From contig DASVNF010000100.1 of NCBI GenBank assembly GCA_036384015.1, positions 5,952 through 69,951 on the forward strand: 64,000 nt of DNA. Direction: 5' to 3'. Below the pieces are notes generated by a model that saw nothing but the letters and a program-made list of their open reading frames with translations, was not told the DNA's origin and did no database searches. Positions 1-64,000 of this stretch are shown one piece after another; positions within the stretch are counted from its first letter, which is position 1; each line of letters starts with the position of its first letter. Origin of the DNA: Burkholderiales bacterium. Its GTDB lineage: Bacteria > Pseudomonadota > Gammaproteobacteria > Burkholderiales > JACQAP01. Both the position numbers and the translations under genes were made by a program.

Positions 1-406
1 GACCACGCGCAATATTCATGTGATAACCGCGCTGTCCGCGCAAGGTGTGGATACGCGGGGAGACAGGGTTCAGCTGCAGCAGGTCCTGCTGAATCTCGTC
101 GCCAACGCCTGTGAGGCCATGGATGCCCCGGGATCGACACGCCTGTTGACGATGAAGACCGCGCCGTCGGAAAACGGACAGGTGCAGATCTTCGTGATCG
201 ACGGCGGCGCCGGCATTCCCGCCGAGCTGATGGAAAAGCTGTTCGACCCGTTCGTTACTACCAAGACGCAGGGGCTTGGACTGGGCCTGTCGATCTCCAG
301 GTCGATCGTCACTGCGCATGGCGGGCAGCTGCTGGTGCGCAACAATCCCGATCGCGGCGCCACATTTCGCCTCCTCCTGCCGGGCATCGCCGGAGCACGA
401 ACTTGA
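1..406 (+). CDS. Sensor histidine kinase, C-terminal HATPase_c part (5' end lies outside the window)
   Basis: ORF 20..406 stays open to the window edge in the same frame. It has kinase ATP-binding motifs: QVLLNLVANA (N box), DGGAGIP (G1) and GLGLGLSISRSIV (G2). The stop TGA at 404-406 overlaps the TTG start of the next gene. Confidence 0.85.
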   Translation, partial: TTRNIHVITALSAQGVDTRGDRVQLQQVLLNLVANACEAMDAPGSTRLLTMKTAPSENGQVQIFVIDGGAGIPAELMEKLFDPFVTTKTQGLGLGLSISRSIVTAHGGQLLVRNNPDRGATFRLLLPGIAGART

Positions 407-1038
407 GCGGGCCGGCGACCGTATACGTGGTGGACGATGACGCCGCGGTCCTCAAGGCGCTGACCCGCCTTTTGCAAGCGGCCGGCCATGCCGTCGCCGC
501 TTTTCCGTCCCCGCAGGCCTTTCTCGATTCGCACGACGCTTCCACGCCGGGTTGCCTGCTGCTGGACGTCGCCATGCCCGAAATCAACGGACTGGAGTTG
601 CAGGAAAAACTGGCAGCGGACGACACCTGCCGCGCCATCGTGTTCATCAGCGGCCACGGCGACGTTCCCAAAATAGTGCAGGCCATGAAAGGCGGTGCCG
701 TCGATTTCCTGACCAAGCCCTTTAACGACGTCCAGCTTCTGGAAGCCGTCGATATCGCGATCCGCAAGGGATACGCCGCGCGTCAGGCGAACGGCGAACT
801 GAAGCAGATGGAACAGCGCCTGACCACGTTGACGGCGCGCGAACGCGAGGTTTTCGAGCACGTGGTCTCCGGCAAGCTCAACAAGCTTATCGCCACCGAC
901 CTCGGCACCGGGGAAAAAACCGTCAAGGTCCATCGCGCCCGCGTCATGCACAAGATGGGTGCGGCATCACTCGCCGATCTGGTGCGCATGGCCGAGAAAA
1001 TGGGTATCAGGCCGGGCGCCCCGTTTCCGGATCCTTGA
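403..1038 (+). CDS. Two-component response regulator, FixJ/NarL (LuxR-type HTH) family
   Basis: Receiver domain strings VYVVDDD, LLDVAMPEINGLEL and TKP. C-terminal LuxR HTH: LTAREREVFEHVVSGKLNKLIATDLGTGEKTVKVHRARVMHKM. Start is TTG at 403, coupled to the kinase stop. Confidence 0.85.
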   Translation: MSGPATVYVVDDDAAVLKALTRLLQAAGHAVAAFPSPQAFLDSHDASTPGCLLLDVAMPEINGLELQEKLAADDTCRAIVFISGHGDVPKIVQAMKGGAVDFLTKPFNDVQLLEAVDIAIRKGYAARQANGELKQMEQRLTTLTAREREVFEHVVSGKLNKLIATDLGTGEKTVKVHRARVMHKMGAASLADLVRMAEKMGIRPGAPFPDP

Positions 1039-1101
1039 CCGCGCCCTTCGATTCAGGGCCGGGAGCCGGGATTCACCCGTAATTGATTCCGGCGCAAAGG
1101 T

Positions 1102-1119
1102 ATTGGACCAAGGTCCAAT
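1102..1119. promoter_or_regulatory. 18-bp palindrome ATTGGACCAAGGTCCAAT (candidate operator, copy 1)
   Basis: Perfect 7-bp inverted arms ATTGGAC/GTCCAAT with a 4-nt spacer. It lies in the intergenic region about 160 nt 5' of the OM barrel gene at 1282 and is followed by TCTCCGG. Confidence 0.55.
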
Positions 1120-1281
1120 TCTCCGGCGCCACCGGGCGGGTTTAAAGTAAGCCGCACCGGACACTTCACCGGCACCTACCAGGGCAGGCTCGCTGCTTCC
1201 GATTTCCTCCCCCATTCCATGATCGCAAGTTGCACGACGGCCTGGCAACGCCTGGCGCCGAATACCACAAGGAGATTCCAG

Positions 1282-1917
1282 ATGACAGAAACGCGGCGCA
1301 TCGGGATGGCGGTGGTCTGGATGCTCGCCAGCGTGGCGGCCTGTCCGGCCGTTCTCGCCCAGCAACCCGGGCAGACGACCCGATTCGAGATCACGCCTTT
1401 CGCCGGTTACCAGAGCAGCGAGGAATTTTCCGACGAAGTCTCGGGGACGGAGCTTAAACTTGAGAGCACTGGCAACGCCGGGATCATCTTCAGCATGAAT
1501 CTGGCACAGGACACCCAACTCGAGTTCCTGTACAGCACGGCGACATCGTCGCTTGCGCCTAAGAGCGGCGGCCCCGCCCTCACCGACGTCAAGGTTGAAT
1601 ATCTGCATGTGGGGGCGGTTTACGTCTACAGCGGCGGTCGCGTGCGGCCGTTCTTCGGTGCCACCGGCGGCGCCAGCCGCTTTGCCCCGGACGCACCGGG
1701 ACTGGACAGCGATACCAACTTCTCCCTGGGCCTCGTCGGCGGCGTCAAGCTGTTCCTGACAGAAAATATCGGGCTGCGCGTCGAGGCGCGCGCTTTCGCC
1801 ACGCAGGTGGACAGCGACAGCGCGGCGTTCTGCAACAATGGCACCTGCAGGATTTTCTACGAGGGAGACTTTATCTGGCAGTACATGGCCAACGCCGGCA
1901 TCGTGATCGCTTTCTAG
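1282..1917 (+). CDS. Outer-membrane beta-barrel protein (OmpW/OmpA-like small barrel)
   Basis: ORF 1219..1917 trimmed to ATG 1282, which is preceded by AAGGAG. Signal peptide MAVVWMLASVAACPAVLAQQ. Alternating hydrophobic beta-strand pattern and a C-terminal aromatic end (IVIAF). Confidence 0.7.
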   Translation: MTETRRIGMAVVWMLASVAACPAVLAQQPGQTTRFEITPFAGYQSSEEFSDEVSGTELKLESTGNAGIIFSMNLAQDTQLEFLYSTATSSLAPKSGGPALTDVKVEYLHVGAVYVYSGGRVRPFFGATGGASRFAPDAPGLDSDTNFSLGLVGGVKLFLTENIGLRVEARAFATQVDSDSAAFCNNGTCRIFYEGDFIWQYMANAGIVIAF

Positions 1918-1977
1918 TGCGGAAAAAGCGGGGGCAGCCGTCCCGACGGACAATTCAAGAACTCTCAGGAGAATGGC

Positions 1978-2541
1978 ATGAAATACCGGAATAAACTCGC
2001 AATCATCATGGTTTCAACAGCGGTGTTTGCACTACCCGCCGCCCATGCCCAGGAAAAGGCGGGCGGGGTCGCCGCCGCGACAGCGGAAACCGTGGTAACG
2101 GTGGTGGAAGTCGACCGCGAAGCGCGGGTCGTTACCGTAATGGGCCCCGAGGGCGGTCTGACGACGATCAACGTCCCCCCTGAAGCGCAAAATCTCGACC
2201 AGGTAGTGCCAGGATCGCGCTTCAAGGTCACGTATCTCGCTTCCGTCGCACTGGCGCTGCGCAAAGGCAGCGGCGCGGCGAGTTCCAGCCAGGGCAGGAC
2301 CGTCCGCCTTGCACCGAAAGGCGATACGCCTGGCGGCGCGGTGGTCAGCGTGCGCGAAGTCAATGCCGTGGTCGAGAAAATCGATCGAGACACCCGCGTT
2401 CTGACGGTGCGCGGTCCCGAAGGAGGCCCACGCGAACTGCAGGTCGACGAGTCGGTCAAGGCTTTCGACCAGGTCAACGTCGGCGACACGATTACGGTCC
2501 AGTTTACCGAAGGCCTGGCGATGCGCATGATCAAGGAGTAA
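1978..2541 (+). CDS. Secreted hypothetical protein with an internal tandem domain duplication
   Basis: GGAG RBS. Signal peptide ending AAHAQE. Two homologous about 55-aa segments: VVEVDREARVVTVMGPEGG... and VVEKIDRDTRVLTVRGPEGG... Confidence 0.6.
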   Translation: MKYRNKLAIIMVSTAVFALPAAHAQEKAGGVAAATAETVVTVVEVDREARVVTVMGPEGGLTTINVPPEAQNLDQVVPGSRFKVTYLASVALALRKGSGAASSSQGRTVRLAPKGDTPGGAVVSVREVNAVVEKIDRDTRVLTVRGPEGGPRELQVDESVKAFDQVNVGDTITVQFTEGLAMRMIKE

Positions 2542-2646
2542 CGCCTGGCGCGCTGACTGGGGGTACCACAGCGGGCATCGGGCGGCCGCTGAACGCGCCG
2601 CCCGGTCCACTGATTTCAGGACGCCGGCATGTCATGGCCCGGCCAT

Positions 2647-2664
2647 ATTGGACTATGGTCCAAT
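2647..2664. promoter_or_regulatory. 18-bp palindrome ATTGGACTATGGTCCAAT (candidate operator, copy 2)
   Basis: Same 7-4-7 palindrome as at 1102. It lies 34 nt upstream of the CheY-like gene start at 2698 and is followed by TTTCCGG. Confidence 0.55.
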
Positions 2665-2697
2665 TTTCCGGAGGGCGCCGGACTGGTGCAATGAGCC

Positions 2698-3087
2698 ATG
2701 GCCTCACTTCTGGTCGCCGTGGTTGACGACGAAGAACCTGTTCGCAAGGCTCTCGGCCGCCTGCTGCGTGCCTCCGGTCTGAACGTGCACGCTTTTCCCT
2801 CGGGGCAGGCCTTCATCGACTCGATTGCCTCGGCCCGCCCCGATTGCCTCATCCTCGACCTGCACATGCCCGGACTGAACGGCCTGCAGGTACTCGAGCA
2901 TCTCAAGGCCTGCCGCACGCTTTTCCCCACCATCGTCATCACCGGGCATGACGAACCTGAAAACCAGACGCGCTGCCTGTCCGGAGGCGCGATGGCCTAC
3001 ATGCGCAAGCCGCTGGATGACCGGTTGCTGCTGCATGCCATCGACGAGGCGGTGAAAAATTCCGGCAGCGGGCACCCCCCCGCCTGA
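2698..3087 (+). CDS. Single-domain response regulator (CheY-like receiver only)
   Basis: 129 aa with receiver signatures VAVVDDE, LILDLHMPGLNGLQV and RKP. There is no output domain. Confidence 0.8.
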   Translation: MASLLVAVVDDEEPVRKALGRLLRASGLNVHAFPSGQAFIDSIASARPDCLILDLHMPGLNGLQVLEHLKACRTLFPTIVITGHDEPENQTRCLSGGAMAYMRKPLDDRLLLHAIDEAVKNSGSGHPPA

Positions 3088-3164
3088 GTAGGAATGGGAT
3101 AAGGAGCGGATCTCGTTCTCCGCGGCACAACGACTAACAACAACCAGCGAAAGATAAATAAAAA

Positions 3165-4031
3165 ATGACAAACACCCTTCTCCTGCTTTCGGCGCTCGGC
3201 ATCCTCGCAATGGCGACCGGCGTCTCCGCCGAACAGCAAGGCGATACGCTTGCGGCGATCAGGAACACGCAGTCCATCAGGCTCGGCTATCTCGACCAGT
3301 CCGTGCCGTTCTCCTTCGTGGACCAGAAGGGAAACCCGCCGCAGGGCTACTCGATTGAACTCTGCCTCAGGGTTGTCGCCGGCATCGAACAGCAGCTCGG
3401 GTTGCAGAAACTCAAGGTGCAATGGGTTCCCCTCACCATGGCGAATCGTTTCGACATGGTGGCGGACGGCAGCGTCGACCTCGAATGCGGCATATCGACC
3501 ATCACCCTGTCGCGCCAGCAGAAGGTGGCTTTCAGCCTGATGACCTGGATAGACGGCGGCAGCTTCGTCGTAAAAGCAGGACGGCCGCACGGCGGCCTGG
3601 GCGATCTCGCCGGCAAGAAAATCGCGGTCATCGCCGGCACCACCACCGAAAGCGCCCTGCGCGATGCGCTGAAGAAGGACTTCATCAAGGCGGACCTCGT
3701 CCTGGTCAAGGAACATCTCGAGGGCCTGGGCGCCTTGGACCAGGGCAGGGCCGACGCCTACGCGGCCGACCAGACGGTGCTGATCGGGCTGGGCCTCGCC
3801 GTCAAGGAGCAGTTGTCCCTGGCCCTCGCCGACCGCAACTTTTCCTTCGAGCCCTACGGGCTGACCCTGAGGCGAAACGACGCTGACTTCAAGCTGGCGG
3901 TCAACCAGGAACTGGCGCGCATCTACCGGACCGGCCAGATCGGCGCGATCTATGACCGCTGGTTCGGCAAGCTGGGCAAACCGTCGTCGATGCTCGCGGC
4001 GATGTTCGCGATCAATGGATTGCCTGAATGA
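3165..4031 (+). CDS. Periplasmic solute-binding protein, family 3 (amino-acid type), orphan
   Basis: Signal peptide ending SAEQQ. Strings IRLGY, PFSF, GYSIELC and VDLECGISTITLSR, with a C-terminal INGLPE. There is no adjacent ABC permease or ATPase gene. Confidence 0.8.
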   Translation: MTNTLLLLSALGILAMATGVSAEQQGDTLAAIRNTQSIRLGYLDQSVPFSFVDQKGNPPQGYSIELCLRVVAGIEQQLGLQKLKVQWVPLTMANRFDMVADGSVDLECGISTITLSRQQKVAFSLMTWIDGGSFVVKAGRPHGGLGDLAGKKIAVIAGTTTESALRDALKKDFIKADLVLVKEHLEGLGALDQGRADAYAADQTVLIGLGLAVKEQLSLALADRNFSFEPYGLTLRRNDADFKLAVNQELARIYRTGQIGAIYDRWFGKLGKPSSMLAAMFAINGLPE

Positions 4032-4306
4032 AAAGCGGCTTACATCGATGCCCCGCACATTGGACTGCGGGACTCCGCACATGCGACAGATGTTGTGTTG
4101 CCAACCGCCGCGCTTAATTTCAGCACTGCTCTCGTCGTACTGGGCGTGGTCTTTCTCATGGCAGGAAGCAGGACAAGTGGACCTATTGGGGAGCAAATAG
4201 AGCGGGCACCCGGTACCCCCCGCGACATGCTGCTTGAAGCTGTCGTCCTGTATGTGGGCGAAGCCTTGCGCCAGGCAGGCCAGCCCCGTGCAATGCGCAC
4301 TGGTGA

Positions 4307-4642
4307 TTACCTGCGGCGTCCTCCACCTCCGGCTCGCGCAGCAGGACGCGGCGCCGGCATGGGCCGCGACGTGGGCGGCTTCGCTATCGGCTGCGCGGGT
4401 TTCACCGGCCGGTCGACGTCCGGCCGATTCGCCGGCGGCGGGCCCACGACGACAGGGGGGCTGCCGTAGTAGCAGCACGGCCCCCAGCCCCATGAGTCAT
4501 AGTAGCCACCTCCCATGTACATGGATCCGTGCACTGATCCGGAACCGTTCGAAGCGCAGCCCGACGCGAAGATGGCGCCGCACAGCATCAACGCGTACGA
4601 CGAGTGACGCACGGGGTTGGACTTGCGGAAGGATTTTTTCAT
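4307..4642 (-). CDS. Small Gly/Pro-rich lipoprotein, hypothetical
   Basis: Lipobox-like AIFASGC after a basic N-terminus. Low-complexity Gly/Tyr/Pro-rich body. Its ATG overlaps the stop of the upstream VOC gene (ATGA). Confidence 0.5.
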   Translation of the reverse strand: MKKSFRKSNPVRHSSYALMLCGAIFASGCASNGSGSVHGSMYMGGGYYDSWGWGPCCYYGSPPVVVGPPPANRPDVDRPVKPAQPIAKPPTSRPMPAPRPAARAGGGGRRR

Positions 4643-5532
4643 TTCTGCCCCCCGTTCGCGTCATCGGCCCCGTCCTGCCAGTTGACGATGCCGAGCACGC
4701 CGCCGCGCGGGTCGGCGATCACCGCAAGATTTCCATCGAGCACGTCCCCGCGCGGCGGTACCAGCACACTGCCCCCGGCGGCGCTCACTTTGTCGAGCGT
4801 GGCGCGCACATCGTCGACCAGCACATACGGCAACCAACCCGGCTGCTGGACGACCTCGGGCTTCGGTACGATGCCGGCCCGTGCGTATCCTTCCGAGGAC
4901 AACACCACGCGCTTGATCGGTTCGCTTGCGCCGGGCGTCGCCCCGTAGCCGGCCAGGCCGCTATAGAACCTGGCGGCCCGCTCGGGCTCGCGCGCCAGCA
5001 GATCCACCCAGAAGAAATCCCCGGCGGCAACCGGCGTATCGGGCCGGTCGCCGCCTTCCGGCTTGAGCACGCCGAACACCGCCCCATCGGGATCGCGGAA
5101 CAGGGCATGGGTTCCCCTTCCCTTGACGGTGGCAGGCGGCACGAGGACGGTACCGCCTTGCTGCTTCACGTAGCGAGCCGCCTTGGCCGGGTCGTCCACC
5201 GAGATCAACGCCAGCCAGCGGGCGCTGCGCTGCGCGCCGGCCGGTGCGGGGCGTTGGAGAATGCCGCCGATGCGCGTGCCTTCGAGTTCTGCGAAGGTAT
5301 ACGACTCCGGTTTATCGCCCACAGTGGAAAACTTCCAGCCGAACACCTCGCCGTAGAACCGGCGCGCAGCGTCGAGATCGTCGGTGACGAGGTCGAACCA
5401 GGAAAATTTTCCGGGAAGATATTTTCCGCCCTGCTCCGCGCGGGCAGCCAGCGATGCTCCCGCCATGAGACCCAGCAATGCGAGCAGCAAGGCATTCCTT
5501 GCGGCGATCTTAACCATCCGTGAAAGATTCAT
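4639..5532 (-). CDS. Secreted VOC/glyoxalase-fold protein (two tandem glyoxalase-like domains)
   Basis: ORF 4639..5604 trimmed to ATG 5532, which begins the signal peptide MNLSRMVKIAARNALLLALLGLMAGASLAARA. The motif FSWFDL..DD...A..FY..VFGW occurs twice. Confidence 0.65.
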   Translation of the reverse strand: MNLSRMVKIAARNALLLALLGLMAGASLAARAEQGGKYLPGKFSWFDLVTDDLDAARRFYGEVFGWKFSTVGDKPESYTFAELEGTRIGGILQRPAPAGAQRSARWLALISVDDPAKAARYVKQQGGTVLVPPATVKGRGTHALFRDPDGAVFGVLKPEGGDRPDTPVAAGDFFWVDLLAREPERAARFYSGLAGYGATPGASEPIKRVVLSSEGYARAGIVPKPEVVQQPGWLPYVLVDDVRATLDKVSAAGGSVLVPPRGDVLDGNLAVIADPRGGVLGIVNWQDGADDANGGQK

Positions 5533-5705
5533 GCGCTTGTCCTCTGCGAAGCCCGCAGGATTCCGTACGACATCATACCTCCCCGAATCCGGTTCCATTT
5601 TCATGTGGGTGCTGCCCCGCAGCAGATCGGATACCCGAAATCCATGACGGTATTGTTATTCCAATTGCGTGAGCGCGATCAAGGATTTCGGCATAACCAC
5701 GCCGA

Positions 5706-5723
5706 ATTGGACTTTGGTCCAAT
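5706..5723. promoter_or_regulatory. 18-bp palindrome ATTGGACTTTGGTCCAAT (candidate operator, copy 3)
   Basis: Same palindrome. It sits in the divergent intergenic region between the VOC gene (start 5532, minus strand) and the porin/decarboxylase operon (start 5886, plus strand). Confidence 0.55.
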
Positions 5724-5885
5724 GGTGTTCGTCATGAGTGTGGCGCAAAGTGGTTTCAGTCGTCGAGGGGTGCTCCGGCAGTCAGCCAAGAGTAACAATA
5801 AAGAAGCGGCAAGTTCGGCCCATCGCTGAAGCCCTGCCATCACGGGAGTGCCCTGATCAGGTTATGACTTGACTGGGGGAAAATC

Positions 5886-7190
5886 ATGAAATCGCTCGCA
5901 CTTCTTCTGGCAGTGACGGCGTTCAGCAGTGGCGCGCTCGCGCAATCCAACGAGGAACTCAAGAAAACCGTCAAGGAGCTCGAGACCCGGGTCAAGACGC
6001 TCGAGCAGCAAAAAGCGGGCGCGCCTGCCACCTCCGAGTCGGGAGCGGCAGTCGTCGCGCCCGGTTCGACCGCCGAGGAAGGCTCACGCGATCCCAACAA
6101 GGCGCGCGTCGAGATCTTTGGCCAGATCATGCTCGACGCCATCTACGACTTCAAACGCGTCGACCCCGACTGGAACGCCACCCTGCGGCCCTCGAAGATC
6201 CCCGTGAACTGCCCTGGCGATGCCGGGTGCGGCAAAGATGGCGAGTCCATCTTCAGTATCCGGCAATCCAAGATTGGATTCAGAGGCTTCATTCCCACCA
6301 GCCTGGGCGAACTCACCACCCTGTTCGACATGGATCTGTTCAACAGCGGCGGGGGCAACACGGAGGCTCGCGTGCTCGATGCGTGGGCCGAGCTCGGCCA
6401 GTTTGGCGCCGGGCAGTACTACACCGTGTTCATGGACATCGACTCCTTTCCCAACACGATCGATTATTGGGGTCCCAACGGCATGGTATTCGTGCGCAAC
6501 CCGCAATTGCGCTATACCCCGTACAACCGCGATGGCATGAAGGTCGCGATCTCCCTGGAAGCGCCGGGTACCGCCATCGACACAGGCAAGATCTCGGAGG
6601 TGGATCCCGCCCTCGGCGCCGGAGTCTCGAGTCGTACGCGCCTTCCTGACCTGATCGCCAGCATCCGCGTGGATCGGGACTGGGGACATGCCCAGGCGGC
6701 GGGGATGATACGCCAGCTGGGGTATGACACGCCCGGCAATCCCGACGCCGAACCGTCCGGATCCGAAACCGGCTACGGCATCAACCTGAGCGGCTCGTTC
6801 AATACCATCGGCAAGAACCGCGTTACCGGCGCGATCGTCTTTGGCCGCGGCATCGCGAGCTACATGAATGACGGCGGTGTAGACCTTGCACCGGACGCCG
6901 GCCTGGCCGCCGAAGCCGTCGAGACCGTCGGCTGGTTCGCCTACTACGATCACTACTGGAACGAGAAATGGAGCAGCTCTGCCGGCGTCAGCGAACACAT
7001 CCAGTCCAACACCGACGGCCAGCTTCCAAACGCGTTCAAGAAAGGCAGCTATGGCTCCGCCAACCTGCTCTTCTATCCGGTAAAGAACGTCATGACCGGC
7101 GTCGAGCTGCTGTGGGGGCGCTACGAGCATAACGACGGCGCCGCCGGCAAGGACCAGCGCGTCCAGTTCTCGGCCAAGTTCACGTTCTAG
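5886..7190 (+). CDS. Outer-membrane porin with N-terminal coiled coil (DcaP-like)
   Basis: Signal peptide ending ALAQS. Coiled-coil segment NEELKKTVKELETRVKTLEQQK. Long beta-rich body ending in FSAKFTF (terminal Phe). Confidence 0.65.
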   Translation: MKSLALLLAVTAFSSGALAQSNEELKKTVKELETRVKTLEQQKAGAPATSESGAAVVAPGSTAEEGSRDPNKARVEIFGQIMLDAIYDFKRVDPDWNATLRPSKIPVNCPGDAGCGKDGESIFSIRQSKIGFRGFIPTSLGELTTLFDMDLFNSGGGNTEARVLDAWAELGQFGAGQYYTVFMDIDSFPNTIDYWGPNGMVFVRNPQLRYTPYNRDGMKVAISLEAPGTAIDTGKISEVDPALGAGVSSRTRLPDLIASIRVDRDWGHAQAAGMIRQLGYDTPGNPDAEPSGSETGYGINLSGSFNTIGKNRVTGAIVFGRGIASYMNDGGVDLAPDAGLAAEAVETVGWFAYYDHYWNEKWSSSAGVSEHIQSNTDGQLPNAFKKGSYGSANLLFYPVKNVMTGVELLWGRYEHNDGAAGKDQRVQFSAKFTF

Positions 7191-7210
7191 CCCCCCCGGA
7201 GCAACATGAC

Positions 7211-9469
7211 ATGGAATTCCTCCAGGCATTCCCGATCGCGATCATCGATGAAGACTATGAAGGCAAGAATGCCGCAGGTCGCGGCATGCGGCAGCTCGCC
7301 GCCGCAATCGAGAAAGAGGGTTTTCGCGTAGTCGCTGGCGTCACTTACGAGGACGCACGGCGCCTGGTCGACGTAATGAACGTCGAGTCATGCTGGCTGG
7401 TATCGGTCGACGGCGCGGAGAATAGCCCGAAACAGTGGCAGATCCTCGAGGAAGTGCTGGCCGCAAAGCGCAGCCGCAACGATCGCCTGCCGATCTTCCT
7501 GTTCGGCGACGAGCGCACCGCGGAAGTGGTTCCCGCCAGCGTCCTGAAGCACGCCAACGCCTTCATGCGCCTGTTCGAGGACTCGCCGGAGTTTCTGGCC
7601 CGTGCAATCGCCCGCTCGGCCCAGCTCTACCTCGAGCGCCTCGCCCCGCCGATGTTCAAGGCGCTGATGGACTACACCCTTCACGCGAGCTACTCGTGGC
7701 ATACCCCTGGCCACGGCGGCGGCACCGGCTTCCGCAAGAGTCCCGTCGGCACGCTGTTCTATGAGTTCTTCGGCGAGAACACGCTGCGCTCCGATGTCTC
7801 GGTGTCGGTGGGGCAGCTCGGCTCGCTGCTCGACCATACCGGACCGATCGCCGCCGGTGAGCGCAACGCCGCGCGCATCTTCGGCACCGACGAGACGCTG
7901 TTCGTGGTGGGCGGCACCTCGACAGCCAACAAGGTCATCTGGCACGGCATGGTGGGTCGAGGGGACCTTGTGCTGTGCGACCGCAACTGTCACAAGTCGA
8001 TCCTGCACTCGCTGATCATGACCGGCGCGACGCCGATCTACCTGGTGCCTTCGCGCAACGGCCTGGGCATCATCGGCCCGATTTCGCGCGACCAGTTCAC
8101 CCCCGCGTCGATCAAGAAGAAGATCGCCGCCAGCCCGTTCGCGAAGCAGACCAGCGGCAAGGTGCGCCTGATGGTGATCACCAATTCCACCTACGACGGC
8201 CTGTGCTACAACGTCGACGCCATCAAGGAAAGCCTGGGCGACGCGGTCGAAGTGTTGCATTTCGACGAGGCCTGGTACGCCTACGCCAACTTCCACGAAT
8301 TCTACGACGGGTTTCACGGCATTTCGTCGACCAATCCGGCGCGCGCGCCGCACGCCATCACCTTTGCCACGCATTCCACCCACAAGCTGCTCTGCGCCCT
8401 GTCGCAGGCCTCGATGATCCACGTGCAGCATGGCGAGACGCAGCGTCTTGACATGACCCGCTTCAACGACGCCTTCATGATGCATACCTCGACCTCGCCG
8501 CAGTACGGCATCATCGCCTCGTGCGACGTCGCCGCCGCGATGATGGAACAGCCTGGCGGTCGCGCACTGGTGCAGGAGATCATCGACGAGGCGCTCAGCT
8601 TCCGGCGCGCGATAACCGCGGTGAAGCAGCAGGTCAAGGGCTGGTGGTTCGATGTCTGGCAGCCCGACGCGATGGCGAAAAATCCGGCCGCAGACAAGGC
8701 GCGCTGGGTGCTCAAGCCGAAGGACCAGTGGCACGGCTTCGAGGATCTCGCCGCGAACCACGTCCTGGTCGACCCGATCAAGGTCACCATCCTCACGCCG
8801 GGCCTGACCGCCAACGGCACGATGCAGAAGAGCGGCATTCCGACAGCGGTGGTGGTGAAGTTCCTGTCGTCGCGGCGCATCGAGATCGAGAAGACCGGCC
8901 TGTACTCCTTCCTGGTCTTGTTCTCCATGGGCGTCACCAAAGGCAAGTGGAGCACGCTCGTTACCGAGCTGCTCAACTTCAAGGATTTGTACGACGCCAA
9001 CGCCCCGCTCAAGCGCGCGCTGCCGGCGCTTGCCGCGGCGCACCCGGAAGTCTACGAGCGAATGGGCCTCAAGGACCTGTGCGACGGCATCCACAAGGTT
9101 TATCACGACGACAAGGTGGCCAAGGCGCAGAAGGACATGTACACCGCGCTGCCCGAAATGGCCCTGCGCCCGGCCGACGCCTACGACCACCTGGTCCACG
9201 GCCGCGTGGAGACCGTGGAGATCGACAAGCTGATGAACCACATCCTGGCAGTAATGCTGGTGCCCTATCCACCGGGGATCCCGCTGATCATGCCAGGCGA
9301 GCGCCTGACCAAGGCCACCAAGTCGATCCAGGACTATCTCCTGTATGCACGCGAGTTCGACACCAAATTCCCGGGATTCGAGACCGACATCCACGGCCTG
9401 CGATTCGAACCCGCAGAAGGCGGCCGGCGCTACCTGGTGGACTGCGTGAAGGAAAAGGGCGGCAAATGA
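7211..9469 (+). CDS. Orn/Lys/Arg decarboxylase family (wing domain + PLP fold type I), lysine decarboxylase-like (CadA/LdcC/LdcA clade)
   Basis: 752 aa. Strings SWHTPGHGGG, GTSTANK, DRNCHKS, TNSTYDG and the PLP-lysine motif THSTHKLL. CadA-like strings WWFDVWQP, EKTG, PYPPGIPL and PGFETDIHG, as I recall the E. coli CadA sequence. Confidence 0.8.
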   Translation: MEFLQAFPIAIIDEDYEGKNAAGRGMRQLAAAIEKEGFRVVAGVTYEDARRLVDVMNVESCWLVSVDGAENSPKQWQILEEVLAAKRSRNDRLPIFLFGDERTAEVVPASVLKHANAFMRLFEDSPEFLARAIARSAQLYLERLAPPMFKALMDYTLHASYSWHTPGHGGGTGFRKSPVGTLFYEFFGENTLRSDVSVSVGQLGSLLDHTGPIAAGERNAARIFGTDETLFVVGGTSTANKVIWHGMVGRGDLVLCDRNCHKSILHSLIMTGATPIYLVPSRNGLGIIGPISRDQFTPASIKKKIAASPFAKQTSGKVRLMVITNSTYDGLCYNVDAIKESLGDAVEVLHFDEAWYAYANFHEFYDGFHGISSTNPARAPHAITFATHSTHKLLCALSQASMIHVQHGETQRLDMTRFNDAFMMHTSTSPQYGIIASCDVAAAMMEQPGGRALVQEIIDEALSFRRAITAVKQQVKGWWFDVWQPDAMAKNPAADKARWVLKPKDQWHGFEDLAANHVLVDPIKVTILTPGLTANGTMQKSGIPTAVVVKFLSSRRIEIEKTGLYSFLVLFSMGVTKGKWSTLVTELLNFKDLYDANAPLKRALPALAAAHPEVYERMGLKDLCDGIHKVYHDDKVAKAQKDMYTALPEMALRPADAYDHLVHGRVETVEIDKLMNHILAVMLVPYPPGIPLIMPGERLTKATKSIQDYLLYAREFDTKFPGFETDIHGLRFEPAEGGRRYLVDCVKEKGGK

Positions 9470-11811
9470 TCCCCGGCAAGGTCAAGCCGCCGACGATCCC
9501 GATCCCGTTCCACAAGATGCTGAAGGTGGTTGCGATCGTCGATCCCGGCGATCGCCAGAGCCGGGAACTGGTTGGCCAGATCACAGCAGCCAATTTCGAG
9601 GTGGAGGTCACCGAACGCTGCGAGCGCGACGTCTTCGAGGATGCGGACGTCGGCGCCTATATCGTACTGGTGGATGGGGAACGCCTGGAGACGGCGCGCA
9701 AGATGGCGTCGGAAGTGCGCGCAATCGGTTTTCGCACACCGCTCTGGGCACTGGCCAATTCCCGCAGGATATCCGACCTGGCCATCGTCAGTGGCCTTGG
9801 CGAAGTCGAGGGCTTCATTTATCTCGGGCAGCAGAGCCCCGCTTTCTACGCAAAGCAGGTCGTAGCTAGCGTCACCCGCTACGGCATGAGCCTGCTTCCC
9901 CCATTCTTCGGCGGCCTGATGGCTTACGACGGCGAGGCAACCATCGCCTTCGACTGCCCGGGCCACCAGGGTGGCCAGTTCTATCGCAAGTCGCCCGCGG
10001 GCCAGCTGTTCTTCCGCCATTTCGGCGAGAACATCTTCCGCAATGACCTGTGCAATGCCGACGTGGAGCTGGGCGACCTGCTGATCCATGAAGGCGTGGC
10101 GGCGGAAGCGCAAAAACACGCCGCCCGCGTGTTCGGCGCCGACCGCACTTATTTCGTCCTCAACGGCACCAGTTCGTCCAACAAGGTCGTCACCGGCTCG
10201 GTGTTGCGCCAGGGCGACCTGGTGCTGTTCGATCGCAACAACCACAAGTCCATGCACCAGGGCGGCTTGGTCCAGGCCGGCGCGATCCCGGTGTTCCTGC
10301 CCACGGCGCGCAACGGCTTCGGCATGATCGGACCGGTCGACTGGGAGGCGTGGGACGAGAAGTTCCTGCGCGAGCAAATCCGCGCCAATCCTTTGGTCAA
10401 GGACAAGGATCGGGCGAAGGCAGAACGCCCGTTCCGCCTCGCCTGCATCCAGCTTGCCACCTACGACGGCACCGTATACAACGTGCGCAAGGTCATGGAG
10501 AAGATCGGGCATCTTTGCGACTACATCCTCTGGGATGAGGCCTGGATCGGCTACAACGCCTTCCATCCGCTGTATGAAGACCACAGCCCGATGCGCATCA
10601 CGAAGCTCGGGCCCGAAATGCCGGGCCTCTTTTCCACCCAGTCCGTGCATAAACAGGGCGCCGGCTTTTCACAGGCCTCGCAGATCCACAAGCGCGACGA
10701 GCACATCCGCGGCCAGAAACGCTACGTCGAGCACAAGCGCTTCAACGAGGCCTTCCTGATGAATGCCTCGACCTCGCCGTTCTACCCGCTGTTCGCCTCG
10801 CTCGACGTCAACGCCAAGGTGCACGAAGGCAAGGCCGGCGAGATGCTGTGGGACCGCTGCATCGCGCTTGGCATCGAAGCCCGCAAGAAGCTGCGCGAAT
10901 TCGTGCGCCACTACGAGAAAAGCGGGAAGGGCAAGGAAGAACAATGGTTCTTCGATCCCTTCGTCCCCGATGTCGTCGCGCTCGACGGGAACGAGAAGCG
11001 CGCCTGGGAAGACATCCCCACACAGCAGCTCAAGCGTGACCAGCGCTGCTGGAACTTCCAGCCCGACGCAAAATGGCATGGCTACGCCGGCATGGCCGAC
11101 GGATACGCAATGGTCGACCCGAACAAGCTGATGCTGCTCACCCCGGGCATCGACCGGAAGAGCGGCGGCTACCTCGAATTCGGGGTGCCGGCAACGGTAG
11201 TGGCCAATTACCTGCGCGAGCAACGGATCGTTCCCGAGAAATGCGACCTCAACAGCATCCTGTTCCTGATGACGCCGGCGGAGGACGAAAGCAAGCTCAA
11301 CTCGCTGATCGGCAAGCTGGTGCGCTTCAAGGACCTGTGGGATCGCGACGCCCCGCTGGGCGAAGTCCTGCCAACGCTGGCAGGTACGCACGCGGAGCGC
11401 TATGACGGCTACACCCTGCGCAAGGTCTGCCGCGAAATGCACGATTTCTACCGCAAGGCGAACATCAAGGAGCTGCAGCGCTTGAGCTTTCGCGCTTCAA
11501 GTTTCCCGGAACTTGCCTGTACCCCGCAGGAGGCGTACCGCGCGCTGGTCGGCAACGAGGTCGACTACGTGCCGATGGAGCAGGCCAGGGGCCGCATCGC
11601 CGCCACCCTCGCCCTGATCTATCCCCCGGGTATCGGGGTGGTGGTGCCCGGGGAACGGTGGGACGCGCGAGCCCAGCCGATGATGGACTACCTGGCTGCG
11701 TTCGAGGAATCGTTCAACCGCTTTCCTGGCTTCAACTACGAAGTACAGGGCATTTACCAGGAAAGAATTGACGGCCGCATCAAATTCCACACTTACGTAG
11801 TCAAGGAGTAA
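9466..11811 (+). CDS. Orn/Lys/Arg decarboxylase family, ornithine decarboxylase-like (SpeC/SpeF clade)
   Basis: In-frame part of ORF 8521..11811. ATG 9466 overlaps the upstream stop (ATGA), and ATG 9517 is an alternative start. SpeF-like strings: FDCPGHQGG, DLCNADVELGDLLIHEG, TYFVLNGTSSSNKVV, FDRNNHKS, TQSVHKQGAGFSQASQIHKRD, STSPFYPLFASLDVNAK and VPEKCDLNSILFLMTPAED. Confidence 0.8.
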   Translation: MIPGKVKPPTIPIPFHKMLKVVAIVDPGDRQSRELVGQITAANFEVEVTERCERDVFEDADVGAYIVLVDGERLETARKMASEVRAIGFRTPLWALANSRRISDLAIVSGLGEVEGFIYLGQQSPAFYAKQVVASVTRYGMSLLPPFFGGLMAYDGEATIAFDCPGHQGGQFYRKSPAGQLFFRHFGENIFRNDLCNADVELGDLLIHEGVAAEAQKHAARVFGADRTYFVLNGTSSSNKVVTGSVLRQGDLVLFDRNNHKSMHQGGLVQAGAIPVFLPTARNGFGMIGPVDWEAWDEKFLREQIRANPLVKDKDRAKAERPFRLACIQLATYDGTVYNVRKVMEKIGHLCDYILWDEAWIGYNAFHPLYEDHSPMRITKLGPEMPGLFSTQSVHKQGAGFSQASQIHKRDEHIRGQKRYVEHKRFNEAFLMNASTSPFYPLFASLDVNAKVHEGKAGEMLWDRCIALGIEARKKLREFVRHYEKSGKGKEEQWFFDPFVPDVVALDGNEKRAWEDIPTQQLKRDQRCWNFQPDAKWHGYAGMADGYAMVDPNKLMLLTPGIDRKSGGYLEFGVPATVVANYLREQRIVPEKCDLNSILFLMTPAEDESKLNSLIGKLVRFKDLWDRDAPLGEVLPTLAGTHAERYDGYTLRKVCREMHDFYRKANIKELQRLSFRASSFPELACTPQEAYRALVGNEVDYVPMEQARGRIAATLALIYPPGIGVVVPGERWDARAQPMMDYLAAFEESFNRFPGFNYEVQGIYQERIDGRIKFHTYVVKE

Positions 11812-11814
11812 AGC

Positions 11815-14115
11815 ATGGCGCTTCCCGGTACAGGTCCGCTTCGTCCTCGCGTACTGATTGTCGATGACGCGCTTGCCCGGCCCGACACGGCAATCGGCCG
11901 CGCTGCCGAAGGCATTACGTCGGCCCTCGCGGCACGCAACTGCGACGTCGTCCGCGCACTGTCGTTCGAGGACGGGGCGGCAGTTGTTGGTTTCGATGCC
12001 TCGCTGCGCACCGTTCTTCTGAACTGGCACCTCGGCACCGAGGGAAAGACCGTGCCCGCCCAGGCGTCCTCCCTGCTGCACAAGCTGCGCGAACGGCACC
12101 CCAACGTGCCCGTATTCCTGACTGCGAATCGCAAGCTGGTCAGGGACAACATGAGCATCGAAGTCGCCGAGCTGGTGGACGAATTCGTCTGGCTGCTGGA
12201 GGACACTGCGGATTTTGTCGCCGGCCGCGTGATGGCAGCGATCAACCGCTACCAGGCAAAGCTCCTGCCACCTTATGCCCGTGCGCTCGCCACTTACTCG
12301 CAACTGCGCGAACACTCGTGGTCGGCACCGGGGCATCAGGGCGGCATTGCATTCACCAAGCTGCCCGCCGGGCGCGCGTTCTTCGACTTCATGGGCGAGA
12401 ACCTGTTTCGCACCGACATGGGCATCGAGCGCGGCGCGCTCGGCTCGCTGCTCGACCATACCGGACCCGTGGCGGAGAGCGAGAAGTACGCGGCGCGCGT
12501 CTTTGGAGCACACCGCAGCTATTCCGGTGTGGTCGGAACCTCGGGGTCGAACCGCAGCATCATGCAGGCCTGCATGAAAGCCGACGATCTGGTCGTGCTG
12601 GACCGCAACTGCCACAAGTCCATCGAGCAGGGCCTGATGCTGACCGGCGCGCGTCCCGTCTACATGGTGGCCTCGCGCAACCGTTACGGCATCATCGGGC
12701 CCATCGCACCGTCCGAGATGGATCCGAAGACCATCGTGGCCAAGGCGAAGGCAGGGCCGCTCACCAGGAAGTTTTCCGGCCGGAAGCCGGTATACGCTGT
12801 CGTCACGAACAGCACCTACGACGGCATGTGCTACAACTCCGCGCGCGTCGAAGCGCTGCTCGGGAAGTCCAGTGACAGGGTGCATATGGACGAAGCGTGG
12901 TACGGCTACGCGCGATTCAACCCGATGTACGAGAACCACTTCGCGATGCGCGGCGATCCGGCATCGCACAAGGGCCCGACGGTGTTCGCGACGCATTCGA
13001 CGCATAAGCTGCTCGCGGCGCTGTCGCAGGCGTCCTACATCCATGTGCGCGACGGCAAAGGGGCGATCGACCACCACCGCTTCAACCAGGCGTACATGAT
13101 GCACACCAGCACCTCGCCCCTCTACGCGATCGTCGCGTCGAACGACATCACGACCGCGATGATGGACGGTAGCGGAGGACAGTCCCTGACACAGGAAACG
13201 ATCAACGAAGCGGTCGACTTCCGGCAGGCGGTCGGCCGGGTGCGGCGCGAATTCTCGAAGAAGAAAGACTGGTTCTTCAAGCCGTGGAACGCCGAAACAG
13301 TGAAGCTCTCGAACGGGCGCAAGGTTGCATTCGAGGACGCCCCGGCCGAAAGCCTTTGCAACAGCCAGGAGCCGTGGGTGCTGCGTCCCGGCGACAAATG
13401 GCACGGCTTCGGGGATATTGCCGACGACTGGTGCATGCTCGACCCGATCAAGGTCAGCATCCTCTCGCCGGGGATGGGCGACGACGGCAAGCTGGAGAAG
13501 ACTGGCGTGCCGGCGGCCCTGGTGAACGCCTGGTTCAACCGCTTCGGCATCGTGCCGACGCGCGTAACCGATTTTCAGGTGATGTTTCTGTTCTCGATCG
13601 GCATCACGCGCGGCAAGTGGGGCACCCTGCTCACCAACTTGCTCGCATTCAAGCGCGATTACGACGCCAATCTTCCGGTGTCCCATTCGCTGCCGGAGAT
13701 CGCTGCGCAATACCCGCAGCGTTACGGCAAGATCGGCATGCGCGACCTGGGTAACGAGCTGTTCGAGTACCTGCGCGAGAACCGCCCCGGCGACGTGCTG
13801 AATGACGCCTACAAGACGCTCCCAGCGATGGACATGACGCCACGCGAAGCGTACGAGCGCCTGGTGTCCGGCGAAGTCGAACTGGTGCCGACCGACAAGC
13901 TCGCGCGGCGCACCGCAGCCAACGGCGTGATGCCCTACCCGCCCGGCATCCCTATGCTGATGTCCGGGGAGAACTTCGGTGGCAGGGATTCGCCCCAGAT
14001 CGAGTATCTGCGCAGCATGCAAAACCGGGAGAAACAGTTCCCCGGCTTCAGCGGAGTGATAGAAGGCGCGGAAATGATCGACGGGATCTTCCATGTCCTG
14101 TGCGTGAAAAAGTAG
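11815..14115 (+). CDS. adiA: Biodegradative arginine decarboxylase-like (AdiA clade of the Orn/Lys/Arg decarboxylase family)
   Basis: AAGGAG RBS. Near-colinear with E. coli AdiA as I recall it: LEDTADFVAGR, SWSAPGHQGG, GENLFRTDMGIERG, GTSGSNRSIMQAC, DRNCHKSIEQGLMLTGARPVYM, ATHSTHKLL, TDFQVMFLFSIGITRGKWGTL, PYPPGIPMLMSGENFG and C-terminal DGIFHVLCVKK. Confidence 0.8.
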   Translation: MALPGTGPLRPRVLIVDDALARPDTAIGRAAEGITSALAARNCDVVRALSFEDGAAVVGFDASLRTVLLNWHLGTEGKTVPAQASSLLHKLRERHPNVPVFLTANRKLVRDNMSIEVAELVDEFVWLLEDTADFVAGRVMAAINRYQAKLLPPYARALATYSQLREHSWSAPGHQGGIAFTKLPAGRAFFDFMGENLFRTDMGIERGALGSLLDHTGPVAESEKYAARVFGAHRSYSGVVGTSGSNRSIMQACMKADDLVVLDRNCHKSIEQGLMLTGARPVYMVASRNRYGIIGPIAPSEMDPKTIVAKAKAGPLTRKFSGRKPVYAVVTNSTYDGMCYNSARVEALLGKSSDRVHMDEAWYGYARFNPMYENHFAMRGDPASHKGPTVFATHSTHKLLAALSQASYIHVRDGKGAIDHHRFNQAYMMHTSTSPLYAIVASNDITTAMMDGSGGQSLTQETINEAVDFRQAVGRVRREFSKKKDWFFKPWNAETVKLSNGRKVAFEDAPAESLCNSQEPWVLRPGDKWHGFGDIADDWCMLDPIKVSILSPGMGDDGKLEKTGVPAALVNAWFNRFGIVPTRVTDFQVMFLFSIGITRGKWGTLLTNLLAFKRDYDANLPVSHSLPEIAAQYPQRYGKIGMRDLGNELFEYLRENRPGDVLNDAYKTLPAMDMTPREAYERLVSGEVELVPTDKLARRTAANGVMPYPPGIPMLMSGENFGGRDSPQIEYLRSMQNREKQFPGFSGVIEGAEMIDGIFHVLCVKK

Positions 14116-14160
14116 CACCCGAATGGCAGCGATCGAAACACCAAAAAAGGGGAGATGATC

Positions 14161-16413
14161 ATGGCAGCCAGCACCACGAAAAAAATGTCCTTGATGCAGC
14201 TGACGATCCTGGTCTCCGTCAACATGATGGGGTCCGGCATCATCATGCTGCCGACGAACATGGCCCAGGTCGGCGCGATCTCGCTGCTGTCCTGGATCGT
14301 GACTGCCGTCGGGTCGATGCTGATCGCGTACGGCTTCGCCCAGGCAGGCATTTTCAACAACCGGCCGGGCGGCATGTCGGCCTACGCCGAGGATGCCTAC
14401 GGCAAGCCCGGCTACTTCATGGTGTTCCTGCTCTATTTCTTCTCCCTCGCCATCGGCAACGTCGCGATCGCGATTTCCGCGGTGGGCTATCTTTCCGGCT
14501 TTTTTCCAGGCCTTTCGGCGACGCCGATCGCGACCTGCCTCAGCGTGATCGGCCTGATCTGGCTCACGTCCGTCGCCAATTTCGGCGGCCCTTCGATCAC
14601 CGGCAGGATCGGCTCCGTCACGGTGTGGGGCGTCATCATCCCGGTTGCCGGCCTGTCCATCATCGGCTGGTTCTGGTTCAAGAGCGACACCTTCATGCAG
14701 GCGTGGAATCCGCAGGGAATGAGCATCGGCGAAGGCATGGGCTCGAGCATTGCGCTGACGCTATGGGCCTTCCTGGGCATGGAGTCCGCGGCACAGAACT
14801 CCGATGCCGTGGAAGATCCCAAGCGCAACGTTCCACTCGCGTGCATGTTCGGCACGCTGGGCGCAGCGGTCATCTATATCCTCTCGACAACCGTGATCCA
14901 GGGCATTGTTCCCAACGCCGAGCTGGCAGAATCGACGGGCCCGTTCGCGCTTGCGTACGCCCACATGTTCAATCCGACCGTCGGCTCGATCATCATGGCA
15001 CTGGCGATCCTGGCCTGCCTCGGTTCGCTCCTCGGCTGGCAGTTCACCATCTCGCAAACCGCGAAGGCCGCCGCCGACGATCGCATGTTTCCTAGGTTTT
15101 TCTCGAAGCTCAACAAGCTGGGTGCCCCGGTGATGGGATTGATCATCATGGGCGTTGTCCAGTCGGTGATGGCGCTATCCACCATCTCGCCCAGCCTGAG
15201 CGAGCAGTTCAGCGCGCTGGTCAATCTTGCCGTGGTCACCAACGTGGTGCCCTACATCATTGCGCTCTCCGCGCTGGTCGTAATGATGAAAAAGGCGGGC
15301 GTCACCAGCGGGGTTTACAAGCGCAACGTCATCATAGGAGTGGGCGCCATGCTCTATTCTACGTACGCGATCTACGCCTCGGGCAAAGATGCCGTCCTTG
15401 GCGGGATGATCATCGTGGCACTCACCTACATCCTCTGGGGATTCCTCGCCCCACGCTTTGCGTCGGTCAAACCAGCGGCCGCTCCCGCTTCCGCCGGCGG
15501 TGTCGCCGCCTCCGGCATTGCGCTCGCTGCGCTGCTGGCGCTCGTGCTGCTGCTTGCCGGAACGCAACCCGCCGAGGCTGCCGGTACGATGGACCGCATC
15601 AAGAGTTCGGGCAAGCTGAAACTGGGCTATAGCGCCGACACCCGCCCCTTTACCTTTGACGGAGGATCCGGTCCGGCCGGCTTCGCGATCGACCTGTGCA
15701 TGGCGATCGCCGGCGAAGCGAAGGCGGCCCCTGGCATGGGGGCGCTAGCGGTGGAATTCGTCCCACTGGCGCATGACGAAGGGCCGCAGGCCGTGGCGCA
15801 AGGCAAGGTCGACATCTCGTGCGAGCCGACCGTGCCGACGAGGACCTCGCGCAAGCAGGTCTCGTACTCGATCCCGGTTTTCGCAAGCGGGGTCGGCGTT
15901 GTTGTCAGCAAGGACGCCTCCTCACGACTCAAGAACATTCTCTCCGGCCAAACGCCGCCAACAAGCCCCACCTGGCGCGCCAATGCGGACAAGCTTATTC
16001 GGGAAAGCACGTTTTCAGTGATTGAAGGCACGCAAAGCCAGCGCGTATTCGAGCAGCGGATGAGTCAGTTGAAGCTCATTCCCAAGGTCTCGACCGTCAA
16101 GGATTTCGACGCCGGCATTCAAGACGTCATCGACGGGCGTGCCAATGCCTTCTTCGGCAACCGCGCAATCCTTCTGGACGCGGTCAAGCGCAAAGGCGGG
16201 TCGGCTCACCTGGAGGTGCTCGACCGGCTGTTCACGAATGAAACCTATGCTTTTGCGGTTCCACGCGGTGACGAGGATTTCCGGCTCCTGGTGGACGGAG
16301 CCTTGAGCCGGCTGTTCCTGTCCAATGAACTTGGAGACGTCTACGGGAAGTGGTTCGGACTGCTCAACGAGAATGCGCGTTCCCTGTTCCAGCTGAATGC
16401 GCTCCCGGACTGA
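14161..16413 (+). CDS. potE: PotE-like basic amino acid/polyamine antiporter (APC family) fused to a C-terminal family-3 periplasmic solute-binding domain
   Basis: The N-terminal about 435 aa are colinear with E. coli PotE as I recall it: QLTIL..VNMMGSGIIMLPT, SWIVTAVGSM, GNVAIAISAVGY, ANFGG..ITG, VTVWGVIIPV, GWFWF, LTLWAFLG.ES, NVP, LGWQFTI and LVNLAVVTNV.PYI. A hydrophobic segment VAASGIALAALLALVLLLAG plus AEA follows. The SBP domain then has KLKLGY, FAIDLC and a C-terminal LNALPD. Start is ATG 14161 (GGGGAG RBS), with ATG 14155 as an alternative. Confidence 0.8.
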   Translation: MAASTTKKMSLMQLTILVSVNMMGSGIIMLPTNMAQVGAISLLSWIVTAVGSMLIAYGFAQAGIFNNRPGGMSAYAEDAYGKPGYFMVFLLYFFSLAIGNVAIAISAVGYLSGFFPGLSATPIATCLSVIGLIWLTSVANFGGPSITGRIGSVTVWGVIIPVAGLSIIGWFWFKSDTFMQAWNPQGMSIGEGMGSSIALTLWAFLGMESAAQNSDAVEDPKRNVPLACMFGTLGAAVIYILSTTVIQGIVPNAELAESTGPFALAYAHMFNPTVGSIIMALAILACLGSLLGWQFTISQTAKAAADDRMFPRFFSKLNKLGAPVMGLIIMGVVQSVMALSTISPSLSEQFSALVNLAVVTNVVPYIIALSALVVMMKKAGVTSGVYKRNVIIGVGAMLYSTYAIYASGKDAVLGGMIIVALTYILWGFLAPRFASVKPAAAPASAGGVAASGIALAALLALVLLLAGTQPAEAAGTMDRIKSSGKLKLGYSADTRPFTFDGGSGPAGFAIDLCMAIAGEAKAAPGMGALAVEFVPLAHDEGPQAVAQGKVDISCEPTVPTRTSRKQVSYSIPVFASGVGVVVSKDASSRLKNILSGQTPPTSPTWRANADKLIRESTFSVIEGTQSQRVFEQRMSQLKLIPKVSTVKDFDAGIQDVIDGRANAFFGNRAILLDAVKRKGGSAHLEVLDRLFTNETYAFAVPRGDEDFRLLVDGALSRLFLSNELGDVYGKWFGLLNENARSLFQLNALPD

Positions 16414-16450
16414 ATGACAGGCACTGCGTTTGCGGTCAGCTGCGGTTGAA

Positions 16451-17761
16451 ATGACAGCTACGCCAAACGCGGCCAAGAGCCTGGGGCTCGCCGCCTGTAC
16501 CGCGGTAGTGGTGGGGAACATGGTGGGTTCGGGCTTCTACCTGTCGCCCACCGCCACGGCACCCTACGGCCTGCTCGCGATCTTCGCCTGGAGCGTGATG
16601 GGCGCTGGTGCAATCTGCCTCGGCCTTACCTTCGCGCGCCTGGCGCGCATCGCGCCGGCGACCGGCGGACCGTTCGCCTACACGCGCATGGCGTACGGTG
16701 ACTTCGCCGGCTTCCTTGTCGCCTGGGGTTACTGGATCTCCATCTGGGCGTCGCTGCCGGCAATCGCGTTCGCCTTCGCCGGCGCACTCATAAACCTTTT
16801 TCCCGCCCTGCAGAACAGAACCATGGCACTGGCGCTGACGCTCGCCCCAATCTGGGCCGTGGTGCTGATAAACCTGCGCGGCGTGAAGACGGCCGGCATC
16901 TTCGCCGAGGTCACGACCTACTCCAAGCTCGTTCCCTTCGCCGCGGTCGCGCTGGTCGGCTTGTTTTACGTGCGCAGCGAGAACCTGCCGGCCTTCAATC
17001 CCACAGGAGAGTCGCTGCTCGCCTCCAGTGCGGCGCTCGCGCCGCTCGTGATGTTCGCCTACCTTGGCCTGGAGTCGGCAACCGTTCCGGCGGGCGATGT
17101 ACGCGACGCGACGCGCACCATCCCCCGTTCGACCATCATCGGTATCAGCATTGCCGCCGTGCTCTACGTGCTCGGCACCATAGTGGTTTTCGGCGTCGTG
17201 CCGCCCGACCAACTGCTGAAGTCGGTGGCCCCGTTCACCGACGCCGCGCGGATCATGTGGGGCGACTGGGGCGCCGGCGCGATCGCCGCCGCCGTGATTG
17301 TCTCTTCTATCGGCGCATTGAACGGCTGGACGCTCATGATGGGGCAAGTCCCCATGGCGGCCGCGCAGGAGGGCCTGTTCCCTCCCGCCTTCGGCCGGCT
17401 GTCAGCAAGCGGCGTCCCAGCGCTCGGCATCGTAATCTCGGCCATGCTTACCACCGCGATGGTGTTGGTCCAGACCTGGGGCGCACCGGGGGTGCGCGCG
17501 TTCTACAATCTGGTGGTCAGCCTGAGCACGATGGCGGCGGTGATCCCCTATGCGTTCTGCGCGCTGGCGGTAGGCTTGGTCGCCGCGCGCAACGGCGGAA
17601 AGGCGCGTATCGGTCCGGTCGAAATCATCGCATTCGTGTTCGCGATGTTCACCGTCTACGGCTGCGGCGCGGAAGCCGTCCTGTATGGCCTGCTGCTGCT
17701 CTTGCTTGGAATTCCGGTGTACGTGTGGCAGCGCCAGGGCACGCCTCCGGCGACTGGCTAG
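16451..17761 (+). CDS. APC-superfamily amino acid/polyamine transporter (second transporter of the operon)
   Basis: About 12 predicted hydrophobic segments. APC signature GNMVGSGFYLSP and GGPFAYTRMAYGDFAGFLVAWGYW. The ORF track starts at TTG 16430, and ATG 16451 was chosen. Confidence 0.75.
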   Translation: MTATPNAAKSLGLAACTAVVVGNMVGSGFYLSPTATAPYGLLAIFAWSVMGAGAICLGLTFARLARIAPATGGPFAYTRMAYGDFAGFLVAWGYWISIWASLPAIAFAFAGALINLFPALQNRTMALALTLAPIWAVVLINLRGVKTAGIFAEVTTYSKLVPFAAVALVGLFYVRSENLPAFNPTGESLLASSAALAPLVMFAYLGLESATVPAGDVRDATRTIPRSTIIGISIAAVLYVLGTIVVFGVVPPDQLLKSVAPFTDAARIMWGDWGAGAIAAAVIVSSIGALNGWTLMMGQVPMAAAQEGLFPPAFGRLSASGVPALGIVISAMLTTAMVLVQTWGAPGVRAFYNLVVSLSTMAAVIPYAFCALAVGLVAARNGGKARIGPVEIIAFVFAMFTVYGCGAEAVLYGLLLLLLGIPVYVWQRQGTPPATG

Positions 17762-17993
17762 GCGCGCGCGAGCAACAGCCTCCTTGCGTTCCTTCGCAAA
17801 CTGTCGACATCGAGCATGCCGGTATGCCGGCGCCGCGGGCATTTCAATATGTCCATGGACTGAAGCAATCCCTGGAAAAAGTGCCCCGGCAAGTCCTGGA
17901 CCCGGCATCTTCCGGAGTTGACCACTTCTGGATCATTGCTCCCCGCCCCGCTCTCCCGATAGCATTGCATTCTTGCATCAGAAGGAAATCTTG

Positions 17994-18338
17994 ATGAGGT
18001 ATGTCCCTTCCATCGTTGGCGCCTGGCTCCTGATTGCGGCATCAGGGGCATTCGAGATTGTCTTTTCTGTCCTCCTCAAGGAGTCCGACGGCTTCACCAG
18101 GCCGATCCCCACTGCGATCGGCATAACCGCCGCGCTCCTGAGCATCTGGCTGATGACGATCGCCCTGCGAACTCTTCCGCTCGGGCCGTCGTACGCGGTC
18201 TGGGCCGGAATCGGGACGCTGGGAACGGCCATTGCGGCAGTCGTCATCTACTCGGAATCGGTGACCGTCCCAAAGACGGTATTCATGCTTTTCATCATCA
18301 TCGGTATCGTCGGCCTGCAGCTGCACGGCCGGGACTAG
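17994..18338 (+). CDS. gdx: SMR-family small multidrug/guanidinium exporter (SugE/Gdx-like)
   Basis: 114 aa with 4 hydrophobic helices. Conserved membrane Glu in AFEIVFSVLLK, and PLGPSYAVWAGIGTLGTA resembles SugE PVGTAYAVWTGIGAVGAA. ATG 17994 has an AAGGA RBS. Confidence 0.75.
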   Translation: MRYVPSIVGAWLLIAASGAFEIVFSVLLKESDGFTRPIPTAIGITAALLSIWLMTIALRTLPLGPSYAVWAGIGTLGTAIAAVVIYSESVTVPKTVFMLFIIIGIVGLQLHGRD

Positions 18339-18375
18339 GCCGGGAGCGTCAACACGCGGGGGGAGCCGGTTTTTC

Positions 18376-18393
18376 ATTGGACCAAAGGCCAAT
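18376..18393. promoter_or_regulatory. 18-bp near-palindrome ATTGGACCAAAGGCCAAT (candidate operator, copy 4, one arm mismatch)
   Basis: Same motif with GGCCAAT in place of GTCCAAT. It lies 72 nt upstream of the OM barrel gene start at 18465 and is flanked by CCGGTTTTTC. Confidence 0.5.
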
Positions 18394-18464
18394 ACCGCAC
18401 CCTGCGGCGTTCTGAGAAAGTCTCCGGGATTATCGGGCAACCCTTTTGCCATGGAGGCTTCATC

Positions 18465-19148
18465 ATGATTTCAATGAAAAGCGCCCTGATCCAGCTGGCC
18501 GCTGCCGCCCTGACTATGGCCTGGATGGCCGGAGCATCCGGCCAGGATGTCACCGATCGCGCCGGCAAGTGGGAAGGCCACTTCAACATCCTCTACGGCG
18601 ACTCGCAGAACGTCACCGGCGACAACGGCTCGTCGGCGGACGTCGACAGCAGCGCCGGCTGGGGTTTCGGCTTCGGCTACAACTTCAATGACCACTGGGC
18701 ACTGGAGGGCAACTTCAGCTACCGGGATGCCGACTACCGCGCCACCGTCGCGCCCGGCGCCGGCAATCCCAATCTGCCGCAATCGATCTCCGGCACCATG
18801 GAAACCTCCACGCTTGCGTTCAATGCCACGTATAACCTGCTGGCCAGGTCGTTCACGCCGTTCGTAACCGGCGGGGTCGGCGGCACCTACGTGGACACCA
18901 ACATTCCCGACGGGCTTGCAGTACCGGTGTGCTGGTGGGATCCCTGGTGGGGGTACTACTGCGCTCCGGCCTATCCCACAAAGGCGGAAACCTACTTCAG
19001 CTACAACGTCGGCGCCGGGGTGCGCTGGGAATCCAAGGGTTCGCTGTTCCTGCGGGCCCTGGTCAGCGAGCAATGGATCGACGTGGGTGGCGACATCGGG
19101 ACCCCCGATTTCCTGCAGTTTCGTCTGGACATCGGCACGCGTTTCTGA
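18465..19148 (+). CDS. Outer-membrane beta-barrel protein (small porin/OmpA-like barrel family)
   Basis: GGAGG RBS. Signal peptide ending MAGASGQD. Gly/aromatic-rich alternating strands and a C-terminal LDIGTRF. Confidence 0.7.
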   Translation: MISMKSALIQLAAAALTMAWMAGASGQDVTDRAGKWEGHFNILYGDSQNVTGDNGSSADVDSSAGWGFGFGYNFNDHWALEGNFSYRDADYRATVAPGAGNPNLPQSISGTMETSTLAFNATYNLLARSFTPFVTGGVGGTYVDTNIPDGLAVPVCWWDPWWGYYCAPAYPTKAETYFSYNVGAGVRWESKGSLFLRALVSEQWIDVGGDIGTPDFLQFRLDIGTRF

Positions 19149-19568
19149 TGCGCCTTTCCTGGGCGGACTGTCGAATTGCCAGGGCGGGGGCGCTTTCGGG
19201 CACGCTGACATCCTTGCTCTGCGCCACCAGCATCTGGAACAGGAAAAGGGTTGAAAGTCGCGTCGGGCACGTATCTGGGCACCATGCAACCGGCCATCGC
19301 CATCAAGAGCGGCAAGGAGCGGCCCAAAGCCGCTGCCGCCGCCGTGCCTTATGGGGGGCTATAGGTATTGGGTCGATCGCGACGACGACGTGTCCAAGGT
19401 GACGTGGATGGCACGATGCTCTTCCGTCTTCTCGAGTCGGGCACACCGGGCAACCTGCCCGTGCGAACCATCCCGGCGGGTTGAGCGCGACATACCGGAC
19501 TGCAGTTGCGGAATGCGGGTGCGCATGCGATTCTCGCGTGCATCCATAATCCGGATCCCGAACCCTTC

Positions 19569-20942
19569 ATGACGCCGTCTTCCCGCGGTGGCCGTCCTGT
19601 ACTTTTTGCATGCATGCGCGGATACGGCATCGCCTGCCTGCTTCTCCTGGCGTCCGGATGCGTCATGCTCGACATCGGCAACGTGCCACAGCAGCAGCGC
19701 AAGATCGACAGCGCCTGCCGGATTCAAGGCAGCGTGAGGACGCAAGGCGACAAGGCCGATGCCCATCCGCTCGTGGTGGTGCTTGCCCGCCTTGCGGGGG
19801 ACGATCCGACGCGGCGCAATTCGTGGACGGTCGCCGACCACTTCGTCCTCGAACAGGCGGGCCGCTGGCAGTTCGCGGCGGGCGCCGGGACTTACGGCAT
19901 CCTCGCCTTCGAAGACGCCAACGCCAACCTGCGCTACGAGTCCGGGGAACCTTTCCTGCGGGGCGATCCGGCGAAGCTCATCGCCTGCAAGGCCGGCGAG
20001 ACATTCGCGGATATTGCCCTCGTCATTCCCGCCGATGGACGCCCGCGCGAAGAAGGCGATATCGATGTGACCGCCCTGCAGGCGCGCCCCGCATCGGACC
20101 AGATGCAGGCGACCCTCGGCGAAGTCACGGCCGTCGGGGAAATCGCTTCGCTGGATGATCCGCGCTTCACTGATGAGGTCGGCGTGATGGGACTGTGGCG
20201 CCCGTTCGACTTCCTGTTCGAGTACCGTCCCGGCATCTATCTGCTGGAGCCCTACGATCCGCAGAAAATCCCGGTGCTGTTCGTGCATGGCATCACCGGC
20301 CATCCCGCCAACTTCCGCAGCATCGTCGGGCATCTGGACCGCAGCCGCTACCAGCCCCTCCTGTATTTCTATCCTTCGGGGGGACACCTCGGACTCATCG
20401 CCGATCACCTGGCGCAAACCATGATGAAGCTCGAAGCCCGCTACGGCTTCCGCAAGTTCTACGTGGTCGCGCACAGCATGGGCGGCCTGACTGCACGCGG
20501 TTTCATCCTGCGCCACAAGTCACTGGCGCCGCGGGTCGAGATTCCGTTGTTCATCAGCCTGTCCACACCTTGGGCCGGCCACAAGGGCGCGAGTTACGGC
20601 GTGGAAATGTCGCCGGCCGTGGTCCGCGTCTGGTACGACATGGCGCCCGGGAGCGAGTACCTGCACAGCCTGTACTACAGCGATCCGCAAACCCGGAAGG
20701 TGCGTGTGACACTGGCGCCTGGAACCGCCCACCATCTGCTGTTCTCGTTCAAGAGCAGCAGCACCGTCGCCATCGGAGAAGCGAATGACGACACCGTCAC
20801 GGTTTCAAGCGAGCTGCTCTGGGACGCGCAGCGGGACGCGGTCCGCGTCTACGGATTCGACGAAACCCACATGGGCATCCTCGACAGCGCCGGGGCGTTG
20901 ACCCTCATCGGCGAACTCATGAACAAGGCGTCCGGAAACTAG
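19569..20942 (+). CDS. Alpha/beta-hydrolase (lipase/esterase-like), probable lipoprotein
   Basis: ORF 19506..20942. ATG 19569 or 19614 precedes the lipobox-like LLLLASGC. Nucleophile elbow VAHSMGG and FVHGITGHPANF (oxyanion region). Confidence 0.7.
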   Translation: MTPSSRGGRPVLFACMRGYGIACLLLLASGCVMLDIGNVPQQQRKIDSACRIQGSVRTQGDKADAHPLVVVLARLAGDDPTRRNSWTVADHFVLEQAGRWQFAAGAGTYGILAFEDANANLRYESGEPFLRGDPAKLIACKAGETFADIALVIPADGRPREEGDIDVTALQARPASDQMQATLGEVTAVGEIASLDDPRFTDEVGVMGLWRPFDFLFEYRPGIYLLEPYDPQKIPVLFVHGITGHPANFRSIVGHLDRSRYQPLLYFYPSGGHLGLIADHLAQTMMKLEARYGFRKFYVVAHSMGGLTARGFILRHKSLAPRVEIPLFISLSTPWAGHKGASYGVEMSPAVVRVWYDMAPGSEYLHSLYYSDPQTRKVRVTLAPGTAHHLLFSFKSSSTVAIGEANDDTVTVSSELLWDAQRDAVRVYGFDETHMGILDSAGALTLIGELMNKASGN

Positions 20943-20945
20943 GGC

Positions 20946-21680
20946 ATGAATGCCGGCTTGCCATGGCGCCTTTCGGGAACGAGGCTCCTGGCCGCTGCCG
21001 GCGCATTCGCGCTGATGACCACGGCTTGCGATGCGGCGGAAGAACAGTTCTGGCCCGAGGTGGACGGATTCTTCAAGCTGGACGATCGGTCGCGGCTGTT
21101 CCTGATGGGCTCCCTCACGCGGGCCGAGAATACCGATTACCGGACGGGCAGCCCCAGGTATGAAAATGGCAAGGTCGGCGCCCATGTCGACATCAGCCTG
21201 CGCCCCCTGCTCCGGCCGGCCCTGCAGGAGCAGGACTGGGAACGCAACCGCTACCTGTGGGTGAGGATCGGCTATAACTATGTGGGGAATTACCGCGCGG
21301 ATGGCGAAACGTACCATGAAGATCGCGGCATCCTGGAACTGTCCCTGCGGCAACCGGCGGCACACGGAATTACGCTGACGGGCCGGCTGAAATGGGACCT
21401 GCGCGACATCGACGGCGACTATTCAAATCGCTACCGGGTGCGGGCCGGACTGGAACGTGCATTCGAAGCAGGTGGGCATGCGCTGGTGCCCTATGCCCAT
21501 GCGGAAGCGGCTTATGACTCGCGCTATGAAACATGGAACCGGCAGCACTATCAGGCCGGCGTTGAAGTCTCCATCAACAAGGCTTGGCGAATCGAGCCTT
21601 ACCTTGGCCGGCAAAACGACAGCCGGTCCGACGCTGCCCATATCAATATCCTGGGCCTGATTCTCAAGTACTACCACTAG
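20946..21680 (+). CDS. Hypothetical outer-membrane barrel protein (DUF2490-like)
   Basis: N-terminal signal-like region. Alternating beta pattern with repeated R/Y/W-rich strands (RYRVRAGLERAF, HYQAGVEVSINKAWRIEPYLG). Starts 3 nt after the hydrolase stop. The family call is from memory only. Confidence 0.4.
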   Translation: MNAGLPWRLSGTRLLAAAGAFALMTTACDAAEEQFWPEVDGFFKLDDRSRLFLMGSLTRAENTDYRTGSPRYENGKVGAHVDISLRPLLRPALQEQDWERNRYLWVRIGYNYVGNYRADGETYHEDRGILELSLRQPAAHGITLTGRLKWDLRDIDGDYSNRYRVRAGLERAFEAGGHALVPYAHAEAAYDSRYETWNRQHYQAGVEVSINKAWRIEPYLGRQNDSRSDAAHINILGLILKYYH

Positions 21681-21748
21681 GCATCGGGATGCGGCCTGCG
21701 GCCACAACGGACTCACCAGGTCTCAATTGCGACAATCCAACGGGAGAA

Positions 21749-22378
21749 ATGAAAATGAAACTGTCCAGGCGAATCCTCCAGCAGGCCGCTCTGCTACTTG
21801 TTGCCGCGGGGCTGTACGCATGTGCTTCAACCACGCTCGACAATTCCTGGAGGGACCCGAAATACAGCGGCGGTCCGGTGACCAAGGTGCTGGTGACCGG
21901 CATTTCGAACCAGGCCAGCGTGAGGCGCGCATTCGAGGAGACGTTCGCGCAGGCGTTGACGCAGGCCGGCGTGAAAGCGGTAACCAGCCATAGCCTGATT
22001 CCCCAGGATGGCCAGATTGAGGAAGATATCCTGAAGAACGCCGTGGAGCAGGCGGGTGCAGACGGTGTCCTGATCACCCGCATGGTCGGACGGCAAACGG
22101 ATATCGCCATGACCCCCACGCCGGTGGCACCTTCAGCGTATGGAATGCGCGGGCACTACACCCAGTTCTATGCCACATCCTGGAATGGCTATTACGAACC
22201 GACGGTGGTCCAACAATTCAACTATGTCCTGACGGAAACAACGCTGTTCCGGTCGGACGCGCCGGAGCCGGTCTGGTCGGGGACGGCACGCACCCTGGAC
22301 CCAACGGATGTGCGCAAGGCAACTGCGGACTTCGCCAAAGTCGTGATTGCCGCATTGAAGAAAGAAGGTTTGATCTGA
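21749..22378 (+). CDS. Lipoprotein, hypothetical (DUF4136-like)
   Basis: ORF 21584..22378 trimmed to ATG 21749 with a GGGAG RBS. Signal plus lipobox: LLLVAAGLYAC. Confidence 0.5.
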   Translation: MKMKLSRRILQQAALLLVAAGLYACASTTLDNSWRDPKYSGGPVTKVLVTGISNQASVRRAFEETFAQALTQAGVKAVTSHSLIPQDGQIEEDILKNAVEQAGADGVLITRMVGRQTDIAMTPTPVAPSAYGMRGHYTQFYATSWNGYYEPTVVQQFNYVLTETTLFRSDAPEPVWSGTARTLDPTDVRKATADFAKVVIAALKKEGLI

Positions 22379-22562
22379 GCCGTTGCGTGAACCGGTGGCT
22401 TGCCGCCATGCGGTCCATGCCAGGTCAGTAAGCCTCGCAGAGAGCAGGAATTCATGAACACCGTGGCAGTTAACGCGTCAGCCTTGAATGTAGCGAGTGC
22501 AGGCGAATTTCAGGAGGAGTCTCGTTTTTCAACGTTGAAGCCTTAGGGAGGAACAATAAATC

Positions 22563-23456
22563 ATGGCAACCAGGAAAATCGCCAGGACCACCAAAGTCAC
22601 TGTACGCACCAGAGCCGCCGGAAGCAGGAAAGCCGCCACTGTAAGAAAAACCGCCAAGGCCGGCAGCGCTGCGGCGACGCTTTCGCCCGAGCAGATCGGC
22701 CAGGTCATCGAACTCATCAAGGGGGCGAACAGCGTCGAACTGAAGCTTTCCGTACCTGTCGTGAGCCACCAAGCCACGATCAAGGCTATCGGCCTCGACC
22801 CGGTAGAGGCGCAGCCGCGGCAGGCGTTCTTCTTCGATACGCCGGATCTTGCCTTGAACCGCGCCGGGCTGGTCGTCCGCGTCCGGCGAACCCAGGGCGG
22901 AACTGCCGACACGGTCATCAAGCTCCGCCCGGTAGACCCGGCCACGATTGACAAGGAGCTCAGACGCTCGGACAGCTTCAAGGTCGAGGTGGATGTGATG
23001 CCGGGAGGGTTCGTCTGTTCGGCGTCGTTCAAGGGCGTGTGTCCGACCAAGGATGCGAGGGACGTGGCGGCCGGCCTGGCTCCCGTGAGTTCGCTGTTCT
23101 CGAAGGAGCAGCGCGCGTTCTTCAAAGCGCACGCTCCGGCGAAGGTCAATCTGGACAAGCTGACCGTGCTGGGCCCCACTTTCGTGCTGAAGGCCAAGCA
23201 CCAGCCGAAGGACTTCGATCGGCGCATTGTCGTCGAAATGTGGCTCTATCCCGACGGTTCGCGCATCCTCGAAGTCTCCACCAAGGGCCTGCCGGTCGAG
23301 GCCTTCCAGGTCGCCGCCACATTCAAGGCTTACCTGGCGAAGCTGGGCGTCTCGCTCGCCGCAAAGCAGGAAACGAAGACCAAGGCCGCGCTGGATTTCT
23401 ACAGGGCCAAAGTCAGATCGGATCTGGGCGGCGTTGTGCCGGCGGCGATGCGATGA
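22563..23456 (+). CDS. CYTH-like domain protein with a basic Lys/Arg/Ala/Thr-rich N-terminal tail
   Basis: GGAGG RBS. The first about 40 aa (MATRKIARTTKVTVRTRAAGSRKAATVRKTAKAG) are strongly basic. The body shows a CYTH-like pattern of alternating charged beta strands (VELKLSV, LVVRVRR, VIKLRP, FKVEVDV, VVEMWLY, ILEVSTK). Confidence 0.4.
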   Translation: MATRKIARTTKVTVRTRAAGSRKAATVRKTAKAGSAAATLSPEQIGQVIELIKGANSVELKLSVPVVSHQATIKAIGLDPVEAQPRQAFFFDTPDLALNRAGLVVRVRRTQGGTADTVIKLRPVDPATIDKELRRSDSFKVEVDVMPGGFVCSASFKGVCPTKDARDVAAGLAPVSSLFSKEQRAFFKAHAPAKVNLDKLTVLGPTFVLKAKHQPKDFDRRIVVEMWLYPDGSRILEVSTKGLPVEAFQVAATFKAYLAKLGVSLAAKQETKTKAALDFYRAKVRSDLGGVVPAAMR

Positions 23457-23625
23457 GGCCCGCCGGCATTTCGAGGAGAATACGCAAGGCGCAATCGAGG
23501 CCGGCAAGCTGGCCGGCTTCGTCGTGCTTCGGACAATCCGCTGACGGTCGACCGGTCGAGTCCACCGAGCTGAAAGTGCGCAAGGCGACCAGGAGAGGCC
23601 GGTCGATTTACCGTGAGGCTAATTC
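23455..23625 (+). pseudogene. Remnant of the 3' end of an amidohydrolase-family gene (frameshifted fragment)
   Basis: Across three frames the DNA reads ...FEENTQGAIEAGKLAGFVVL / DNPLTVD / ELKVRKATRRGRSIYRE. This resembles the usual amidohydrolase C-terminus (GS.E.GK.AD.VVLD.NPL.V....IK...V..T.V.G..VY). No N-terminal part is present. Confidence 0.35.
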
Positions 23626-23645
23626 CCGGGCCGCGCCCCGCCGCC

Positions 23646-24017
23646 TCAGAGAAATCGGTTCGGCTGCAGGAACATTCCCAGCAAGAGCGCACCCTCAGGC
23701 GCGGTCGCGACGTGCCTGCTGCCCGCCGGCCGCCAGACATACTCGCCGGCTTTGACCTCGCCCTCCCCGTCCACCAGCCTGCCTTCCAGGACGTAGGTCT
23801 GCTCTACGCCGGCGTGCTCGTGCAACGGCAGCACGGCACCCGGCGCCATGCGGGTGAGGCTGGTCATCAGTCCGGTCTCCTTGTCCTCCAGCAACACCTT
23901 GATCTCCACGCCGGAAAATGCAGTCTTGCGCCAGGACAGGTCCTGCATTTTCACGTAACGCGACGACAGCGGCTTCAGTTCGCCTTCGGGTTTCCAGTCG
24001 GGTGTATGTGCGGTCAC
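23646..24017 (-). CDS. Cupin-domain protein (ChrR-like cupin)
   Basis: ORF 23646..24218 trimmed to the in-frame GTG 24017, which is preceded by GGAGGG. Cupin motifs: VLPLHEHAGVEQTYVLEG and GEYVWRPAGSRH. The longer ORF would translate the 7-bp repeat. Confidence 0.65.
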   Translation of the reverse strand: MTAHTPDWKPEGELKPLSSRYVKMQDLSWRKTAFSGVEIKVLLEDKETGLMTSLTRMAPGAVLPLHEHAGVEQTYVLEGRLVDGEGEVKAGEYVWRPAGSRHVATAPEGALLLGMFLQPNRFL

Positions 24018-24033
24018 GTTCCCTCCAAATGAC

Positions 24034-24151
24034 GTGCTGAGTGCTGAGTGCTGAGTGCTGAGTGCTGAGTGCTGAGTGCTGAGTGCTGAGTGCTGAGTGC
24101 TGAGTGCTGAGTGCTGAGTGCTGAGTGCTGAGTGCTGAGTGCTGAGTGCTG
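24034..24151. repeat. Heptanucleotide tandem repeat (GTGCTGA) x16 perfect copies plus a 6-nt partial 17th
   Basis: Counted directly: units begin at 24034+7k for k=0..15, and the 17th unit is GTGCTG followed by c. The array ends 16 nt upstream of the cupin GTG start and RBS. Confidence 0.95.
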
Positions 24152-24205
24152 CAATTGGACGTTCCTGCGTATTCGCGGTTCTCCGATCTCGTTGTATTCC
24201 TCTCG

Positions 24206-24298
24206 CAGCACACAGCACTCGGTATGCAGCACGCCTTCCTTCTCAGTCACGCGTCACGCTTCTCCGTTCCCGTCACGCTTTTCTGTCACCCGCCACGC
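24206..24298. repeat. Degenerate inverted copies of the heptamer (CAGCAC motifs, 24206-24232) followed by five direct GTCACGC-like heptamers (24246-24298)
   Basis: CAGCACACAGCACTCGGTATGCAGCAC is complementary to (GTGCTGA)n. GTCACGC occurs at 24246, 24253 and 24272, GTCACCC at 24285 and GCCACGC at 24292. Confidence 0.8.
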
Positions 24299-24304
24299 GG
24301 CATT

Positions 24305-25240
24305 TCAGACCCGCGTTACCAGCGGCTTGCCGGCGAAGAACGCCGCCAGGTTGTCCACCACCAGTTGCCCCATTGCCGCGCGCGTCTGGTGCGTTCCGCT
24401 GGAAACATGCGGCTGCAGCACCACGTTGTCGAGCGTGAAGAGGGCTTCCGGCACTTTGGGCTCGGCGACGAACACGTCCAGTCCGGCGCCGGCCAGCTTG
24501 CCGCTGACCAGCGCCTCGACGAGAGCGGGCTCGTCCACTGTCGAACCGCGCGACACGTTGATCAGATAGCGCTTGCTTCCCAATGCTTCGATGACCTCGC
24601 GGCTGACGATGCGCTCGGTTTCCTTGCCGCCGGGGCAGGACACCATCAGGATATCCACTGCGCGGGCCAGATCCACCGGCCGGTCGTAAAAGTCATAGGC
24701 AACGCCTGCCTGCTTGTGGCGGCCGTGATAGGAGATTTTCATGCCGAATGCTTCGGCGCGCCGGGCAATGGCCTTGCCGATCGCGCCGAGGCCGATGATG
24801 CCGAGGCGACTGCCCGACACCTTGTCGGTCAGCGGGGCGCCGCCCTTCAGCCAGTTGCCCGCCCGCACGAAATTATCGTTGAACACCGTGCGCCGCACCG
24901 TGCTGAGCAGCAGCGCCAGCGCATTGTCCGCGACGCATTCGGTCAGCACGTCAGGCGTGTTGGTCACGGCGATGCCGAGCTCGCGCGCCGCCGGCACGTC
25001 GATGCCGTCCACGCCGACACCGAAGCAGGAGATGATTTTGAGTTTCGGAAAGCGCTTCATCAGCGCCACCGTCATGCCTTCGTGGCCCGCCGTCGCCGCG
25101 GCGGTGATGCGGCCGGCGACGGATGCGACGAACGCGTCCTTTTCCGCGGCCTCGTAGTAGCGGTGCACGGTGTAAGCGGCATCGAGTTGTTTCATGGTCG
25201 CGGGAAACAACGGGCAGATCAGCAGCAGGTCGGGTTTCAT
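24305..25240 (-). CDS. D-isomer-specific 2-hydroxyacid dehydrogenase (glyoxylate/hydroxypyruvate reductase-like)
   Basis: ORF 24305..25321 trimmed to ATG 25240. NAD-binding GIIGLGAIGKAIARR. Catalytic region INVSRGSTVDE...LDVF..EP and QPHVSSGT. Confidence 0.8.
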   Translation of the reverse strand: MKPDLLLICPLFPATMKQLDAAYTVHRYYEAAEKDAFVASVAGRITAAATAGHEGMTVALMKRFPKLKIISCFGVGVDGIDVPAARELGIAVTNTPDVLTECVADNALALLLSTVRRTVFNDNFVRAGNWLKGGAPLTDKVSGSRLGIIGLGAIGKAIARRAEAFGMKISYHGRHKQAGVAYDFYDRPVDLARAVDILMVSCPGGKETERIVSREVIEALGSKRYLINVSRGSTVDEPALVEALVSGKLAGAGLDVFVAEPKVPEALFTLDNVVLQPHVSSGTHQTRAAMGQLVVDNLAAFFAGKPLVTRV

Positions 25241-25286
25241 GTTTTGCAGTTCCTGTTGGTGAATTTTTGATCCTCCGACTTCCGGC

Positions 25287-26423
25287 TCAAAATGCGTCGC
25301 CGATGTAAAAATACCACGCATCCTCGCCCTTGACGCGCGAGTAATCGATGCTGGCGGTCACCTTGTGCTTTTCCGATGCGAGGTAGCGCAGGCCGGCACC
25401 GGCGCTGCTCAGCACGTCGGAGTCGAACTTTCCCCAGTCCGGGGCAACCTGGCCGAAGCCGGCGAAAAACACGCCACCGAAGCGATGGAAGAACGGAGTG
25501 CGGTATTCGACCTGCGCCGCATACATCGCATGATCGCGGTAACGGCCGCTGACATAGCCGCGCAGATCCTTTTTCTGCCCGAACTGGCAAAGGTCGAAAA
25601 ACGGCGCGCCGTCGGAGGCGCTGCACGCCGACATCCTGCCCGCGATCACGCCGTAGCGGCCGATGCCGAAGTACTTGTTCCACTGGGCATCGAGCAGTTC
25701 GTATTCGAGGTCGCTGCCGAGCGCTTCGTCGAACCGATACAAGGTCAGGGACGCGAACGAGCCCGAGCCGGGACTAAAACTGCTGTCGCGCGTGTCGTAC
25801 TGGCCGATCAGGCTGACGCCGACCGTGTCCACGTTGAGCTCGGACGACAGCAGGTCGTACATGGGACCCGGCGGAAGATCGGTATCGAGGGACGTTTCGG
25901 TGCCCGCGTAGCGCATGCCGGCACCGCCATAGAAACCGGCGCCGATGCGGCGCAGGACGGAGCCGAACATGGCATTGGTGCGCGTCGCGACCGGTACCGA
26001 TGCGCCGATATCGCCCGCCGTCTCGCCGATGCCGTAGAAATCGTAGTGCACGTCCGCGACGCCGGCGCCGAATGTCACCCGCCACAGGTCCTCCTTGAAA
26101 CGCAACTGCGTGCCGGCGCCCGCGATCCAGGTTCCGTTGGAAGTCACGGCCGCGCCCGCGCCGATCAGCGAAGGTTGCGTGGAGCCGCCGAATGGGAACA
26201 AGTGCAGCGCCGTCAGCGCGAGTCCGGTACCGATACTCGGGTTGGAAATCGGGATGGGCATGAAGACCCAGTCCGCGGTCGTTTTGATGCCGGTTTCGGG
26301 CTTGGGCTCGACTTCCTCCACGCCCTTGACGGGAGCGATCTCCGGCCCGGCCGCCAGTGCCGGCGAGAGCAACGGCACAATCAGCGCCAGGACCGTGCAG
26401 CGAAAGCCCCTTTTGTTCTTCAT
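25287..26423 (-). CDS. Outer-membrane beta-barrel protein (bacterial surface antigen/Omp85-barrel-like, no POTRA region seen)
   Basis: ATG 26423 overlaps the stop of the upstream gene (ATGA). Signal peptide ending PALAAGPE. Gly/aromatic-rich strands and a C-terminal YFYIGDAF. Confidence 0.6.
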   Translation of the reverse strand: MKNKRGFRCTVLALIVPLLSPALAAGPEIAPVKGVEEVEPKPETGIKTTADWVFMPIPISNPSIGTGLALTALHLFPFGGSTQPSLIGAGAAVTSNGTWIAGAGTQLRFKEDLWRVTFGAGVADVHYDFYGIGETAGDIGASVPVATRTNAMFGSVLRRIGAGFYGGAGMRYAGTETSLDTDLPPGPMYDLLSSELNVDTVGVSLIGQYDTRDSSFSPGSGSFASLTLYRFDEALGSDLEYELLDAQWNKYFGIGRYGVIAGRMSACSASDGAPFFDLCQFGQKKDLRGYVSGRYRDHAMYAAQVEYRTPFFHRFGGVFFAGFGQVAPDWGKFDSDVLSSAGAGLRYLASEKHKVTASIDYSRVKGEDAWYFYIGDAF

Positions 26424-29389
26424 TTGAGCGGCTGGATCTCGCCCGGCCGCCAAGTCCTGTCGAACCAGGGCTGCAGCGGCCCGTACAACCGCAGGATCAT
26501 GTTCCAACCCTTGCCGGGCACGGTCTGCACCCAGTTGCTTTCCCTGGCCGCCGGGGCTTCCGGCCCGAAGTACACGTCGATGGAGCCGTCGGCATTCTTC
26601 TGCAGCCCCTTGCGCTGGCTGCCGATGCTCGGAAACTGCTCGTCCGTCTGCAGCATCGAACGCGTCTGGTTGTCGTAGAGCACCAGCGACCAGAAATCCT
26701 TCGCCGGGACCTTCGGCGGCATTCGCAGCCTGTAGTTCCTGCCGCCGTCGAGGGCGTCGCCGTTCGCATCGCGGAAAATCAACCCGTACTGCGAGCCGGC
26801 GCCCACCATTTTTGCCGACATCGCGGGCGTGATGCCCGTGGCGTAGTAAAACATCCGGGTGCGTGCATCGAGCAGGCGCACACCGTCTTTCAGGAACTCA
26901 TGGCTTCCGCCGAGGAAGCCGACCTGCCACTGGCTTTTCGGGTACAGGAAGGCTTCGGGGAAACGGGAGGCGAACAGGATGGAGCGCGCGGTCGCATTGC
27001 CCACTGCGGCCGCTTCGTCGAGGATCGCTTTCATGCGATCGTCCGGATCGAACGGCGCGCCCTTGACGATGCCGATGGCCGCCAGCAATCCAAGGGATTC
27101 CGGATCCAGTGCCGCGGCGGGCTCTTCCGCAACCAGCCGGGCAACTTCGGAATAGAAGTGCGTGTTGTTCGCATGGATGGTATTGAACTCCCGTCCCGAC
27201 AGGTTCATGAATTCTCCCTGCACCGGACGCGCTTCGCCGAGCGGATAGATGCGGGCATTGCGCCTGACGTTGTCCACCGCAGGCTCGGGATCGCCTCTCA
27301 CCTTGAAGCCACGCCAGAACAGAACATTGCCGAACGTGGGCGACCGGAAGGTGTAATAGCCTTTCGGAACCTCTCCCTTGTGGTCCGGGGGCAGGAACAG
27401 GAATCTCCCGCCCTTGCCCTTGTCCGGGCCGGCGTTGCCCAGGTCGGCGACATAGTCGAACCAGCCTGTGTCGACGATGCCCAGGGTGTTGGGCGGACTC
27501 TCCACCACCATCGGGCCCTGGCTCAGATCGAGGTAGCCCAGCACATAGATGGAGTCCGTGTTCGGCGTGAGGAACAGGGATTTAGAATCCATCAGCGTTT
27601 CGAAAATGCCGATGCTGCCGTTCCCGATCCCGAGCTCACCAATGCCCTGCCGGTAACCCACCGTGGACGCGCCCCGCATGGCGTTGAGAAATGCCTCGAC
27701 CCCGCGCATGAAGTCGAGGTTGTCGTACACGAGCTGCACCGTATCCTCTGTAGGAATGCCGTCGAAGAACTCCAGGACGCCGATGCGCGTTTCGACCCGG
27801 TCCGGCGTCGTCACGTGGAGCGGGATCGCGGTGGCCATTTTCGGTCTGTAACCGGGCACCGGTTTTACCGCGGGGATATCTTCCATCTCCTCGATTTCGC
27901 CGGGCCGCCAGGTCTTGTCGAACCAGGGTTCGAGAGGACCGTACAGCCGCAACAGGGTATTCCAGCCTTTGCCGGGTATCGTCTGCACCCAGTTGCTCTC
28001 CTTGCCGGCCGGTGCGGCGGGGCCGAAGTAGACATCGACCGAACCGTCTGCATTCGTATGCAGGCCCGCCTTCCGGCTGCCGATGCCGGGAAGGCGCTGA
28101 TCGGTTTGCAGGAGCGAGCGCGTCTGGTTGTCATACACGACGAACGACCAGAAATCCCTGGCTGGCACGCCGGGCGGCAGCGTCAGCCTGTAGGTCTTGC
28201 CGCCGTCGAGCGGCCGGCCGTTCGAGTCAAAAAAATTGGACGCATACTGCGACCCGGATCCGACCATCTTGGCTGACATCGCCGGCGTGACGCCGGTGGC
28301 GTAGTAAAAGAACCGCGTTCGGGCATCGAGCAGGCGCACCCCGTCTTTCTCGAACTCGTGTCCGCCACCGCCGCTGCCTGCAAGCCAGTTGCCGTCTGGG
28401 TAGAGGCGGAAACCCGGGTCGCGGGGCGCGAACAGCAGCGAACGGGCCGTTGCGTTGCCGACCGCAGCGGCATCGTCCAGGATCTTGCGCATGCGACCGT
28501 CCGGCTTGAAAGCCTTGCCCTTCTCGATGCCGATCGCCGCGAGCAGGCCGAGCGTCTCGGGGTCGAGAGCCTCGTTGGGTTCCTCCTGCACGATGCGCGC
28601 GACCTCGTCGTAAAACTTCACGTTGCCGGCGTGGAGGGTATTGAACACCTTGCCGGACAGGTTGACGAAGCGTGTCCTGGGGGGCTCCTTGCGCTGCGCG
28701 TAGGGATACACCTTCAGGTGCTTGCGGAAGCCGGCCACGGCGGGCTTGGGGTCGCCGTCCACGAGGAAGCCGCGCGCGGCGAGCCAGACGCCATAGGTAC
28801 GCGAACGGGCAACGTGGTAGCCGGTCGGAACCTTGCCCTTGTAGCCCGGTGGCAGCACCAGGAATTTGCCGCCCTGCCCCTGGTCCGGTCCGGCATTGCC
28901 CATGTCGACGATGTAGCGGAACCAGAAGTCGTCGAGGAAGCCGAGGATGTTCGGCGGGATCTCGACCACCATGGGCCCCTTCTTCAGGTCCAGCCAGCCC
29001 ACTGCATAAACAGTTTCGGTATTGGGCGTCAGGAACAGGGACTTCGAATCCATCAGGGTTTCTGTGATACCCACCGTGCCGCCGCCGACGCCGACGCTCT
29101 TCAGCCCTTCGCGCATGGCGTACAGCGATGCACCGGGGATGGCGTTGAGGAATACCTGCACGCCGCGGATGAAATCCAGGTTGTCGTAGGCCTTCGTGAC
29201 AGTAAGCGAATCCGGAAAGCCGTCGAAAAACTTGAGTGTTCCGATGCGGGTCTCGATACTGTCCGGGGTGGTGATTTCCGGCGGAATCCCGGTCGCCATG
29301 CTGGGCGCCACCGGATCCTCCGTCTGCGCCACGGCCGAAGCTCCGAATCCCAAACCCAGCGTCAGCCATGCCGCGATCAGCTTCTTCAC
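26420..29389 (-). CDS. Secreted protein made of two tandem DUF1254-DUF1214-type modules (internal whole-protein duplication)
   Basis: GTG start at 29389 with a GGGAGG RBS. Signal peptide ending SAVAQT. The two halves align along their whole length, for example TPD.IETRIG.L.FFDG.P, YDNLDF.RGV..FLNA, ETLMDSKSLFLTPNT, GNAGPD.G.GG.FL.LPP and a WF D.TWRPGEI ending in both halves. Confidence 0.7.
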   Translation of the reverse strand: MKKLIAAWLTLGLGFGASAVAQTEDPVAPSMATGIPPEITTPDSIETRIGTLKFFDGFPDSLTVTKAYDNLDFIRGVQVFLNAIPGASLYAMREGLKSVGVGGGTVGITETLMDSKSLFLTPNTETVYAVGWLDLKKGPMVVEIPPNILGFLDDFWFRYIVDMGNAGPDQGQGGKFLVLPPGYKGKVPTGYHVARSRTYGVWLAARGFLVDGDPKPAVAGFRKHLKVYPYAQRKEPPRTRFVNLSGKVFNTLHAGNVKFYDEVARIVQEEPNEALDPETLGLLAAIGIEKGKAFKPDGRMRKILDDAAAVGNATARSLLFAPRDPGFRLYPDGNWLAGSGGGGHEFEKDGVRLLDARTRFFYYATGVTPAMSAKMVGSGSQYASNFFDSNGRPLDGGKTYRLTLPPGVPARDFWSFVVYDNQTRSLLQTDQRLPGIGSRKAGLHTNADGSVDVYFGPAAPAGKESNWVQTIPGKGWNTLLRLYGPLEPWFDKTWRPGEIEEMEDIPAVKPVPGYRPKMATAIPLHVTTPDRVETRIGVLEFFDGIPTEDTVQLVYDNLDFMRGVEAFLNAMRGASTVGYRQGIGELGIGNGSIGIFETLMDSKSLFLTPNTDSIYVLGYLDLSQGPMVVESPPNTLGIVDTGWFDYVADLGNAGPDKGKGGRFLFLPPDHKGEVPKGYYTFRSPTFGNVLFWRGFKVRGDPEPAVDNVRRNARIYPLGEARPVQGEFMNLSGREFNTIHANNTHFYSEVARLVAEEPAAALDPESLGLLAAIGIVKGAPFDPDDRMKAILDEAAAVGNATARSILFASRFPEAFLYPKSQWQVGFLGGSHEFLKDGVRLLDARTRMFYYATGITPAMSAKMVGAGSQYGLIFRDANGDALDGGRNYRLRMPPKVPAKDFWSLVLYDNQTRSMLQTDEQFPSIGSQRKGLQKNADGSIDVYFGPEAPAARESNWVQTVPGKGWNMILRLYGPLQPWFDRTWRPGEIQPLK

Positions 29390-29486
29390 GCCAATCCTCC
29401 CGGAATCCGTATTGTTGGTTTATCGCCTGCGGCGGGTGCTGCCCGGACGCCCAACATGTTACCGAAGGCGCCCGCGCCGTGCCCGT

Positions 29487-31085
29487 TCAGAGCTGCGATT
29501 CGATCGGCAGCCAGGACAGGAACCACACGCCGATGCGCCGCCAGATGCCGGCCTGGGGCTCGGTGTGATGACGCACCTCCTGTCCGTTGTCCTGCTCGAT
29601 CCATTCGATCCTTCGCGCGGTATTTGCCGCCGCTTCCGGCGGCACGAGGGCGAGCCGATAAGTGGCCCCGGCAATCCCGGCCATGAGGTCTGCAGCTCCT
29701 TGCGCCGCCAGTTCCGGGGTCTCGAACACCAGCCCGATTTCCGTATTCAGCGAAGCCGACCTGGGATCCAGGTTCAGCGAACCGACAAACAGAACTTTGC
29801 GATCGAATAGGAATACCTTGGCATGCAGGCTGGCACGCGATGAACCCCCCAGGCCCGGACCGGAACCGCCGCGCGTCTTCTCTTCACCGGGTCGCCGAGC
29901 GGTGGCCTTGACCTCGTAGAGCTCGACACCCGACTCCAGGAGCGCCCGGCGGTAACGGCTGTACCCGGCGTGAACAGCGGAAACATCTGTCGCCGCCAGG
30001 GAATTCGTCAGAATCACCACGTGCACGCCGCGTGCACGCATGTGCTTGAAGTAGTCGACCCCTGCCTTACCCGGAATAAAATACGGGGAAATGATCAGTA
30101 GTTCGCCTTGGGTGGCATCGGTGATCTTTGCGAGCTTCGGGAGCAGGTGCGTGCCCTGGTCCTGCGGGGACTGCGTGATTTTTGCCGGATCGTCGTACAA
30201 GGCCTCGGCCTTGCCCCAGAAGAACGTCAGGGAACCCGTCCGCAGGTTCTGTGCAAGCTTGCTGTTTCGCAACGCGTCCGCGTAGGTGCCCGCCCGCTGC
30301 GATTCGCCGTATTCGGCCAGGGCCGCGCGGGCGCGGTTCACATCTTTCTCCGACACCCGTTTCGATGCCAGGGCCGCGATGGGAATCGCCGCCGGGCTGT
30401 TCCAGTACAGGTCGAAGGAATCGGCCACCTGCTTCACCACCGGGCCGATGGCAAGCACATCCATGTCGGCGAAATCGAGATCTGACGCGGCCTCGAAATA
30501 CTCGTCGCCGACATTGCGCCCGCCGACGATGGTGGCCTGGCCGTCGGCGGTGAAGGACTTGTTGTGCATGCGCCGGTTGACGCGCCCGAAGTCGGTCAGC
30601 GTACCGAACAGCCGCGCACCGCGCGACGCAATGGGATTGAACAGGCGCACCTCGATATTGGGGCTGCCATCGATCAGCAGCAGGTGCGCATCGTTGGGCG
30701 CCGTCCCGAGATCATCGATCAGCAGGCGGACCCGTACCCCCCGCCCGGCGGCACGGACCAGGTGATCCAGCAGCACGCGGCCCGTGGTGTCGTTTCGCCA
30801 GATGTAGTACTGGACGTCGAGGCTGCGTTCGGCGGTTTCCGCCAGCGCCAGCCTCGCCAGGAACGCATCCCGGCCCCGCGAGAGCGGATAGGCGCCGGAC
30901 AATCCCGGATGGGCCGCCGCTTGCTCACTGGCCATGCGGCCGAGCCGTGTCCCATCGGTATCCCTCATGACATGCGACTCCTCCCGCTGAAAGTCCTTCG
31001 GAAGCGACGCACAGGCCGCCAGTCCGAGCGTCGCTGCAAGCATGCATGCAGGCGCCATCTGGAACGGAAGCAAGTATCGTTTCAT
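29487..31085 (-). CDS. Phospholipase D-family protein with two HKD motifs (cardiolipin synthase/PLD-like), probable lipoprotein
   Basis: Lipobox-like LGLAACAS. HKD motifs MHNKSFTADG and LHAKVFLFD, each followed by a GS.N.D region. Confidence 0.8.
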   Translation of the reverse strand: MKRYLLPFQMAPACMLAATLGLAACASLPKDFQREESHVMRDTDGTRLGRMASEQAAAHPGLSGAYPLSRGRDAFLARLALAETAERSLDVQYYIWRNDTTGRVLLDHLVRAAGRGVRVRLLIDDLGTAPNDAHLLLIDGSPNIEVRLFNPIASRGARLFGTLTDFGRVNRRMHNKSFTADGQATIVGGRNVGDEYFEAASDLDFADMDVLAIGPVVKQVADSFDLYWNSPAAIPIAALASKRVSEKDVNRARAALAEYGESQRAGTYADALRNSKLAQNLRTGSLTFFWGKAEALYDDPAKITQSPQDQGTHLLPKLAKITDATQGELLIISPYFIPGKAGVDYFKHMRARGVHVVILTNSLAATDVSAVHAGYSRYRRALLESGVELYEVKATARRPGEEKTRGGSGPGLGGSSRASLHAKVFLFDRKVLFVGSLNLDPRSASLNTEIGLVFETPELAAQGAADLMAGIAGATYRLALVPPEAAANTARRIEWIEQDNGQEVRHHTEPQAGIWRRIGVWFLSWLPIESQL

Positions 31086-31103
31086 TCCGGCGGACGGCGC
31101 GCG

Positions 31104-31463
31104 CTATTGCGGTTCGATTTTCCAGTCGCCTTCCGCCTGCTTGCACAGGGTCAAGACCACCCGGTTGTCCCGGCCCTTGGCCGAGTTCGCCACTTCGAGT
31201 TCGCGGCAGGGCTGGCCTGCGCGTTGAAAAGTGGCGCGCGGCGTGAGGTCGCCGTGGGCACCCGTTTTCGGATTCTCCCAGCGCGCCGTTTCCCCATCCT
31301 TGTTGCGCGCCAGGACCTCCGCGACCGCCGATTTCAGGATCTCCCGGTCTTCATCGGTCATGTAGCGCACCGGCAGGTCCCGCGCCGAGAAGATATTCGC
31401 CGCCGTCGCAAGCGCAGGCAGCGAGAGACTGACGATGGCGGCCATGCAAACCAGTTTTACCAT
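31104..31463 (-). CDS. Small secreted protein ('surface antigen'-type, COG4520-like)
   Basis: The C-terminal 119 aa of run-on ORF 31104..32036. ATG 31463 has a GGGGAGG RBS. Signal peptide ending ALATAAN. Two Cys (QPCRELE, LTLCKQAEGDW). The family call is tentative. Confidence 0.45.
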   Translation of the reverse strand: MVKLVCMAAIVSLSLPALATAANIFSARDLPVRYMTDEDREILKSAVAEVLARNKDGETARWENPKTGAHGDLTPRATFQRAGQPCRELEVANSAKGRDNRVVLTLCKQAEGDWKIEPQ

Positions 31464-31540
31464 GATTCCTCCCCAATTTCGGCGCTGCAAGGATTGCCGA
31501 TTCCAGAAATACGCAGATGAATTTTCTGAGCACCCAGTAC

Positions 31541-31870
31541 TCAGCCCTGCCTTTCCTTCACCCATTCCTTCAGGTTCCAGGGTTCGTACAGCGTCCAGAT
31601 GTAGTCCGAGGTCGCATTCTCGCGCAAATGGTGAATGTTCTGGTTCTCGGCTTCGTCGATGAATTGCTCGAAGATTTCCAGGCTCGGAAACTCGACCACG
31701 ATCAGCTGCCGGCGCGTCGTGTCGCCGTGCATTTCCCGCAGCGGCCCCGTGCCCGAGCTCACCACCCTGCCGCCCAGGCCGTAGATGATTTTGCCGGCCT
31801 TGACCGAATAGTCCCGGTATTCGTCTTCCCGTCCCGGGATGAGGTTGAACACGTTCAATGCGTAGATCAT
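31541..31870 (-). CDS. DUF1330-domain protein
   Basis: ORF 31541..31951 trimmed to ATG 31870. About 109 aa with an MIYALNVF...EY..Y......I...GG beginning, typical of DUF1330 as I recall it. Confidence 0.5.
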   Translation of the reverse strand: MIYALNVFNLIPGREDEYRDYSVKAGKIIYGLGGRVVSSGTGPLREMHGDTTRRQLIVVEFPSLEIFEQFIDEAENQNIHHLRENATSDYIWTLYEPWNLKEWVKERQG

Positions 31871-31944
31871 GCGGGGCTCCGGAAGCGGTTTGGAAGGCTC
31901 CGGTAGAATGGCACGCAACAACCCAACGAACAAGGGAGGATGCC

Positions 31945-32943
31945 ATGGCAAAGAACCTGCAAGTCCTGCTCGCGAGCCGCCCCACCGGACCGGTCGAGGA
32001 GTCCAACTTCAACATCGTCGAATCCGACATCCCCAAACCCGGCAGCGGCGAGATCCTGGTGAAGAACTACTGGCTCTCGCTCGACCCTTACATGCGCGGC
32101 CGCATGAATGCGGTGAAGTCCTACGCCAAATACGTCGAGATCGGTGAAGTCATGACCGGCGGCACAGTCGGCAAGGTCGTCGAGTCCAACAACCCCAAAT
32201 TCAAAGCCGGTGACCATGTTGTCGGCTCGCTTGGCTGGCAGAACTATGCAACCAGCAGCGGCGAAGGACTTGCCGTCGTCGACGTGAATATCGTTCCGCC
32301 GTCGGCGTACCTCGGCGTCTGCGGCATGCCGGGCGTGACCGCCTGGATGGGCCTGCTCGAATACTGCGCGCCGAAGGCCGGCGAGACCGTGCTGGTCTCC
32401 GCCGCGAGTGGCGCGGTGGGCGGAGTCGTCGGCCAACTTGCAAAGCTACAGGGTTGCCGTGCAGTTGGCATTGCCGGCGGACCGAAGAAATGCGAATACG
32501 CGGTGAAGGAACTGGGCTTCGACGCCTGCGTGGATTACAAGGCCGGAAAGCTCATCGACGACCTCAAGGCCGCCTGCCCGAACGGCGTCGACGCGCTGTT
32601 CGAGAACGTCGGCGGCGAAGTCCTGGATGCGTCCTTCCGGCTGCTCAATCCGTTCTCACGCGTGGCGCTCTGCGGCCTGATTTCCGACTACAACCGGCCG
32701 GAACCCTATGGCGTGAAAATGATCCGCGCGTTGCTGGTGAATCGCGTCAAGCTGCAGGGCTTCATCGTCTTCGACCGCCCGGACCTTTATTCGAAAGCCG
32801 TCGCCCATCTCGTCAAGGCGGTCGCGGCTGGAAAGATCAAGTACCACGAGACGATTGCGGAGGGAATTCGCAGCGCCCCGAAAGCATTCATGGGATTGCT
32901 GAAGGGGGAGAATCTCGGGAAGCAGCTGGTCAAGCTGGCGTAA
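31945..32943 (+). CDS. NADP-dependent oxidoreductase, medium-chain dehydrogenase/reductase family (YncB/CurA/PTGR-like)
   Basis: ATG 31945 with a GGGAGG RBS. Strings WLSLDPYMRGRM, GVCGMPGVTAW and nucleotide-binding VSAASGAVGGVVGQLAK. Confidence 0.8.
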   Translation: MAKNLQVLLASRPTGPVEESNFNIVESDIPKPGSGEILVKNYWLSLDPYMRGRMNAVKSYAKYVEIGEVMTGGTVGKVVESNNPKFKAGDHVVGSLGWQNYATSSGEGLAVVDVNIVPPSAYLGVCGMPGVTAWMGLLEYCAPKAGETVLVSAASGAVGGVVGQLAKLQGCRAVGIAGGPKKCEYAVKELGFDACVDYKAGKLIDDLKAACPNGVDALFENVGGEVLDASFRLLNPFSRVALCGLISDYNRPEPYGVKMIRALLVNRVKLQGFIVFDRPDLYSKAVAHLVKAVAAGKIKYHETIAEGIRSAPKAFMGLLKGENLGKQLVKLA

Positions 32944-32952
32944 CCTCATGGA

Positions 32953-33060
32953 AGGAGGGAGGATGGCATGCGAACGAAAATGCAAGTTCCGCTTGCGGGC
33001 CAGCCCACCGAACCGGTAGAGAAGTCCACATCGAGTGGCGGCGACAGCGACCGCCGGGAC
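32953..33060 (+). pseudogene. Degenerate duplicate of the RBS and first about 22 codons of the upstream oxidoreductase gene
   Basis: GGGAGGATGGCATGCGAACGAAAATGCAAGTTCCGCTTGCGGGCCAGCCCACCGAACCGGTAGAGAAGTCC aligns with 31930-32005 (GGGAGGATGCCATGGCAAAGAACCTGCAAGTCCTGCTCGCGAGCCGCCCCACCGGACCGGTCGAGGAGTCC). Similarity is lost afterwards. Confidence 0.55.
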
Positions 33061-33131
33061 CGATCCCGGCCCATGGATCCAGGGCGGTATCAGGGCCAGG
33101 TTCCGGAGGGCTCGCCCGCGAGGAGACATTG

Positions 33132-33650
33132 ATGCGAGCCGGCAGCTACCCGCACCGGGGCGTGTTTGCGTGGCGGTTCGCGCTCAACGTTTTCGTCGGC
33201 TCAACCCTCGTCTGGGCCACGCTGCGGTATCTCGAAGTTCCGGATCCGATCTGGGCCGTCGCCTCCCTGATTGCGGCCGCGGACCCACAGGTCAAGGTGG
33301 CGGCCCACATGTTCAAGAGCCGCATCGTCAACGTGCTCGTCGGCTCCGCGATCGGCTTGCTCTTCTTGTCCGTTGGCGGATCGAGCGAGTGGAAACTTCC
33401 CCTCGCCGTAGCGGTGACAGTGCTGGTCTCCGCTTATCTGGTCCGCCTCCAGACGATGTGGCGCCAGGCGCCAATAACAGCCGCCCTGATCATCGGCTCA
33501 GGCCTGACTCATCAATCGACCGTGACCGGTGTCGAGTTCGGCCTGAGCAAGACCGCAGAGGTCATCTTCGGCTGTGTCGTCGGCCTGTTCGTGAGCTGGT
33601 TCATCGCGCGACTATGGCCCCTGGCGGAACTCCCGCAGGCGGTCGAGTAG
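33132..33650 (+). CDS. Small integral membrane protein (FUSC/aromatic-acid-exporter-like)
   Basis: In-frame part of ORF 32454..33650 from ATG 33132. It has 4-5 hydrophobic segments and a sequence style like FUSC N-terminal modules. The family call is tentative. Confidence 0.4.
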   Translation: MRAGSYPHRGVFAWRFALNVFVGSTLVWATLRYLEVPDPIWAVASLIAAADPQVKVAAHMFKSRIVNVLVGSAIGLLFLSVGGSSEWKLPLAVAVTVLVSAYLVRLQTMWRQAPITAALIIGSGLTHQSTVTGVEFGLSKTAEVIFGCVVGLFVSWFIARLWPLAELPQAVE

Positions 33651-33782
33651 TCCTGAAGCGAGCATGCGACTCTGATCGGCCAGGTATTACACGGGGCACG
33701 GATCCTGCGGTCTAAAAAGTGGAAACGACGCCTCCTGCCGCACTGCACGGGCCTCGAACTCAACCTCTCCGCCCGGTACGCT

Positions 33783-34346
33783 TCAGACCCTGAGCGAACC
33801 ACGGAACGCCCTGGCGGCATAGTACGATTCCGCGCCATTGTGATACACGAAAACGTGGCCGTAGCGACGATCGCAAAAAAGGGCGCCGCCGCGCTTCCTG
33901 ATATCGGCAGGCGTCTTCACCCAGCTCGACGTTTTCATGTCGAACTCTCCAAGCTTCTGCAAATCCCGGTATTGCTCTTCCGTCAGGAGCTCCATGCCCA
34001 TTGCAGCCGCCAATTCCGCGGCGCTGTTTTCAGGCTTGTGTTCTTTCCTTGACTGCAGCGCTTCGCGGTCATAACAGACGCTCCTGCGGCCTTTGGGACT
34101 TTCCGCCGAACAATCGTAAAAAATGTACTCGCCGGTCTTCTTTTCGAATCCGACGACATCCGGCTCACCGCCGGTCCTTTCCATTTCGCCGAGCGACCCA
34201 AGTTTTTCAGCATTGGCTTCCAGCCTTGCCTGTACCTTGGTCCACTCGAGGCCCCTATGACGATTCATGTTGGCCTCGAAACGGGCCTTCAACGTTCGGA
34301 GAAGTTCTTCACGCTGCTTGGGTTTCATGTTTTGGCTTTTTTGCAT
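33783..34346 (-). CDS. DUF4256-domain protein
   Basis: C-terminal part of run-on ORF 33783..34823. Candidate ATG starts at 34346 and 34328. Strings GGEPDVVGF, YIFYDCSAESPKGRRSVCYD, KTSSWVKTP and GGALFCDRRYGHVFVYHNGAESYY match my memory of DUF4256. Confidence 0.5.
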   Translation of the reverse strand: MQKSQNMKPKQREELLRTLKARFEANMNRHRGLEWTKVQARLEANAEKLGSLGEMERTGGEPDVVGFEKKTGEYIFYDCSAESPKGRRSVCYDREALQSRKEHKPENSAAELAAAMGMELLTEEQYRDLQKLGEFDMKTSSWVKTPADIRKRGGALFCDRRYGHVFVYHNGAESYYAARAFRGSLRV

Positions 34347-34357
34347 TTTGTCTGGGC

Positions 34358-34902
34358 CTACAGCCATTTTCGCCTGCGCTTGATGGGAACTTGAACGCCG
34401 CCGCGCCCATCCTCCAGTTCCTCCACGACTTCGTAGCCGCAGGCCCGGTAAAGCGGCTCCCCGGACAATGTGCCCATGAGTTCGACTTTTCTGAAACCTT
34501 CCGCCCGCGCGGCCGATTCGCACAGGGAAAGGATCAGCCGCCCCACGCCCTTGCGGACATGGCTGGGATGCGTATACATGGCGCGGACCCGGGCCGCATC
34601 CCGCTGCGGGTCCAGCAGCGCAGGACTGCGCCCCGGCGTCTGGTCCCCCCGTACAACGTGGCGCGTCGGCTCCATCCGCCGCAGCCGGCGACCTCGCCGC
34701 CAGACTCGACGACGAAGTAGGTGCCGTCGTCGATGAGCTGGGTGTCGAGGCCCATGATGGTCCGGCTGGACTCGATCTGCCGCGCATCCAGAAACGGCTT
34801 CTGCAGCTGACCGATGGCCGCATCCATCAACTGCCGGAGCATCTCGAGGTCGGCACGGGTGGCGAGCCGATGCGCGAGTGTTTGTACAGGCATCCCTTGC
34901 AT
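34358..34902 (-). pseudogene. GNAT-family N-acetyltransferase interrupted by a -1 frameshift in a homopolymer (C6 on plus strand, 34645-34650)
   Basis: The N-terminal part (MQGMPVQTL...GGWSRRATLYGG) is in ORF 34534..35415. The C-terminal part (DQTPGRSPALLDP...AMYTHPSHVRKGVGRLIL...GFRKVELMGTLSGEPLYRACGY) is in ORF 34358..35278. Adding one G to TACGGGGGGACC restores one continuous frame. Confidence 0.7.
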
Positions 34903-34949
34903 GGCTCCTGTGTGATTGGGTCGAAGGACAACCTCCGCAGGAAAAGCCG

Positions 34950-35717
34950 TCAAGCGGCGGCGATGACGATTTCCTGCCGCACGGCACGGGCTTCGAGCTC
35001 CACCTCTGCGCCAACAAGGGGTGGGCGCGCCCGATAGACGAGAATTCCGCGGGTAACGGCATCTCCCAACCGGCCAAGCAACCCCGGCCCCCAGACATCC
35101 GGGATGTCGATCGCGTGGAACAGCGCGACCTGGGTGGTATCGTCCCAGCCGACCCCGAGTTTCCGCAGCGTAGCGCCGACGGTATCGATGACGAAGCGTG
35201 CCCGCTTCTGCATGGCCGCGGGCGCGGTGTCCCCCTCGGCGACGATCTTTCCCGCATCGATGTCGGCCTGGCCGGCAAGGAAGAACGTCTTCACCTTCCC
35301 GGCGGCGGGCACCACATAGGAGAACGCGCAAACCGACGTAACCCCGGGCGCTCCCAGCGCCAGCGCAATGTTGGAACGGCAAACCGCGCTCTGGTCGCCG
35401 AAGATCAATCCCCATTCATTGAGCTTCTTCAGGTACGGGACATTGAAAGTCGACCAGTCGGCAAAGCTGAGCGGCGCCGGCACGCGCAGCTCGATGCCGC
35501 AGAATGCCTGCGGCGGACGTCCGATGCTCTTGAGATGCCTTTCAATGAATCCGTAGGCCTGTTCCAGCGGCACCCAGGGGCGCAGGACCGCTCGCACGAC
35601 TTCGAATCCCGGATGGGGAACGACGCCTGCGCAGAATACCGGCCCTCCTCGCAGGATTCTGTATCCACCCGTCTTGTTGTCTATCAGGGACGGCGAACCG
35701 GGACTTTCATTGCTCAT
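34950..35717 (-). CDS. Hypothetical protein
   Basis: ORF 34950..35885 trimmed to ATG 35717 with a GAGGAG RBS. Coding-like composition and no family recognised. Confidence 0.45.
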   Translation of the reverse strand: MSNESPGSPSLIDNKTGGYRILRGGPVFCAGVVPHPGFEVVRAVLRPWVPLEQAYGFIERHLKSIGRPPQAFCGIELRVPAPLSFADWSTFNVPYLKKLNEWGLIFGDQSAVCRSNIALALGAPGVTSVCAFSYVVPAAGKVKTFFLAGQADIDAGKIVAEGDTAPAAMQKRARFVIDTVGATLRKLGVGWDDTTQVALFHAIDIPDVWGPGLLGRLGDAVTRGILVYRARPPLVGAEVELEARAVRQEIVIAAA

Positions 35718-35832
35718 CTTGTTCTCCTCGGCGATTCTTACGAGCCCGCTGCGTCGGCTTGTACCGACGCGACGGGCAGGGTCCTTCCATGCCAGGTGGC
35801 TTCCCGGCAACCTGGATTGCATCCAGACGCAA

Positions 35833-36810
35833 TTACTTCGGCTGAATCGGGATGGCCAGGGGGCGAATCGGCGACGCGGTCGCACCGCGCAGCTTGAGGG
35901 GGGAAGCGATGAAAAGAAACTCGTAGACCCGATCCTTCGACAGGTCTTCGAGCCACACGGCTTCGAGCAGGGAGACGCCCCGCTCGGCTTGGAGATAAGA
36001 ATGCAGCGGGACGAAATTCTCGGGGTCCTTCGACGGGAAAGCCTCGACGCCGAAGTTATCCGCCCCCAACAGCATCGCCTTGTTCTTCTCGACCAGCCAC
36101 TGGGCCGCCTCGAGGCCCAGTCCCGGCTGGTCCGCCAGACGGTATTTTTCCGGATCCGGCCAAAGGGCCATGGCTCCGGTCCGCGTCAGCACGACATCGC
36201 CCGGCCGAAGTGTCGTACCCTGCTTTTTCAGCGCATCCTCCAGGTCCGCCACCGTGATCGCATAGGAAGTCGGCAGGTGCGCCACATTCTTGGACCTTGC
36301 CACATCGATGAGCACGCCCCGGGCAATGATCGGCGGATACTTGTCGGCGCCGGACTTGGTCCATCCGCGAACGCCAAGCGCTTCCTTGGCGCTGACCTGA
36401 TTCCAGATCTGCCCATGCAGGCCGAAGTGATTGAGGGTGTCGAGATGGGTGCCGGTGTGGGTATACATGGAGATCCCATCGCCCGAGTAGGACAGCAGTT
36501 CCTTCGATGAATCCTGAGCCGGCGTATGCGTCATGAAGATCTGAAAGGTGGGATCCCCAAAGGGGGCGCAGCAGGTCGGCATCCCCACAAACAGGTCGAC
36601 GCCCAGATCGTAGACCTTGCCCCCGGCGATCTGCTTGAGAACGTCGAATCTCGAAGCATCGGTCATCATGTTGAGGGTGCCGATTTCATCGGCCGGACCC
36701 CAGGGACTCTTTGCCGCTACATTCTTGGCAATCTGCGCGAAGGCGGAACCTGTGGCGACCGCAAGGCCAACCGCAACAACAAACCCCAGGATGGCAATCT
36801 TCGATTTCAT
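35833..36810 (-). CDS. Cyclase-family protein (kynurenine formamidase-like fold), secreted
   Basis: Signal peptide ending GSAFAQ. Motif HTGTHLDTLNHFG (H.GTH.D...H), characteristic of the putative cyclase family. Confidence 0.7.
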   Translation of the reverse strand: MKSKIAILGFVVAVGLAVATGSAFAQIAKNVAAKSPWGPADEIGTLNMMTDASRFDVLKQIAGGKVYDLGVDLFVGMPTCCAPFGDPTFQIFMTHTPAQDSSKELLSYSGDGISMYTHTGTHLDTLNHFGLHGQIWNQVSAKEALGVRGWTKSGADKYPPIIARGVLIDVARSKNVAHLPTSYAITVADLEDALKKQGTTLRPGDVVLTRTGAMALWPDPEKYRLADQPGLGLEAAQWLVEKNKAMLLGADNFGVEAFPSKDPENFVPLHSYLQAERGVSLLEAVWLEDLSKDRVYEFLFIASPLKLRGATASPIRPLAIPIQPK

Positions 36811-37047
36811 GGCACGTCTCCTCTTCTCGGGTGGAATGGCAAGTGGAACGACAATGCGCCGGGCTGTCCTCCATTTCCCATGCGCACTACCCTGGGAGTC
36901 GGGGACAAGGTCTCACGCGGAACCCGGTTGAAAAAATATTATCCTCCTCACGATGGCGCATGGGGAAGCCGGCGATTCTTTTCGCGGCGCCGCCTGAACG
37001 ACGTTCATTCCAGGCGCCGCATATCACGCCTAAAGCCTCTTCGGATC

Positions 37048-37770
37048 CTAACGGGTGAACATCCACAGCAATAGCGGGAACAGGATCGACGACGCCAGCG
37101 CCGTCAGCGCCATCGCCACGCCCGCAAAAGCGCCGGCCTCCTCGCTGACCTGAAACGCGCGGGCGATGCCCATGCCGTGCGCCGCGACGCCGATCGAGAA
37201 GCCGCGCACGGCGTGATCGGTAATCTTCAGAAAGTTCAGGACGTATTTCGCGCTGATCACCCCGACGACACCTGTGACCATGACCAGCACGGCCGTAAGT
37301 GAAGGAAGGCCGCCGATCTTTTCCGAAATGCCCATGGCAATCGGCGCCGTAACGGATTTCGGCGCGATCGACAGCATCGTCGTGTCACTGGCCCCGAGCA
37401 GCCACGCGATGCCTACGGCGGACCCCACCGCTACCACCCCGCCGACCAGCAGCGCCCCGATGACAGGTATGACGGCGCGCCGCAGTTTTCCCAGTAAGGG
37501 ATAGAGCGGAACGGCCAGCGCGACCGTCGCCGGCCCCAGGAGAAAGTGCACGAACTGCGCGCCGTCGAAGTAGGTCTGGTACGGCGTGTGCGTAACCGTC
37601 AGCAACACCACCAGCACCGCCACCGAAATGGGCACCGGATTGAGCAGCGGGTTGAAGTTCGCGCGCTTGTAGATCCAGAATGCGCCCTGGTACACGAGCA
37701 AGGCCACGGTCAAGCCCAGCAGCGGCGTGGTGGAAAGATAGACCCAGATGTCGGTGAGCTTCGGCGTCAC
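37048..37770 (-). CDS. lrgB: LrgB-family membrane protein
   Basis: GTG 37770 overlaps the lrgA stop (GTGA). Multi-pass membrane protein with LrgB-like strings LLGPATVALAVPLY, APKSVTAPIAMGISE.IGG and PSLTA. Confidence 0.75.
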   Translation of the reverse strand: MTPKLTDIWVYLSTTPLLGLTVALLVYQGAFWIYKRANFNPLLNPVPISVAVLVVLLTVTHTPYQTYFDGAQFVHFLLGPATVALAVPLYPLLGKLRRAVIPVIGALLVGGVVAVGSAVGIAWLLGASDTTMLSIAPKSVTAPIAMGISEKIGGLPSLTAVLVMVTGVVGVISAKYVLNFLKITDHAVRGFSIGVAAHGMGIARAFQVSEEAGAFAGVAMALTALASSILFPLLLWMFTR

Positions 37771-38126
37771 GCTTCCTCCTTCTCGCGGGAGAATCGGTGC
37801 ATCAGCCAGTTCATTACCAGCGCCGTGCAGGCAATGGTCAGGAGCGTGCCCAGGACCAACGCTACCGTGATCGGCAGCCATTCATCCTTCAGCCGCGACA
37901 GGTGCACCATTACCCCGACACCAGCCGGCACGAACATGAGGGAGAAATGCTGCAGCATCCCCGTCGCCGTCGTCCGCAACTCCTCGGGCACGCCGCGCCG
38001 CAGGATCAGGGCGACCAGCAACAGCGCGAATCCGATCACCGGGCCCGGCACCGGCAGGCCGAAGCCGTGCGAGATCGCCTCCCCCGCGAGTTGGAACACC
38101 AGCAGGACTGTCAGGGCACCCAGCAT
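37767..38126 (-). CDS. lrgA: LrgA/CidA holin-like membrane protein
   Basis: 119 aa with 4 hydrophobic helices. Strings LLVFQLAGEAI, PVPGPVIGFALL and LFVPAGVGVM. Confidence 0.75.
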   Translation of the reverse strand: MLGALTVLLVFQLAGEAISHGFGLPVPGPVIGFALLLVALILRRGVPEELRTTATGMLQHFSLMFVPAGVGVMVHLSRLKDEWLPITVALVLGTLLTIACTALVMNWLMHRFSREKEEA

Positions 38127-38144
38127 CTCACCGTCCGCAGGCGC

Positions 38145-39221
38145 TCAGGGAACGACGGCAAAGAACAGGAAAGCCGCGAAAATCGCCAGGTGGACCACGC
38201 CCTGCAACATCGTGGTGCGGCCCGTGCCGAGCGTAATGACCCCGACGATCAACGTCAGCGCCAGGAGCACGATTTCCTTCGGCTGCAGCCCGAGCAGGAT
38301 GGGGTGATCGAACAGGATCGACACCGCAGCCACCGTCGGAATCGTCAGTCCGATGCTGGCGAGCGCGGACCCGAGCGCGAGGTTGAGGCTGGTCTGCAGC
38401 CGGTCGGCGCGGGCATTGCGCACGGCCGCGAACCCCTCGGGCAGGAGCACCAGAGCCGCGATGATGATGCCGACCACGGCAGCCGGCGCGCCAAGCCGGC
38501 TCACGCCGCTTTCGACGATCGACGACAGGATTTTCGCGAGGCCGACGACGCCGACGAGGGCCACGAACAGCAGCCCCAGGCTTGCCAGCGCGACCCGGTT
38601 GGAGGGCGGCTCGGCGTGGACTTCCTCGTTGGCGCTTGCCGCGAGGAAATAATCGCGGTGGCGGATGGTCTGGATAAAGACGAACACCAGGTAAAGCACC
38701 AGGGAGACGATGCCGGCAAAAACAAGCTGCGAATTCGACAGGCCCGGCCCCGGCACCGTCGTCGCGTAACTGGGCAGGACCATCGACAGCACGGACAAGG
38801 CGCAGAGCACGGCCAGTGCCGAACTGGCACCCTGGATCTGGAATCCCTGTTCGTGATGGCGCATGCCGCCCATCAGGAGGCACAGGCCGACGATGCCGTT
38901 GCAACAGATCATGATCGCCGCGAACACCGTGTCGCGCGGCAGCGCCTCCTTGCCCGGGCCGCCGGATAGCATCACCGATACGATCAGCGCCACTTCGATG
39001 ACCGTCACCGCGACCGCCAGCACCAGCGTGCCGAAAGGCTCGCCGACTTTGTGGGCCACGACTTCGGCGTGGTGGACCGCGGCGATGACCGCACCGACCA
39101 GGGCAACCGCCGCCAGCGCCGTCATGAATGCGCCCGGAATGACCAGGGAAATGGCCATGACCAGCCACGCCAGCGCCGGCACGAACCAAGTCCAGTGTGG
39201 ATTGGTAATGCGCTGTGACAT
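38145..39221 (-). CDS. chaA: Calcium/proton antiporter (CaCA family, ChaA-like)
   Basis: C-terminal 358 aa of run-on ORF 38145..40505 from ATG 39221. Two alpha-repeat regions: GTLVLAVAVTVIEVALI and ALVLLPEGFAAVRNA...LNLALGSALASIGLTIP. Confidence 0.75.
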   Translation of the reverse strand: MSQRITNPHWTWFVPALAWLVMAISLVIPGAFMTALAAVALVGAVIAAVHHAEVVAHKVGEPFGTLVLAVAVTVIEVALIVSVMLSGGPGKEALPRDTVFAAIMICCNGIVGLCLLMGGMRHHEQGFQIQGASSALAVLCALSVLSMVLPSYATTVPGPGLSNSQLVFAGIVSLVLYLVFVFIQTIRHRDYFLAASANEEVHAEPPSNRVALASLGLLFVALVGVVGLAKILSSIVESGVSRLGAPAAVVGIIIAALVLLPEGFAAVRNARADRLQTSLNLALGSALASIGLTIPTVAAVSILFDHPILLGLQPKEIVLLALTLIVGVITLGTGRTTMLQGVVHLAIFAAFLFFAVVP

Positions 39222-39235
39222 ATCCGCGGCGAGGA

Positions 39236-39757
39236 TCAGTTGTGGGGACGCACCAGCACCAGCGCCAGGCGGAACGGCAGCAGTGCGAACAGCGCAATAG
39301 CCACCTTGACGCCCAGATCGCCGAGCGCCAGGGTAACCCAGGGCATGTCGGTGCCGGCGAAAGCCAGAGTGAAGAAAATCGCCGTATCCAGAACGGAGCC
39401 GGCCAGCGTGGACACGAGCGGCGGCTTCCACCAGGCGAGCCGGCGCAGGCGGTTGAACACCGTCACGTCGAGCAGTTCGGCGCACAGGAACGCGGTGCCG
39501 GACGCGATCGCGATGCGCGGCGTGGCGAGCCAGGCCGATAGCAGCAACGCAACCATGAAGCCGGCATACACGATCTGGCGGGCAACGCGCGGACCGTGAT
39601 AGCGGTTCGCGAGATCCACCACGAGGAACGAAAACGGATAGGTGAGCGCCCCCCAGGTGAGCCAGTCGCCAAGGGGGTATTGCACCAGGATATTTGAGCT
39701 CACGATGATGACGACCATCGCAGCCGCGAAAACGGCGGTGACGTACAGGGGTTTCAT
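39236..39757 (-). CDS. yhhQ: VUT/YhhQ-family membrane protein (queuosine-precursor transporter family, DUF165)
   Basis: 173 aa. Strings ALTYPFSFLVVDL, AELLDVTVFNRLR and GSVLDTAIFFTLAF match my memory of YhhQ-type proteins. Confidence 0.6.
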   Translation of the reverse strand: MKPLYVTAVFAAAMVVIIVSSNILVQYPLGDWLTWGALTYPFSFLVVDLANRYHGPRVARQIVYAGFMVALLLSAWLATPRIAIASGTAFLCAELLDVTVFNRLRRLAWWKPPLVSTLAGSVLDTAIFFTLAFAGTDMPWVTLALGDLGVKVAIALFALLPFRLALVLVRPHN

Positions 39758-39902
39758 GGGATTCCCGGGGATCGAAGGCCATGATTATGCTGTGGCATCG
39801 TTGCCGTTGCCAGCACATCCGGGAGCCTGGGGTTTTGTGCTCTAATCCCGTTACCCGAATTGAAACGCCGGGTTCGGTGAAACCCTTCAAGAGGAGATGT
39901 CC

Positions 39903-41201
39903 ATGCGCCGCCTGCTGCCCGCCCTTGCCCTTTTGCTGCTCGCCGCCGGCAGCCCCGCCCCGGCGCAGGACCTTGCGGCCACGGTGGACCGGCAAGTCCG
40001 CAGTCTGGAGGGCAAGGTCATCGGGTGGCGGCGCCATGCCCATCAGAATCCGGAGCTCTCGAACCGCGAGGTCAAGACCGCGGAATGGGTCGCCGGGCAT
40101 CTGCGCAAGCTCGGCATGGAAGTGAAAACGGGCGTGGCAAAGACGGGGGTGATCGGCCTGCTGAAGGGCGGCAAGCCGGGAGCGGTGGTGGCGTTGCGCG
40201 CCGACATGGACGCCCTGCCCGTCGTCGAGGAATCCGACCTTTCCTTCAAGTCCACCGTAAAAACGGAGTATCTCGGCCAGCAGGTCGGCGTCATGCATGC
40301 CTGCGGACATGACGCGCATATCGCCATCCTGATGGGCGTGGCCGAGGCCCTCGCCGGCGTCCGCGAACAGCTGCCCGGTACGGTGAAGTTCATCTTCCAG
40401 CCGGCAGAGGAAGGTCCACCGCCCGGCGAGACCGGCGGGGCGCCGCTGATGGTGGCGGAAGGCGCGCTCGAAGATCCGAAACCGGACGCCATTTTCGGCC
40501 TGCACGTGATCTCCGGGCAGCCCGCAGGGATGATCACCTACCGCGCGGGCCCGCTCATGGCGAGCGCCGACTGGCTATACATCACCGTCAAGGGCAAGCA
40601 GACCCACGGCGCGTGGCCGTGGATGGGCATCGATCCCGTCGTGACTTCCGCGCAGATCGTGACCGGCCTGCAGAACATCGTGGCGCGGCAGATCGATGTT
40701 TCCAGGGAGCCCGCTGTGGTCTCCGTCGCCACCATCAACGGCGGCGCCCGCAAGAACATCATTCCCGACAAGGTGGAGATGACGGGCACCATCCGCAGCT
40801 TCGACGAGGAAATGCGCCAGGACATCCATGCGCGCATCAAGCACATTTCGGAAGCGATCGCCGAAGCCAACCACGCGCACGCGGAGGTCAAAGTGGAGAA
40901 GGCCGTTCCGGTGACGGTGAACGACCCGACGCTGACGGAGAGGATGATCCCGACCCTGAAGCGCATCGGCGGCGAAGGCGGAGCCGCGGTGTCCAAGCGC
41001 GTGATGGTTGCCGAGGATTTCTCCTACTTCCAGGAAAAGGTGCCGGGCATGTTCTACTTCGTCGGCATCACCCCGAAAGACCAGGACATGGCCGCAGCGG
41101 CACCCAACCACTCGCCGCGCTTTTTCATCGACGAATCGGGATTGCTGCAAGGCACGCGATCGCTCGCCGCGCTGGCGGTGGATTTCCTGACGGGGCGCTG
41201 A
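39903..41201 (+). CDS. M20-family amidohydrolase/peptidase (aminoacylase/hippurate hydrolase-like), secreted
   Basis: Signal peptide ending SPAPAQD. Metal-binding motif MHACGHDAHIAILMG and FQPAEEG. ATG 39903 has GAGGAG 6 nt upstream, and ATG 39897 is an alternative. Confidence 0.8.
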   Translation: MRRLLPALALLLLAAGSPAPAQDLAATVDRQVRSLEGKVIGWRRHAHQNPELSNREVKTAEWVAGHLRKLGMEVKTGVAKTGVIGLLKGGKPGAVVALRADMDALPVVEESDLSFKSTVKTEYLGQQVGVMHACGHDAHIAILMGVAEALAGVREQLPGTVKFIFQPAEEGPPPGETGGAPLMVAEGALEDPKPDAIFGLHVISGQPAGMITYRAGPLMASADWLYITVKGKQTHGAWPWMGIDPVVTSAQIVTGLQNIVARQIDVSREPAVVSVATINGGARKNIIPDKVEMTGTIRSFDEEMRQDIHARIKHISEAIAEANHAHAEVKVEKAVPVTVNDPTLTERMIPTLKRIGGEGGAAVSKRVMVAEDFSYFQEKVPGMFYFVGITPKDQDMAAAAPNHSPRFFIDESGLLQGTRSLAALAVDFLTGR

Positions 41202-41229
41202 CAAACATCGCAAGACACCGGAATCAGCC

Positions 41230-42063
41230 ATGCGCAAAGACCCGGTAGTGGGAATTGCGGGTTGTGGCTCGATGGGACTGCCGATGGCGCAGGCATTGCA
41301 GGACACCAGCTACGAAGTCTGGGGTCTCGATGTCCGTCCGGCGAACGAGTTCGGCACCTTCCAGTCGCGCATGCTCGAAGACCCTGCGGAGTTTGGCCGC
41401 CGCGTGCAAGTCGTCATCTCGGTGGTCAGGGATGTAGCCCAGACCCTGGACGTGTGTTTCGATCGACAGGCCTTGTTCGCGCAACCGCAGTATCCGAAGA
41501 CCCTGATCATCAGTTCGACACTGACACCACGTTTCATTCCGGAATTGCGCCGCCGGCTTCCCGCTGACGTCACCCTCATTGATGCGCCGATGTCCGGCGC
41601 CCCGCACGCAGCACGTTTGCGCAAGCTCAGCTTCATGCTGGGGGGGCCGAACGAGGCCTTAGACCATCTGATGCCGTTGTTCGACGCCATGGGCCAGCAC
41701 GTTTTCAGGCTCGGTCCGCTCGGCGCGGGCATGACGGCAAAGGTGTTGAATAATTATGTGGCCAGCGCTTCCGTCGTTGCCGTGCGCCGCGCGTATGCAC
41801 GCGCAAGGGAACTGGGCGCGGACCTGGAAACGCTGCGATCGGTCATGCAAGCCAGTTCCGGGGCAACCTGGTTCGGCGACCACTTTCACGAGATCGACTG
41901 GTCGCGCGAAGGTTACGACCCCGACAACACGATCGGGATTCTCGAGAAGGACATTCGCTCCGGGCTGGATGCAATGGCAGGAGCGGAGCACGCTGCTCCG
42001 GATGCGTTCGATGCCGCGTTGCTCGAAGCGATACGGGCGATGGAGCCGTTTGAAGGGACCTGA
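41230..42063 (+). CDS. NAD(P)-dependent oxidoreductase, 3-hydroxyisobutyrate/6-phosphogluconate dehydrogenase-like family
   Basis: N-terminal Rossmann motif VGIAGCGSMGLPMA. Central GAGMTAKVLNN, typical of the HIBADH family. Confidence 0.7.
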   Translation: MRKDPVVGIAGCGSMGLPMAQALQDTSYEVWGLDVRPANEFGTFQSRMLEDPAEFGRRVQVVISVVRDVAQTLDVCFDRQALFAQPQYPKTLIISSTLTPRFIPELRRRLPADVTLIDAPMSGAPHAARLRKLSFMLGGPNEALDHLMPLFDAMGQHVFRLGPLGAGMTAKVLNNYVASASVVAVRRAYARARELGADLETLRSVMQASSGATWFGDHFHEIDWSREGYDPDNTIGILEKDIRSGLDAMAGAEHAAPDAFDAALLEAIRAMEPFEGT

Positions 42064-42199
42064 CGCGGTAGTCAGATTGATCCATGGCATCCGCATAACG
42101 AAACATCTGTTCAAGGAAAGGCCTTGCCCCCCTTCCAGCAAGCCAGGCCACCCTCACCCTGGCGGCCTGGCCCTGCCCGTGCATATGCCTGTCAGAGCG

Positions 42200-42922
42200 T
42201 CATTTCCAGACTGCTGGCTGGCTAAAACCAAAGGCAGCCTCTCGCAGCTCGGCGGCCCAGAGCAACTTCTCCGGCTTTACTCCAGCGATGTCGGAGTCCG
42301 GAAAATTGATCTCCACTGTAACGGGCTCAGCTCCGCAAGCGATGGTGGCAAAGGGAATCTGCATCCTGGACAGCTTCGATCCGTCGGGCGACGGAATGAA
42401 ATAGTTCAGGGTCCCCGCCGCGTTCCCGCACTGATCGGAGGTCTTGATCCTGACCGTCCCCCAGACTTTGCCGCTCATCATTCCGGTTGCCTGAAGGACG
42501 CCGTCCGCGGTTTCCAGCTTGGTGCCGCCGCTGCGTATCCCCGACCCCCAGATCCTGGTAAAGGCCTCAGTGATGTTCGCCGTCGGCCCCACGCCAGCAC
42601 GGAAGATGTAGCGCGCTTTGCTCCCATCGGCAGCATCTTGTCCCGCAAGGTCAATCCACCCATACCCGGATTGGTAAGGCGCGGCGCCATAGCCGCGTGG
42701 GGAGTGATAGATGTTTATCCCGCCTGTCCGTTCCGGGGTGGCCGAAAGACCCTTGGGGACAATCTTGAGAACTGCCTCATTCCACATGACCCCGACCAGG
42801 ACGTGATTGTTTCCCGCCATCTGCCACGGCAGCCCCGGAACGTCGCCTTCCGCCGCGCTTGCCGATACACTCAGCATTACACCTGCAAGTAACCCCCTTC
42901 CAATCGTCCGCGAACGTTGCAT
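42200..42922 (-). CDS. Secreted hypothetical protein (possibly acetoacetate-decarboxylase-like fold)
   Basis: Signal peptide LLAGVMLSVSASAAEG. Beta-rich. The family suggestion is weak. Confidence 0.35.
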   Translation of the reverse strand: MQRSRTIGRGLLAGVMLSVSASAAEGDVPGLPWQMAGNNHVLVGVMWNEAVLKIVPKGLSATPERTGGINIYHSPRGYGAAPYQSGYGWIDLAGQDAADGSKARYIFRAGVGPTANITEAFTRIWGSGIRSGGTKLETADGVLQATGMMSGKVWGTVRIKTSDQCGNAAGTLNYFIPSPDGSKLSRMQIPFATIACGAEPVTVEINFPDSDIAGVKPEKLLWAAELREAAFGFSQPAVWK

Positions 42923-43369
42923 GTGATCCCCCGTAATGTATGAATAAGGTGCAGTGCCACGCGGCTACGTTTGTCGAAAGATATCAGCGCGGCGAATGCA
43001 CACGACCTGCCCCCAAACTGCCAGGGACTATTTGGTGAATCTCTGTGTATAACAGTTGGAGCAGGACGCTCCGAAGATGTGGCGCCGGCCGTGTTTGGCC
43101 GGGGAATTGTTTAGGCTGGAATCAGGGAAATTGTAACGCAAGTCGTGCTACCGGGATCCGGAGCCAATTCGTTTGGCATATGCTTGATTTCCAGCGGGGA
43201 GCTTGCGCGATGAATCCAGCACCCCGACACGAGCTGATGCCATGGGCTGGGCACGGTACACCAAAGTCCCCCATTGGCCGATTGCAGGCGCCTTACTACC
43301 GCCGGCGGACATTCGACGCTCGAGTTCACCGGCTGCCGAAGGCAGCCCGGTGGAACGAAGGGTTGGGCT

Positions 43370-43774
43370 TCATCGCGCTGGCTTCGTAACTGGCGGCCGG
43401 CTCTTGCGGTAGGAGTTCTTCAGAAATATCTTGCCGCCCCGCAGGGTGAACAGGTCGCAACCATGAACTTCGACGCGGGTTCCGTCCGCCCGCGTTCCCG
43501 TGAACGTCCACTCCGATACCCCCCGGTCTCCGTGGACAAAATGGCGCGCGTTGCCCCAGTGGGCATCGGGAAAGACCGCCCAGACCTCGGCGAAGCCGGC
43601 CCGCACGGCCTCCGCGCCTTCGTATCGGGTTCCGCAGACATCGGCGCCGGCAGAGGATTCGAAAACACAATCCTCCGTCATGAACGACATCAGGGCATCG
43701 ACATCGTGGCGATTCCACGCGTCGGCAAAGGCCTGCAATACTTCGGTGGTCACTTCAGGAATCATTGCCTGCAT
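43370..43774 (-). CDS. SnoaL/NTF2-like domain protein
   Basis: ATG 43774 with a GGAGG RBS. Strings FADAWNRHDVDALMSFMTEDCVFE and LFTLRGGKI are typical of SnoaL-like proteins. Confidence 0.6.
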   Translation of the reverse strand: MQAMIPEVTTEVLQAFADAWNRHDVDALMSFMTEDCVFESSAGADVCGTRYEGAEAVRAGFAEVWAVFPDAHWGNARHFVHGDRGVSEWTFTGTRADGTRVEVHGCDLFTLRGGKIFLKNSYRKSRPPVTKPAR

Positions 43775-43852
43775 GACGGGAATCCTCCATACAGCCTTCA
43801 TGCGGGCGCAGCGCATGGCCGGTTGGCATGCACGCTCCGCGGGACGGGTTCG

Positions 43853-44272
43853 TTACAGGTCCAGCTCGATCCTGTTATGGTCGACCTTGACCGGATCGCC
43901 GACCCGCAGGTCGGCGCCGTAGCGCGTTTCGACGATGCCGTTGCGGCCGTCGTTGTAGCGGACGTCGATTTCATAGCTGATCTCGGTCAGGCGATCGCGC
44001 ATTTCCTGGTTGCCGACCGCGCCGACGAATCCCTTCACATGCGAATCGCCGCCGAACGTGAATCCGAACACCGGACCGACCGGCGGCAACCGCTGCGTCA
44101 ACGTGCTTGCGGACGCGCGCTCCTGCTGCAGTTCGCGAATGCTGGTGATGACGCCGCATTGGCGGCAGGAGGAATCCCTGCCCGCAGGAGGCGAATCCTG
44201 CTGGGCGGCAAGATAGCCTGCGGTTCCGAGCGCGCACGCCAGGGACAGGCGGGAAAGCAGACGCATGCTCAT
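43853..44272 (-). CDS. Secreted hypothetical protein
   Basis: ORF 43853..44362 trimmed to ATG 44272. Signal peptide LSLACALGTAGYLAAQQ. CRQCG motif. No family recognised. Confidence 0.4.
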   Translation of the reverse strand: MSMRLLSRLSLACALGTAGYLAAQQDSPPAGRDSSCRQCGVITSIRELQQERASASTLTQRLPPVGPVFGFTFGGDSHVKGFVGAVGNQEMRDRLTEISYEIDVRYNDGRNGIVETRYGADLRVGDPVKVDHNRIELDL

Positions 44273-44282
44273 CGACGTCCCC

Positions 44283-45137
44283 TCACTCCGGAAGGGCCTG
44301 CAGTACATAGAGCGACGACAGCAGCAGGCCGGGCCGCCCGAGCTTCCCCAGCCACAGGTCATAGATCTTCATGATGTCGCCCGACCGGTAAACCCGCGCC
44401 AGGGCGCGGTTCACCGCCAGCCGGAAATCGTGGTCGTCGCGGCGCAGCGCCAGCGCGTAAGGTTCGATGGAAAAATCATCGTCGATCAGGCTGAACGCCT
44501 GCTTGCCCTGGGAATCCAGGGCCAGTCCAAGCAGGACCAGGCGATCGGACGCATACGCGTCGACCTCGCCCGCATCGAGCATCGCCATGCCCTTGCGCTC
44601 GTCGCTGACGGGCGTGACTTTGGCCTGGATGCCGAGGCGCTTGAGCTCCCGCGTCAGCGCGTCGGTGGTCGTCGTCCCCTTCACCACCGCAATGCGCTTG
44701 CCGGAAAAATCAGCCATGCGCCGCAGGCCGGCGCCAAGCTTTACCAGCAGGCTGCCGCCATCGACGAAGGTCATCAGACTGAAATCCACGTCCTGGCTAC
44801 GGGACAGCGTCCAGGTCGTCGTCCCGCACTCCAGGTCGATCCGCCCTTCCCTGACCGCCTGCAGGCGATCCTGCAGCGTGACCTTGACCCATTCGGTCCG
44901 CAGCCCGGGCAATTTCAGCTCCGTGCGCAGATCCTCGACCACGCGGTTGCACAGGTCGATCGCGTAGCCCGCCGGCGGTTTACCGCTTTCCGCGTGGGAA
45001 AACGGCGCCGCGGCTTCCAGGTAGCCCAGCCGGATCACCCCGCTCTTGCCTATGCGTTCGAGGGTGCCCGGAGCGGCATTTGCGCCGGTGGCGATCAAGG
45101 ACAGCAGCACGGACAGCAGGCCGATTGCAGATTTCAT
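44283..45137 (-). CDS. Periplasmic solute-binding protein, family 3, orphan (paralog of 3165..4031)
   Basis: Signal peptide ending GANAAP. Strings IRLGY, GYAIDLC, IDLECGTTTWTLSR and a C-terminal LQALPE. Alignable along its full length with the SBP at 3165..4031. Confidence 0.8.
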   Translation of the reverse strand: MKSAIGLLSVLLSLIATGANAAPGTLERIGKSGVIRLGYLEAAAPFSHAESGKPPAGYAIDLCNRVVEDLRTELKLPGLRTEWVKVTLQDRLQAVREGRIDLECGTTTWTLSRSQDVDFSLMTFVDGGSLLVKLGAGLRRMADFSGKRIAVVKGTTTTDALTRELKRLGIQAKVTPVSDERKGMAMLDAGEVDAYASDRLVLLGLALDSQGKQAFSLIDDDFSIEPYALALRRDDHDFRLAVNRALARVYRSGDIMKIYDLWLGKLGRPGLLLSSLYVLQALPE

Positions 45138-45245
45138 GTCAGTTCCCGAATGAATTGTGGGTTCGGCTTCCGGCAGGCGACAACCATCACAGGATAACCC
45201 AGAGCGGAAAAACGGGCAGCCCGAAAATATCGGGCCTGCACCCGC

Positions 45246-46142
45246 CTAGAAGGGCAACGACGTGAACAGGCTTACGCCGAACACTTCCTCGCTGCTGCGG
45301 ATGGCGAGGCCGATCCGGTCGACGTCGAAATACTTCAGCCTCCACGGCTTGCGGCTCAACATGCTGATGTTCAGCTCGAACTGCTCGCGCAGGCGGTTGT
45401 CGACGTCGTCGAATTCGGCAAACCTGAGCTTGTTGAAATACTTGGAATAAACCGGCGTGAAGCCGAAGAAGACATTGCGGTCGAACAGGATGAGTTTCGT
45501 CGGAATGACGATATCCACGCCGATGGACAGCACCCCGAAAGGCTGGCGCGGCCCCCCGCGGGGGCGGTAGCCGGCGGCAGTCAGCGCGCCGACCAGGGCG
45601 AATTCGACGTCCTTGTCCTCGCCGATCACGTAGCGGCTCTTGACGCCGAGATCGTAGATCAGCGCAGACTCCTTGCCGGACAGATCCTGGCCGTAGCCGG
45701 CGGAGATGTAGGGTTTCACGGTCCAGCGGGACGACAGCGGCATTTCCCATTCGAGGCCCGGCATCACGCTGACCGTGCTCACCTCCTCCGGAAATTCGCC
45801 CGTGAACGCATCGTCGAAAGCGTAGTCGTAGAAACCGAACGTGATCGGGATTTTCAGCCGGAGGCCGTAGTTGTCTTCGCCGAGGGGACGCAATACGCGG
45901 GAAATCGGCAGCTGGATGACCGCGACGGTGCGGTCGCCGGCCGTATAGACCCCGGTGCCGAACGTCGCGGCGTAATACCAGTTGATGAGGTCCTGCTGGT
46001 CCTGTACCGCCCGGGTCTGTGCATGCGCTGCCGTTGCGGCTGCGGCGGACAGCACGAACGACAGGCACAGGCGCGCAAGGAAGGGAAACGGAATGCCGAA
46101 GCTCACTGCGTGATTATATTGGCGGCGCCTTCCAGAATTCAC
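45246..46142 (-). CDS. Hypothetical outer-membrane beta-barrel protein
   Basis: Signal peptide ending ATAAHAQT. Alternating strands and a C-terminal LFTSLPF. The start is uncertain: GTG 46142 overlaps the upstream gene, and GTG 46106 is an alternative. Confidence 0.5.
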   Translation of the reverse strand: MNSGRRRQYNHAVSFGIPFPFLARLCLSFVLSAAAATAAHAQTRAVQDQQDLINWYYAATFGTGVYTAGDRTVAVIQLPISRVLRPLGEDNYGLRLKIPITFGFYDYAFDDAFTGEFPEEVSTVSVMPGLEWEMPLSSRWTVKPYISAGYGQDLSGKESALIYDLGVKSRYVIGEDKDVEFALVGALTAAGYRPRGGPRQPFGVLSIGVDIVIPTKLILFDRNVFFGFTPVYSKYFNKLRFAEFDDVDNRLREQFELNISMLSRKPWRLKYFDVDRIGLAIRSSEEVFGVSLFTSLPF

Positions 46143-47361
46143 CGTTTTTCATGATGGCGGACAATTTTTCAGGCCGCTGCAGGATCGCCACATCGGCGAG
46201 CGGATCGCCTTCCACCAGCAGGAGGTCCGCCAGGTAGCCGGGCCGGACCTGGCCTACTCGATCTCCCATGCCCATGATTTCCCCGCCGAGCCGGGTGGCG
46301 GCGACGATTGCGTCCATGGGCGAGAACGCCAGCAGCTTGACGAACTGCTCGATGTCGCGGGCGTCGGCTCCCACCGGATTCCAGGCGAAACCGTAGTCTC
46401 CGCCGATCAGGACCCGCACGCCGCGGCGGTGCAGCTGGCGCATGCTTTCGATGCCACGGTCGAGCTCGTGCGCGACACCTCGCTGCTCGGCGACCTGCCG
46501 CGTGATGCCCCACGGCGCAGCTTCGTTCAGGGTCGTGTACAAATGTCCGAGTACGGGGCCGACGAACACCTCGTCCCTCGCCTGTTCCAGGGCATCCATC
46601 GCTTCGTCGTCCAGCAGCGTTGCGTGGTAGATCACCTGCACGCCGTGGCGCAGGCACATCTTCACCGACTCGGCACTGCGGGCATGGGCGGCGATGCGCT
46701 TGCCATGTGCATGAGCGACGTCGCAGACGGCCGCCACCTCGGCTTCGTTCATCACGGTCGTATCGGCCGGCGAGTGCGGCGTTCCCGCGTCGCCCGACAC
46801 GTTGATCTTCAGCGTATCCGCGCCCTCGCGCACCATGGTCCGCGAGAACTTGCGGAATTCCGCGGCACCGTCGCAGACCACCGCGAAGTTCTCCCGGTAC
46901 ATGTGATAGAGGCGCACGTCGCCCAGTCCCGCCGAAACCGTCATTTCCGGGCTCGCGGCGAGGGTTCGGGGGCCGGGGATAGAACCGCTGTCGATCGCAT
47001 TGCGCAGCGCCACGTCTAGCCGCGGCTTCGCCGCGGCGGCACTGAAACAGGACGTGAAGCCGGCATCAAGCATGCGCCGCGCGTTCCGCGCGGTCTTGAG
47101 CATGTGCTCTTCCGGGGGAATGAAGCCCAGTTCCACCGTGACCGCGACATCCGTGAATGTGAGGTGGGAATGCGCCTCGATCATTCCCGGCATCAGCGTT
47201 GCCCCCTGTCCGTCGACAACCAGCGCATCCCTGTCGGCCAATGCCGCGCCCCGCGGGACAACCGCCTCTATGCGCTCGCCCCGGACCAGCACGCTGCCGG
47301 GGAACGGCTGCGCCCCGCTGCCATCCAGGATATCGACGTTGGTGAACAGTGTTGCGCGCAT
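46114..47361 (-). CDS. Amidohydrolase-family metal-dependent hydrolase
   Basis: N-terminal DILDGSG...VLVRGERI, metal-binding MIEAHSHL, later AAHA and a GGDYG region, and a C-terminal GQVRPGYLADLLLVEGDPL. Confidence 0.75.
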   Translation of the reverse strand: MRATLFTNVDILDGSGAQPFPGSVLVRGERIEAVVPRGAALADRDALVVDGQGATLMPGMIEAHSHLTFTDVAVTVELGFIPPEEHMLKTARNARRMLDAGFTSCFSAAAAKPRLDVALRNAIDSGSIPGPRTLAASPEMTVSAGLGDVRLYHMYRENFAVVCDGAAEFRKFSRTMVREGADTLKINVSGDAGTPHSPADTTVMNEAEVAAVCDVAHAHGKRIAAHARSAESVKMCLRHGVQVIYHATLLDDEAMDALEQARDEVFVGPVLGHLYTTLNEAAPWGITRQVAEQRGVAHELDRGIESMRQLHRRGVRVLIGGDYGFAWNPVGADARDIEQFVKLLAFSPMDAIVAATRLGGEIMGMGDRVGQVRPGYLADLLLVEGDPLADVAILQRPEKLSAIMKNGEFWKAPPI

Positions 47362-47367
47362 GCGCCG

Positions 47368-48117
47368 CTACAGGTTGTCGATGTACATCCGGTTCCAGGT
47401 CGGGCTGATGATCAACTGGTTGATGCAGGCGTGGGCCGGCATCTCGGCGATGAAACGGATGGTATTGCCCAGGTCTTCCGGCTGCAGCATGCGCGCCCGG
47501 TCGGCGGCGCTCGGGGGAACCGGCCGCCGGTCCATGATCGGCGTCGCGACTTCCGCCGGGCAGATGGCGCAGGCGCGGATGCCGTTCTGGCACTCTTCCA
47601 TGTTGATGGTTTCGGTCATCGCCGTGACCGCGTGCTTGCTGGCGTTGTAAGCCGCGCCGGTAAGTTTGGGATGGAATACGCCGGCCCAGGACGAAACGTT
47701 GATGATCAGCCCGTCCTTCTTCGCGCGCATCGCCGCGATCACCGCCTGAATGGTGTAGAAGGACCCATCGAGGTTGATGCCGACCACGTCCCGCCAGCCG
47801 TCGACGGTCTGGTTTTTCCAGTAGCGATTCGGCGTGTTCAGACCCGCGCTGTTGACCAGAATGTCGATATGCCCGTGCCGGGACAGGATCGCATCCGCCA
47901 CTTTCTTGACCGACCTGGCTTCGGAAACATCCAGGGCCTCGACTTCCGCCGCGCCGCCCTTGATGCGGATTTTCTCCGCCTCCGGCGCCAGGACCTCCTT
48001 GCGGCGGCCCGACATCACGACGATTGCGCCGGCATCCGCCAGCGCCTTTGCACCCGCAAGCCCGATGCCGGTGCCGGCGCCGGTGATCCACGCCACCTTT
48101 CCTTTCAGACTACCCAT
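47368..48117 (-). CDS. Short-chain dehydrogenase/reductase (SDR)
   Basis: ATG 48117 with an AGGAG RBS (the ORF track begins at GTG 48138). Strings TGAGTGIG, NSAG and Y..SK (AAYNASKHAV). Confidence 0.8.
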   Translation of the reverse strand: MGSLKGKVAWITGAGTGIGLAGAKALADAGAIVVMSGRRKEVLAPEAEKIRIKGGAAEVEALDVSEARSVKKVADAILSRHGHIDILVNSAGLNTPNRYWKNQTVDGWRDVVGINLDGSFYTIQAVIAAMRAKKDGLIINVSSWAGVFHPKLTGAAYNASKHAVTAMTETINMEECQNGIRACAICPAEVATPIMDRRPVPPSAADRARMLQPEDLGNTIRFIAEMPAHACINQLIISPTWNRMYIDNL

Positions 48118-48134
48118 GGTCTCTCTCCTGTCCG

Positions 48135-49112
48135 TCACGCCGTTTTTGAAATTTTTCTGTCGATTCCACGAGCGGCATCGAATGCCTCGCGCAATGCCCT
48201 GGCCGACTCGGAGACCGCGCGCTTCGCCGCATCCACCGCGCCGCCCATGAGGTAAAACCCGTGAACCATGCCTTCGTAGTTCGACAGCCGCACCTGGTTT
48301 CCCGCCTCAATCAGCCTCTTTCCATACTCGATGCCTTCGTCGCGAAGCGGGTCGTAACCGGCGACGATGATCAGGGACGGCGGCAGGCCTGCCAGATCGT
48401 CCAGCAGCAGCGGCGCGAAACGGAAGTCGTTCGCATCCTTGCCGGAGCGCAGGTACTGGCGATAGAACCAGGTGATCGAATTGCGCGACAGGACATAGCC
48501 TTCCTTGAACTTGTGATGCGAAGCGGTTTCCGGTTCGGGCGCGACGCAGGGATAAACCAGCAGCTGGAACACCAGCTTCGGGTGCGCGGCATCGCGCGCC
48601 AGGATCGCCATCACCGTTGCCAGGTTGGCGCCGGCGCTGTCCCCGCCGACTGCGATGCAGTTCCCGTCGCCGCCGAACTCGACGGCGTGCAATGCGACCC
48701 ACTTCATCGCGGCCTGGCAATCCTCCACCGCCGCGGGAAACCTGGCTTCGGGCGCCAGGCGGTAGTCCACCGACACGACAATGCACCCCGCCTGGTTGGC
48801 GAGCATGCGGCAGACGGAATCGTGGGTTTCCAGCGAACCGATGACGAATCCGCCGCCGTGGAACCACAACAGCACCGGCAGCTTCTCCGCGGTCTTGAGT
48901 TCGCGCGGCGTATAGATGCGAATCGGAATGTCGCTGCCGGGACCGGGAATGCGCCGGTCCTCGGTGCGAAAAATGCTCTCGCTGACCTTCAGCCTGTTTA
49001 CGCGCGTCAGGTACTGCTCGCGCCCCTGGTCCGGCGTGAGCTGCCAGACTTCGGGCAGGTTGGCCTGCCTGGCCAGGCCAAGCAGGATTTCGATTTGCGG
49101 ATCAAGCGCCAT
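48135..49112 (-). CDS. Alpha/beta-hydrolase, hormone-sensitive-lipase-type esterase
   Basis: GGAG RBS. Oxyanion HGGGF motif, nucleophile GDSAGANL, and DPLRDEG and VHGF near the C-terminus. Confidence 0.8.
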   Translation of the reverse strand: MALDPQIEILLGLARQANLPEVWQLTPDQGREQYLTRVNRLKVSESIFRTEDRRIPGPGSDIPIRIYTPRELKTAEKLPVLLWFHGGGFVIGSLETHDSVCRMLANQAGCIVVSVDYRLAPEARFPAAVEDCQAAMKWVALHAVEFGGDGNCIAVGGDSAGANLATVMAILARDAAHPKLVFQLLVYPCVAPEPETASHHKFKEGYVLSRNSITWFYRQYLRSGKDANDFRFAPLLLDDLAGLPPSLIIVAGYDPLRDEGIEYGKRLIEAGNQVRLSNYEGMVHGFYLMGGAVDAAKRAVSESARALREAFDAARGIDRKISKTA

Positions 49113-49164
49113 CGTTCATTCTCCAGATTCGGTTCATCTCAAGCACGGTGGTCTCACGCTTTCC

Positions 49165-49209
49165 GCGCACCACGGACAAGGGAACATCATGCTCCTTCGT
49201 TGCGCGCAG
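49165..49209. repeat. Degenerate hairpin of the GCGCACCACGAAGG / CCTTCGTGGTGCGC element family
   Basis: GCGCACCACGGA ... CCTTCGTTGCGCGCAG, similar to the arms at 50596-50609 and 52464-52479. It lies in the gap between the esterase start and the thioesterase stop. Confidence 0.5.
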
Positions 49210-49220
49210 TGGATTCCGTC

Positions 49221-49628
49221 CTATTCCTTCGCGGAAGGATAAAGAAGCTTGAACGTGCCGGTGGCTTTTGCCAGCAGGGTGCCGTCCTCGGCGCGCAATT
49301 CCCCTTCCGAGAAGATCAGCGAGCGGCCGGCACGCTGGGCACGGCCTTCGCCCAGCACCGCGCCCGTGGCGGCGGCGATGAAATTCACCTTCATCTCCAC
49401 GGTCAGGGCGCCGTTGCAGGTCCCGTCCAGCGCCCTGCCGGCGCTCGCAAGCGCCACATCCAGCATGGTCATCAGCACGCCACCATGCACCGATCCCCAG
49501 CTGTTGGCCAGTTCCGGGCGCGGATCCAGCCGCAATTTCACGACTCCCTCCCCCTTCTCGAGGATCCTGATTCCCAGGTGCTCGACAAAGGGAACGTGGA
49601 TATTGAACCCTGCTTTCTGCTCCGCCAT
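49221..49628 (-). CDS. PaaI/hotdog-fold thioesterase
   Basis: ORF 49221..49697 trimmed to ATG 49628. Strings N..G.VHGGVLMTMLD and a GR...SEGEL pattern are typical of PaaI-type thioesterases. Confidence 0.7.
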   Translation of the reverse strand: MAEQKAGFNIHVPFVEHLGIRILEKGEGVVKLRLDPRPELANSWGSVHGGVLMTMLDVALASAGRALDGTCNGALTVEMKVNFIAAATGAVLGEGRAQRAGRSLIFSEGELRAEDGTLLAKATGTFKLLYPSAKE

Positions 49629-49635
49629 GTCTGTC

Positions 49636-50412
49636 TTACATCGAAACAAGGCCGCCGTCGACCGCCACGGTCTGGCCCGTGATGTAAGCCGATGCATCCG
49701 AGGCCAGAAGCACCGCCAGGCCCTTGAGGTCCCAATCGGTTCCCAGGCGCTTCATCGGCGTGATGTCCATGATGATCTGCTCGGCCTTGTCTATCATGCC
49801 GCGGGACATTTTCGACGGGAATACGCCGGGGGCGATCGCATTTACGGTAATGCCGTGCAGCGCCCATTCCACGGCCAGCGAGCGGGTGAGGTTGACGACC
49901 CCGCCCTTGCTGGCGTTGTAGGCAATGGTCGGCATCATGCGCGGATCCGTACCGACCAGGCCTGCGATGGAGGCCAGGTTGATGATGCGGCCATACTTGC
50001 GGGGAATCATGCTGAGCTTGCCGACGGCCTGGCTCAGCAGGAATACCGCGGTCAGGTTCAGGTTGATGACCTTGTACCAGGCGTCGAGCGGATGGTCCTC
50101 CGCCAATGCGCCCCACACCGCGCCGGCGTTGTTGACCAGGATGTCGATCTGTCCCTGGCTTTTGAGGACCTGCTCCACCATCGGTTTCACGGAATCGGTG
50201 TTCTGCAGGTCATTGGTCACCGTGAGCGCATCGATGCCCATGCCTTTCAGGTGCGCCTTCGCTTCCTCCAGCTCGCCGGCCTTGCGCGCGGTGATCACCA
50301 CCTTCGCGCCCATTTCGCCGAGGGCTTCGGCCATCTGCAAGCCCAGGCCGCGGGAACCGCCGGTGATCACAGCGACCTTTCCCGACAGATCGAACAATTG
50401 TTTTACATTCAT
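49636..50412 (-). CDS. Short-chain dehydrogenase/reductase (SDR)
   Basis: Strings TGGSRGLG, NNAG and YNASKGGV. Confidence 0.8.
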   Translation of the reverse strand: MNVKQLFDLSGKVAVITGGSRGLGLQMAEALGEMGAKVVITARKAGELEEAKAHLKGMGIDALTVTNDLQNTDSVKPMVEQVLKSQGQIDILVNNAGAVWGALAEDHPLDAWYKVINLNLTAVFLLSQAVGKLSMIPRKYGRIINLASIAGLVGTDPRMMPTIAYNASKGGVVNLTRSLAVEWALHGITVNAIAPGVFPSKMSRGMIDKAEQIIMDITPMKRLGTDWDLKGLAVLLASDASAYITGQTVAVDGGLVSM

Positions 50413-50540
50413 GCGCCGCTCCGTAACGTGTGTTGTTTCTGCTATCCGGTGTACTTGCCGAAGCCCTTTGCGCCCCTGCCCGCAAACGGGCGTACCGCTA
50501 ACGAGTCCGGGGCGCCCTCGGCCTTCCTCAGTTAGTTATT

Positions 50541-50609
50541 CACCACGAACAATTCTTTTTCGCCTTTCTTCGTGCACCTTCGTGTTCCTCGTGCCTTCGT
50601 GGTGCGCAG
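50541..50609. repeat. Intercistronic element: CACCACGAA ... four CTTCGTG-type direct units ... CCTTCGTGGTGCGCAG
   Basis: CTTCGTG occurs at 50568, 50578 and 50595, and CCTCGTG at 50587. CACCACGAA (50541-50549) is complementary to TTCGTGGTG (50596-50604). Positions 50578-50609 are about 30/32 identical to the reverse complement of 52464-52495. Confidence 0.8.
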
Positions 50610-50613
50610 TAAA

Positions 50614-52422
50614 TCAGAACCAGCCGTCCTGCATTTCCAGCGTCGTGCGATCGAGGCTGGCGAGCAGCTCGTGCCACTGTTTCGTCTTCGGCAGTTCCCA
50701 GCGGAAGAACCAGGCACACGTCTGCAGCTTGCCCTGGTAAAAATCCTTCTCCTCCGCGGTAGCGGCGCCGACTTTCCTCACCGCGACCAATGCCTGCCGC
50801 AGCCAGATCCAGGACAGGATGGTGTGGCCGGCCAAGTCGAGATACACCGATGCGTTCGCCAGGCCGAGTTCCACTTCGCCCCGCCCGGTCACGCACAGGA
50901 GATTGCGCGTTACATCCATGACCCGGTCCAGGGCTTCGTTCAGCGCTTCGCCGCAACGGCGCAACTCGTCCGAATCGCAGGCCCGGGCTTCGCGCACCAC
51001 GTCATCGATCTCCCGTGCCAGCAACTGGATCCCCGCGCCGTCGGCAATCCCGGCCTTGCGGCCGAGGAGATCGATAGCCTGAATGCCATTGGTGCCTTCA
51101 TGGATCGGATTGAGCCGGTTGTCGCGGTAGAACTGTTCGACGGGATACTCGCGGGTATAACCGTAGCCTCCGTATACCTGGATCGCCAGGCTGTTGGCTT
51201 CGAGGCAATAGTGCGACGGCCAGGCCTTGGCCACCGGCGTCAGGATTTCGAGCAGCAGGCCCGCATTGCCGCGCGCCTTCTCGTCTTTGCCCGAATGCGC
51301 CTCGTCCACCAGGCGCGCGCAGTAGAGGCAAAGCGCAAACGCGCCTTCGACGTAGGCCTTCTGCGCGAGCAGCATGCGCCTCACGTCGGCATGTTCGATG
51401 ATCCTGACCGGCGGCTGGGCCGGGTCCTTGCCGCCGGGCAGCCGGCCCTGCGGCCGCTGGCGCGCATAGTCGAGCGCATGCAGGTAACCGGTATAACCCA
51501 GCACAGTCGCGCCCATGCCGACGCCGATCCGGGCCTCGTTCATCATCTGGAACATATAAGCGAGACCCTTGTTCGGCTCTCCGACCAGTTCCGCCCATGC
51601 ACCACCGTGCTCGCCGAAATTCAGCACGCAGTTGGTGGTGCCGCGGAAACCCATCTTGTGATTGAGGCCGGCCAGCGCGACGTCGTTGCGAGCGCCCCGC
51701 GACCCATCGTCGTTGAGCCGGTACTTGGGAACGAGGAACAGGGAAATCCCCTTTACGCCTGCGGGCGCGCCCTTGATGCGCGCCAGCACCAGATGCACGA
51801 TGTTTTCGGAAAGCTCGTGGTCGCCGGCCGAGATCCACATCTTGTTGCCCGTGATCCGATAACTGCCGTCGGCCTGCGGATGCGCCGTGGTGCGCACGTC
51901 GGCGAGCGACGAACCTGCCTGCGGTTCGGACAGGCACATGGTGCCGAAATAGCGGCCATCCAGCAGCGACGGCAGGTAACGCCGCTTCTGCTGTTCCGTC
52001 CCGAAGGCGCGGATCAGGTTGGCGTTGGCGATGGTGAGGAAGGGATAAGCCGCGGTCGAGACGTTCGCCGCATTGAACCAGGCGAAGCAGGCCTGCGCGA
52101 CGGTCCAGGGCAGCTGCATGCCGCCAAGGTCGAAATCCTGGGAAGCCGACATGAATCCCGCCTGGCGGAAGGCCTCCAGCGCCTCGCCCACCTCCGGGAT
52201 CATGGTCACCTTGCCGCCGTCGAAGCGTGGTTCGTTCAGATCCGACTTGCGGTTGTGCGGAGCGAACTTCTCTTCCGCGATTTTTGCCGCGGTCTCCAGG
52301 GCGGCATCGAATGTCTCGCGCGAGTGATCCGCGAATCGCGGCCGCTGCGTCAGCGACTCGATGTCGAGGAGTTCGTATAGTACGAACGCAACGTCACGCG
52401 GATTGAGCAATTTGGATTGCAT
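50614..52422 (-). CDS. Acyl-CoA dehydrogenase, long (about 600 aa) type with an extended C-terminal domain
   Basis: ORF 50614..52503 trimmed to ATG 52422. Strings GTMCLSEPQAGS, NKMWISAGDHE and IHEGTNGIQAIDL are typical ACAD motifs. Confidence 0.85.
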   Translation of the reverse strand: MQSKLLNPRDVAFVLYELLDIESLTQRPRFADHSRETFDAALETAAKIAEEKFAPHNRKSDLNEPRFDGGKVTMIPEVGEALEAFRQAGFMSASQDFDLGGMQLPWTVAQACFAWFNAANVSTAAYPFLTIANANLIRAFGTEQQKRRYLPSLLDGRYFGTMCLSEPQAGSSLADVRTTAHPQADGSYRITGNKMWISAGDHELSENIVHLVLARIKGAPAGVKGISLFLVPKYRLNDDGSRGARNDVALAGLNHKMGFRGTTNCVLNFGEHGGAWAELVGEPNKGLAYMFQMMNEARIGVGMGATVLGYTGYLHALDYARQRPQGRLPGGKDPAQPPVRIIEHADVRRMLLAQKAYVEGAFALCLYCARLVDEAHSGKDEKARGNAGLLLEILTPVAKAWPSHYCLEANSLAIQVYGGYGYTREYPVEQFYRDNRLNPIHEGTNGIQAIDLLGRKAGIADGAGIQLLAREIDDVVREARACDSDELRRCGEALNEALDRVMDVTRNLLCVTGRGEVELGLANASVYLDLAGHTILSWIWLRQALVAVRKVGAATAEEKDFYQGKLQTCAWFFRWELPKTKQWHELLASLDRTTLEMQDGWF

Positions 52423-52463
52423 CGGGATGCTTCGCTTTTTGGCCCATACCTCATGTCGGTCTA

Positions 52464-52653
52464 CTGCGCACCACGAAGGCACGAAGAACACGAGGTGACA
52501 CAAAGAAATGCAAAATAAGAAATAGAGGCACGTCAGTGCGTTGATTTTCGCGTGAAGTTCACCCTTTTCGACTCGCCAGATCAGCCCGTTCCCACCTCAT
52601 GTTTCGATTCTCTTCGTGTTCCTTCGTGTTCTGCGCGCCTTCGTGGTGCGCGG
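52464..52653. repeat. Long-range inverted repeat of the CTTCGTG/GTGCGC element (arms 52464-52495 and 52612-52653)
   Basis: GCGCACCACGAAGG (52466-52479) is perfectly complementary to CCTTCGTGGTGCGC (52638-52651). The right arm carries CTTCGTGTTC twice in tandem. Confidence 0.85.
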
Positions 52654-52659
52654 TAGGCC

Positions 52660-53835
<1,176 letters not shown>

Positions 53836-53860
53836 AGCGTTCTCCTTTGGATCACCCAAT

Positions 53861-53971
53861 GCCGTGAAGGTGTGAATGAGTGAAAGTGAAGCAAGCGTAA
53901 AGGGGTAAATGCCTTCATGCCTCACACTCATTCACACATTCAGGCCCTCACTCATTCACGCCCTTCACGCG
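53861..53971. repeat. Intercistronic hairpin built from GTGAAGG/GTGAATGA-type units (one left arm, two tandem right-arm copies)
   Basis: Left arm: GCCGTGAAGGTGTGAATGAGTGAAAGTGAAGC. Right arm: CTCACACTCATTCACACATTCAGG plus CCCTCACTCATTCACGCCCTTCACGCG. The stop codon of the upstream fadB-like gene (TGA, 53965-53967) lies inside the outer stem. Confidence 0.85.
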
Positions 53972-56064
53972 TTGAACTTCTTGCCTTCGGCAGCGAGCTT
54001 TTCGAGCAACGGCGCCGGTTTCCAGAACTCGCCATGGACCGAATGATAGCGCCGCACGGCTTCCAACACCTTGTCCAGGCCGACGGTATCTGCATAGAAC
54101 ATGGGGCCGCCGCGGTATCGGGGGAAACCGTAGCCGTAGATGTAAACGATGTCGATGTCGCTGGCGCGCTGGGCAATGCCTTCGTCGAGGATTTCCGCGG
54201 CTTCGTTGACCAGCGCATAGATGCAGCGCTCGAGGATTTCCTGATCGCTGACCTTGCGGCGCTGGATGCCCGCTTCCTTCGAAGCTTTCACGATCAGGTC
54301 TTCCACGACGGGATCGGGAATCGGATTGCGGTTTCCGGCCTCGTAGCGATACCACCCGGCACCGGTCTTCTGGCCGAAGCGGCCGAGTTCGCAGACCTGG
54401 TCCGCCACCTTCGAGTACCGCAGGTGCGCCGGGCGCGTTGCGGCCTGGCGCTTGCGGATGTACCAGCCCACGTCGAGGCCCGCCAGATCGCCGACCCGGA
54501 ACGGACCCATCGCGAAACCGAAATCCTCGATGACCTTGTCCACCTGTTGCGGCAACGCGCCTTCCTCCAGCAGGAAGCCCGCCTCGCGGAAGTAACCGTG
54601 CAGCATGCGGTTGCCGATGAAGCCATCGCACACGCCGGAGACAACACCCACCTTCTTGATCGCCTTCGACAGCTTCATGGCCGTGGCGAGCACGTCCTTG
54701 CCGGTCTTGTCGGCCCGGACCACTTCGAGCAGCTTCATGACGTTCGCCGGGCTGAAGAAATGCAATCCGAGCACGTCCTGCGGACGCGAGGTCACCGCGG
54801 CAATCTCGTTCACGTCGAGCGTGGAAGTATTGGTGGCAATGATCGCGCCGCGCTTGGCAACCTTGTCGAGTTTCTCGAATACCTGTTTCTTGACTGCCAT
54901 GTCCTCGAACACGGCTTCGATGACGATGTCCACGTCCTTGATATCGTCGTAGCTGGTGACGCCGGTGAACAACGACATGCGCTTGTCCATGGCTTCCTGG
55001 CTGAGGCGGCCTTTCGCAACCGTGGCGGCGTAGTTCTTGCGCACGATCCCGAGGCCCCGGTCCAGCGCCTCCTGGTTCAGCTCGAGCATTTTTACCGGGA
55101 TCCCGGCATTGGCGAAATTCATTGCGATGCCGCCGCCCATGGTGCCCGCGCCGATCAGCGCCGCGGACTTGATTTCGCGCACCGGCGTGTCGTCGGGCAC
55201 ATCGGGAATCTTGCTGACCTGGCGTTCGGCGAAGAACAAATGCCGCAAGGCGCGCGACTCGTCGGTTTTCACCAGTTTCTCGAACTGCTGGCGCTCGAAG
55301 GCCACGCCTTTGGCAAAGGGCAGGCTGGTGGCGGCTTCAACGCAAGAGGTGATCGCCAGCGGCGCCGGGTAACCGCGCCACGCCTTGGCGATGCGCTCGC
55401 GCGCTGCCGAGAAGAAAGCTTCCGCCGGCTGGTCGAGGGCGGCATTCAACTGGCTGGCTCGGCGCACGCCCTGGCCTTCCTTCAACAGCCGATTGGTGTA
55501 GGAAATGGCCGCGGCCCGCAGGTCGCCGGTAACCACCTCGTCCACCAGTCCGGATTCCATGGCCTTCTCGCTCGAGATCGGGTCGCCCACGACCATGAAG
55601 TCCAGTGCCTTTTCCACGCCCATCAATCGGGGTGCGCGCTGCGTTCCGCCGGCTCCCGGAAGGATGCCAAGCTTCACCTCCGGCAGGGCGATCTGCGCGC
55701 CGGTCAGCGCGATTCTGTAATGGCAGGCCAGCGCCAGTTCCAGCCCCCCGCCCATCGTCGGGCCTGAAATGGCTGCCACGATGGGCTTGGTGACGGTGTC
55801 CATGTACGCCAGCGCATCCGGCAGCGTCGCTTTGCCCGGTTCATAGGGCTTGCCGAATTCGCTGATGTCGGCGCCGCCGCTGAAATTGCGGCCGCCGCCG
55901 ATGATGACGAAGGCGCGGATGTGGTGATCATGGTCGCCCTCCTTGAGGGCCTCCAGGATGCCCTGGATTACGCCCTTGTTCACCGACAGCGCGTTGACCG
56001 GCGGATTGTTGAGCGTGATGATGCCTATGCTGCCCTGCTTCTGGAAATCGACAATATTGGTCAT
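53965..56064 (-). CDS. Bifunctional enoyl-CoA hydratase / 3-hydroxyacyl-CoA dehydrogenase (FadB/FadJ-like)
   Basis: ORF trimmed to ATG 56064. N-terminal crotonase part (ITLNNPPVNAL, FSGGADI). Central Rossmann IGAGTMGGGIA and an HFFSPA motif. Confidence 0.9.
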   Translation of the reverse strand: MTNIVDFQKQGSIGIITLNNPPVNALSVNKGVIQGILEALKEGDHDHHIRAFVIIGGGRNFSGGADISEFGKPYEPGKATLPDALAYMDTVTKPIVAAISGPTMGGGLELALACHYRIALTGAQIALPEVKLGILPGAGGTQRAPRLMGVEKALDFMVVGDPISSEKAMESGLVDEVVTGDLRAAAISYTNRLLKEGQGVRRASQLNAALDQPAEAFFSAARERIAKAWRGYPAPLAITSCVEAATSLPFAKGVAFERQQFEKLVKTDESRALRHLFFAERQVSKIPDVPDDTPVREIKSAALIGAGTMGGGIAMNFANAGIPVKMLELNQEALDRGLGIVRKNYAATVAKGRLSQEAMDKRMSLFTGVTSYDDIKDVDIVIEAVFEDMAVKKQVFEKLDKVAKRGAIIATNTSTLDVNEIAAVTSRPQDVLGLHFFSPANVMKLLEVVRADKTGKDVLATAMKLSKAIKKVGVVSGVCDGFIGNRMLHGYFREAGFLLEEGALPQQVDKVIEDFGFAMGPFRVGDLAGLDVGWYIRKRQAATRPAHLRYSKVADQVCELGRFGQKTGAGWYRYEAGNRNPIPDPVVEDLIVKASKEAGIQRRKVSDQEILERCIYALVNEAAEILDEGIAQRASDIDIVYIYGYGFPRYRGGPMFYADTVGLDKVLEAVRRYHSVHGEFWKPAPLLEKLAAEGKKFNA

Positions 56065-56085
56065 GGGTACTCCGAAAAATGCGCC

Positions 56086-56242
56086 AACCGCAAAGGCGCG
56101 AAGGCGCCAAGGGGTCAAAGAAGTGCAGACATGCATTCACGTACCGCACCGGCGCAATCTCCAATGCCAACGCGAACCTGGTTTGAATTTTGCCGGAATG
56201 GTGTTCTCTGCGTAACCTTTGCGCCTTCGCGCCTTTGCGGTT
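56086..56242. repeat. 22-bp perfect inverted repeat AACCGCAAAGGCGCGAAGGCGC / GCGCCTTCGCGCCTTTGCGGTT separated by 113 nt
   Basis: The arms at 56086-56107 and 56221-56242 were checked base by base. They are internally periodic (CAAAGGCG, CGAAGGCG, CCAAGGGG). Confidence 0.9.
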
Positions 56243-56254
56243 AGTGGGATAGCT

Positions 56255-56950
56255 CTACACTTCCAGCCATTCCTTGCGAACGGCCTCGTTGCTCCTCAAG
56301 CCATCTGGCGTGCCTTCGAACACGATCTGGCCGTGCCCCATCACATACAGGCGCTGCGAGATCTTCAGGGCAATCGTCAACTTCTGCTCGACCAGCAGGA
56401 TCGACACGCCACGATTCTTGATCTCCTCGAACAGCCGGGCGACCTGCTCCACGATCTTCGGCGCCAGGCCCTCGGTCGGTTCGTCGATCATCACCAGGTC
56501 GGGATCGCCCATCAGGGTGCGGCACAACGTAAGCATCTGCTGCTCGCCGCCCGACATGACGCCGGCAGGGGCATCGGCGCGCTCCTGCAGGCGCGGGAAC
56601 AGCGTGTACATGTCATCGATGCTCCAGCGGCCCTTCTGGTTCGAGCTTTTCATGCCGAGCAGGAGGTTCTGTTTCACGGTCAGCGAAGGAAAGATGTCGC
56701 GGTTCTCCGGCACGTACCCCAACCCCCTGCGCGCGATCATGTAGGTCTTCTGCCCGCCCAGTTCCTCGCCCTTGAACTTCACCGAACCCGTCGAATTGAC
56801 CTGGCCCATGATGGACTTGATGGTCGTGGAGCGGCCGACGCCGTTGCGCCCCAGCAGACTGACGATCTCGCCCTGCCCCACCCGCAGATGGACCCCATGC
56901 AGGATGTGGCTCTTGCCGTAGTAAGCGTGCAGATCCTTTACCTCGAGCAT
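56255..56950 (-). CDS. ABC transporter ATP-binding protein, LivF-like (branched-chain amino acid/HAAT family)
   Basis: C-terminal 231 aa of ORF 56255..57385. Walker A GRNGVGRST, signature MSGGEQQML and Walker B LVMIDEP. The ATG overlaps the livG-like stop (TGATG). Confidence 0.85.
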   Translation of the reverse strand: MLEVKDLHAYYGKSHILHGVHLRVGQGEIVSLLGRNGVGRSTTIKSIMGQVNSTGSVKFKGEELGGQKTYMIARRGLGYVPENRDIFPSLTVKQNLLLGMKSSNQKGRWSIDDMYTLFPRLQERADAPAGVMSGGEQQMLTLCRTLMGDPDLVMIDEPTEGLAPKIVEQVARLFEEIKNRGVSILLVEQKLTIALKISQRLYVMGHGQIVFEGTPDGLRSNEAVRKEWLEV

Positions 56951-57702
56951 CAGTGCTGCTCCGTTCCAAGGTAGGCTTCCTGAACCGCCTTGTTGGCGCG
57001 GATGTCCTCCGGCTTGCCGGTGGCGATGACCTCGCCATAGACCAGCACGGAGATCCGGTCGGCGAGGTTGAACACCACGCTCATGTCGTGCTCGACCATG
57101 ATGAGGGTGCGGCCTTCCGTTACCTTGCGAATGAGCTCCACGGCCTCGTCGGTTTCGCTGCGGCTCATGCCGGCGGTCGGCTCGTCGAGCAGGATGACCT
57201 TGGCGCCGCCCGCGATGGTGACGCCGATTTCCAGGGCGCGCTGTTCCGCATAGGTCAGCACGCCCGCCACGCGCTCGCGGCGCTTCGTCATGCCGATGCG
57301 TTCCACGATTTCCTCGCAGCGCTCGCGCACGTCCTTGAGCGAGCCGACCCGATGCCAGAAGGAATACTTGTAGCCGAGCGACCACATCACGGCGCAGCGG
57401 ATGTTTTCGTAGACCGAAAGCTTCGGGAAAATGTTGGTGATCTGGAAGCTGCGGGCCAGGCCCTTGCGGTTGATGATTTCGGCCTCGAGGCCGTCGATCT
57501 GTTCGCCGTTCAGGTCGATGCGTCCGGAACTGACCGGGAAGCGGCCGCTGATCAGGTTGAATAGGGTGGACTTGCCGGCGCCATTCGGGCCGATGATCGC
57601 ATGGCGCTCGCCGGGTTCGATGGCCAGGTTGACGCCGTTGATGATCGAAGTCCGGCCGAAACTCTTGCGCACATCGTGCAGCTGCAGGGCCGGGGCACTC
57701 AT
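56950..57702 (-). CDS. ABC transporter ATP-binding protein, LivG-like
   Basis: Walker A GPNGAGKST, signature LTYAEQRALEI and Walker B ILLDEPTAG. The ATG overlaps the upstream permease stop (ATGA). Confidence 0.85.
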   Translation of the reverse strand: MSAPALQLHDVRKSFGRTSIINGVNLAIEPGERHAIIGPNGAGKSTLFNLISGRFPVSSGRIDLNGEQIDGLEAEIINRKGLARSFQITNIFPKLSVYENIRCAVMWSLGYKYSFWHRVGSLKDVRERCEEIVERIGMTKRRERVAGVLTYAEQRALEIGVTIAGGAKVILLDEPTAGMSRSETDEAVELIRKVTEGRTLIMVEHDMSVVFNLADRISVLVYGEVIATGKPEDIRANKAVQEAYLGTEQH

Positions 57703-58961
57703 ACGGCGCCTGCCTTCTGCAAATCCACCGTCAGGTTCTCCCAGGCACGCCGCACGACCTTGCTCGCTCCGTAGAACAGGGCGATGCCGACCGCGAATAC
57801 CGCCAGCGTGCCGATCCAGGCCGAGGCCTTCGACGGGTCCAGTTCGACGCCGAAGAAGGAGAAGGCCTTGTTGACCGATTCCTTGGCTTCGTAGTGATAG
57901 ATCATTTCTATCAGCGCGAAGAATCCGAGCATCATGACCGTCCCGGCCACGGCGGCAATCGCGTAGGACGGGAACAGGCGCGGCAGCAGGCGCGCCTTCC
58001 ACGCCGGCTTGTGCAGCGTCACCAGGTTGGCGATGCCGCCCGGCGAGAACATGATGATCACCAGGAAGAACAGGCCGAAGTACAGCAGCCAGGCCTGGGT
58101 GTAGTTTGACAGCGCCGACTGCAGCATCGTGACCAGGACTGCGCCGATGATCGGCCCCCAGAAATGGCCGACGCCCCCGATGAACGCCATCAGCACCACG
58201 TTGCCGGATGCCACCAGTCCCAGCGTTTCGGCCGTGACGATCTCGTAATTGATCGCGGCGAGGCCGCCGCCGATGCCGGCGAAGAAGCTGGCGAGCGACA
58301 TCATCAGCCAGCGCACCCGGGTCGGGTTGTAGCCGACGAACTTCGCGCGCTCCGGGTTATCCCGCACCGCGTTGGCCATGCGGCCCAGCGGCGTCCAGGT
58401 CAGTGCAAACATTGCCATCATCGACACCAGGCACCAGCCGGCAATGAGATAGTAGACCTGGATCTGCGGGCCGTAGCTGATGCCCATCACGGTGCCGCCG
58501 ACGGTGCGATTCGTGGCAATGCCGCCTTCGCCGCCGAAAAAGCCGGTGAACATGAGCGCGCTGGCCGCCACCATTTCGGCGATCCCCAGGGAAATCATCG
58601 CGAACGGCGTACCGGCACGGCGTGTCGTGACGAACCCGAACAACAGGCCGAACACCAGGCCTGCAACGCCGCCGATCAGCGGCACCATGGTGACCGGGAA
58701 CGAGAACTTGCCGGCGCCGATCAGGTTGAGGGCGTGGGCGCAGAAGAACGCACCCAGGCCGAAATATACGGCATGCCCGAAGGACAGCAGGCCGGTCTGG
58801 CCCAGCAGCATGTTGTAGGACAGGGCGAATATCACCGCGATGCCCATCTGCGAAAGCATGGACAGCGCAAAGCTCTGCTTGAACAGCAGCGGCAAGACGG
58901 CGAAGAAGATCGCAACCGCGGCCCAGAAAGCCAGCCGGCGCACGTGAAAGACCCGGTTCAT
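57699..58961 (-). CDS. ABC transporter permease, LivM-like
   Basis: Multi-pass membrane protein with GQTGLLSFGHAVYFGLGAF. ATG 58961 is preceded by GGAG, and ATG 58985 is an alternative. Confidence 0.8.
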   Translation of the reverse strand: MNRVFHVRRLAFWAAVAIFFAVLPLLFKQSFALSMLSQMGIAVIFALSYNMLLGQTGLLSFGHAVYFGLGAFFCAHALNLIGAGKFSFPVTMVPLIGGVAGLVFGLLFGFVTTRRAGTPFAMISLGIAEMVAASALMFTGFFGGEGGIATNRTVGGTVMGISYGPQIQVYYLIAGWCLVSMMAMFALTWTPLGRMANAVRDNPERAKFVGYNPTRVRWLMMSLASFFAGIGGGLAAINYEIVTAETLGLVASGNVVLMAFIGGVGHFWGPIIGAVLVTMLQSALSNYTQAWLLYFGLFFLVIIMFSPGGIANLVTLHKPAWKARLLPRLFPSYAIAAVAGTVMMLGFFALIEMIYHYEAKESVNKAFSFFGVELDPSKASAWIGTLAVFAVGIALFYGASKVVRRAWENLTVDLQKAGAV

Positions 58962-58998
58962 GCGCTCACTCCGCTGCCGGAACATCCGGGGACGTGCG

Positions 58999-59946
58999 TC
59001 ATGTTTCCCGGGTCCCCATCAGTCCGCGCGGCCGCACGATCAGCATCAGCACCATCATCAGGTAGGGCAGCACCGGCGCCGTCTGCGACACGGTGATCGC
59101 CAGCAGGCCGTGCCATGCCGAATCGCGTGAAACGTTGATGCCGATCCCCGCCAGCAGGTCCACGATCGAGTAGTCGAGCGCCACGGAAAAAGTCTGCAAG
59201 GCGCCGATGATCAATGACGCGATGAAAGCGCCGGCCAGCGATCCCATGCCGCCGAATACCACCACGACGAAGACGATGCTCCCCACGGCCACCGCCATGC
59301 CGGGCTCGGTGATGAACGCGTTGCCGCCGATGACCCCGGCCAGCCCCGCCAGCGCGGCCCCGCCTGCGAACACCAGCATGAACACCCGCGGCACGTTGTG
59401 GCCGAGGGATTCGACCATGTCCGGATGGGTCAGCGAAGCCTGAATCACGAGGCCGATGCGGGTACGGGTGAGCAGCAGGTAGAGCGCAAGCAGCATGCCC
59501 ACCGAGACCAGCATCATGAAGCCGCGGTACGCGGGATACTGGGTGGTGAACAACGTGAACAGCGTGAAATCGAGTTCCGGTGGAATCCGGTAGTCCACCG
59601 GCGCTCGGCCCCAGATCAGGTGCACCACTTCCTCGATCACGTAGGCCAGGCCGAATGTGAACAGCAGCTCGGCGACGTGCCCGAACTTGTGGACCGTGCG
59701 CAAGCCGAAGCGTTCTGTCGCCGCACCCAGCGCCCCGACGATGAGGGGCGCCAGGAACAGTGCCGGCCAGAAGCCGGTATGCAACCCGACCTGGTAGGCG
59801 AAGTACGCGCCCAGCATGTAGAAGCTGGCATGGGCAAAGTTCAGCACGCCCATCATGCTGAAGATCAGCGTCAGCCCGGAGGACAGCATGAACAGCAGCA
59901 GTCCGTAGGACAGGCTGTTCAGCAGGGTGACGAGGAAGAATTCCAT
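58999..59946 (-). CDS. ABC transporter permease, LivH-like
   Basis: Strings LLNSLSYGLLLFMLSSGLTLIFSMMGVLNFAHASFYMLGAY are typical of the LivH N-terminus. Confidence 0.85.
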   Translation of the reverse strand: MEFFLVTLLNSLSYGLLLFMLSSGLTLIFSMMGVLNFAHASFYMLGAYFAYQVGLHTGFWPALFLAPLIVGALGAATERFGLRTVHKFGHVAELLFTFGLAYVIEEVVHLIWGRAPVDYRIPPELDFTLFTLFTTQYPAYRGFMMLVSVGMLLALYLLLTRTRIGLVIQASLTHPDMVESLGHNVPRVFMLVFAGGAALAGLAGVIGGNAFITEPGMAVAVGSIVFVVVVFGGMGSLAGAFIASLIIGALQTFSVALDYSIVDLLAGIGINVSRDSAWHGLLAITVSQTAPVLPYLMMVLMLIVRPRGLMGTRET

Positions 59947-59958
59947 GTTTGGAAGGCG

Positions 59959-60037
59959 GTGATTAAGTGACTGGTGATTGGTCGCTAAATCTCTTAAGGG
60001 TACTTATTTATTACCAATCACCATTCACCAATCACGG
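59959..60037. repeat. Intercistronic hairpin built from GTGATTG/GTGACTG/GTGAATG heptamers, between the SBP and permease genes
   Basis: The left arm GTGATTAAGTGACTGGTGATTGGT pairs with the right arm ACCAATCACCATTCACCAATCAC. The inner 10 bp are perfect and the loop is AT-rich, about 30 nt. The SBP stop (TGA, 60032-60034) lies inside the outer stem. Confidence 0.85.
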
Positions 60038-61285
60038 CTTTTGGAACCTGCACGTCGTCGGCATCACCGTGGCCTTCGCCTCGATGCGCGCGTCCGTGCG
60101 AAATCCGAAACCGGTCTTCTCGACGTCGTATTTCACGTCCTTGCCGTTGGCCCGCACCAAAGTCGAAATGTACAGCGGCTGGATGACCTGGTGGTTGTCG
60201 GCCCGCACCGAAATTTCGCCGGAGTCGTCCTCATACCTGACCGTTTCCATCGCGGTCACGACTTTCTGCGTGTCCGCGGTCTTCGCCAGGTCGATGGCGC
60301 GGGCCAGTGTTTCCACGGAATTGCGCACGGACGAGTAGTACAGGTCGTCCTTGACCTCGGGAAATCGGGTGCGGTAGGCAACGGTATGTTCGGCAGCGCC
60401 TTTGCCGCCGATGTTCGAATGCCAGGTGGTTACCTGCTTGACATGGCCGACACCCGCCTCGCCGAGCGCCGTAACGACGCCGCCCGCGCCTGTGTAGTAG
60501 GTGTAATAGTCCACCTTGAGCCCGGCTTCCTTGCCGGCTTTCACCAGCAATGCCAGGTCGTTGCCCCAGTTCCCGGTGATGACGCTGTCCGCGCCGGAGG
60601 ATTTGATCTTGCTTACGTAGGGCGAGAAATCCTTGACCTTGCCCAGCGGATGCAAGTCTTCGCCGACGATCTCCACGTCGGCACGTTTCGCGGCCAGCAT
60701 GGCGCGGGCGGACTTCGCCACGGCCTGGCCGAACGAGTAGTCCTGGTTGATCAGGTAGACCTTCCTGATGCTTTTTTGCTGCGCCATGTAGTCGGTCAGC
60801 GCCTGCATTTTCATGTCGGCATCCGCGTCGAAGCGGAAGTGCCAGTAGTTGCATTTTTCGTTGGTCAGTTGCGGATCGACCGCCGCGTAGTTCAGGAAGA
60901 TCACCGCCTTGTCCGGATTGCGCTCGTTGTGCTTGGCGACCGCATCCGACAGCGCGATGGCCACGCTGGAGCCGTTGCCCTGGGCGATGTAGCGGATGCC
61001 CTGGTCGATGGCCTGCTTGAGGACCAGCAGGGCCTCCTGCGGACTGGTCTTGGTGTCGAACGCCACCACCTCGAGCTTCCTGCCGCCGAGGACGCCGCCG
61101 CGGGCGTTCACCGCTTCGGTGGCGATCTGGTAATGGCGCAGGCCGATTTCGCCGATGTTGGCGAACGGACCGCTCAGTCCCTCGATGAAGGCGATGCGGA
61201 CGGTTTCCTGCGCTGAAACGGTGCAAGCGAATCCGCACAGCCAGAGGCCAAGCAGGATCGCGGGCTTCAATTTGTTCAAATCCAT
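60032..61285 (-). CDS. ABC transporter periplasmic substrate-binding protein, type I (LivK/Leu-Ile-Val-binding family)
   Basis: ORF 60032..61651 trimmed to ATG 61285 (a nearby TTG is possible). Signal peptide ending CTVSAQE. Strings IRIAFIEGLSGPFA, FDTKTSPQ and VITGNWGND. Confidence 0.8.
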   Translation of the reverse strand: MDLNKLKPAILLGLWLCGFACTVSAQETVRIAFIEGLSGPFANIGEIGLRHYQIATEAVNARGGVLGGRKLEVVAFDTKTSPQEALLVLKQAIDQGIRYIAQGNGSSVAIALSDAVAKHNERNPDKAVIFLNYAAVDPQLTNEKCNYWHFRFDADADMKMQALTDYMAQQKSIRKVYLINQDYSFGQAVAKSARAMLAAKRADVEIVGEDLHPLGKVKDFSPYVSKIKSSGADSVITGNWGNDLALLVKAGKEAGLKVDYYTYYTGAGGVVTALGEAGVGHVKQVTTWHSNIGGKGAAEHTVAYRTRFPEVKDDLYYSSVRNSVETLARAIDLAKTADTQKVVTAMETVRYEDDSGEISVRADNHQVIQPLYISTLVRANGKDVKYDVEKTGFGFRTDARIEAKATVMPTTCRFQKP

Positions 61286-61645
61286 CTCCTCCAGGACGCG
61301 CGACGCCTCGCGACGGCAATTGCGTAACCGACCGTTACCTTTTTTGGATTGATCGCAGGAGGCGCGGTCGTCGGCGTCAATATAATTATTTATCTGTCTG
61401 TGCCACGTTCTCTCGATTCGCTCGCCGACCGGGTCGAGCGCACGGAATACATCCCTGCCGCACGCCCGGATTCTATTCGTAAACCCGAACCCTTGTAAAC
61501 CGAACGACCGGTCCTGCCACGCCCATTTGGCTGCCGATTTCCCCGCCGGAATTTCGCTCACGTGGCAGCGCAGCAATCGGGTGTCCGGGGTACCCAAGCT
61601 GCTAGAATCGGCCCCGACAAGAATGCACCGGAAAGGGAGCCCGCG

Positions 61646-63286
61646 ATGCAAGGCCTGATGATGGAAATGCCGCTGCTGATCTCATCGCTGATCAAGCACG
61701 CGGACCGCTACCACGGCGACACCGAAATCGTATCCCGGATGGTGGAAGGCGGGATCCACCGCTACACCTATCGCGACGCGCACCGCCGAACCCGCCAGCT
61801 GGCCAATGCCCTGACCCTCCTGGACGTGAAAATGCACGACCGGGTCGCCACCCTGGCCTGGAACGGCTTCCGCCACCTGGAGGCCTACTATGCAGTGGCC
61901 GGCATGGGCGCCGTATCCCATACCGTCAACCCGCGCCTGTTCCCCGAGCAAATCGTCTACATCGTCAATCACGCGGAAGACCGCTACGTCTTCCTCGACC
62001 TGACCTTCGTCCCGTTGGCCGAGGCCATCGCCGACAAATGCCCCGGCGTGAAGGGTTGGATCATCATGACGGACAAGGCGCACATGCCGCAGACCAGGCT
62101 GAAGAATGCGCTGTGCTACGAGAACCTGATCGAGGCGAACAAACCCGATTTCGAGTGGCCGGACTTCGACGAGCGCACCGCCTCTTCGTTGTGCTACACC
62201 TCGGGCACCACCGGCAATCCCAAGGGTGTGCTCTACAGCCATCGCAGCACCATTATTCATTGCTACGCGTCCAGCATGCCGGATGCGCTGAACATCTCCG
62301 CCCGCGACGTCATCCTGCCCGTGGTGCCCATGTTCCACGTCAACGCCTGGGGCCTGCCCTACTGCGCGGCCATGGTCGGCGCGAAGATGGTATTCCCCGG
62401 CGCCGGCCTGGACGGTGCCAGCGTGTTCGAGCTGTTCGAGAAGGAGAAGGTGACGGTCTCGGCCGGCGTGCCGACGGTGTGGATGGGCCTGCTCAACTTC
62501 ATGAAACAGAACAACCAGCGCTTCAGCACCCTCAAGCGCACCGTGATCGGCGGTTCGGCCTGCCCACCCGCTATGATCCGCAGCTTCGAGAAGGATTACG
62601 GCATCCAGGTCATCCATGCCTGGGGCATGACCGAAATGAGCCCGCTGGGCACGGTGAACACCTTCAAGGTCAAGCACGACGGCTGGGACGCGGAGCAACG
62701 CCTGGCCCTGCAGAACAAGCAGGGCCGCGCCATCTACGGCGTGGACATGAAAATCGTCGACGACCAGGGCAAGGAGCTGCCCTGGGACGGCAAGGCGTTC
62801 GGCGACCTCCTGGTGCGCGGCCCCTGGATCTGCGCCGAATACTTCAAGTCCGAGGGCGGCAATCCGCTGCGCAAGGACGAGCATGGGCACGAGTGGTTCC
62901 CGACCGGGGACGTCGCCACGATCGATCCCGACGGCTACATGCAGATTACCGACCGCTCCAAGGATGTCATCAAGTCGGGTGGCGAGTGGATCAGCTCGAT
63001 CGACCTCGAAAATGCGGCGGTCGGCCATCCCGCGGTTGCCGAAGCGGCGGTGGTCGGGATCCGGCACCCGAAATGGGACGAACGGCCGCTGCTGGTCATC
63101 GTCAGGAAGAAGGATGCCCAGCTGACGCGCGAGGAAATGCTCAAATTCTTCGAGGGCAAGGTGGCGAAGTGGTGGATGCCCGACGACGTGGTGTTCGTCG
63201 ACCAGCTTCCGCATACCGCCACGGGAAAACTGCTGAAGACCAAGCTGCGCGAAGACTTCAAGGACTACCAACTTCCCACGGCCTGA
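61646..63286 (+). CDS. Acyl-CoA synthetase / fatty-acid--CoA ligase (AMP-binding family)
   Basis: ORF 61562..63286 trimmed to ATG 61646 with a GGGAG RBS. AMP-binding motif [12 protein letters not shown], and WGMTE, TGD and SGGEWISS. Confidence 0.9.
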
Positions 63287-63290
63287 AAAT

Positions 63291-63364
63291 CCGTGAACGC
63301 CGTGAATGTCGTGAATGCCGATCCAGAGCCCCAAGGGGGTTACGACATTCACGACATTCACGGG
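63291..63364. terminator. Bidirectional terminator-like hairpin with a 17-bp perfect stem made of tandem CGTGAATGT units
   Basis: CGTGAATGTCGTGAATG (63301-63317) pairs perfectly with CATTCACGACATTCACG (63346-63362). It is followed by GGGCTTTTG on the plus strand and GGATTTTC on the minus strand. It sits between convergent stops at 63286 and 63374. Confidence 0.7.
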
Positions 63365-63373
63365 CTTTTGCGG

Positions 63374-64000
63374 CTAGTAACCCTTCTTTCGGTCCACCAC
63401 GCCAAGCGGCGGTTCGCCGCGCTCCAGGCGCCTGATGTTTTCGATCACCTGGATTTCCGCGGCGGCGATGATGGTCGGTGCGGCGACATGCGGCGTAATG
63501 ACGATCTTCGGGTGGCGCCAGAAAGCATGTGACGCGGGCAGCGGCTCCTGCCGGAATACGTCCAGCATCGCGCCCTCCAGATGCCCGGAATCCAGCGCAT
63601 CGATCAGGTCTTCATCCACAAGGTGCGCGCCGCGGCCGATGTTGACCACGAACGCCCCCGCCGGCATGGCGGCAAAGGCCTTGGCGCCGAGTATGTCCTG
63701 CGTCTCCGGCGTCAACGGCAGGGCATTGATCACGACGCGGGTGCGGGCAAGGAATTGCCGCAGTTTGTTCATGCCTGCGAAGACTTCGATGCCCTCGACC
63801 GCTCTGGGGCTGCGTACCCAGCCCGCCACCGGGTAGCCCAGCGCGGCTATTCGCCTTGCGATCAGGCCGCCCATGATGCCCAGGCCCATCACGCCAACCG
63901 GCCACTCCTGTGCCAGCTTCCAGGGCAGCGGACGCCAGTTCGCGTCTTGCTGATGGACGGCGTATTCGCGCATGCGCCGCTGGAAATGCAGCACGGCGTG
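63374..64000 (-). CDS. D-isomer-specific 2-hydroxyacid dehydrogenase (GhrA-like), C-terminal part (5' end outside the window)
   Basis: NAD-binding VGVMGLGIMGGLIARR. Strings NIGRGAHLVDEDL, LDVF..EPLP and TPHVAA. The ORF is open at the window edge. Confidence 0.8.
   Translation of the reverse strand, partial: HAVLHFQRRMREYAVHQQDANWRPLPWKLAQEWPVGVMGLGIMGGLIARRIAALGYPVAGWVRSPRAVEGIEVFAGMNKLRQFLARTRVVINALPLTPETQDILGAKAFAAMPAGAFVVNIGRGAHLVDEDLIDALDSGHLEGAMLDVFRQEPLPASHAFWRHPKIVITPHVAAPTIIAAAEIQVIENIRRLERGEPPLGVVDRKKGY

What the first reader, a model, noticed from the sequence alone, without database searches (positions are those of the whole stretch)
1102..18393. Four copies of an 18-bp palindrome ATTGGAC-N4-GTCCAAT, all in promoter-proximal intergenic DNA
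Exact reading gives ATTGGACCAAGGTCCAAT (1102-1119), ATTGGACTATGGTCCAAT (2647-2664), ATTGGACTTTGGTCCAAT (5706-5723) and ATTGGACCAAAGGCCAAT (18376-18393, one mismatch). All four are intergenic. They lie 5' of an OM barrel gene, 34 nt 5' of the stand-alone CheY gene, in the divergent region between the VOC gene and the porin/triple-decarboxylase operon, and 72 nt 5' of another OM barrel gene. In a common orientation the right arm is followed within a few nt by a (C)CGG-containing string: TCTCCGG, TTTCCGG, TCGGCG, GAAAAACCGG. Isolated half-sites ATTGGAC occur at 4059-4065 and 24154-24160. A 7-4-7 palindrome repeated at four promoters within 18 kb suggests the operator of one dimeric regulator. That regulator would link envelope genes to the decarboxylase operon. 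The FixJ/NarL-type regulator at 403..1038 is the nearest candidate, but this assignment is pure inference.
Basis: partly seen in the sequence, partly recalled or inferred. Interest (0 to 1): 0.6.

Follow-up and report, generated by a model that had tools for sequence, protein, structure and literature searches.

The report
Response-regulator operator at four promoters
The four 18-bp palindromes are real and are very probably the DNA sites where the neighbouring two-component response regulator switches on four promoters (two outer-membrane proteins, a small feedback receiver protein, and a porin plus amino-acid-decarboxylase operon). The same regulator and site pair recurs in several bacterial phyla but seems not to have been described.

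Summary
ATTGGAC-N4-GTCCAAT occurs at 1102, 2647 and 5706 (exact) and at 18376 (one mismatch), against 0.14 expected. All four copies are intergenic. A matrix trained only on sites from other genomes recovers exactly these four sites in the 64 kb.

The FixJ/StyR-like regulator at 403-1038 is the binder by comparative evidence:
- Its orthologues (63-80% identity) and distant homologues from four phyla-level lineages carry the same palindrome. It often lies just after the regulator gene and 35-40 nt before a stand-alone receiver (CheY-like) gene.
- Sites occur only beside regulators whose recognition helix reads EKT[IV]KxHR (11/15 loci against 0/65, p = 1e-10).
- A -10-like TAnnnT hexamer starts exactly 24 nt after the 16-bp core in 19 of 32 sites. 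This puts the dyad centre at about -43.5, the position used by class II activators and by DosR.
- The core GGAC-N4-GTCC equals the DosR box core, and both base-reading lysines of DosR are conserved.

The isolated half-sites and the "CCGG string" are not meaningful. I rate this a new member of a known kind (NarL/FixJ-type operator). No binding, start-site or expression experiment exists, and the signal sensed is unknown.

The parts
2..406 (+). 3' end of the sensor histidine kinase gene (HATPase_c), cut by the window edge. It overlaps the regulator start by 4 nt (TTGA).
   Evidence: Pfam HATPase_c 2.9e-25. It is 67-78% identical to the C-termini of MASE1-PAS-HisKA-HATPase kinases of about 690 aa that precede the orthologous regulators in L082-L085.
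403..1038 (+). Response regulator of 211 aa: receiver domain (phospho-acceptor D55) plus GerE/LuxR-type HTH. The recognition helix is EKTVKVH (K172, K175). This is the proposed binder of the palindrome.
   Evidence: Pfam Response_reg + GerE. Closest solved structures are StyR 1yio (1.6e-48) and FixJ 5xso (1.2e-45). It scores below the NCBIfam FixJ cut-off (213 < 255 bits). K172 and K175 align without gaps to DosR K179 and K182.
1102..1119 (+). Site 1, ATTGGACCAAGGTCCAAT: operator of the OMP1 promoter.
   Evidence: 34.5 bits. Conserved at the same position in L082, L083, L084 and L085.
1143..1148 (+). Predicted -10 hexamer TAAAGT of the OMP1 promoter (offset 25 after the 16-bp core). Predicted transcription start near 1155.
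   Evidence: Fixed-offset analysis. TTAAAGTA is conserved in the orthologous promoters. Inferred, not mapped.
1282..1917 (+). Outer-membrane beta-barrel protein gene (OMP1).
   Evidence: Pfam OMP_b-brl. Start taken from the gene call in L001 and the Shine-Dalgarno sequence. Orthologues follow the regulator in L082-L085.
1978..2541 (+). Hypothetical 187-aa gene with no family match, probably co-transcribed with OMP1.
   Evidence: 64% identical homologue at the same position in L085. No Pfam or NCBIfam family above threshold.
2647..2664 (+). Site 2, ATTGGACTATGGTCCAAT: operator of the stand-alone receiver (CheY-like) promoter.
   Evidence: 33.3 bits. A site 35-40 nt before a receiver gene of about 126 aa is conserved in L003, L004, L023, L025, L032, L034 and L082-L087.
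2684..2692 (+). Predicted extended -10 element TGgTGCAAT of the receiver promoter. The predicted start is at or within about 2 nt of the ATG at 2698, giving a leaderless or nearly leaderless mRNA.
   Evidence: TGnTGCAAT or TGnTGGAAT is conserved in L082, L083, L085 and L087. Inferred, not mapped.
2698..3087 (+). Single-domain receiver protein of 129 aa with a complete phospho-acceptor set (D10, D11, D54, T82, K104). It is the most widely conserved target and the proposed negative-feedback element.
   Evidence: Pfam Response_reg 3.1e-26. Sequence. About 37-43% identical to the receiver domains of the regulator orthologues.
3165..4031 (+). Periplasmic solute-binding protein (SBP_bac_3), possibly co-transcribed with the receiver gene.
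   Evidence: Pfam SBP_bac_3 2.1e-24. Operon membership is inferred from the 77-nt gap only.
5706..5723 (+). Site 3, ATTGGACTTTGGTCCAAT: operator of the porin and decarboxylase operon promoter.
   Evidence: 30.2 bits. Equivalent sites lie upstream of porin homologues in L087 (exact), L105 (1 mismatch), L091 (GGGAC variant) and L088 (degenerate). L089 has none.
5746..5751 (+). Predicted -10 hexamer CAAAGT (offset 24, plus strand). Predicted start near 5758. There is no comparable hexamer on the minus strand toward the VOC gene.
   Evidence: Inferred.
5886..18338 (+). Putative operon: DcaP-like porin (5886-7190); three biodegradative-type Orn/Lys/Arg decarboxylases (7211-9469 Lys/Arg-like; about 9502-11811 ornithine type; 11815-14115 AdiA-type arginine decarboxylase); a PotE-like antiporter fused to an SBP_bac_3 domain (14155-16413); a second basic amino acid/polyamine antiporter (16430-17761); an SMR transporter (17973-18338).
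   Evidence: Pfam and NCBIfam. Gaps between genes are at most 40 nt, except 211 nt before the SMR gene. Operon structure is inferred.
18376..18393 (+). Site 4, ATTGGACCAAAGGCCAAT (one mismatch in the right arm): operator of the OMP2 promoter.
   Evidence: 24.5 bits, within the 21.8-34.7 range of the training sites.
18416..18421 (+). Predicted -10 hexamer GAAAGT (offset 24). Predicted start near 18428.
   Evidence: Inferred.
18465..19148 (+). Second outer-membrane beta-barrel protein gene (OMP2).
   Evidence: Pfam OMP_b-brl 7.7e-14. Shine-Dalgarno GGAGG precedes the ATG.

Best explanation
The 18-20 bp palindrome (extended consensus TATTGGACC-WW-GGTCCAATA) is the DNA-binding site of the FixJ/StyR-like response regulator encoded at 403-1038.

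**Proposed mechanism**
1. The upstream membrane kinase phosphorylates the regulator at D55. In orthologues this kinase is a MASE1-PAS histidine kinase. In the window only its last 135 codons are present.
2. The regulator dimerises. Each GerE-type helix-turn-helix reads one TTGGAC half-site, probably through K172 and K175. These are the equivalents of the DosR lysines that read GGGAC.
3. The dyad is centred about 43.5 bp upstream of the transcription start, directly abutting a degenerate -35 region. Bound there, the dimer recruits sigma-70 RNA polymerase as a class II-type activator.
4. Four promoters in this window are driven this way: OMP1 (plus a 187-aa protein); a stand-alone receiver protein (plus perhaps a solute-binding protein); the operon of porin, three decarboxylases, two antiporters and SMR; and OMP2.
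5. The induced stand-alone receiver most likely feeds back negatively on the pathway, either as a phosphate sink or as a kinase inhibitor.

**Status of each step**
- Shown in silico: existence of the sites, their non-randomness, their conservation, their co-occurrence with the regulator subfamily, and the fixed promoter geometry.
- Inferred: binding, activation rather than repression, start sites, the feedback role, and the signal. The acid-resistance-type decarboxylase/antiporter genes and the envelope proteins hint at an acid or envelope stimulus, but nothing tests that.
For: - **Non-randomness.** Four sites against 0.14 expected, all intergenic. A matrix trained on other genomes recovers exactly these four.
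- **Orthologous promoters.** In L082-L085 (regulator 63-80% identical) the order is kinase, regulator, [site], OMP, [site], CheY. The palindrome and the -10 are conserved and the flanks are not.
- **Distant homologues.** The 16-mer occurs 20-130 bp after the regulator stop codon in L002, L003, L004, L023, L025, L032, L034 and L035. It lies upstream of the kinase-regulator operon in L024, and there are extra copies in L002-L005 and L011.
- **Protein-DNA covariation.** 11 of 15 loci whose regulator has [EVLR][KR]T[IV]KxHR carry a site of at least 15 bits. None of 65 loci with other recognition helices does (maximum 10.7 bits). Fisher p = 1.3e-10. In the betaproteobacterial clade with KFHRGNLM the outer base changes on both arms (CTGGAC...GTCCAG).
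- **Promoter geometry.** TAnnnT starts exactly 24 nt after the core in 19 of 32 sites (3 more at 25), against 3 in the opposite orientation and about 0 at other offsets. Many of the receiver-gene (CheY) promoters, in the window clade and in most of the betaproteobacterial loci, also carry a TGn extended -10. This places the centre near -43.5, the same as the DosR box at hspX (PMC13486717) and close to StyR STY2 at about -40 (PMC2442086).
- **Similarity to the DosR box.** The core GGAC-N4-GTCC is identical to that of TTSGGGACTWWAGTCCCSAA (PMC2275270). DosR reads it with K179, K182 and N183 (PMC13486717). The regulator here has EKTVKVH against DosR EKTVKNY in a gapless alignment.
- **Decarboxylase link.** L087 has [site], CheY, [site], porin, decarboxylase.
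Against: - There is no experiment of any kind: no binding, no start-site map, no expression data.
- Two or three of the four window -10 candidates are weak. CAAAGT and GAAAGT lack the T at position 1, and TGCAAT lacks the A at position 2.
- The porin-promoter site is absent in one homologue (L089) and degenerate in another (L088).
- Two signature loci on short contigs (L008, L012) and two loci with ERTVKLHR (L031, L054) show no site.
- Many comparison loci are related to each other (five betaproteobacterial MAGs; L083 and L084), so counts overstate independence.
- The palindrome can also fold as a 7-bp RNA hairpin (z -2.2 to -2.6 for three sites).
- The whole genome was not available, so genome-wide intergenic enrichment could not be tested.
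Confidence: 0.82

Rival explanations
1. The palindrome is bound by the same regulator, but the regulator represses. Alternatively, binding is independent of phosphorylation and the sites mark repressed promoters.
For: NarL/FixJ-type regulators can repress. Unphosphorylated FixJ was reported to bind and repress nif promoters in R. palustris (PMC13327599). Nothing here measures expression.
Against: The dyad sits upstream of the -10, replaces a proper -35, and keeps a fixed phase with the -10. No sigma-70 promoter with a good -35 is detected at any site. This is the anatomy of activator-dependent promoters such as DosR at hspX and StyR at STY2. A repressor site would be expected to overlap a strong core promoter or the start site.
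Confidence: 0.08
2. The palindrome acts at the RNA level. It would be a hairpin that terminates, attenuates or stabilises transcripts, for example read-through from the regulator gene. It would not be a protein-binding DNA site.
For: Each exact copy folds into a 7-bp stem with a 4-nt loop (z -2.2 to -2.6). Several copies lie just 3' of the regulator gene and are followed by a short T-rich run. Some lineage-specific changes are symmetric (CTGGAC...GTCCAG, TGGGAC...GTCCCA), which also preserves pairing.
Against: - The terminator scan does not flag any of the sites, and the stem has only 3 G-C pairs and no proper U tract.
- The sequence, not just the pairing, is conserved from Thermodesulfobacteriota to Burkholderiales.
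- Many copies are degenerate in one arm only, which breaks the stem: window site 4, L011 (three sites), L085 (two sites), L003 11469. Site 4 folds no better than shuffles (z -0.8).
- Copies also occur upstream of the kinase operon (L024) and in divergent intergenic regions (L002 1519, L003 1649). By the promoter geometry they lie upstream of the predicted start sites, so they would not be transcribed from those promoters.
Confidence: 0.04
3. The palindrome is the site of a different regulator encoded elsewhere in the genome, and its proximity to the gene at 403-1038 is coincidental.
For: Genomes of this kind encode many LuxR/GerE-type proteins. The window covers only 64 kb, and binding was not tested.
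Against: The only genes that consistently accompany the motif across more than 12 lineages in four phyla-level lineages are the kinase-regulator pair and the DNA-binding-less receiver. Presence of the motif tracks the recognition-helix sequence of this regulator subfamily (p = 1.3e-10).
Confidence: 0.04
4. The copies are a dispersed mobile or REP-like repeat, or chance palindromes, without regulatory function.
For: They are short, identical-looking palindromes in intergenic DNA, which is the typical appearance of REP elements.
Against: Similarity between copies ends at about 20 bp plus the -10 element (alignment A1). There are only four copies in 64 kb, each at a fixed distance from a -10-like hexamer and a gene start. 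Chance expectation is 0.14. The sites are conserved at orthologous positions in other genomes.
Confidence: 0.02

Closest known systems
DosR/DevR (Mycobacterium tuberculosis) and its Dev box TTSGGGACTWWAGTCCCSAA
   Same: - Both are NarL/FixJ-class regulators with a GerE-type HTH that bind as dimers to a 20-bp palindrome.
- The core GGAC-N4-GTCC and a W-rich centre are identical (PMC2275270).
- Both base-reading lysines are conserved: DosR K179 and K182 correspond to K172 and K175 here (PMC13486717).
- The box is centred at -43.5 and abuts a poor -35 (PMC13486717).
   Different: - This is not an orthologue. The DosR DNA-binding domain matches only at E = 4e-3 and the full-length protein at 3.6e-9, against 1e-45 to 1e-48 for FixJ and StyR.
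- DosR N183 is V176 here.
- The outer half-site base is T (TTGGAC) instead of G (GGGAC) in this clade.
- Boxes here are single, whereas DosR promoters need at least two tandem boxes (PMC3177182).
- The kinase is a membrane MASE1-PAS protein, not a GAF-haem DosS/DosT.
- The regulon has a different content.
StyR/TodT (Pseudomonas) and the STY2/tod boxes
   Same: StyR is the closest solved structure (1yio, 1.6e-48, aligned over residues 2-200). The phosphorylated dimer activates from a high-affinity palindrome about 40 bp upstream of the start (PMC2442086). The box architecture of half-site, N4, half-site ending in ...AC/GT... is similar. The StyR box sequence ATAAAC-N4-GTTTAT is from my memory and was not verified here.
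   Different: The StyR recognition helix is AEVTVKVHR, with V where this family has K172, and the half-site sequence differs. StyS and TodS are cytoplasmic double-sensor kinases for aromatics. The targets are catabolic operons with IHF and upstream sites.
FixJ (FixLJ oxygen-sensing system of rhizobia and Caulobacter)
   Same: FixJ is the best NCBIfam model (213 bits) and gives the second-best PDB hit, B. japonicum FixJ (5xso), at 1.2e-45, plus S. meliloti FixJ for the DNA-binding domain at 1e-13. Caulobacter FixLJ also induces a single-domain receiver (FixT) that feeds back on the kinase. That point is from my own knowledge and was not checked here.
   Different: - The score is below the FixJ equivalog cut-off (213 < 255).
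- The recognition helix differs (EKTVKVHR against S-P-R-T-V/I-E-V-H/Y-R).
- FixJ sites are GTAGTTTCCC, GTAMGTAG or TAAGTAATTTCCCTTA (PMC4999443), not this palindrome.
- No fixK or nifA target is present.
- Loci with FixJ-type helices carry no site.
LuxR/TraR-type activators at the lux box (class II-like, centre about -42.5)
   Same: A GerE-type HTH dimer on a roughly 20-bp dyad overlaps the -35 region and activates sigma-70 RNA polymerase. The position is from my own knowledge and was not verified here.
   Different: Those proteins are ligand-binding (acyl-homoserine lactone) rather than phosphorylation-controlled, and their box sequence is unrelated.
EvgS/EvgA and other regulators of inducible amino-acid decarboxylase acid-resistance systems (E. 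coli)
   Same: A NarL-class regulator controls acid-resistance genes. The operon here encodes AdiA-type and SpeF-type decarboxylases and PotE/AdiC-type antiporters.
   Different: EvgA matches only weakly (NCBIfam 65 bits against a cut-off of 251). Its 18-bp box is different (from memory). Whether the system here responds to acid is unknown.

Membership tests
Operator of a NarL/FixJ-class (GerE HTH) two-component response regulator | A regulator with a receiver domain plus a GerE/LuxR-type HTH is encoded with a histidine kinase. | tested here: met
   Pfam Response_reg 8.5e-27 and GerE 6.1e-19. The kinase C-terminus lies directly upstream and overlaps by 4 nt.
Operator of a NarL/FixJ-class (GerE HTH) two-component response regulator | The site is an inverted repeat of two 6-7 bp half-sites suited to a symmetric dimer, and it is over-represented in promoter regions. 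| tested here: met
   7-4-7 dyad. Four copies against 0.14 expected, all intergenic. The matrix scan recovers only these four.
Operator of a NarL/FixJ-class (GerE HTH) two-component response regulator | The site co-occurs and co-varies with the regulator across genomes. | tested here: met
   Sites lie next to orthologues and homologues in four phyla-level lineages. 11/15 against 0/65 by recognition-helix signature, p = 1.3e-10.
Operator of a NarL/FixJ-class (GerE HTH) two-component response regulator | The site holds a fixed position relative to the core promoter, compatible with activation (about -40 to -45). | tested here: met
   TAnnnT starts at offset 24 in 19/32 sites and at offset 25 in 3/32, in the gene-ward orientation only. 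This is in silico only, with no mapped start sites.
Operator of a NarL/FixJ-class (GerE HTH) two-component response regulator | Direct, phosphorylation-dependent binding and regulation of the adjacent genes. | not testable with these tools
   Requires EMSA, footprinting or DAP-seq, plus mutant transcriptomics.
FixJ proper (FixLJ) | The protein scores above the curated FixJ equivalog threshold. | tested here: not met
   NF006900 FixJ gives 213 bits against a cut-off of 255.
FixJ proper (FixLJ) | It binds FixJ-type sites and targets fixK or nifA. | tested here: not met
   Published FixJ sites (PMC4999443) differ from this palindrome. No fixK or nifA gene is present at the sites. Loci with a FixJ-type recognition helix have no palindrome.
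FixJ proper (FixLJ) | The cognate kinase is a haem-PAS FixL. | tested here: inconclusive
   Orthologous kinases are MASE1-PAS-HisKA-HATPase membrane proteins. Haem-binding residues were not examined, and the window lacks the sensor part.
DosR/DevR regulon (Dev box) | The regulator is an orthologue of DosR. | tested here: not met
   DevR 3c3w matches at 3.6e-9 and the DosR DNA-binding domain at 4e-3, far behind StyR and FixJ.
DosR/DevR regulon (Dev box) | The box has a GGGACT half-site read by K179, K182 and N183. | tested here: inconclusive
   The GGAC core and both lysines are shared. G4 is T in this clade (though GGGAC variants occur in L003, L011 and L085), and N183 is V (PMC13486717).
DosR/DevR regulon (Dev box) | At least two tandem boxes per promoter bind cooperatively. 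| tested here: not met
   Each promoter in the window has a single box, and no second site scores above 9.1 bits anywhere. The requirement comes from PMC3177182.
Intrinsic terminator / REP-type repeat | A GC-rich stem followed by a U tract, or a repeat unit that extends beyond the palindrome and is present in many copies. | tested here: not met
   The terminator scan does not flag the sites. Conservation ends at about 20 bp. There are four copies in 64 kb.

The most novel reading that the evidence does not exclude
The window exposes one member of a widespread, so far unnamed signalling module found in Burkholderiales and other Proteobacteria, Desulfobacterota/Thermodesulfobacteriota and Acidobacteriota. 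The module has these parts:
- a membrane (MASE1 or 7TM)-PAS kinase;
- a FixJ-like regulator with an EKT[IV]KxHR recognition helix;
- a DosR-like 20-bp box at -43.5;
- a regulator-induced, leaderless stand-alone receiver gene that closes a feedback loop.

Its variable regulon is built from envelope proteins (OM barrels, porins, OmpA/Omp85-like and periplasmic proteins), sulfatases and, in this lineage, a triple decarboxylase/antiporter acid-resistance operon. If this is right, the box would allow regulon prediction for thousands of uncharacterised regulators. It would also show that GGAC-N4-GTCC read-out by the two lysines is ancestral to, or convergent between, the FixJ-like and DosR clades.
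Probability: 0.5. Interest if true: 0.5.

Novelty: new member of a known kind. Interest (0 to 1): 0.42.

Why it matters
It gives a concrete, testable regulon for an uncharacterised two-component system in an uncultured Burkholderiales bacterium: one regulator, four promoters, and predicted start sites and contact residues. It places an unusual operon with three amino-acid decarboxylases and two antiporters under the same control as outer-membrane proteins.

Because the regulator and box pair is conserved across phyla, the 20-bp consensus could be used to predict targets of thousands of FixJ-family regulators that are currently annotated only as "response regulator". All 120 best database homologues share the recognition helix.

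The principle itself is textbook: a NarL/FixJ-type dimer on a dyad near -43. A specialist would find this useful rather than surprising.

Tried and rejected
- **Isolated half-sites (4059, 24154 and others).** Chance level. Rejected as meaningful.
- **"(C)CGG string" after the right arm.** Not conserved in other genomes. It is replaced in my account by a T-rich degenerate -35 region and a fixed -10.
- **Looser pattern TTGGNC-N4-GNCCAA.** Adds only one chance-level hit at 58372.
- **MerR-type, LysR-type and FNR/CRP-type operators.** Considered from memory and rejected on geometry. There is no 19-bp-spacer promoter around the dyad, the even-centred 7-4-7 arrangement does not fit T-N11-A, and TTG...CAA spacing is 10 rather than 8.
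- **Site 3 serving the VOC gene.** No -10-like hexamer at the fixed offset on the minus strand. Not excluded, but not supported.
- **Autoregulation of the kinase-regulator operon in this clade.** No site lies upstream of the kinase gene in L082-L085. It does occur in L024.
- **Getting the window's own kinase sensor domain.** The exact-match look-up returned only a 1.5-kb contig, so the domain architecture is inferred from orthologues.
- **Literature searches.** I searched for the motif strings, FixJ boxes, MASE1 with FixJ, DAP-chip response-regulator motifs, and the Burkholderia lxa motif (which is FNR-like). None described this box. The library does not hold most subscription-journal papers, so this absence is not proof.
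- **Species-representative genome collection.** It held no orthologue above 57% identity. Orthologues were found only via the protein database and contig look-ups.

Full report
**1. Observation**

- 1102-1119, ATTGGACCAAGGTCCAAT
- 2647-2664, ATTGGACTATGGTCCAAT
- 5706-5723, ATTGGACTTTGGTCCAAT
- 18376-18393, ATTGGACCAAAGGCCAAT (one mismatch)

The expectation is 0.14, and none of 100 shuffles reached four. The window is 62-64% G+C throughout, so an A/T-containing 14-base dyad is not favoured by composition.

The gene map runs as follows:

| Coordinates | Strand | Gene |
|---|---|---|
| 2-406 | + | Histidine-kinase C-terminus |
| 403-1038 | + | Response regulator (receiver + GerE HTH) |
| 1282-1917 | + | OM beta-barrel protein (OMP1) |
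| 1978-2541 | + | 187-aa hypothetical protein |
| 2698-3087 | + | Stand-alone receiver |
| 3165-4031 | + | SBP_bac_3 protein |
| 4639-5604 | - | VOC/glyoxalase gene |
| 5886-7190 | + | DcaP-like porin |
| 7211-14115 | + | Three Orn/Lys/Arg decarboxylases |
| 14155-16413 | + | PotE-like antiporter fused to an SBP domain |
| 16430-17761 | + | Second antiporter |
| 17973-18338 | + | SMR protein |
| 18465-19148 | + | Second OM barrel (OMP2) |

All four palindromes lie in the roughly 10% of this stretch that is non-coding.

Two details do not hold. The isolated half-sites are at chance level. The "CCGG string" is not a conserved feature.

**2. The same site follows the regulator into other genomes**

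The regulator's best structural relatives are StyR (1yio, 1.6e-48) and FixJ (5xso, 1.2e-45). A scan of species-representative genomes found no orthologue above 57% identity.

When I searched those 80 loci for the palindrome, the closest homologues carried it:
- Delta proteobacterium NaphS2 (L002, two exact copies).
- A Thermodesulfobacteriota MAG (L003, three copies).
- Five betaproteobacterial MAGs (L004, L023, L025, L032, L034; the variant is CTGGACCAAGGTCCAG).
- A Steroidobacteraceae MAG (L035).
- A Thiobacillus MAG (L011, four copies).
- A Thermoanaerobaculia MAG (L005, TAGGACCAAGGTCCTA).
- An alphaproteobacterial MAG (L024).

In eight of these loci a copy lies 20-130 bp after the regulator's stop codon, as in the window.

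The protein database then gave true orthologues. The window's own protein is named "MAG TPA: Burkholderiales bacterium", and orthologues have 63-80% identity. Their contigs show a conserved gene order:
1. MASE1-PAS-HisKA-HATPase kinase
2. Regulator
3. OMP_b-brl
4. (189-aa protein)
5. Stand-alone receiver

Exact or near-exact palindromes sit before the OMP gene and before the receiver gene. In alignment A1 only the ~20-bp dyad and a -10-like element are conserved, and the flanks are not. This is a phylogenetic footprint. It also rules out a longer mobile repeat.

**3. The site tracks the regulator's recognition helix**

I aligned the 80 homologues and looked at the recognition helix.
- Every locus with an exact TGGAC-N4-GTCCA has a regulator reading (E/V)KT(I/V)K(V/F/Y/A)HR. 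L024 has ERTIKAHR.
- None of the other helix classes has a site. These classes are SE(I/V)TVKVHR (StyR/NodW-like), S(E/Q/P)RTVEIHR (FixJ-like) and SIKTVEAHR (Comamonadaceae).

I then used a matrix trained only on loci that were fetched independently. With it, 11 of 15 signature loci reach at least 15 bits, against 0 of 65 others (maximum 10.7). Fisher p = 1.3e-10 and Mann-Whitney p = 4e-7.

All 120 best database homologues carry [VAGT]EKT[VI]KVHR, apart from two with GEHTIKVHR and three the pattern did not capture.

In the betaproteobacterial clade the helix becomes KFHRGNLM, and the outermost half-site base changes on both arms (TTGGAC to CTGGAC). This is as expected for co-evolution of a symmetric dimer and its site.

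The only other gene that always travels with the motif is the stand-alone receiver, which has no DNA-binding domain. The regulator is therefore the only plausible binder.

**4. Promoter anatomy**

I oriented 32 sites toward their downstream genes and looked for a TAnnnT hexamer.
- It starts exactly 24 nt after the 16-bp core in 19 sites, and at 25 nt in 3 more.
- Other offsets give 0-2 (4 immediately after the core, in both orientations, where the dyad's own flanking bases lie), and the opposite orientation gives 3.

In the window the corresponding hexamers are:
- TAAAGT, 1143-1148
- TGCAAT, 2687-2692, preceded by TGg, an extended -10 that is also present in L082, L083, L085 and L087
- CAAAGT, 5746-5751
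- GAAAGT, 18416-18421

With the -10 at -12 to -7, the dyad centre falls at about -43.5 and the right arm ends at -36. It abuts a degenerate, T-rich "-35" (TTCTCC, TTTTCC and similar). No canonical -35/-10 promoter and no terminator is detected at any site.

This is the anatomy of activator-dependent class II promoters. It matches the DosR box "centered around -43.5" with a suboptimal -35 at hspX (PMC13486717) and StyR's STY2 site at about -40 (PMC2442086).

For site 3 only the plus-strand orientation has such a hexamer. It therefore probably drives the porin operon, not the VOC gene.

The receiver gene's ATG lies 35-40 nt after the core in the window clade and in the betaproteobacterial clade. 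This predicts a leaderless or nearly leaderless mRNA.

**5. How the half-site is probably read**

The extended consensus is TATTGGACC-WW-GGTCCAATA. It shares the core GGAC-N4-GTCC and the W-rich centre with the DosR box TTSGGGACTWWAGTCCCSAA (PMC2275270).

DosR reads GGGACT through K179, K182 and N183 of helix alpha-9 (PMC13486717; PMC3177182). A gapless BLASTP alignment puts the regulator's E171-K172-T-V-K175-V176-H on DosR's E178-K179-T-V-K182-N183-Y. Both lysines are conserved and the asparagine is not.

StyR has valine at the first lysine position and binds a different half-site. The StyR box sequence is recalled from memory and was not verified.

The resemblance to DosR concerns mechanism, not orthology. 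The DNA-binding domain matches FixJ and StyR at about 1e-13 and DosR at only 4e-3.

**6. Regulon content and likely logic**

In the window the four promoters serve:
- OMP1, plus the 187-aa protein;
- the receiver, perhaps with the SBP gene;
- the porin, decarboxylase, antiporter and SMR operon;
- OMP2.

NCBIfam types the third decarboxylase as AdiA (1200 bits against a cut-off of 1167), the second as ornithine decarboxylase, and the first antiporter as PotE-like. These are the components of classical inducible acid-resistance modules.

The link between the box and this operon is conserved in several loci:
- L087 (porin 83%, first decarboxylase 90% identical) reads [site], receiver, [site], porin, decarboxylase.
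- L105 has a one-mismatch site about 80 nt before its porin.
- L091 has a GGGAC variant with TGGAAT at offset 24.
- L088 has only a degenerate copy.
- L089 has none.

In other lineages the targets are:
- OmpA-VWA, Omp85-like and Phenol_MetA_deg-type outer-membrane proteins;
- DUF2092, CusF-like and Ysc84-like periplasmic proteins, and a DUF11 surface protein;
- sulfatases and FGE;
- an aldehyde:ferredoxin oxidoreductase;
- the kinase operon itself (L024).

The constant element is the stand-alone receiver. It has a full phospho-acceptor set (D10, D11, D54, T82, K104) and is closest to the regulator's own receiver domain. My inference is a negative-feedback device, either a phosphate sink or a kinase inhibitor, analogous to FixT in the Caulobacter FixLJ system (from my own knowledge). 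The stimulus is unknown. An acid or envelope cue is only suggested by the gene content.

**7. Rivals**

- **RNA hairpin or terminator role.** This is conceivable, because there is a 7-bp stem with z about -2.2 to -2.6. Several points argue against it. One-arm degeneracy breaks the stem (site 4 has z -0.8, and there are several such sites in L011 and L085). There is no U tract. The sequence itself is conserved across phyla. And the sites lie upstream of the predicted start sites.
- **Repression rather than activation.** This cannot be excluded without expression data, but it fits the geometry poorly.
- **A different, distant regulator, or a REP-like repeat.** The co-occurrence statistics and alignment A1 contradict both.

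**8. Comparison with what is known, and novelty**

The system works like DosR, StyR or LuxR-type class II activation. It is not FixJ proper: it scores 213 bits against a cut-off of 255, the published FixJ sites are different (PMC4999443), and there is no fixK. It is not DosR either.

Searches of the held literature for the motif and for related systems found no description. That library lacks most subscription-journal papers, so this is not proof of absence.

I therefore classify it as a new member of a known kind: a newly defined operator and regulon for an uncharacterised FixJ-like subfamily.

**Verdict**

| Item | Verdict |
|---|---|
| Observation | Confirmed |
| Confidence in the regulator-operator assignment | About 0.8 |
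| Interest | Moderate (0.42) |

Noticed in passing
window 2684-2700; also L004 11449-11505, L023 10686-10742, L082 11823-11878, L087 151-206: The stand-alone receiver gene starts 35-40 nt after the palindrome core, only 5-9 nt after the predicted (extended) -10, and has no Shine-Dalgarno sequence. This predicts a leaderless or nearly leaderless mRNA, conserved in at least two clades.
   Followed up: partly
window 14155-16413: A 752-aa protein fuses a PotE-like putrescine/ornithine antiporter (residues about 6-437, 676 bits against a cut-off of 409) to a C-terminal periplasmic SBP_bac_3 domain (residues about 488-735). This is an unusual transporter and binding-protein fusion.
   Followed up: no
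window 7211-14115: Three paralogous biodegradative-type Orn/Lys/Arg decarboxylases lie in tandem: Lys/Arg-like (below all equivalog cut-offs), ornithine type, and AdiA equivalog. They are preceded by a DcaP-like porin and followed by two antiporters and an SMR pump. Together they look like a compact multi-substrate acid-resistance or polyamine-producing operon.
   Followed up: partly
L082 13123-15442; L083 8639-15778; L085 13708-16833; L086 12000-18325; L005 9131-11578; L011 12178-13884: In many relatives the kinase, regulator and receiver module sits next to clusters of sulfatases and formylglycine-generating enzyme. In L005 and L011 a palindrome lies directly upstream of a sulfatase gene. 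The window itself has no sulfatase near the sites.
   Followed up: partly
L082 7953-9998; L083 3062-5140; L085 6915-8987 (orthologues of the kinase cut at window 2-406): The cognate kinase has an N-terminal MASE1 membrane sensor domain followed by PAS. More distant homologues use other sensors: GAF-PAS in NaphS2, an ABC_sub_bind periplasmic domain in L024, and 7TM in L011. The output module (regulator and box) is therefore conserved while the input varies.
   Followed up: partly
L004 10642-10690, 11444-11492, 18988-19036; L023, L032, L034 equivalents: In the betaproteobacterial MAGs the palindrome is embedded in a longer conserved unit, GATAC-CTGGACCAAGGTCCAG-TTGGATCGG...TGATACCGTG. The GATAC(C) element therefore occurs on both sides, about 42 bp apart. 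The second copy coincides with the extended -10. Whether the first has a function is unknown.
   Followed up: no
window 4032-4638: There is a 600-nt stretch between the SBP gene and the VOC gene with no confident gene. The ORF at 4095-4469 has only a faint DUF3185 hit (E = 0.007). It was not examined further.
   Followed up: no

Follow-up and report, generated by a model that had tools for sequence, protein, structure and literature searches.

What function could a soil bacterium assign to three different basic amino acid decarboxylases, an outer-membrane channel and two transporters encoded side by side? We addressed this question in a 64,000-nt stretch of Burkholderiales DNA (the window), in which six close-packed plus-strand ORFs between positions 5886 and 17761 specify a DcaP-like porin, three PLP-dependent wing-domain decarboxylases (dc1, dc2 and dc3), a PotE-SBP_bac_3 fusion and a second APC transporter (APC2) (Table 1). 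The ORF positions, common strand, ATGA overlap and short gaps described in an earlier sequence-only reading were confirmed exactly. The porin and dc1 are separated by 20 nt, dc1 and dc2 share the ATGA overlap (-4), dc2 and dc3 lie 3 nt apart, and the remaining gaps measure 39 nt between dc3 and potE (45 nt using NCBI's start) and, between potE-SBP and APC2, 16 or 37 nt depending on whether the TTG or the ATG start is taken. Shine-Dalgarno-like sequences precede five of the six genes. GC3 is 0.81-0.87 in five of the six, dc2 being outside this figure because its ORF was stretched to 8521 by the first-start rule. No terminator-like site was found in the intergenic gaps of the run, and a search for sigma-70-like promoters at the locus detected none. 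Taken together, the six genes most likely form one transcript.

Table 1. Features of the decarboxylase locus and its flanks (window positions)
Feature	Position	Strand	Basis or remark
Sensor histidine kinase, C-terminal end	20..406	+	Pfam HATPase_c 2.9e-25; gene extends past the window's left edge
FixJ/LuxR-type response regulator (REC + GerE helix-turn-helix)	403..1038	+	Pfam Response_reg 8.5e-27, GerE 6.1e-19
Palindrome copy 1, ATTGGACCAAGGTCCAAT	1102..1119	.	Perfect 8-2-8; 100 nt upstream of OMP gene
Small outer-membrane beta-barrel protein (OMP)	1219..1917	+	Pfam OMP_b-brl 2.9e-09
Secreted 187-aa protein	1978..2541	+	N-terminal signal-like sequence; no Pfam family
Palindrome copy 2, ATTGGACTATGGTCCAAT	2647..2664	.	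33 nt ahead of receiver-only regulator gene
Receiver-domain-only response regulator	2698..3087	+	Pfam Response_reg 3.1e-26
Stand-alone SBP_bac_3 periplasmic amino-acid-binding protein	3165..4031	+	Pfam SBP_bac_3 2.1e-24
Palindrome copy 3, ATTGGACTTTGGTCCAAT	5706..5723	.	Candidate decarboxylase-operon operator; 162 nt before porin start codon
DcaP-like outer-membrane porin	5886..7190	+	Pfam; signal peptide and N-terminal coiled-coil segment
dc1, wing-domain PLP decarboxylase, LdcA subfamily	7211..9469	+	Probable lysine decarboxylase
dc2, ornithine decarboxylase	9466..11811	+	Odc clade, SpeF/SpeC-like
dc3, arginine decarboxylase	11815..14115	+	AdiA-type
PotE-SBP fusion, whole ORF	14155..16413	+
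PotE-type putrescine/ornithine antiporter domain	14155..15501	+	12 hydrophobic segments (hydropathy scan)
Extra hydrophobic helix (residues 450-468), then PAEAA	15502..15582	+	Joins PotE to SBP domain
Fused SBP_bac_3 periplasmic binding domain	15583..16413	+	Pfam SBP_bac_3 2.4e-17
APC2, candidate second basic amino acid/polyamine antiporter	16430..17761	+	Pfam AA_permease_2 2.6e-53
SMR-family small exporter, SugE-like	17973..18338	+	Pfam Multi_Drug_Res 2e-20
Palindrome copy 4, ATTGGACCAAAGGCCAAT	18376..18393	.	71 nt ahead of second OMP gene
Second small outer-membrane beta-barrel protein	18465..19148	+	Pfam OMP_b-brl 7.7e-14

Pfam assigned OKR_DC_1_N, OKR_DC_1 and OKR_DC_1_C to each decarboxylase (major domain E 1e-151 to 1e-163), and the PLP lysine is kept in all three (dc1 K392, dc2 K396 and dc3 K398, aligned to CadA K367 and AdiA K386). 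Their pairwise identity is 34-40%, and in the tree they fall into three separate clades with bootstraps of 100 each, in line with the different clades assigned in the sequence-only reading; the three are old paralogs rather than products of a recent triplication. The earlier assignments of dc2 and dc3 also held: dc2 passes the cutoff of NCBIfam PRK13578 (928 bits, cutoff 794), is 51-52% identical to SpeF/SpeC and matches PDB 1ord with 711 bits, and dc3 passes that of the AdiA equivalog (1200 bits, cutoff 1167), is 63% identical to E. coli AdiA and matches PDB 2vyc with 1072 bits. The CadA/LdcC-like assignment of dc1 was rejected, as the protein scores below both NCBIfam lysine decarboxylase cutoffs (709 vs 968; 659 vs 1056 bits). 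Instead, dc1 groups with Pseudomonas LdcA (100% bootstrap, 59% identity), and its best PDB match is P. aeruginosa LdcA (6q6i, 966 bits vs 592 for LdcC). Of 29 columns that discriminate Ldc from Adc, 17 show the Ldc residue in dc1 and none shows the Adc residue. Its substrate is probably lysine; substrate shifts are documented within these clades, and one Burkholderia lysine decarboxylase falls in the Adc clade (PMC6257575).

What sets the cluster apart most is the fusion of an exchanger to a periplasmic binding protein (SBP). The sequence-only reading had recognized this fusion, and AA_permease_2 and SBP_bac_3 indeed occur in one ORF. The PotE domain scores 676 bits against NCBIfam PRK10655 (cutoff 409) and is 55% identical to E. 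coli PotE. The linker helix has the highest Kyte-Doolittle value in the protein (2.68; predicted helix 451-467), and split orthologs carry a cleavable signal peptide at the matching position, suggesting that the helix is a retained signal peptide. The fused SBP domain, whose PDB relatives bind polar and cationic amino acids, was modelled by AlphaFold2 with a pLDDT of about 90; with a pTM of 0.55 and a low-confidence linker, the whole model does not define a docking position for the SBP on PotE. Genes for PotE and an SBP adjoin in 31/31 loci, 4-27 nt apart or overlapping, and are fused in three, the window included; at least 120 clusters of fused PotE-SBP proteins exist. This adjacency and the many fusions suggest an undescribed binding-protein-assisted APC antiporter. 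Known transporter families that use an SBP are ABC, TRAP and TTT, with elevator-type carriers as the emerging theme (PMC12344293). The present case resembles TRAP, TTT and TAXI-GltS, secondary transporters whose genetic coupling to a periplasmic binding protein in some cases extends to fusion, and TAXI-GltS was proposed on the same kind of evidence, translational coupling and fusions (PMC12344293). In contrast, the PotE-SBP fusion has an APC antiporter of LeuT fold (AA_permease_2) as its membrane part and an SBP of type II (SBP_bac_3).

APC2 scores below every NCBIfam cutoff (best match AdiC, 269 bits). By identity it is nearest to the APC transporter downstream of ldcA in Pseudomonas (41%), followed by AdiC (33%), CadB (26%) and PotE (25%). 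The cluster contains no AdiC ortholog, and arginine/agmatine exchange is therefore without an assigned carrier. The porin exceeds the Pfam DcaP cutoff (2.8e-16, 60 bits, cutoff 27) and shares with Acinetobacter baumannii DcaP an N-terminal coiled-coil after the signal peptide. However, the match is confined to the N-terminal portion of the DcaP profile (positions 65-216 of 410), the barrel of the protein fits Porin_2 better (2.7e-08), and its decarboxylase-operon context differs. Porin orthologs (57-73%) head the cluster in four other loci (L001, L016, L030 and L031), and unrelated outer-membrane channels of the Alginate_exp family occur in the same neighbourhood in L010 and L091.

The arrangement proved less singular than the sequence-only reading had implied. 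The three-decarboxylase run is real, but many Rhizobiaceae and other soil bacteria carry the core dc1-dc2-potE-SBP, among them Rhizobium, Mesorhizobium and Sinorhizobium meliloti on pSymA (SMa0682-SMa0680), where the core was already noted (PMC10385936); dc1 is followed by dc2 in 26 of the 33 assessable loci. A gene-neighbourhood survey also recovered the order porin-dc1-dc2-dc3-potE in L016 and L031, with a parallel design in Ottowia, and porin-headed three-decarboxylase versions recur in Burkholderiales and Nitrosomonadales MAGs as well as in Ottowia. The soil Burkholderiales locus is thus an enlargement of a cluster already seen in rhizobia. A 2018 survey placed the LdcA subfamily in Pseudomonadaceae and Betaproteobacteria only; close dc1 orthologs are abundant in Rhizobiaceae and other phyla. 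On pSymA the core has the same order, an LdcA-like enzyme (SMa0682-like, 78% identical to dc1), the ornithine decarboxylase from speC/odc1 (SMa0680; 77% to dc2), PotE (75%) and then an SBP_bac_3 gene, with an APC2 ortholog (69%) just upstream. It differs from the window in lacking the AdiA-type enzyme, the porin and the palindrome described below, in having the SBP as a separate gene, and in carrying a cation diffusion facilitator gene between APC2 and dc1. Reviews treat the pSymA locus as a possible acid-resistance region based on basic amino acid/polyamine antiport (PMC10385936).

These observations favour, with reasonable probability, an inducible envelope-spanning module in which basic amino acids are taken up and decarboxylated and the amines exported; its function is most likely antiporter-coupled, proton-consuming decarboxylation. 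The DcaP-like porin would be the route by which lysine, ornithine and arginine, together with their diamines, pass the outer membrane. The thirteenth helix of the fusion, the putative retained signal peptide, would place the SBP domain in the periplasm, either tethered or cut by signal peptidase, where it may capture an amino acid and pass it to the antiporter. The PotE domain would exchange external ornithine for internal putrescine, and APC2 most likely lysine for cadaverine, perhaps arginine for agmatine. In the cytoplasm, dc1 (probably on lysine), dc2 (ornithine) and dc3 (arginine) would each use one proton per turnover. With a singly charged amino acid entering and a doubly charged amine leaving, net charge would move outward, and we propose that the cycle thereby raises cytoplasmic pH and builds proton-motive force.

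Such a cycle is established in enterobacteria, where the cad, adi and speF-potE systems (PMC6257575, PMC10385936) likewise pair a wing-domain PLP decarboxylase with an APC precursor/product antiporter. Of the proteins studied here, dc3 is an AdiA equivalog, dc2 a homolog of SpeF, and the PotE domain one of PotE. As the sequence-only reading stated, E. coli K-12 keeps the three systems at separate loci, each under its own regulator (CadC, AdiY and the SpeFL leader), whereas the window has one run with two antiporters. It also lacks a CadA/LdcI-clade enzyme and a CadB or AdiC ortholog, and adds a porin and an SBP. A precedent for several decarboxylases on one antiporter, described in PMC6257575, is the three-component system of Lactobacillus saerimneri 30a, where decarboxylases also outnumber antiporters and ornithine and lysine wing-domain enzymes share one antiporter exchanging both pairs. 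That system is Gram-positive, both of its enzymes are of Odc lineage, and it has neither porin nor SBP.

The palindromic candidate operator noted earlier at 5706 (ATTGGAC-N4-GTCCAAT) is real. Across the window, ATTGGNC-N4-GNCCAAT has four exact matches, this one included, compared with none in 100 shuffles. All four lie upstream of plus-strand genes, L087 conserves copy 4 ahead of its ortholog of the OMP gene, and the motif stands directly upstream of the orthologous cluster in four other genomes (L002, L004, L010 and L022). The earlier statement that the run has no internal regulator holds, yet a histidine kinase and FixJ-type regulator pair lies at 20-1038, the kinase stop overlapping the regulator start. 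By adjacency, this regulator is the candidate palindrome binder, and the six-gene transcript would start downstream of the 18-bp operator to which the regulator probably binds.

The pair raises the possibility, which we regard as tentative, that a FixL/FixJ-like oxygen sensor induces the cluster under microoxia, decarboxylation-driven exchange supplying proton-motive force while respiration is limited. This reading is the preferred explanation in a special form, with another signal and purpose. The kinase tail has weak NCBIfam similarity to FixL and AtoS, and the best match of the regulator is FixJ, although below cutoff (213 vs 255 bits). The S. meliloti orthologs belong to the FixJ regulon and are listed with arcA1BC (PMC13327599), on pSymA the distance between arcABC and the cluster is 7 kb, and FixL/FixJ-like pairs occur 7-9 kb from it in Rhizobium loci. 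However, the kinase sensor domain lies beyond the window edge, so that no haem-PAS domain could be seen, and the palindrome differs from known FixJ sites (PMC4999443) and from published FixJ/FixK sites (PMC4999443, PMC13327599).

An acid-resistance purpose is weakened by P. aeruginosa ldcA, which is not acid-induced and whose product serves lysine catabolism and polyamine supply (PMC6257575), and by S. meliloti Odc1, the dc2 ortholog, which has low activity and whose mutant grows normally at pH 5.5 (PMC10385936). The lack of an acid link in both fits an unlikely alternative in which cadaverine, putrescine and agmatine are made and secreted not for proton consumption but for physiological purposes such as stabilising the envelope, protection from oxidative stress, biofilm, or signals to plants or neighbours. 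LdcA and constitutive enterobacterial enzymes are described as polyamine producers unrelated to acid stress (PMC8983666, PMC6257575), and SMa0680 and SMa0682 are induced in an S. meliloti tolC mutant, under oxidative or envelope stress (PMC2912261), and belong to the FixJ symbiotic regulon (PMC13327599). Against this, biosynthetic-only decarboxylases do not normally share an operon with a porin, a periplasmic binding protein and precursor/product antiporters; the module's substrates would be imported rather than drawn from internal pools, and bulk polyamines in S. meliloti come from another enzyme, Odc2 (PMC10385936).

It is quite unlikely that the decarboxylases instead start a catabolic route supplying carbon and nitrogen from lysine, ornithine and arginine, with the transporters as importers. 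An SBP would suit high-affinity scavenging, and in P. aeruginosa LdcA is under ArgR control and its cadaverine enters the 5-aminovalerate/glutarate pathway (PMC6257575). The transporter gene lies downstream of ldcA there (ldcA-PA1819); dc1 and APC2 stand at opposite ends of the run. Against a catabolic route, no gene for an amine transaminase, dehydrogenase, agmatinase or agmatine deiminase was found in or beside the cluster, and the score of the PotE domain exceeds the cutoff of the putrescine-ornithine antiporter equivalog, implying product export. That six functionally uncoupled neighbours are transcribed independently is very improbable: neither promoter nor terminator could be mapped and the positions of dc3, APC2 and the porin differ among genomes, but the junctions overlap or span just 3-45 nt, the order recurs in the loci named above, and 26 of the 33 assessable loci, from several bacterial classes, conserve the core.

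Among the flanking genes, the stand-alone SBP is a paralog of the PotE-fused one and shares 27-36% identity with SBPs encoded downstream of potE in other loci. Homologs of the 187-aa secreted protein adjoin the cluster in L016 and L030, and those of the receiver-only regulator occur in L022, L016 and Rhizobium loci. No terminator was found between APC2 and the SMR exporter gene, whose product reaches 84 bits against NCBIfam SugE (cutoff 126). The exporter is a syntenic neighbour that may or may not belong to the unit, with an 84% identical ortholog in the same neighbourhood in L087.

The cluster consists of six plus-strand open reading frames, and their coordinates agree exactly with those given in an earlier sequence-only reading of this DNA. 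Each of the three decarboxylases (dc1, dc2 and dc3) scored above cutoff for all three Pfam families of the wing-domain AAT-fold Lys/Arg/Orn decarboxylases (LAOdc cluster II), namely OKR_DC_1_N, OKR_DC_1 and OKR_DC_1_C, the families that the sequence-only reading had named for checking. The PLP-binding lysine of the S-x-H-K motif is kept (K392, K396 and K398, aligned to CadA K367 and AdiA K386), and its column is invariant in the alignment (33/33 sequences). The G+C content of the window is 62-65%, and GC at the third codon position is 0.81-0.87 in five of the six genes.

Features of the decarboxylase cluster and its surroundings in the window, with the junction between each cluster gene and the next
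Feature	Position	Strand	Assignment or context	Junction with next gene
Kinase tail	20-406		runs off left edge	
Response regulator	403-1038		REC + GerE	
Palindrome	1102-1119		upstream of small beta-barrel OMP	
Palindrome	2647-2664		upstream of receiver-only regulator, then stand-alone SBP paralog	
Receiver-only regulator and SBP paralog	2698-4031			
Predicted lipoprotein	4307-4642	minus	lipobox FASGC	
Glyoxalase-family gene	4639-5604	minus	two-domain	
Palindrome	5706-5723		upstream of porin-decarboxylase run	
Porin (gene 1)	5886-7190	plus	Pfam DcaP + Porin_2	20 nt gap
dc1	7211-9469	plus	LdcA type	ATGA overlap
dc2	9466-11811	plus	ornithine type	3 nt gap
dc3	11815-14115	plus	AdiA type	39 or 45 nt, by start chosen
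PotE-SBP (gene 5)	14155-16413	plus	Pfam AA_permease_2 + SBP_bac_3	16 or 37 nt, by start chosen
APC2 (gene 6)	16430-17761	plus	Pfam AA_permease_2	
SMR-family exporter	17973-18338		SugE-like, below cutoff	
Palindrome	18376-18393		upstream of second OMP	
Small beta-barrel OMP (second)	18465-19148			
989-aa protein	26420-29389	minus	duplicated DUF1254/DUF1214	

A bootstrapped neighbour-joining tree of 33 sequences, including E. coli K-12 reference genes, distributed the three enzymes over three different clades, as had been claimed from the sequence alone: dc1 grouped with LdcA, dc2 fell within Odc and dc3 grouped with AdiA. A recent triplication is ruled out by this placement together with pairwise identities of 34-40%. 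The observation made in the sequence-only reading is confirmed; its interpretation is supported in part, holding for the separate clades, and its CadA/LdcC-like label for dc1 is wrong. No NCBIfam cutoff was passed by dc1, which scored 709 bits against the 968 required for LdcC and 659 against 1056 for CadA, and its LdcC score is nearly equal to that for AdiA (684). Membership in CadA/LdcC is ruled out by the tree, in which dc1 joins Pseudomonas LdcA at 100% bootstrap, with CadA and LdcC as the sister group. Among solved structures the best match was 6q6i (P. aeruginosa LdcA, 966 bits; LdcC, 592 bits), and identity to Pseudomonas LdcA is 59%. By sequence, dc1 is therefore an enzyme of the LdcA subfamily, as delimited by Carriel et al. 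2018 (PMC6257575). At the 29 alignment columns that split CadA/LdcC/LdcA from the Adc clade, the dc1 clade is lysine-type at 17 and Adc-type at 0, which supports, without proving, lysine as the substrate of dc1; substrate shifts are documented inside these decarboxylase clades (PMC6257575).

For dc3, the NCBIfam AdiA equivalog cutoff was passed (1200 against 1167 bits), and the enzyme is 63% identical to E. coli AdiA, with which it pairs at 100% bootstrap; structure 2vyc was matched at 1072 bits. The Odc-clade enzyme dc2, 51-52% identical to SpeF/SpeC, passed the ornithine decarboxylase subfamily PRK13578 (928 against 794 bits), did not reach the narrower SpeF model TIGR04301 (915 against 1310), and has the Lactobacillus 30a ornithine decarboxylase as its closest structure. 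A CadB ortholog is absent from the window (APC2 and CadB share 26% identity), as are a ToxR-like regulator of the CadC kind and an AraC-type gene as an AdiY-type partner of dc3. A SpeFL-type leader peptide upstream of dc2 is likewise absent, because the dc2 start overlaps the dc1 stop and leaves no leader region.

Scanning positions 5400-18600 returned no sigma-70 promoter, and every terminator-like match lay within a coding region. No significant fold was found for the 146-nt segment at the APC2 stop codon (17755-17900; z = -0.97), and so no marker for the 3′ end of the unit. Rfam gave zero RNA families across the whole window, and therefore no riboswitch or leader; no tRNAs were found in it either.

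Orthologs of dc1 were surveyed by scanning one genome per species, and were found at 73-90% identity in at least 35 genomes, including Rhizobium, Mesorhizobium and other Alphaproteobacteria, Burkholderiales, Nitrosomonadales, Verrucomicrobia, Gemmatimonadota and Acidobacteria MAGs; the next sequences were Pseudomonas LdcA at 55-58%. In 26 of the 33 assessable loci dc2 lies directly after dc1, usually with potE next, and APC2 and dc3 are otherwise nearby at variable positions. The complete porin-dc1-dc2-dc3-potE order recurs in a Nitrosomonadales MAG (locus L016) and a Burkholderiales MAG (L031), and locus L025 has the order dc1-potE/SBP-dc2-dc3. One metagenome contig carries dc2, dc3 and PotE-SBP at 95%, 90% and 83% identity. 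A parallel operon in Ottowia sp. GCA_047975795.1 (L089 1555-12289) comprises LysR, porin, an Adc-like decarboxylase, Odc, Adc and PotE-SBP; the first of its three paralogs, instead of being LdcA, is a divergent enzyme of Adc-like type (54% identical to dc3). Such a divergent Adc-like paralog is also present in Mesorhizobium, Verrucomicrobia and Gemmatimonadota loci. In one MAG (L005 12262-14623) the dc2 ortholog was matched as two overlapping pieces, suggesting a frameshift or an assembly error.

On S. meliloti pSymA (L081) the annotation of the core names an arginine/lysine/ornithine decarboxylase, speC, potE and an amino-acid-binding protein, the first two being SMa0682 and SMa0680 (odc1), with the APC2 ortholog just upstream and arcABC 7 kb off. 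SMa0682 and SMa0680 belong to the FixJ regulon (PMC13327599), are induced in a tolC mutant (PMC2912261) and were proposed in a review as a possible acid-resistance region; Odc1 is ornithine-specific and weak, and its mutant had no phenotype at pH 5.5 (PMC10385936). The core of the arrangement was thus already known and is widespread. Versions with all three decarboxylase classes and a porin at the head recur as a minor variant, of which we found no published description; taken simply as a gene cluster, the locus extends known biology and does not represent a new type of system.

In the product of gene 5, the first 445 residues passed PRK10655, the PotE equivalog (676 against 409 bits), fell just short of TIGR04299 (557 against 560) and share 55% identity with E. 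coli PotE. The majority of related loci have potE directly 3′ of dc2; in the window dc3 intervenes. The second transporter, APC2, was below every NCBIfam cutoff, with AdiC as its best match (269 against 574 bits), and shares 41% identity with the Pseudomonas transporter that follows ldcA, 33% with AdiC, 26% with CadB and 25% with PotE. Judged by these similarities, dc2-PotE and dc1-APC2 would be the natural pairings, and dc3 has no dedicated AdiC. An antiporter shared by two decarboxylases in Lactobacillus saerimneri 30a offers a precedent for this (PMC6257575).

The linkage of PotE to a periplasmic binding protein was constant among the loci compared: an SBP_bac_3 gene follows potE or is fused to it in all 31 loci with a close potE (31/31). 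An in-frame fusion like that in the window occurs in L017 and L031, and in split loci the SBP reading frame begins 4-27 nt past the potE stop or overlaps it (7 of the 9 loci examined). Among database relatives of the fusion, the top 120 all measure 712-775 aa and contain both domains. Searching a 50% cluster library with the SBP domain recovered 81 representatives at E <= 1e-30, a small subfamily of mostly stand-alone proteins; these counts give no fusion frequency, as fused proteins in this library group by their PotE part. Split SBPs bear ordinary cleavable signal peptides, to which the most hydrophobic segment of the fusion (residues 450-468, followed by PAEAA) corresponds. An AXA-type cleavage motif is retained with the SBP signal peptide in the fusion.

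PotE-type carriers have their C-terminal end in the cytoplasm, and the extra helix would therefore put the SBP in the periplasm. There it would remain tethered to PotE, or be freed if signal peptidase still cuts; the fusion may thus be processed into two parts. In the SBP family consensus the arginine and aspartate characteristic of alpha-amino-acid binders are preserved, and the window copy has asparagine in place of the consensus aspartate; the closest solved relatives bind cationic or acidic amino acids. AlphaFold2 modelling of the fusion with 120 homologs gave an SBP pLDDT of about 90, a predicted linker helix and a disordered linker, and no confident domain arrangement (pTM 0.55), so that the model backs the fold assigned to the SBP as well as the extra helix, and is uninformative on docking.

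That transport by PotE may depend on the SBP is suggested by genomic coupling: the invariable adjacency and the fusions. In the literature searched, coverage of which was incomplete, there was no report of an APC/PotE transporter to which an SBP is coupled or fused. The families listed in a 2025 paper as users of binding proteins are ABC, TRAP and TTT, and TAXI-GltS is proposed there as a new class on evidence of the kind described here (PMC12344293). If the SBP serves an APC antiporter, one more family would join this short list. The membrane part of TRAP, TTT and TAXI-GltS systems is of the DctQM, TctAB or GltS type, whereas here it is AA_permease_2/PotE; by this criterion PotE-SBP is not a member of these families, although it may work like them.

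The porin at the head of the cluster matched Pfam DcaP at 60 bits (cutoff 27) over profile positions 65-216 and has a heptad-like coiled-coil segment, EELKKTVKELETRVKTLEQQK, after the signal peptide. Besides L016 and L031, L001 and L030 also have the porin at the head, and in all DcaP/Porin_2-type porins stand at the cluster head in six loci. An unrelated Alginate_exp-type channel lies before dc1 in L010 (2800-4125) and after the decarboxylases in L091 (14577-15998). The occurrence of non-homologous channels in the same neighbourhood argues that outer-membrane passage is part of the function of the module.

The palindrome that the sequence-only reading had flagged at 5706 proved to be real, being an exact match to ATTGGNC-N4-GNCCAAT. 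This motif, the ideal 18-bp form of which is ATTGGACC-WW-GGTCCAAT, has four exact matches in the window, with zero expected from 100 shuffles. Each of the four precedes a plus-strand gene, and all fall within the first 19 kb; the other 45 kb contain none. In L002, L004, L010 and L022 the same motif is present immediately before the first gene of the orthologous cluster. A REP-like repeat was rejected because of the position of all copies upstream of genes, their absence from the other 45 kb and their recurrence at orthologous positions in other taxa. The palindrome matches none of the sites of FixK (TTGA-N6-TCAA), FixJ (TAAGTAATTTCCCTTA and related) and FxkR (GTTACA-N4-GTTACA) (PMC13327599, PMC4999443). 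We read it as a probable genuine operator, which would define a small local regulon of two OMPs, the receiver-only regulator with its SBP, and the decarboxylase operon.

The best candidate for its binding protein, we infer, is the FixJ/LuxR-type response regulator at the left edge of the window, for which ATTGGACCAAGGTCCAAT would be the putative target site. Its gene overlaps that of the kinase by 4 nt; of the kinase, the ATPase tail alone is in the window. The best match of the regulator was the FixJ equivalog (213 bits; cutoff 255), and Rhizobium loci have FixL/FixJ-like pairs at a distance of 7-9 kb from the cluster. A minus-strand reading frame at 70-951 is an antisense artefact of the regulator gene. 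The receiver-only regulator is paired with the stand-alone paralog of the PotE-linked SBP, the two having a palindrome copy to themselves, and together they could serve the two-component system as a branch that senses ligand. After the cluster, the SMR exporter and the second OMP are syntenic with a related metagenome contig (L087 12858-14178), where the palindrome is also kept before the OMP ortholog.

The best reading of the gene content appears to be an inducible capture-exchange-decarboxylation module, in which the porin, SBP-assisted PotE, APC2 and three proton-consuming decarboxylases would contribute to pH homeostasis and proton-motive force; induction might come from oxygen limitation, as the analogy with S. 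meliloti suggests, or from pH and amino acids. Two readings compete with this one: polyamines made for other purposes, and a catabolic entry route. The latter is weakened by the lack of downstream catabolic genes. Within the capture-exchange-decarboxylation reading, we propose tentatively, and at rather less than even confidence, that all parts form one machine. A LeuT-fold APC precursor/product antiporter would have a type II periplasmic binding protein dedicated to supplying it, made either as a separate, translationally coupled partner or in fusion with it via the retained signal peptide, and the outer-membrane channel and three decarboxylases of the cluster would complete the machine. With it, soil bacteria could use lysine, ornithine and arginine at very low concentration to consume protons and gain membrane potential, under a FixJ-family regulator acting at the previously unreported 18-bp site.

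Decarboxylase/antiporter pairs are textbook acid-resistance devices of enteric bacteria, and to our knowledge have been studied almost only there. In soil Burkholderiales and rhizobia the same parts appear to be put together differently: an LdcA-type enzyme replaces CadA, up to three substrate classes stand under one control region, the cluster has its own outer-membrane channel, and the antiporter is linked to a periplasmic binding protein. If that protein does serve the antiporter, it would explain how the module could function in soil and rhizosphere, where amino-acid concentrations are low. The coupling of antiporter and binding protein, and the shared operator, most merit experiment. Since the pSymA orthologs are in the FixJ symbiotic regulon, function is testable in tractable rhizobia, and the orthologs bear on how bacteroids cope with the acidic, microoxic symbiosome.

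Several further genes were noted in the surroundings. The glyoxalase-family gene has just upstream of it a gene for a small Gly/Tyr/Pro-rich predicted lipoprotein, to which no family was assigned, and the DUF1254/DUF1214 protein appears unrelated to the decarboxylase run. A Ca2+/H+ exchanger and polyphosphate kinase 2 follow potE-SBP on S. meliloti pSymA (L081 17186-20013) and likewise in the Burkholderiales-like metagenome contig (L087 6207-8112), and constitute a second conserved neighbourhood.

Follow-up and report, generated by a model that had tools for sequence, protein, structure and literature searches.

Can a PotE-type antiporter carry a periplasmic binding protein on the same polypeptide, and if so, how do the two halves work together? 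The question is raised by a single gene in a 64,000-nucleotide stretch of Burkholderiales DNA (contig DASVNF010000100.1), which we call the window. An original prediction from the letters of the DNA had described this gene as an antiporter fused to a solute-binding protein (SBP) domain through an extra helix. We favor, at a probability of about 0.55, the reading that the locus codes for an exchanger of basic amino acids and polyamines (PotE type) and for a periplasmic binding protein dedicated to it, the two being produced as a single precursor.

One reading frame encodes both halves

The open reading frame at 14155..16413 (+) is uninterrupted and gives 752 amino acids from the ATG at 14155, without a stop codon or frameshift. 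The ATG at 14161 (750 amino acids) is the likelier start, because a Shine-Dalgarno sequence (GGGGAG) ends at 14154, 6 nt before it. Residue numbers throughout are those of the 752-residue frame, counted from 14155. The features of the gene are as follows:

14161..16413, + strand: fusion gene, consisting of antiporter, linker, internal signal peptide and SBP (750 amino acids)
14161..15459, + strand: PotE-class APC antiporter core with 12 helices (residues 3-435; NF007938, 676 bits)
15460..15501, + strand: Ala/Pro-rich linker, cytoplasmic (residues 436-449; hypervariable, pLDDT <50)
15502..15561, + strand: 13th hydrophobic segment, VAASGIALAALLALVLLLAG, read as the h-region of a retained signal peptide (residues 450-469)
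15562..15579, + strand: c-region TQPAEA (residues 470-475), with a predicted signal-peptidase-I site after A475 (A-E-A / A-G)
15580..16410, + strand: family-3 (class II) amino-acid-type solute-binding domain (residues 476-752, starting at A476)
15697..15822, + strand: span from Cys515 (15697-15699) to Cys556 (15820-15822), two cysteines of the SBP domain that form an invariant pair
15967..15978, + strand: P605-x-W607-R608, part of a subfamily-specific insertion of about 15 residues in the SBP

Pfam assigned AA_permease_2 to residues 12-409 (E 1.5e-48) and SBP_bac_3 to residues 488-735 (E 2.4e-17; PF00497, 63.4 bits against a gathering score of 26.4). A database search for fusions of AA_permease and SBP_bac_3 had been proposed. 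All of the best 120 database clusters (60-100% identity, 712-775 amino acids) carried both domains, and their source assemblies came from NCBI, JGI, ENA and Logan. The 750-residue product is identical to a public protein (P0001), and the whole architecture is kept in more than 118 homologues at 60-86% identity.

An assembly error or a frameshift artefact in this contig might have joined two ordinary genes. Split two-gene relatives do exist, and at least one public contig (L007) is frameshift-ridden; we ignored that contig. Against such an artefact, the identical protein is deposited, independent projects contributed the 118 full-length fused homologues, an in-frame fusion is seen in 22 of 69 loci assembled independently, and the junction shows a coherent n-h-c organisation. 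The same architecture appears across independent assemblies, and a local artefact is therefore ruled out for practical purposes. The predicted fusion is thus real and recurs in homologues from independent assemblies. Two ordinary genes separated by a stop codon or frameshift, the outcome set against it beforehand, are not found in this sequence; among relatives the two-gene state is common.

The antiporter half

PotE, a putrescine-ornithine antiporter, belongs to APC family 2.A.3.2. The NCBIfam PotE model NF007938 scored 676 bits against a cutoff of 409, with residues 6-437 aligned to model positions 3-433 of 438. The proposed alignment to PotE along the whole length therefore holds at the profile level. 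A second PotE model, TIGR04299, gave 556.8 against a cutoff of 560, about 3 bits under, so that one of the two models backs the PotE assignment, and the scores for the NCBIfam models of AdiC, CadB and the histidine-histamine antiporter lay far under their cutoffs. The best solved relative of the core is AdiC (300 bits). Foldseek matched the core to AdiC 5j4i with a TM-score of 0.83 (normalised to target); this fold and NF007938 agree with the predicted 12-helix PotE-class core.

The equivalents of the AdiC substrate site, G26-S27-G28, Y94, N102, W204, E210, W295 and Y367, are invariant in 118 sequences and align with AdiC S26/G27, Y93, N101, W202, E208, W293 and Y365. In the alignment with AdiC the core has almost no insertions, and hence no obvious added docking loop. 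An ornithine decarboxylase gene lies in the same co-directional cluster, and the immediate neighbor of the antiporter is an arginine decarboxylase gene. Given three decarboxylases in the cluster, the substrate range of the antiporter may be broader than putrescine and ornithine.

The solute-binding domain

The C-terminal half is a complete family-3 SBP domain, as had been proposed, supported by SBP_bac_3 and a bilobed fold, and it begins at A476 (nt 15580). Foldseek and phmmer matched it to DEBP, AncCDT-1, AncQR, GlnBP and ArgBP. Among solved structures the closest is AncCDT-1 (76 bits), an ancestral protein that binds arginine, and the nearest solved relatives bind arginine, glutamine or glutamate. 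The AlphaFold pLDDT is about 90 across the domain, and identity with free relatives goes up to 67%.

The Cys515/Cys556 pair was present in 118 of 118 fused proteins and in about 208 of 212 free relatives. The two residues probably form a disulfide, which would place the domain in an oxidising, periplasmic location. Because the free relatives are exported and the cysteine pair is invariant, we assign the working place of the SBP domain to the periplasm. P-x-W-R is likewise invariant in the 118 fused proteins, and the insertion that holds it is absent from AncCDT-1 in the alignment.

From the sequence alignment, the predicted residues of the amino-acid site are R566 (117 of 118 fused proteins), for the alpha-carboxylate of the ligand, and D/E669 (112 of 118), for its alpha-ammonium group. 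The window protein keeps R566 and has N669 instead of Asp, together with S565 and S585, the last unique among the 118. Because N669, S565 and S585 deviate at conserved positions, the ligand of the window SBP may differ from that of the family.

Fused and split forms among relatives

Eighty metagenome loci were fetched with the antiporter half alone as query, a sample unbiased with respect to the SBP, and 69 of them could be judged. This SBP lay directly downstream of the antiporter in all 69: 22 were fused, 47 were split and none was without it. Split is thus the commoner natural form. The split loci are genuine two-gene units: the antiporter gene ends in a stop codon, a gap of 32 nt (median) follows, and the SBP gene has an AGGAG Shine-Dalgarno sequence and encodes a classical signal peptide. 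Split versions are present in the cultured strains Pseudomonas laurentiana, Pseudomonas sp. MG-9, Variovorax sp. dw_308 and Paucibacter sp. Y2R2-4, which makes the system experimentally accessible. The pair was found in Alpha-, Beta- and Gammaproteobacteria, Myxococcota and Gemmatimonadota.

On an antiporter tree of 70 taxa, fused and split states interleave, with at least nine changes and an inferred split root. This pattern indicates that the fusion arose or reverted repeatedly, and therefore that both forms work. Compared with its closest split relatives, the window lacks about 75-95 nt, depending on the relative. The missing part corresponds to the stop codon, the Shine-Dalgarno sequence, the start codon ATG and the beginning of the signal-peptide coding sequence. 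Antiporter and SBP genes form a fixed pair, of which the fusion is one version, and the SBP partnership is a fixed trait of the whole antiporter clade. A genome scan with a 12-sequence SBP alignment returned 23 loci; this number is pattern-limited, and several of the loci hold unrelated distant SBPs.

Could the SBP be functionally unlinked to the antiporter, serving an ABC importer elsewhere or an unrelated role, with adjacency and fusion being neutral? Family-3 SBPs are normally ABC components, the databases name the free ones so, and two SBPs of the same subfamily (L015 and L023) are orphans away from any antiporter. The finding in 69 of 69 judgeable loci across the groups named above, with short gaps and repeated in-frame fusion, argues against neutrality. 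Neither ABC permease nor ATPase genes were found in the window cluster, in the gene calls and Pfam matches of the nine loci L001-L009, or among the scanned neighbors of L015 and L023. We regard an unlinked SBP as very improbable.

In the databases the fused proteins appear only as 'putrescine-ornithine antiporter'; the free SBPs that partner the antiporter are listed as 'ABC transporter substrate-binding protein' or, erroneously, as 'putrescine:ornithine antiporter'. The pairing exposes these names as an annotation problem.

The junction and its predicted cleavage site

The order foreseen at the junction, an Ala/Pro linker, then a hydrophobic stretch and then TQPAEA, is present at the positions listed above. 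The linker varies strongly in sequence and length among homologues, with 22-58 residues between F435 and the -1 site. Its only basic residue ahead of the hydrophobic core in the window is K439, so that the window junction reads as K439, a 20-residue uncharged core and T-Q-P-A-E-A. The 13th segment is homologous to the N-terminal signal peptides of the free SBPs. It had been interpreted as the original signal peptide of the SBP with an A-x-A motif, and this is borne out by the split relatives, which carry a signal peptide at the same place.

We compiled a position-specific profile anchored on the aligned cleavage site. Positions -7 to -21 were at least 79% hydrophobic or small (at least 88% at 13 of the 15 positions). 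Charged residues occurred there only at -20, -19, -11 and -10, in 1-8% of junctions, and K/R at -22/-23 formed a basic n-region. Across 111 junctions, Ala was found at -1 in 101 (0.63 bits of entropy) and at -3 in 86, Pro at -4 in 73 and at -6 in 78, and position -2 was hypervariable (3.28 bits). All four Ala codons were used for the -1 Ala across seven loci. The profile thus has the n-h-c organisation of a Sec signal peptide, located internally after residue 435 and not at the N-terminus. Internal cleavable signal peptides are rare in bacteria. The best (-3,-1) score within a segment did not discriminate, because segments picked at random from the Ala-rich core of the antiporter came close to it. 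Two other routes were rejected from junctions inspected by eye: there was no lipobox for lipoprotein anchoring in the junctions or the free signal peptides, and no twin-arginine motif for Tat export ahead of the hydrophobic core.

The 13th segment might instead stay as a permanent signal-anchor in the fused proteins, holding the SBP by the periplasmic mouth of the antiporter. Such a tether would raise the local substrate concentration and fix a 1:1 stoichiometry, as in ABC importers with fused binding domains. The fused forms had significantly longer hydrophobic cores than the free forms (median 15 versus 13 residues; at least 20 residues in 23% versus 3%), a trend obtained with one rule-based site finder for both forms, whose calls coincided with the aligned site at just 43 of the 99 fused junctions. 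The 20 uncharged residues of the window can span a bilayer. AlphaFold placed a helix at 453-468, with low confidence and not packed on the antiporter core. Repeated fixation of the fusion, with at least nine state changes, suggests that fusion itself may be advantageous, and tethered family-3 domains are known from GlnPQ-type ABC importers. Yet P-x-P-A-x-A would be needless in a permanent anchor, and the Ala at -1/-3 and the Pro at -4/-6 are the only conserved linker positions. The split relatives clearly use a free SBP, and the stretch that follows the site ranges in length from about 6 to 37 residues, a spread that speaks against a fixed geometry.

The original prediction had left a tethered and a released SBP as alternatives. 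For the fused form, release appears somewhat more likely than tethering, because a canonical signal-peptidase-I motif is conserved at the fused junction; we consider the permanent anchor a possible reading, to be held with doubt. For the family, the chance of signal-peptidase-I cleavage seems somewhat better than even. For the window protein, cleavage after Ala475 comes closer to an even chance, because its hydrophobic core is 20 residues long.

Gene neighborhood

Neither the setting of the gene nor the constancy of the SBP partnership was part of the original prediction. The fusion gene belongs to a co-directional cluster with these other members:

5886..7190, + strand: DcaP-like outer-membrane porin gene, first of the cluster (Pfam DcaP 60 bits, Porin_2 34 bits)
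7211..9469, + strand: wing-domain Orn/Lys/Arg-family decarboxylase gene, best match lysine decarboxylase (Pfam OKR_DC_1_N, OKR_DC_1, OKR_DC_1_C)
9472..11811, + strand: ornithine decarboxylase gene, start codon approximate (NF010092, 928 bits against a cutoff of 794; three OKR_DC Pfam domains)
11815..14115, + strand: arginine decarboxylase gene, biodegradative type, AdiA class (NF011603, 1200 bits against a cutoff of 1167; three OKR_DC Pfam domains)
16430..17761, + strand: second, unfused APC transporter gene, 16 nt downstream of the fusion (AA_permease_2, 182 bits)

The first decarboxylase scored 709 bits with NCBIfam LdcC, under the cutoff of 968, and is lysine-type by best match only. The best NCBIfam match of the second APC gene is AdiC (269 bits, far under the cutoff of 574). 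A comparable second APC gene follows an extra decarboxylase in L019, L030 and L032. Of the 64 classified loci in which this position could be judged, 58 had a decarboxylase gene directly upstream. One to three Arg/Orn/Lys decarboxylase genes precede the pair, with three in the window. Three of nine loci with gene calls (L004, L007 and L008) likewise have a DcaP-like gene ahead of the decarboxylases, and arginine deiminase pathway genes are downstream of the fusion in L004 and L005. A promoter scan inside the cluster gave 0 promoter-like sites, and terminator-like sites were at shuffle level.

The SBP could alternatively be a periplasmic sensor, whose ligand- or pH-dependent opening and closing gates the antiporter allosterically or signals to another partner. 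Such gating would resemble that by the ligand-binding domains of ionotropic glutamate receptors. The exchangers of the E. coli acid-resistance decarboxylase systems are pH-gated. Family-3 domains serve as sensor modules in channels and kinases, and long multi-SBP proteins (P0240 and P0250) occur among the distant matches. The conserved P-x-W-R insertion of this subfamily might serve as a surface for interaction. The absence of predicted docking would also fit a sensor: AlphaFold2 with the 118-sequence alignment did not position the SBP confidently relative to the antiporter (pTM 0.57; linker and 13th helix pLDDT <50), a result that also weighs against the favored reading. What makes a sensor unlikely is that the residues binding the amino-acid backbone are conserved as in transport SBPs, and that a freely diffusing SBP, as in 47 of the 69 loci, is a poor allosteric gate unless stably bound. 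No signalling genes were consistently linked in the neighborhoods of L001-L009.

A model for binding-protein-assisted exchange

Under the favored reading, an exchanger with its own binding protein, the 12-helix antiporter would insert with its C-terminus in the cytoplasm. The original Sec signal peptide of the binding protein would then insert as the 13th span and carry the SBP domain into the periplasm. Signal peptidase I would probably cut after Ala475, yielding an antiporter with 13 spans and, at a 1:1 ratio, a free SBP. This would be the pair of proteins that two neighboring genes supply in most relatives.

Arginine, ornithine and lysine would enter through the porin of the cluster. The SBP would bind them through the family-3 site for the alpha-carboxylate and alpha-amino groups and pass them to the outward-open exchanger. 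In the cytoplasm, the arginine, ornithine and lysine-type decarboxylases would each consume a proton, and agmatine, putrescine or cadaverine would be exported in return. The amine products have no carboxylate, and an SBP that recognises this group would confer high affinity when substrate is scarce and bias exchange to 'amino acid in, amine out'. The physiological role would be acid resistance and/or energy conservation. The sequences themselves establish which domains are present, their fusion, the constant SBP partner, the link to decarboxylase genes and the conservation of the cleavage motif; the substrates, the transfer to the antiporter, the cleavage and the physiological role are inferred from them.

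Comparison with known systems

The closest parallels to the gene cluster are SpeF-PotE, AdiA-AdiC and CadA-CadB of E. coli, in which the gene for a wing-domain PLP decarboxylase also adjoins that of an APC amino-acid/amine exchanger. The logic is likely the same: amino acid in, proton-consuming decarboxylation, amine out. To our knowledge these modules have no binding protein. Here, in contrast, an SBP is invariably attached or adjacent, up to three decarboxylases occur per cluster, and there is a porin gene (in the window and 3 of 9 loci) and sometimes arginine deiminase genes or a second antiporter.

GlnPQ-type ABC importers have covalently fused family-3 binding domains, and the OpuA type has a C-terminally fused SBD. 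They resemble the fusion in having an SBP domain of the same family joined to a membrane transport domain and facing outside. The fusion differs from them in that there is no ABC transmembrane or ATPase part, and an apparently cleavable signal peptide follows a 12-helix secondary carrier. A precedent for cleavage is the FbcH cytochrome b-c1 precursor of Bradyrhizobium japonicum, a polytopic protein with an internal signal peptide and a periplasmic domain that is processed into two proteins. FbcH is unrelated in protein and function (a respiratory complex), and cleavage in our case is predicted from A-x-A. Heteromeric amino-acid transporters pair an SLC7 light chain with a single-span SLC3 heavy chain. 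Like a tethered SBP, they combine an APC-fold exchanger with one extra span carrying a large extracellular domain. Unlike the SBP, the SLC3 ectodomain is glucosidase-like, binds no substrate, belongs to a separate disulfide-linked polypeptide, is eukaryotic and is not homologous.

SBP-dependent secondary transport is known from TRAP and TTT transporters, and TAXI-GltS was proposed in 2025; all three are elevator-type (PMC12344293). These systems share with ours the genetic coupling between a periplasmic SBP and a secondary transporter outside the ABC class, and the argument for TAXI-GltS has the same form, tight gene linkage and natural fusion proteins (PMC12344293). The membrane part here, however, is LeuT-fold/APC (AA_permease_2) and not DctQM, TctAB or a GltS elevator-type symporter. 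The SBP is family 3 (SBP_bac_3) and not DctP, TAXI or TctC, and the transporter is an antiporter. The fusion therefore belongs to none of these three families, although it may work like them. On one published argument, coupling to an SBP may require a transporter of the elevator type (PMC12344293). The APC fold is of the rocking-bundle type, which counts against SBP coupling under that argument.

Significance

Our literature search, which covered few subscription journals, found no description of an SBP paired or fused with an APC or LeuT-fold transporter. The pair points to an undescribed kind of binding-protein-assisted transporter. We put at roughly even odds the stronger proposal that this is the first SBP-dependent secondary transport on a LeuT-fold (rocking-bundle) APC carrier, the first with an antiporter and the first with an ABC-type family-3 SBP, the fused members being polyproteins cut at an internal signal peptide. 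If so, the APC/SBP system would be an exception to the proposal that SBP coupling needs an elevator mechanism (PMC12344293), and that possible requirement could be tested directly with the tightly conserved SBP partner of an APC/LeuT-fold exchanger. Repeated fusion through a retained signal peptide provides a well-defined natural example for studying how bacteria process internal signal peptides, and the fused members, if cut there, would release their SBP stoichiometrically. Decarboxylase systems would gain a new design principle, high-affinity, carboxylate-selective substrate capture. Soil bacteria could then run proton-consuming exchange at low amino-acid levels and avoid futile amine re-uptake.

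Results

The fusion gene is a single unbroken ORF at 14155–16413 on the + strand of the window. It encodes 752 aa, and the residue numbers used here follow this 752-aa frame. The last nucleotide of a Shine-Dalgarno sequence, GGGGAG, is at 14154. Because this element directly abuts the ATG at 14155 and sits 6 nt ahead of the ATG at 14161, the latter, which was also the start in the original prediction, is the likely start codon judged by sequence. Translation from 14161 gives 750 aa, identical to the deposited protein P0001 of a Burkholderiales metagenome-assembled genome (MAG).

Pfam placed AA_permease_2 at residues 12–409 and SBP_bac_3, the solute-binding protein (SBP) domain, at residues 488–735. 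The NCBIfam PotE model NF007938 aligned end to end with residues 6–437 at 676 bits versus a cutoff of 409. With the older PotE model TIGR04299 the protein was 3 bits short of the cutoff, and with AdiC, CadB and other antiporter models it scored far under their cutoffs. One curated model and the fold place the antiporter half in the PotE class, yet it is no ordinary PotE. The following features lie between the two domains.

Residues 436–449: Ala/Pro-rich linker
Residues 450–469: hydrophobic stretch VAASGIALAALLALVLLLAG
Residues 470–475: TQPAEA

The original prediction described an antiporter fused in frame, through this linker and an extra hydrophobic helix, to a family-3 SBP. All of its features were present at positions agreeing within about 3 nt. 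The fusion is confirmed, and the interpretation placed on it is supported and extended by our analysis.

An assembly artefact was ruled out, since both domains occurred in every one of the best 120 protein clusters, which came from independent assemblies. These clusters had 60–100% identity, 97–100% coverage and lengths of 712–775 aa. Fused homologues were found in NCBI, JGI, ENA and Logan assemblies, among them genomes of Ottowia (for example protein P0014), Sphingomonadaceae and Gemmatimonadales. In an alignment of 118 sequences, median identity to the window was 82% for the antiporter half versus 43% for the SBP half, and the linker was hypervariable in both length and sequence.

AlphaFold2 modeling on the same alignment gave a mean pLDDT of 83, with both domains confident. 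The linker and 13th helix had pLDDT <50 and the pTM was 0.57, so the placement of the domains relative to each other is not trustworthy. Foldseek matched the N-terminal half to AdiC (TM-score 0.83 on the target) and the C-terminal half to the class-II amino-acid binding proteins DEBP, AncCDT-1, AncQR, GlnBP and ArgBP; it returned no solved chain covering both halves. By sequence, the best solved relatives were AdiC, at 300 bits, and AncCDT-1, an ancestral protein that binds arginine, at 76 bits.

When the SBP domain alone was used as query, the nearest relatives (≤67% identity) were free proteins of ~300–320 aa with normal N-terminal signal peptides. In the split loci L006, L008 and L009 (Pseudomonas sp. 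MG-9), the cluster is the same but unfused, with decarboxylases first, then an antiporter of ~445–460 aa and a separate SBP. At the DNA level, the antiporter gene of split loci closes with a clean stop codon; a spacer containing AAAGGAGAG separates it from the ATG of the SBP gene, whose product begins with a signal peptide of basic/hydrophobic/A-x-A type. Scanning species-representative genomes yielded further split pairs in Variovorax sp. dw_308, Pseudomonas laurentiana JCM 32154, Paucibacter sp. Y2R2-4, a Dongia MAG and a Steroidobacteraceae MAG, and one fused pair in a Myxococcota MAG.

Loci reached through the SBP or the fusion are biased for the association. We therefore sampled 80 metagenome loci with the antiporter half as the sole query (76–85% identity, from at least 587 matches).

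Table. SBP state of the 80 antiporter-fetched loci
Fused in frame: 22 loci
Separate SBP gene directly downstream: 47 loci
No SBP: 0 loci
Contig ends too early to judge: 11 loci

An SBP was present in 69 of 69 judgeable loci. In split loci the median stop-to-start gap was 32 nt (IQR 25–36), with an AGGAG-type Shine-Dalgarno sequence. The upstream side could be judged in 64 classified loci, and in 58 of them the immediate neighbour there was a decarboxylase. No ABC permease or ATPase genes were found in the gene calls and Pfam results of the compared loci L001–L009, nor among the scanned neighbours of L015 and L023; the family-3 binding protein that forms the SBP half has no ABC partner.

L015 (2431–3315) and L023 (5941–6804) carry orphan SBPs of the subfamily, 45–47% identical to the window domain, with no APC, decarboxylase or ABC transporter genes near them. 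Eight free SBPs of ~300–336 aa with PF00497 only (P0281, P0302, P0311, P0322, P0329, P0332, P0340 and P0350) bear the JGI name "putrescine:ornithine antiporter". This looks like annotation transfer from fused proteins, which are conversely named only as antiporters with the SBP domain unmentioned. In L007 (3607–8320) the decarboxylase, antiporter and SBP genes are broken into many short ORFs, and this public contig looks like an indel-rich long-read assembly. The 439-aa "SBP" P0277 was rejected as an artefact of the fragmented contig.

Alignment to AncCDT-1 placed R566 (117/118 sequences) and R565 (68/118) at the end of the alpha-carboxylate-binding helix, and D/E669 (112/118) at the alpha-ammonium-binding Asp. 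By this correspondence the ligand is more likely an alpha-amino acid than a polyamine, with Arg, Orn and Lys suggested by the decarboxylase context. Fused and most free members of the subfamily also share an invariant cysteine pair, C515 and C556, which probably forms a disulfide in the periplasm, and a ~15-residue insertion with an invariant P605-x-W607-R608. The window SBP carries D669N (nt 16159–16161; Asn also in four close relatives, Ser in a fifth), R565S (nt 15847–15849) and R585S (nt 15907–15909; unique among the 118 sequences). Since these residues depart from conserved ones, the SBP of the window subclade may have a changed ligand or affinity, or be under relaxed constraint. The free partner in P. 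laurentiana JCM 32154, by comparison, is of the consensus type, with D669 and R565.

In the window, the fusion is gene 5 of a co-directional array at 5886–17761 with intergenic gaps of 2–45 nt. The three tandem decarboxylases are of the wing-domain type.

5886–7190, +: DcaP-like porin
7211–9469, +: lysine-type decarboxylase (model score below cutoff)
~9472–11811, +: ornithine decarboxylase (928 bits versus cutoff 794)
11815–14115, +: AdiA-class arginine decarboxylase (1200 bits versus cutoff 1167)
14161–16413, +: antiporter-SBP fusion
16430–17761, +: second APC transporter, starting 16 nt past the fusion

Three basic-amino-acid decarboxylases in one apparent operon are unusual beside the separate E. 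coli systems. The second APC transporter, whose best match was AdiC (269 bits versus cutoff 574), has no SBP of its own. A comparable APC follows an extra decarboxylase in L019, L030 and L032, in the order APC, SBP, decarboxylase, APC. Past the cluster on the same strand are a small multidrug resistance (SMR) family gene (17973–18338) and an outer-membrane beta-barrel gene (18465–19148). Since guanidinium or polyamine-like cations can be substrates of SMR exporters, a connection between this gene and amine export is conceivable. The ORF at 11497–14118 (− strand) and other long antisense ORFs were rejected as genes. They are stop-codon-poor shadows in a 62–65% G+C genome, of which the 873-aa antisense ORF opposite the arginine decarboxylase gene is an example.

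In the five other fused loci, L001–L005, the fusion directly adjoins 1–3 decarboxylase genes of the same family as in the window. In two of them, L004 (9265–12753) and L005 (2714–5901), arginine deiminase, ornithine carbamoyltransferase and carbamate kinase genes come directly after the fusion. Because these genes adjoin it and no ArcD-type antiporter was called in either locus, the PotE-like exchanger may additionally serve arginine/ornithine exchange there. In L001, from the P0050 genome, the fusion is preceded by a decarboxylase (6214–7968) of only 584 aa that has no N-terminal wing domain; a full-length paralogue of 767 aa is encoded downstream of the fusion.

To profile the junction, 111 non-identical fused junctions were anchored on the aligned Ala475.

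Table. Profile of the fused junction
−22/−23: K/R
−7 to about −21: ~15 positions, ≥79% hydrophobic or small (13 of 15 ≥88%), almost no charge
−6: Pro in 78/111
−4: Pro in 73/111
−3: Ala in 86/111; small or aliphatic in 107/111
−2: hypervariable, 3.28 bits; His, Ser, Glu, Gln
−1: Ala in 101/111; 0.63 bits
+1: Gln, Ala or Gly

Read from sequence, this is a canonical signal-peptidase-I substrate pattern. The motif positions are the only conserved ones in the linker, and all four Ala codons are used at −1 among seven loci. Such a motif would be superfluous in a pure membrane anchor, and in the split relatives the SBP is plainly a free protein. These observations favour cleavage of the precursor, yielding an antiporter of 13 spans plus a free SBP, over a permanent tether, with a probability of roughly 0.55–0.6 across the family. 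Bradyrhizobium FbcH, the cytochrome b-c1 precursor, is a bacterial precedent for such processing. Against cleavage, fused hydrophobic cores are somewhat longer than free ones by a noisy site rule (median 15 versus 13 residues; ≥20 residues in 23% versus 3%). The core of the window is 20 residues long, and for its own protein the odds of cleavage appear even.

The window lacks ~75–95 nt in DNA alignments with split relatives, the length depending on the relative. In those relatives the stretch holds the end of the antiporter gene with its stop, then the ribosome-binding site, the ATG and the opening codons of the signal peptide. This makes the 13th helix the SBP's own signal peptide, as had been guessed in the original prediction. 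On neighbour-joining trees built from the antiporter domain, which carry no support values, fused loci are intermixed with split ones. The minimum number of state changes was 5 in the first, biased sample; in the unbiased sample of 70 taxa it was 9, and the root was inferred to be split. Random state labels on the 70-taxon tree required a mean of 19.4 changes and never <15. The small subclade of the window is sister to a split clade.

Discussion

We propose that the porin would let in basic amino acids, which the SBP would capture and hand to the outward-open exchanger. The three decarboxylases would consume one proton each, and the exchanger would export the amine. Through its recognition of the carboxylate, the SBP would make the exchange both tighter in affinity and more directional. 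Several points stand against such a hand-over. AlphaFold2 predicted no docking of the SBP on the antiporter, which, compared with AdiC, shows no additional periplasmic loops. Two SBPs of the subfamily are orphans (L015 and L023), and SBP coupling may, as one published idea holds, need elevator-type carriers (PMC12344293).

According to that 2025 paper, use of a soluble SBP had previously been known for TRAP and TTT transporters alone (PMC12344293). The system described here resembles TRAP, TTT and TAXI-GltS in combining an SBP with a secondary carrier and in having natural fusions as evidence. It falls outside all three, however, as its carrier and its SBP each come from families other than theirs. 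The full-text literature searched, whose coverage is incomplete, yielded no account of an APC-SBP pair; it may be mentioned elsewhere, for example in TCDB or InterPro architecture lists. The antiporter-SBP pairing is real, widespread and apparently undescribed, and would be a form of binding-protein-assisted secondary transport, a kind already known. Its mechanistic implication is testable, and cultured organisms carry the pairing.
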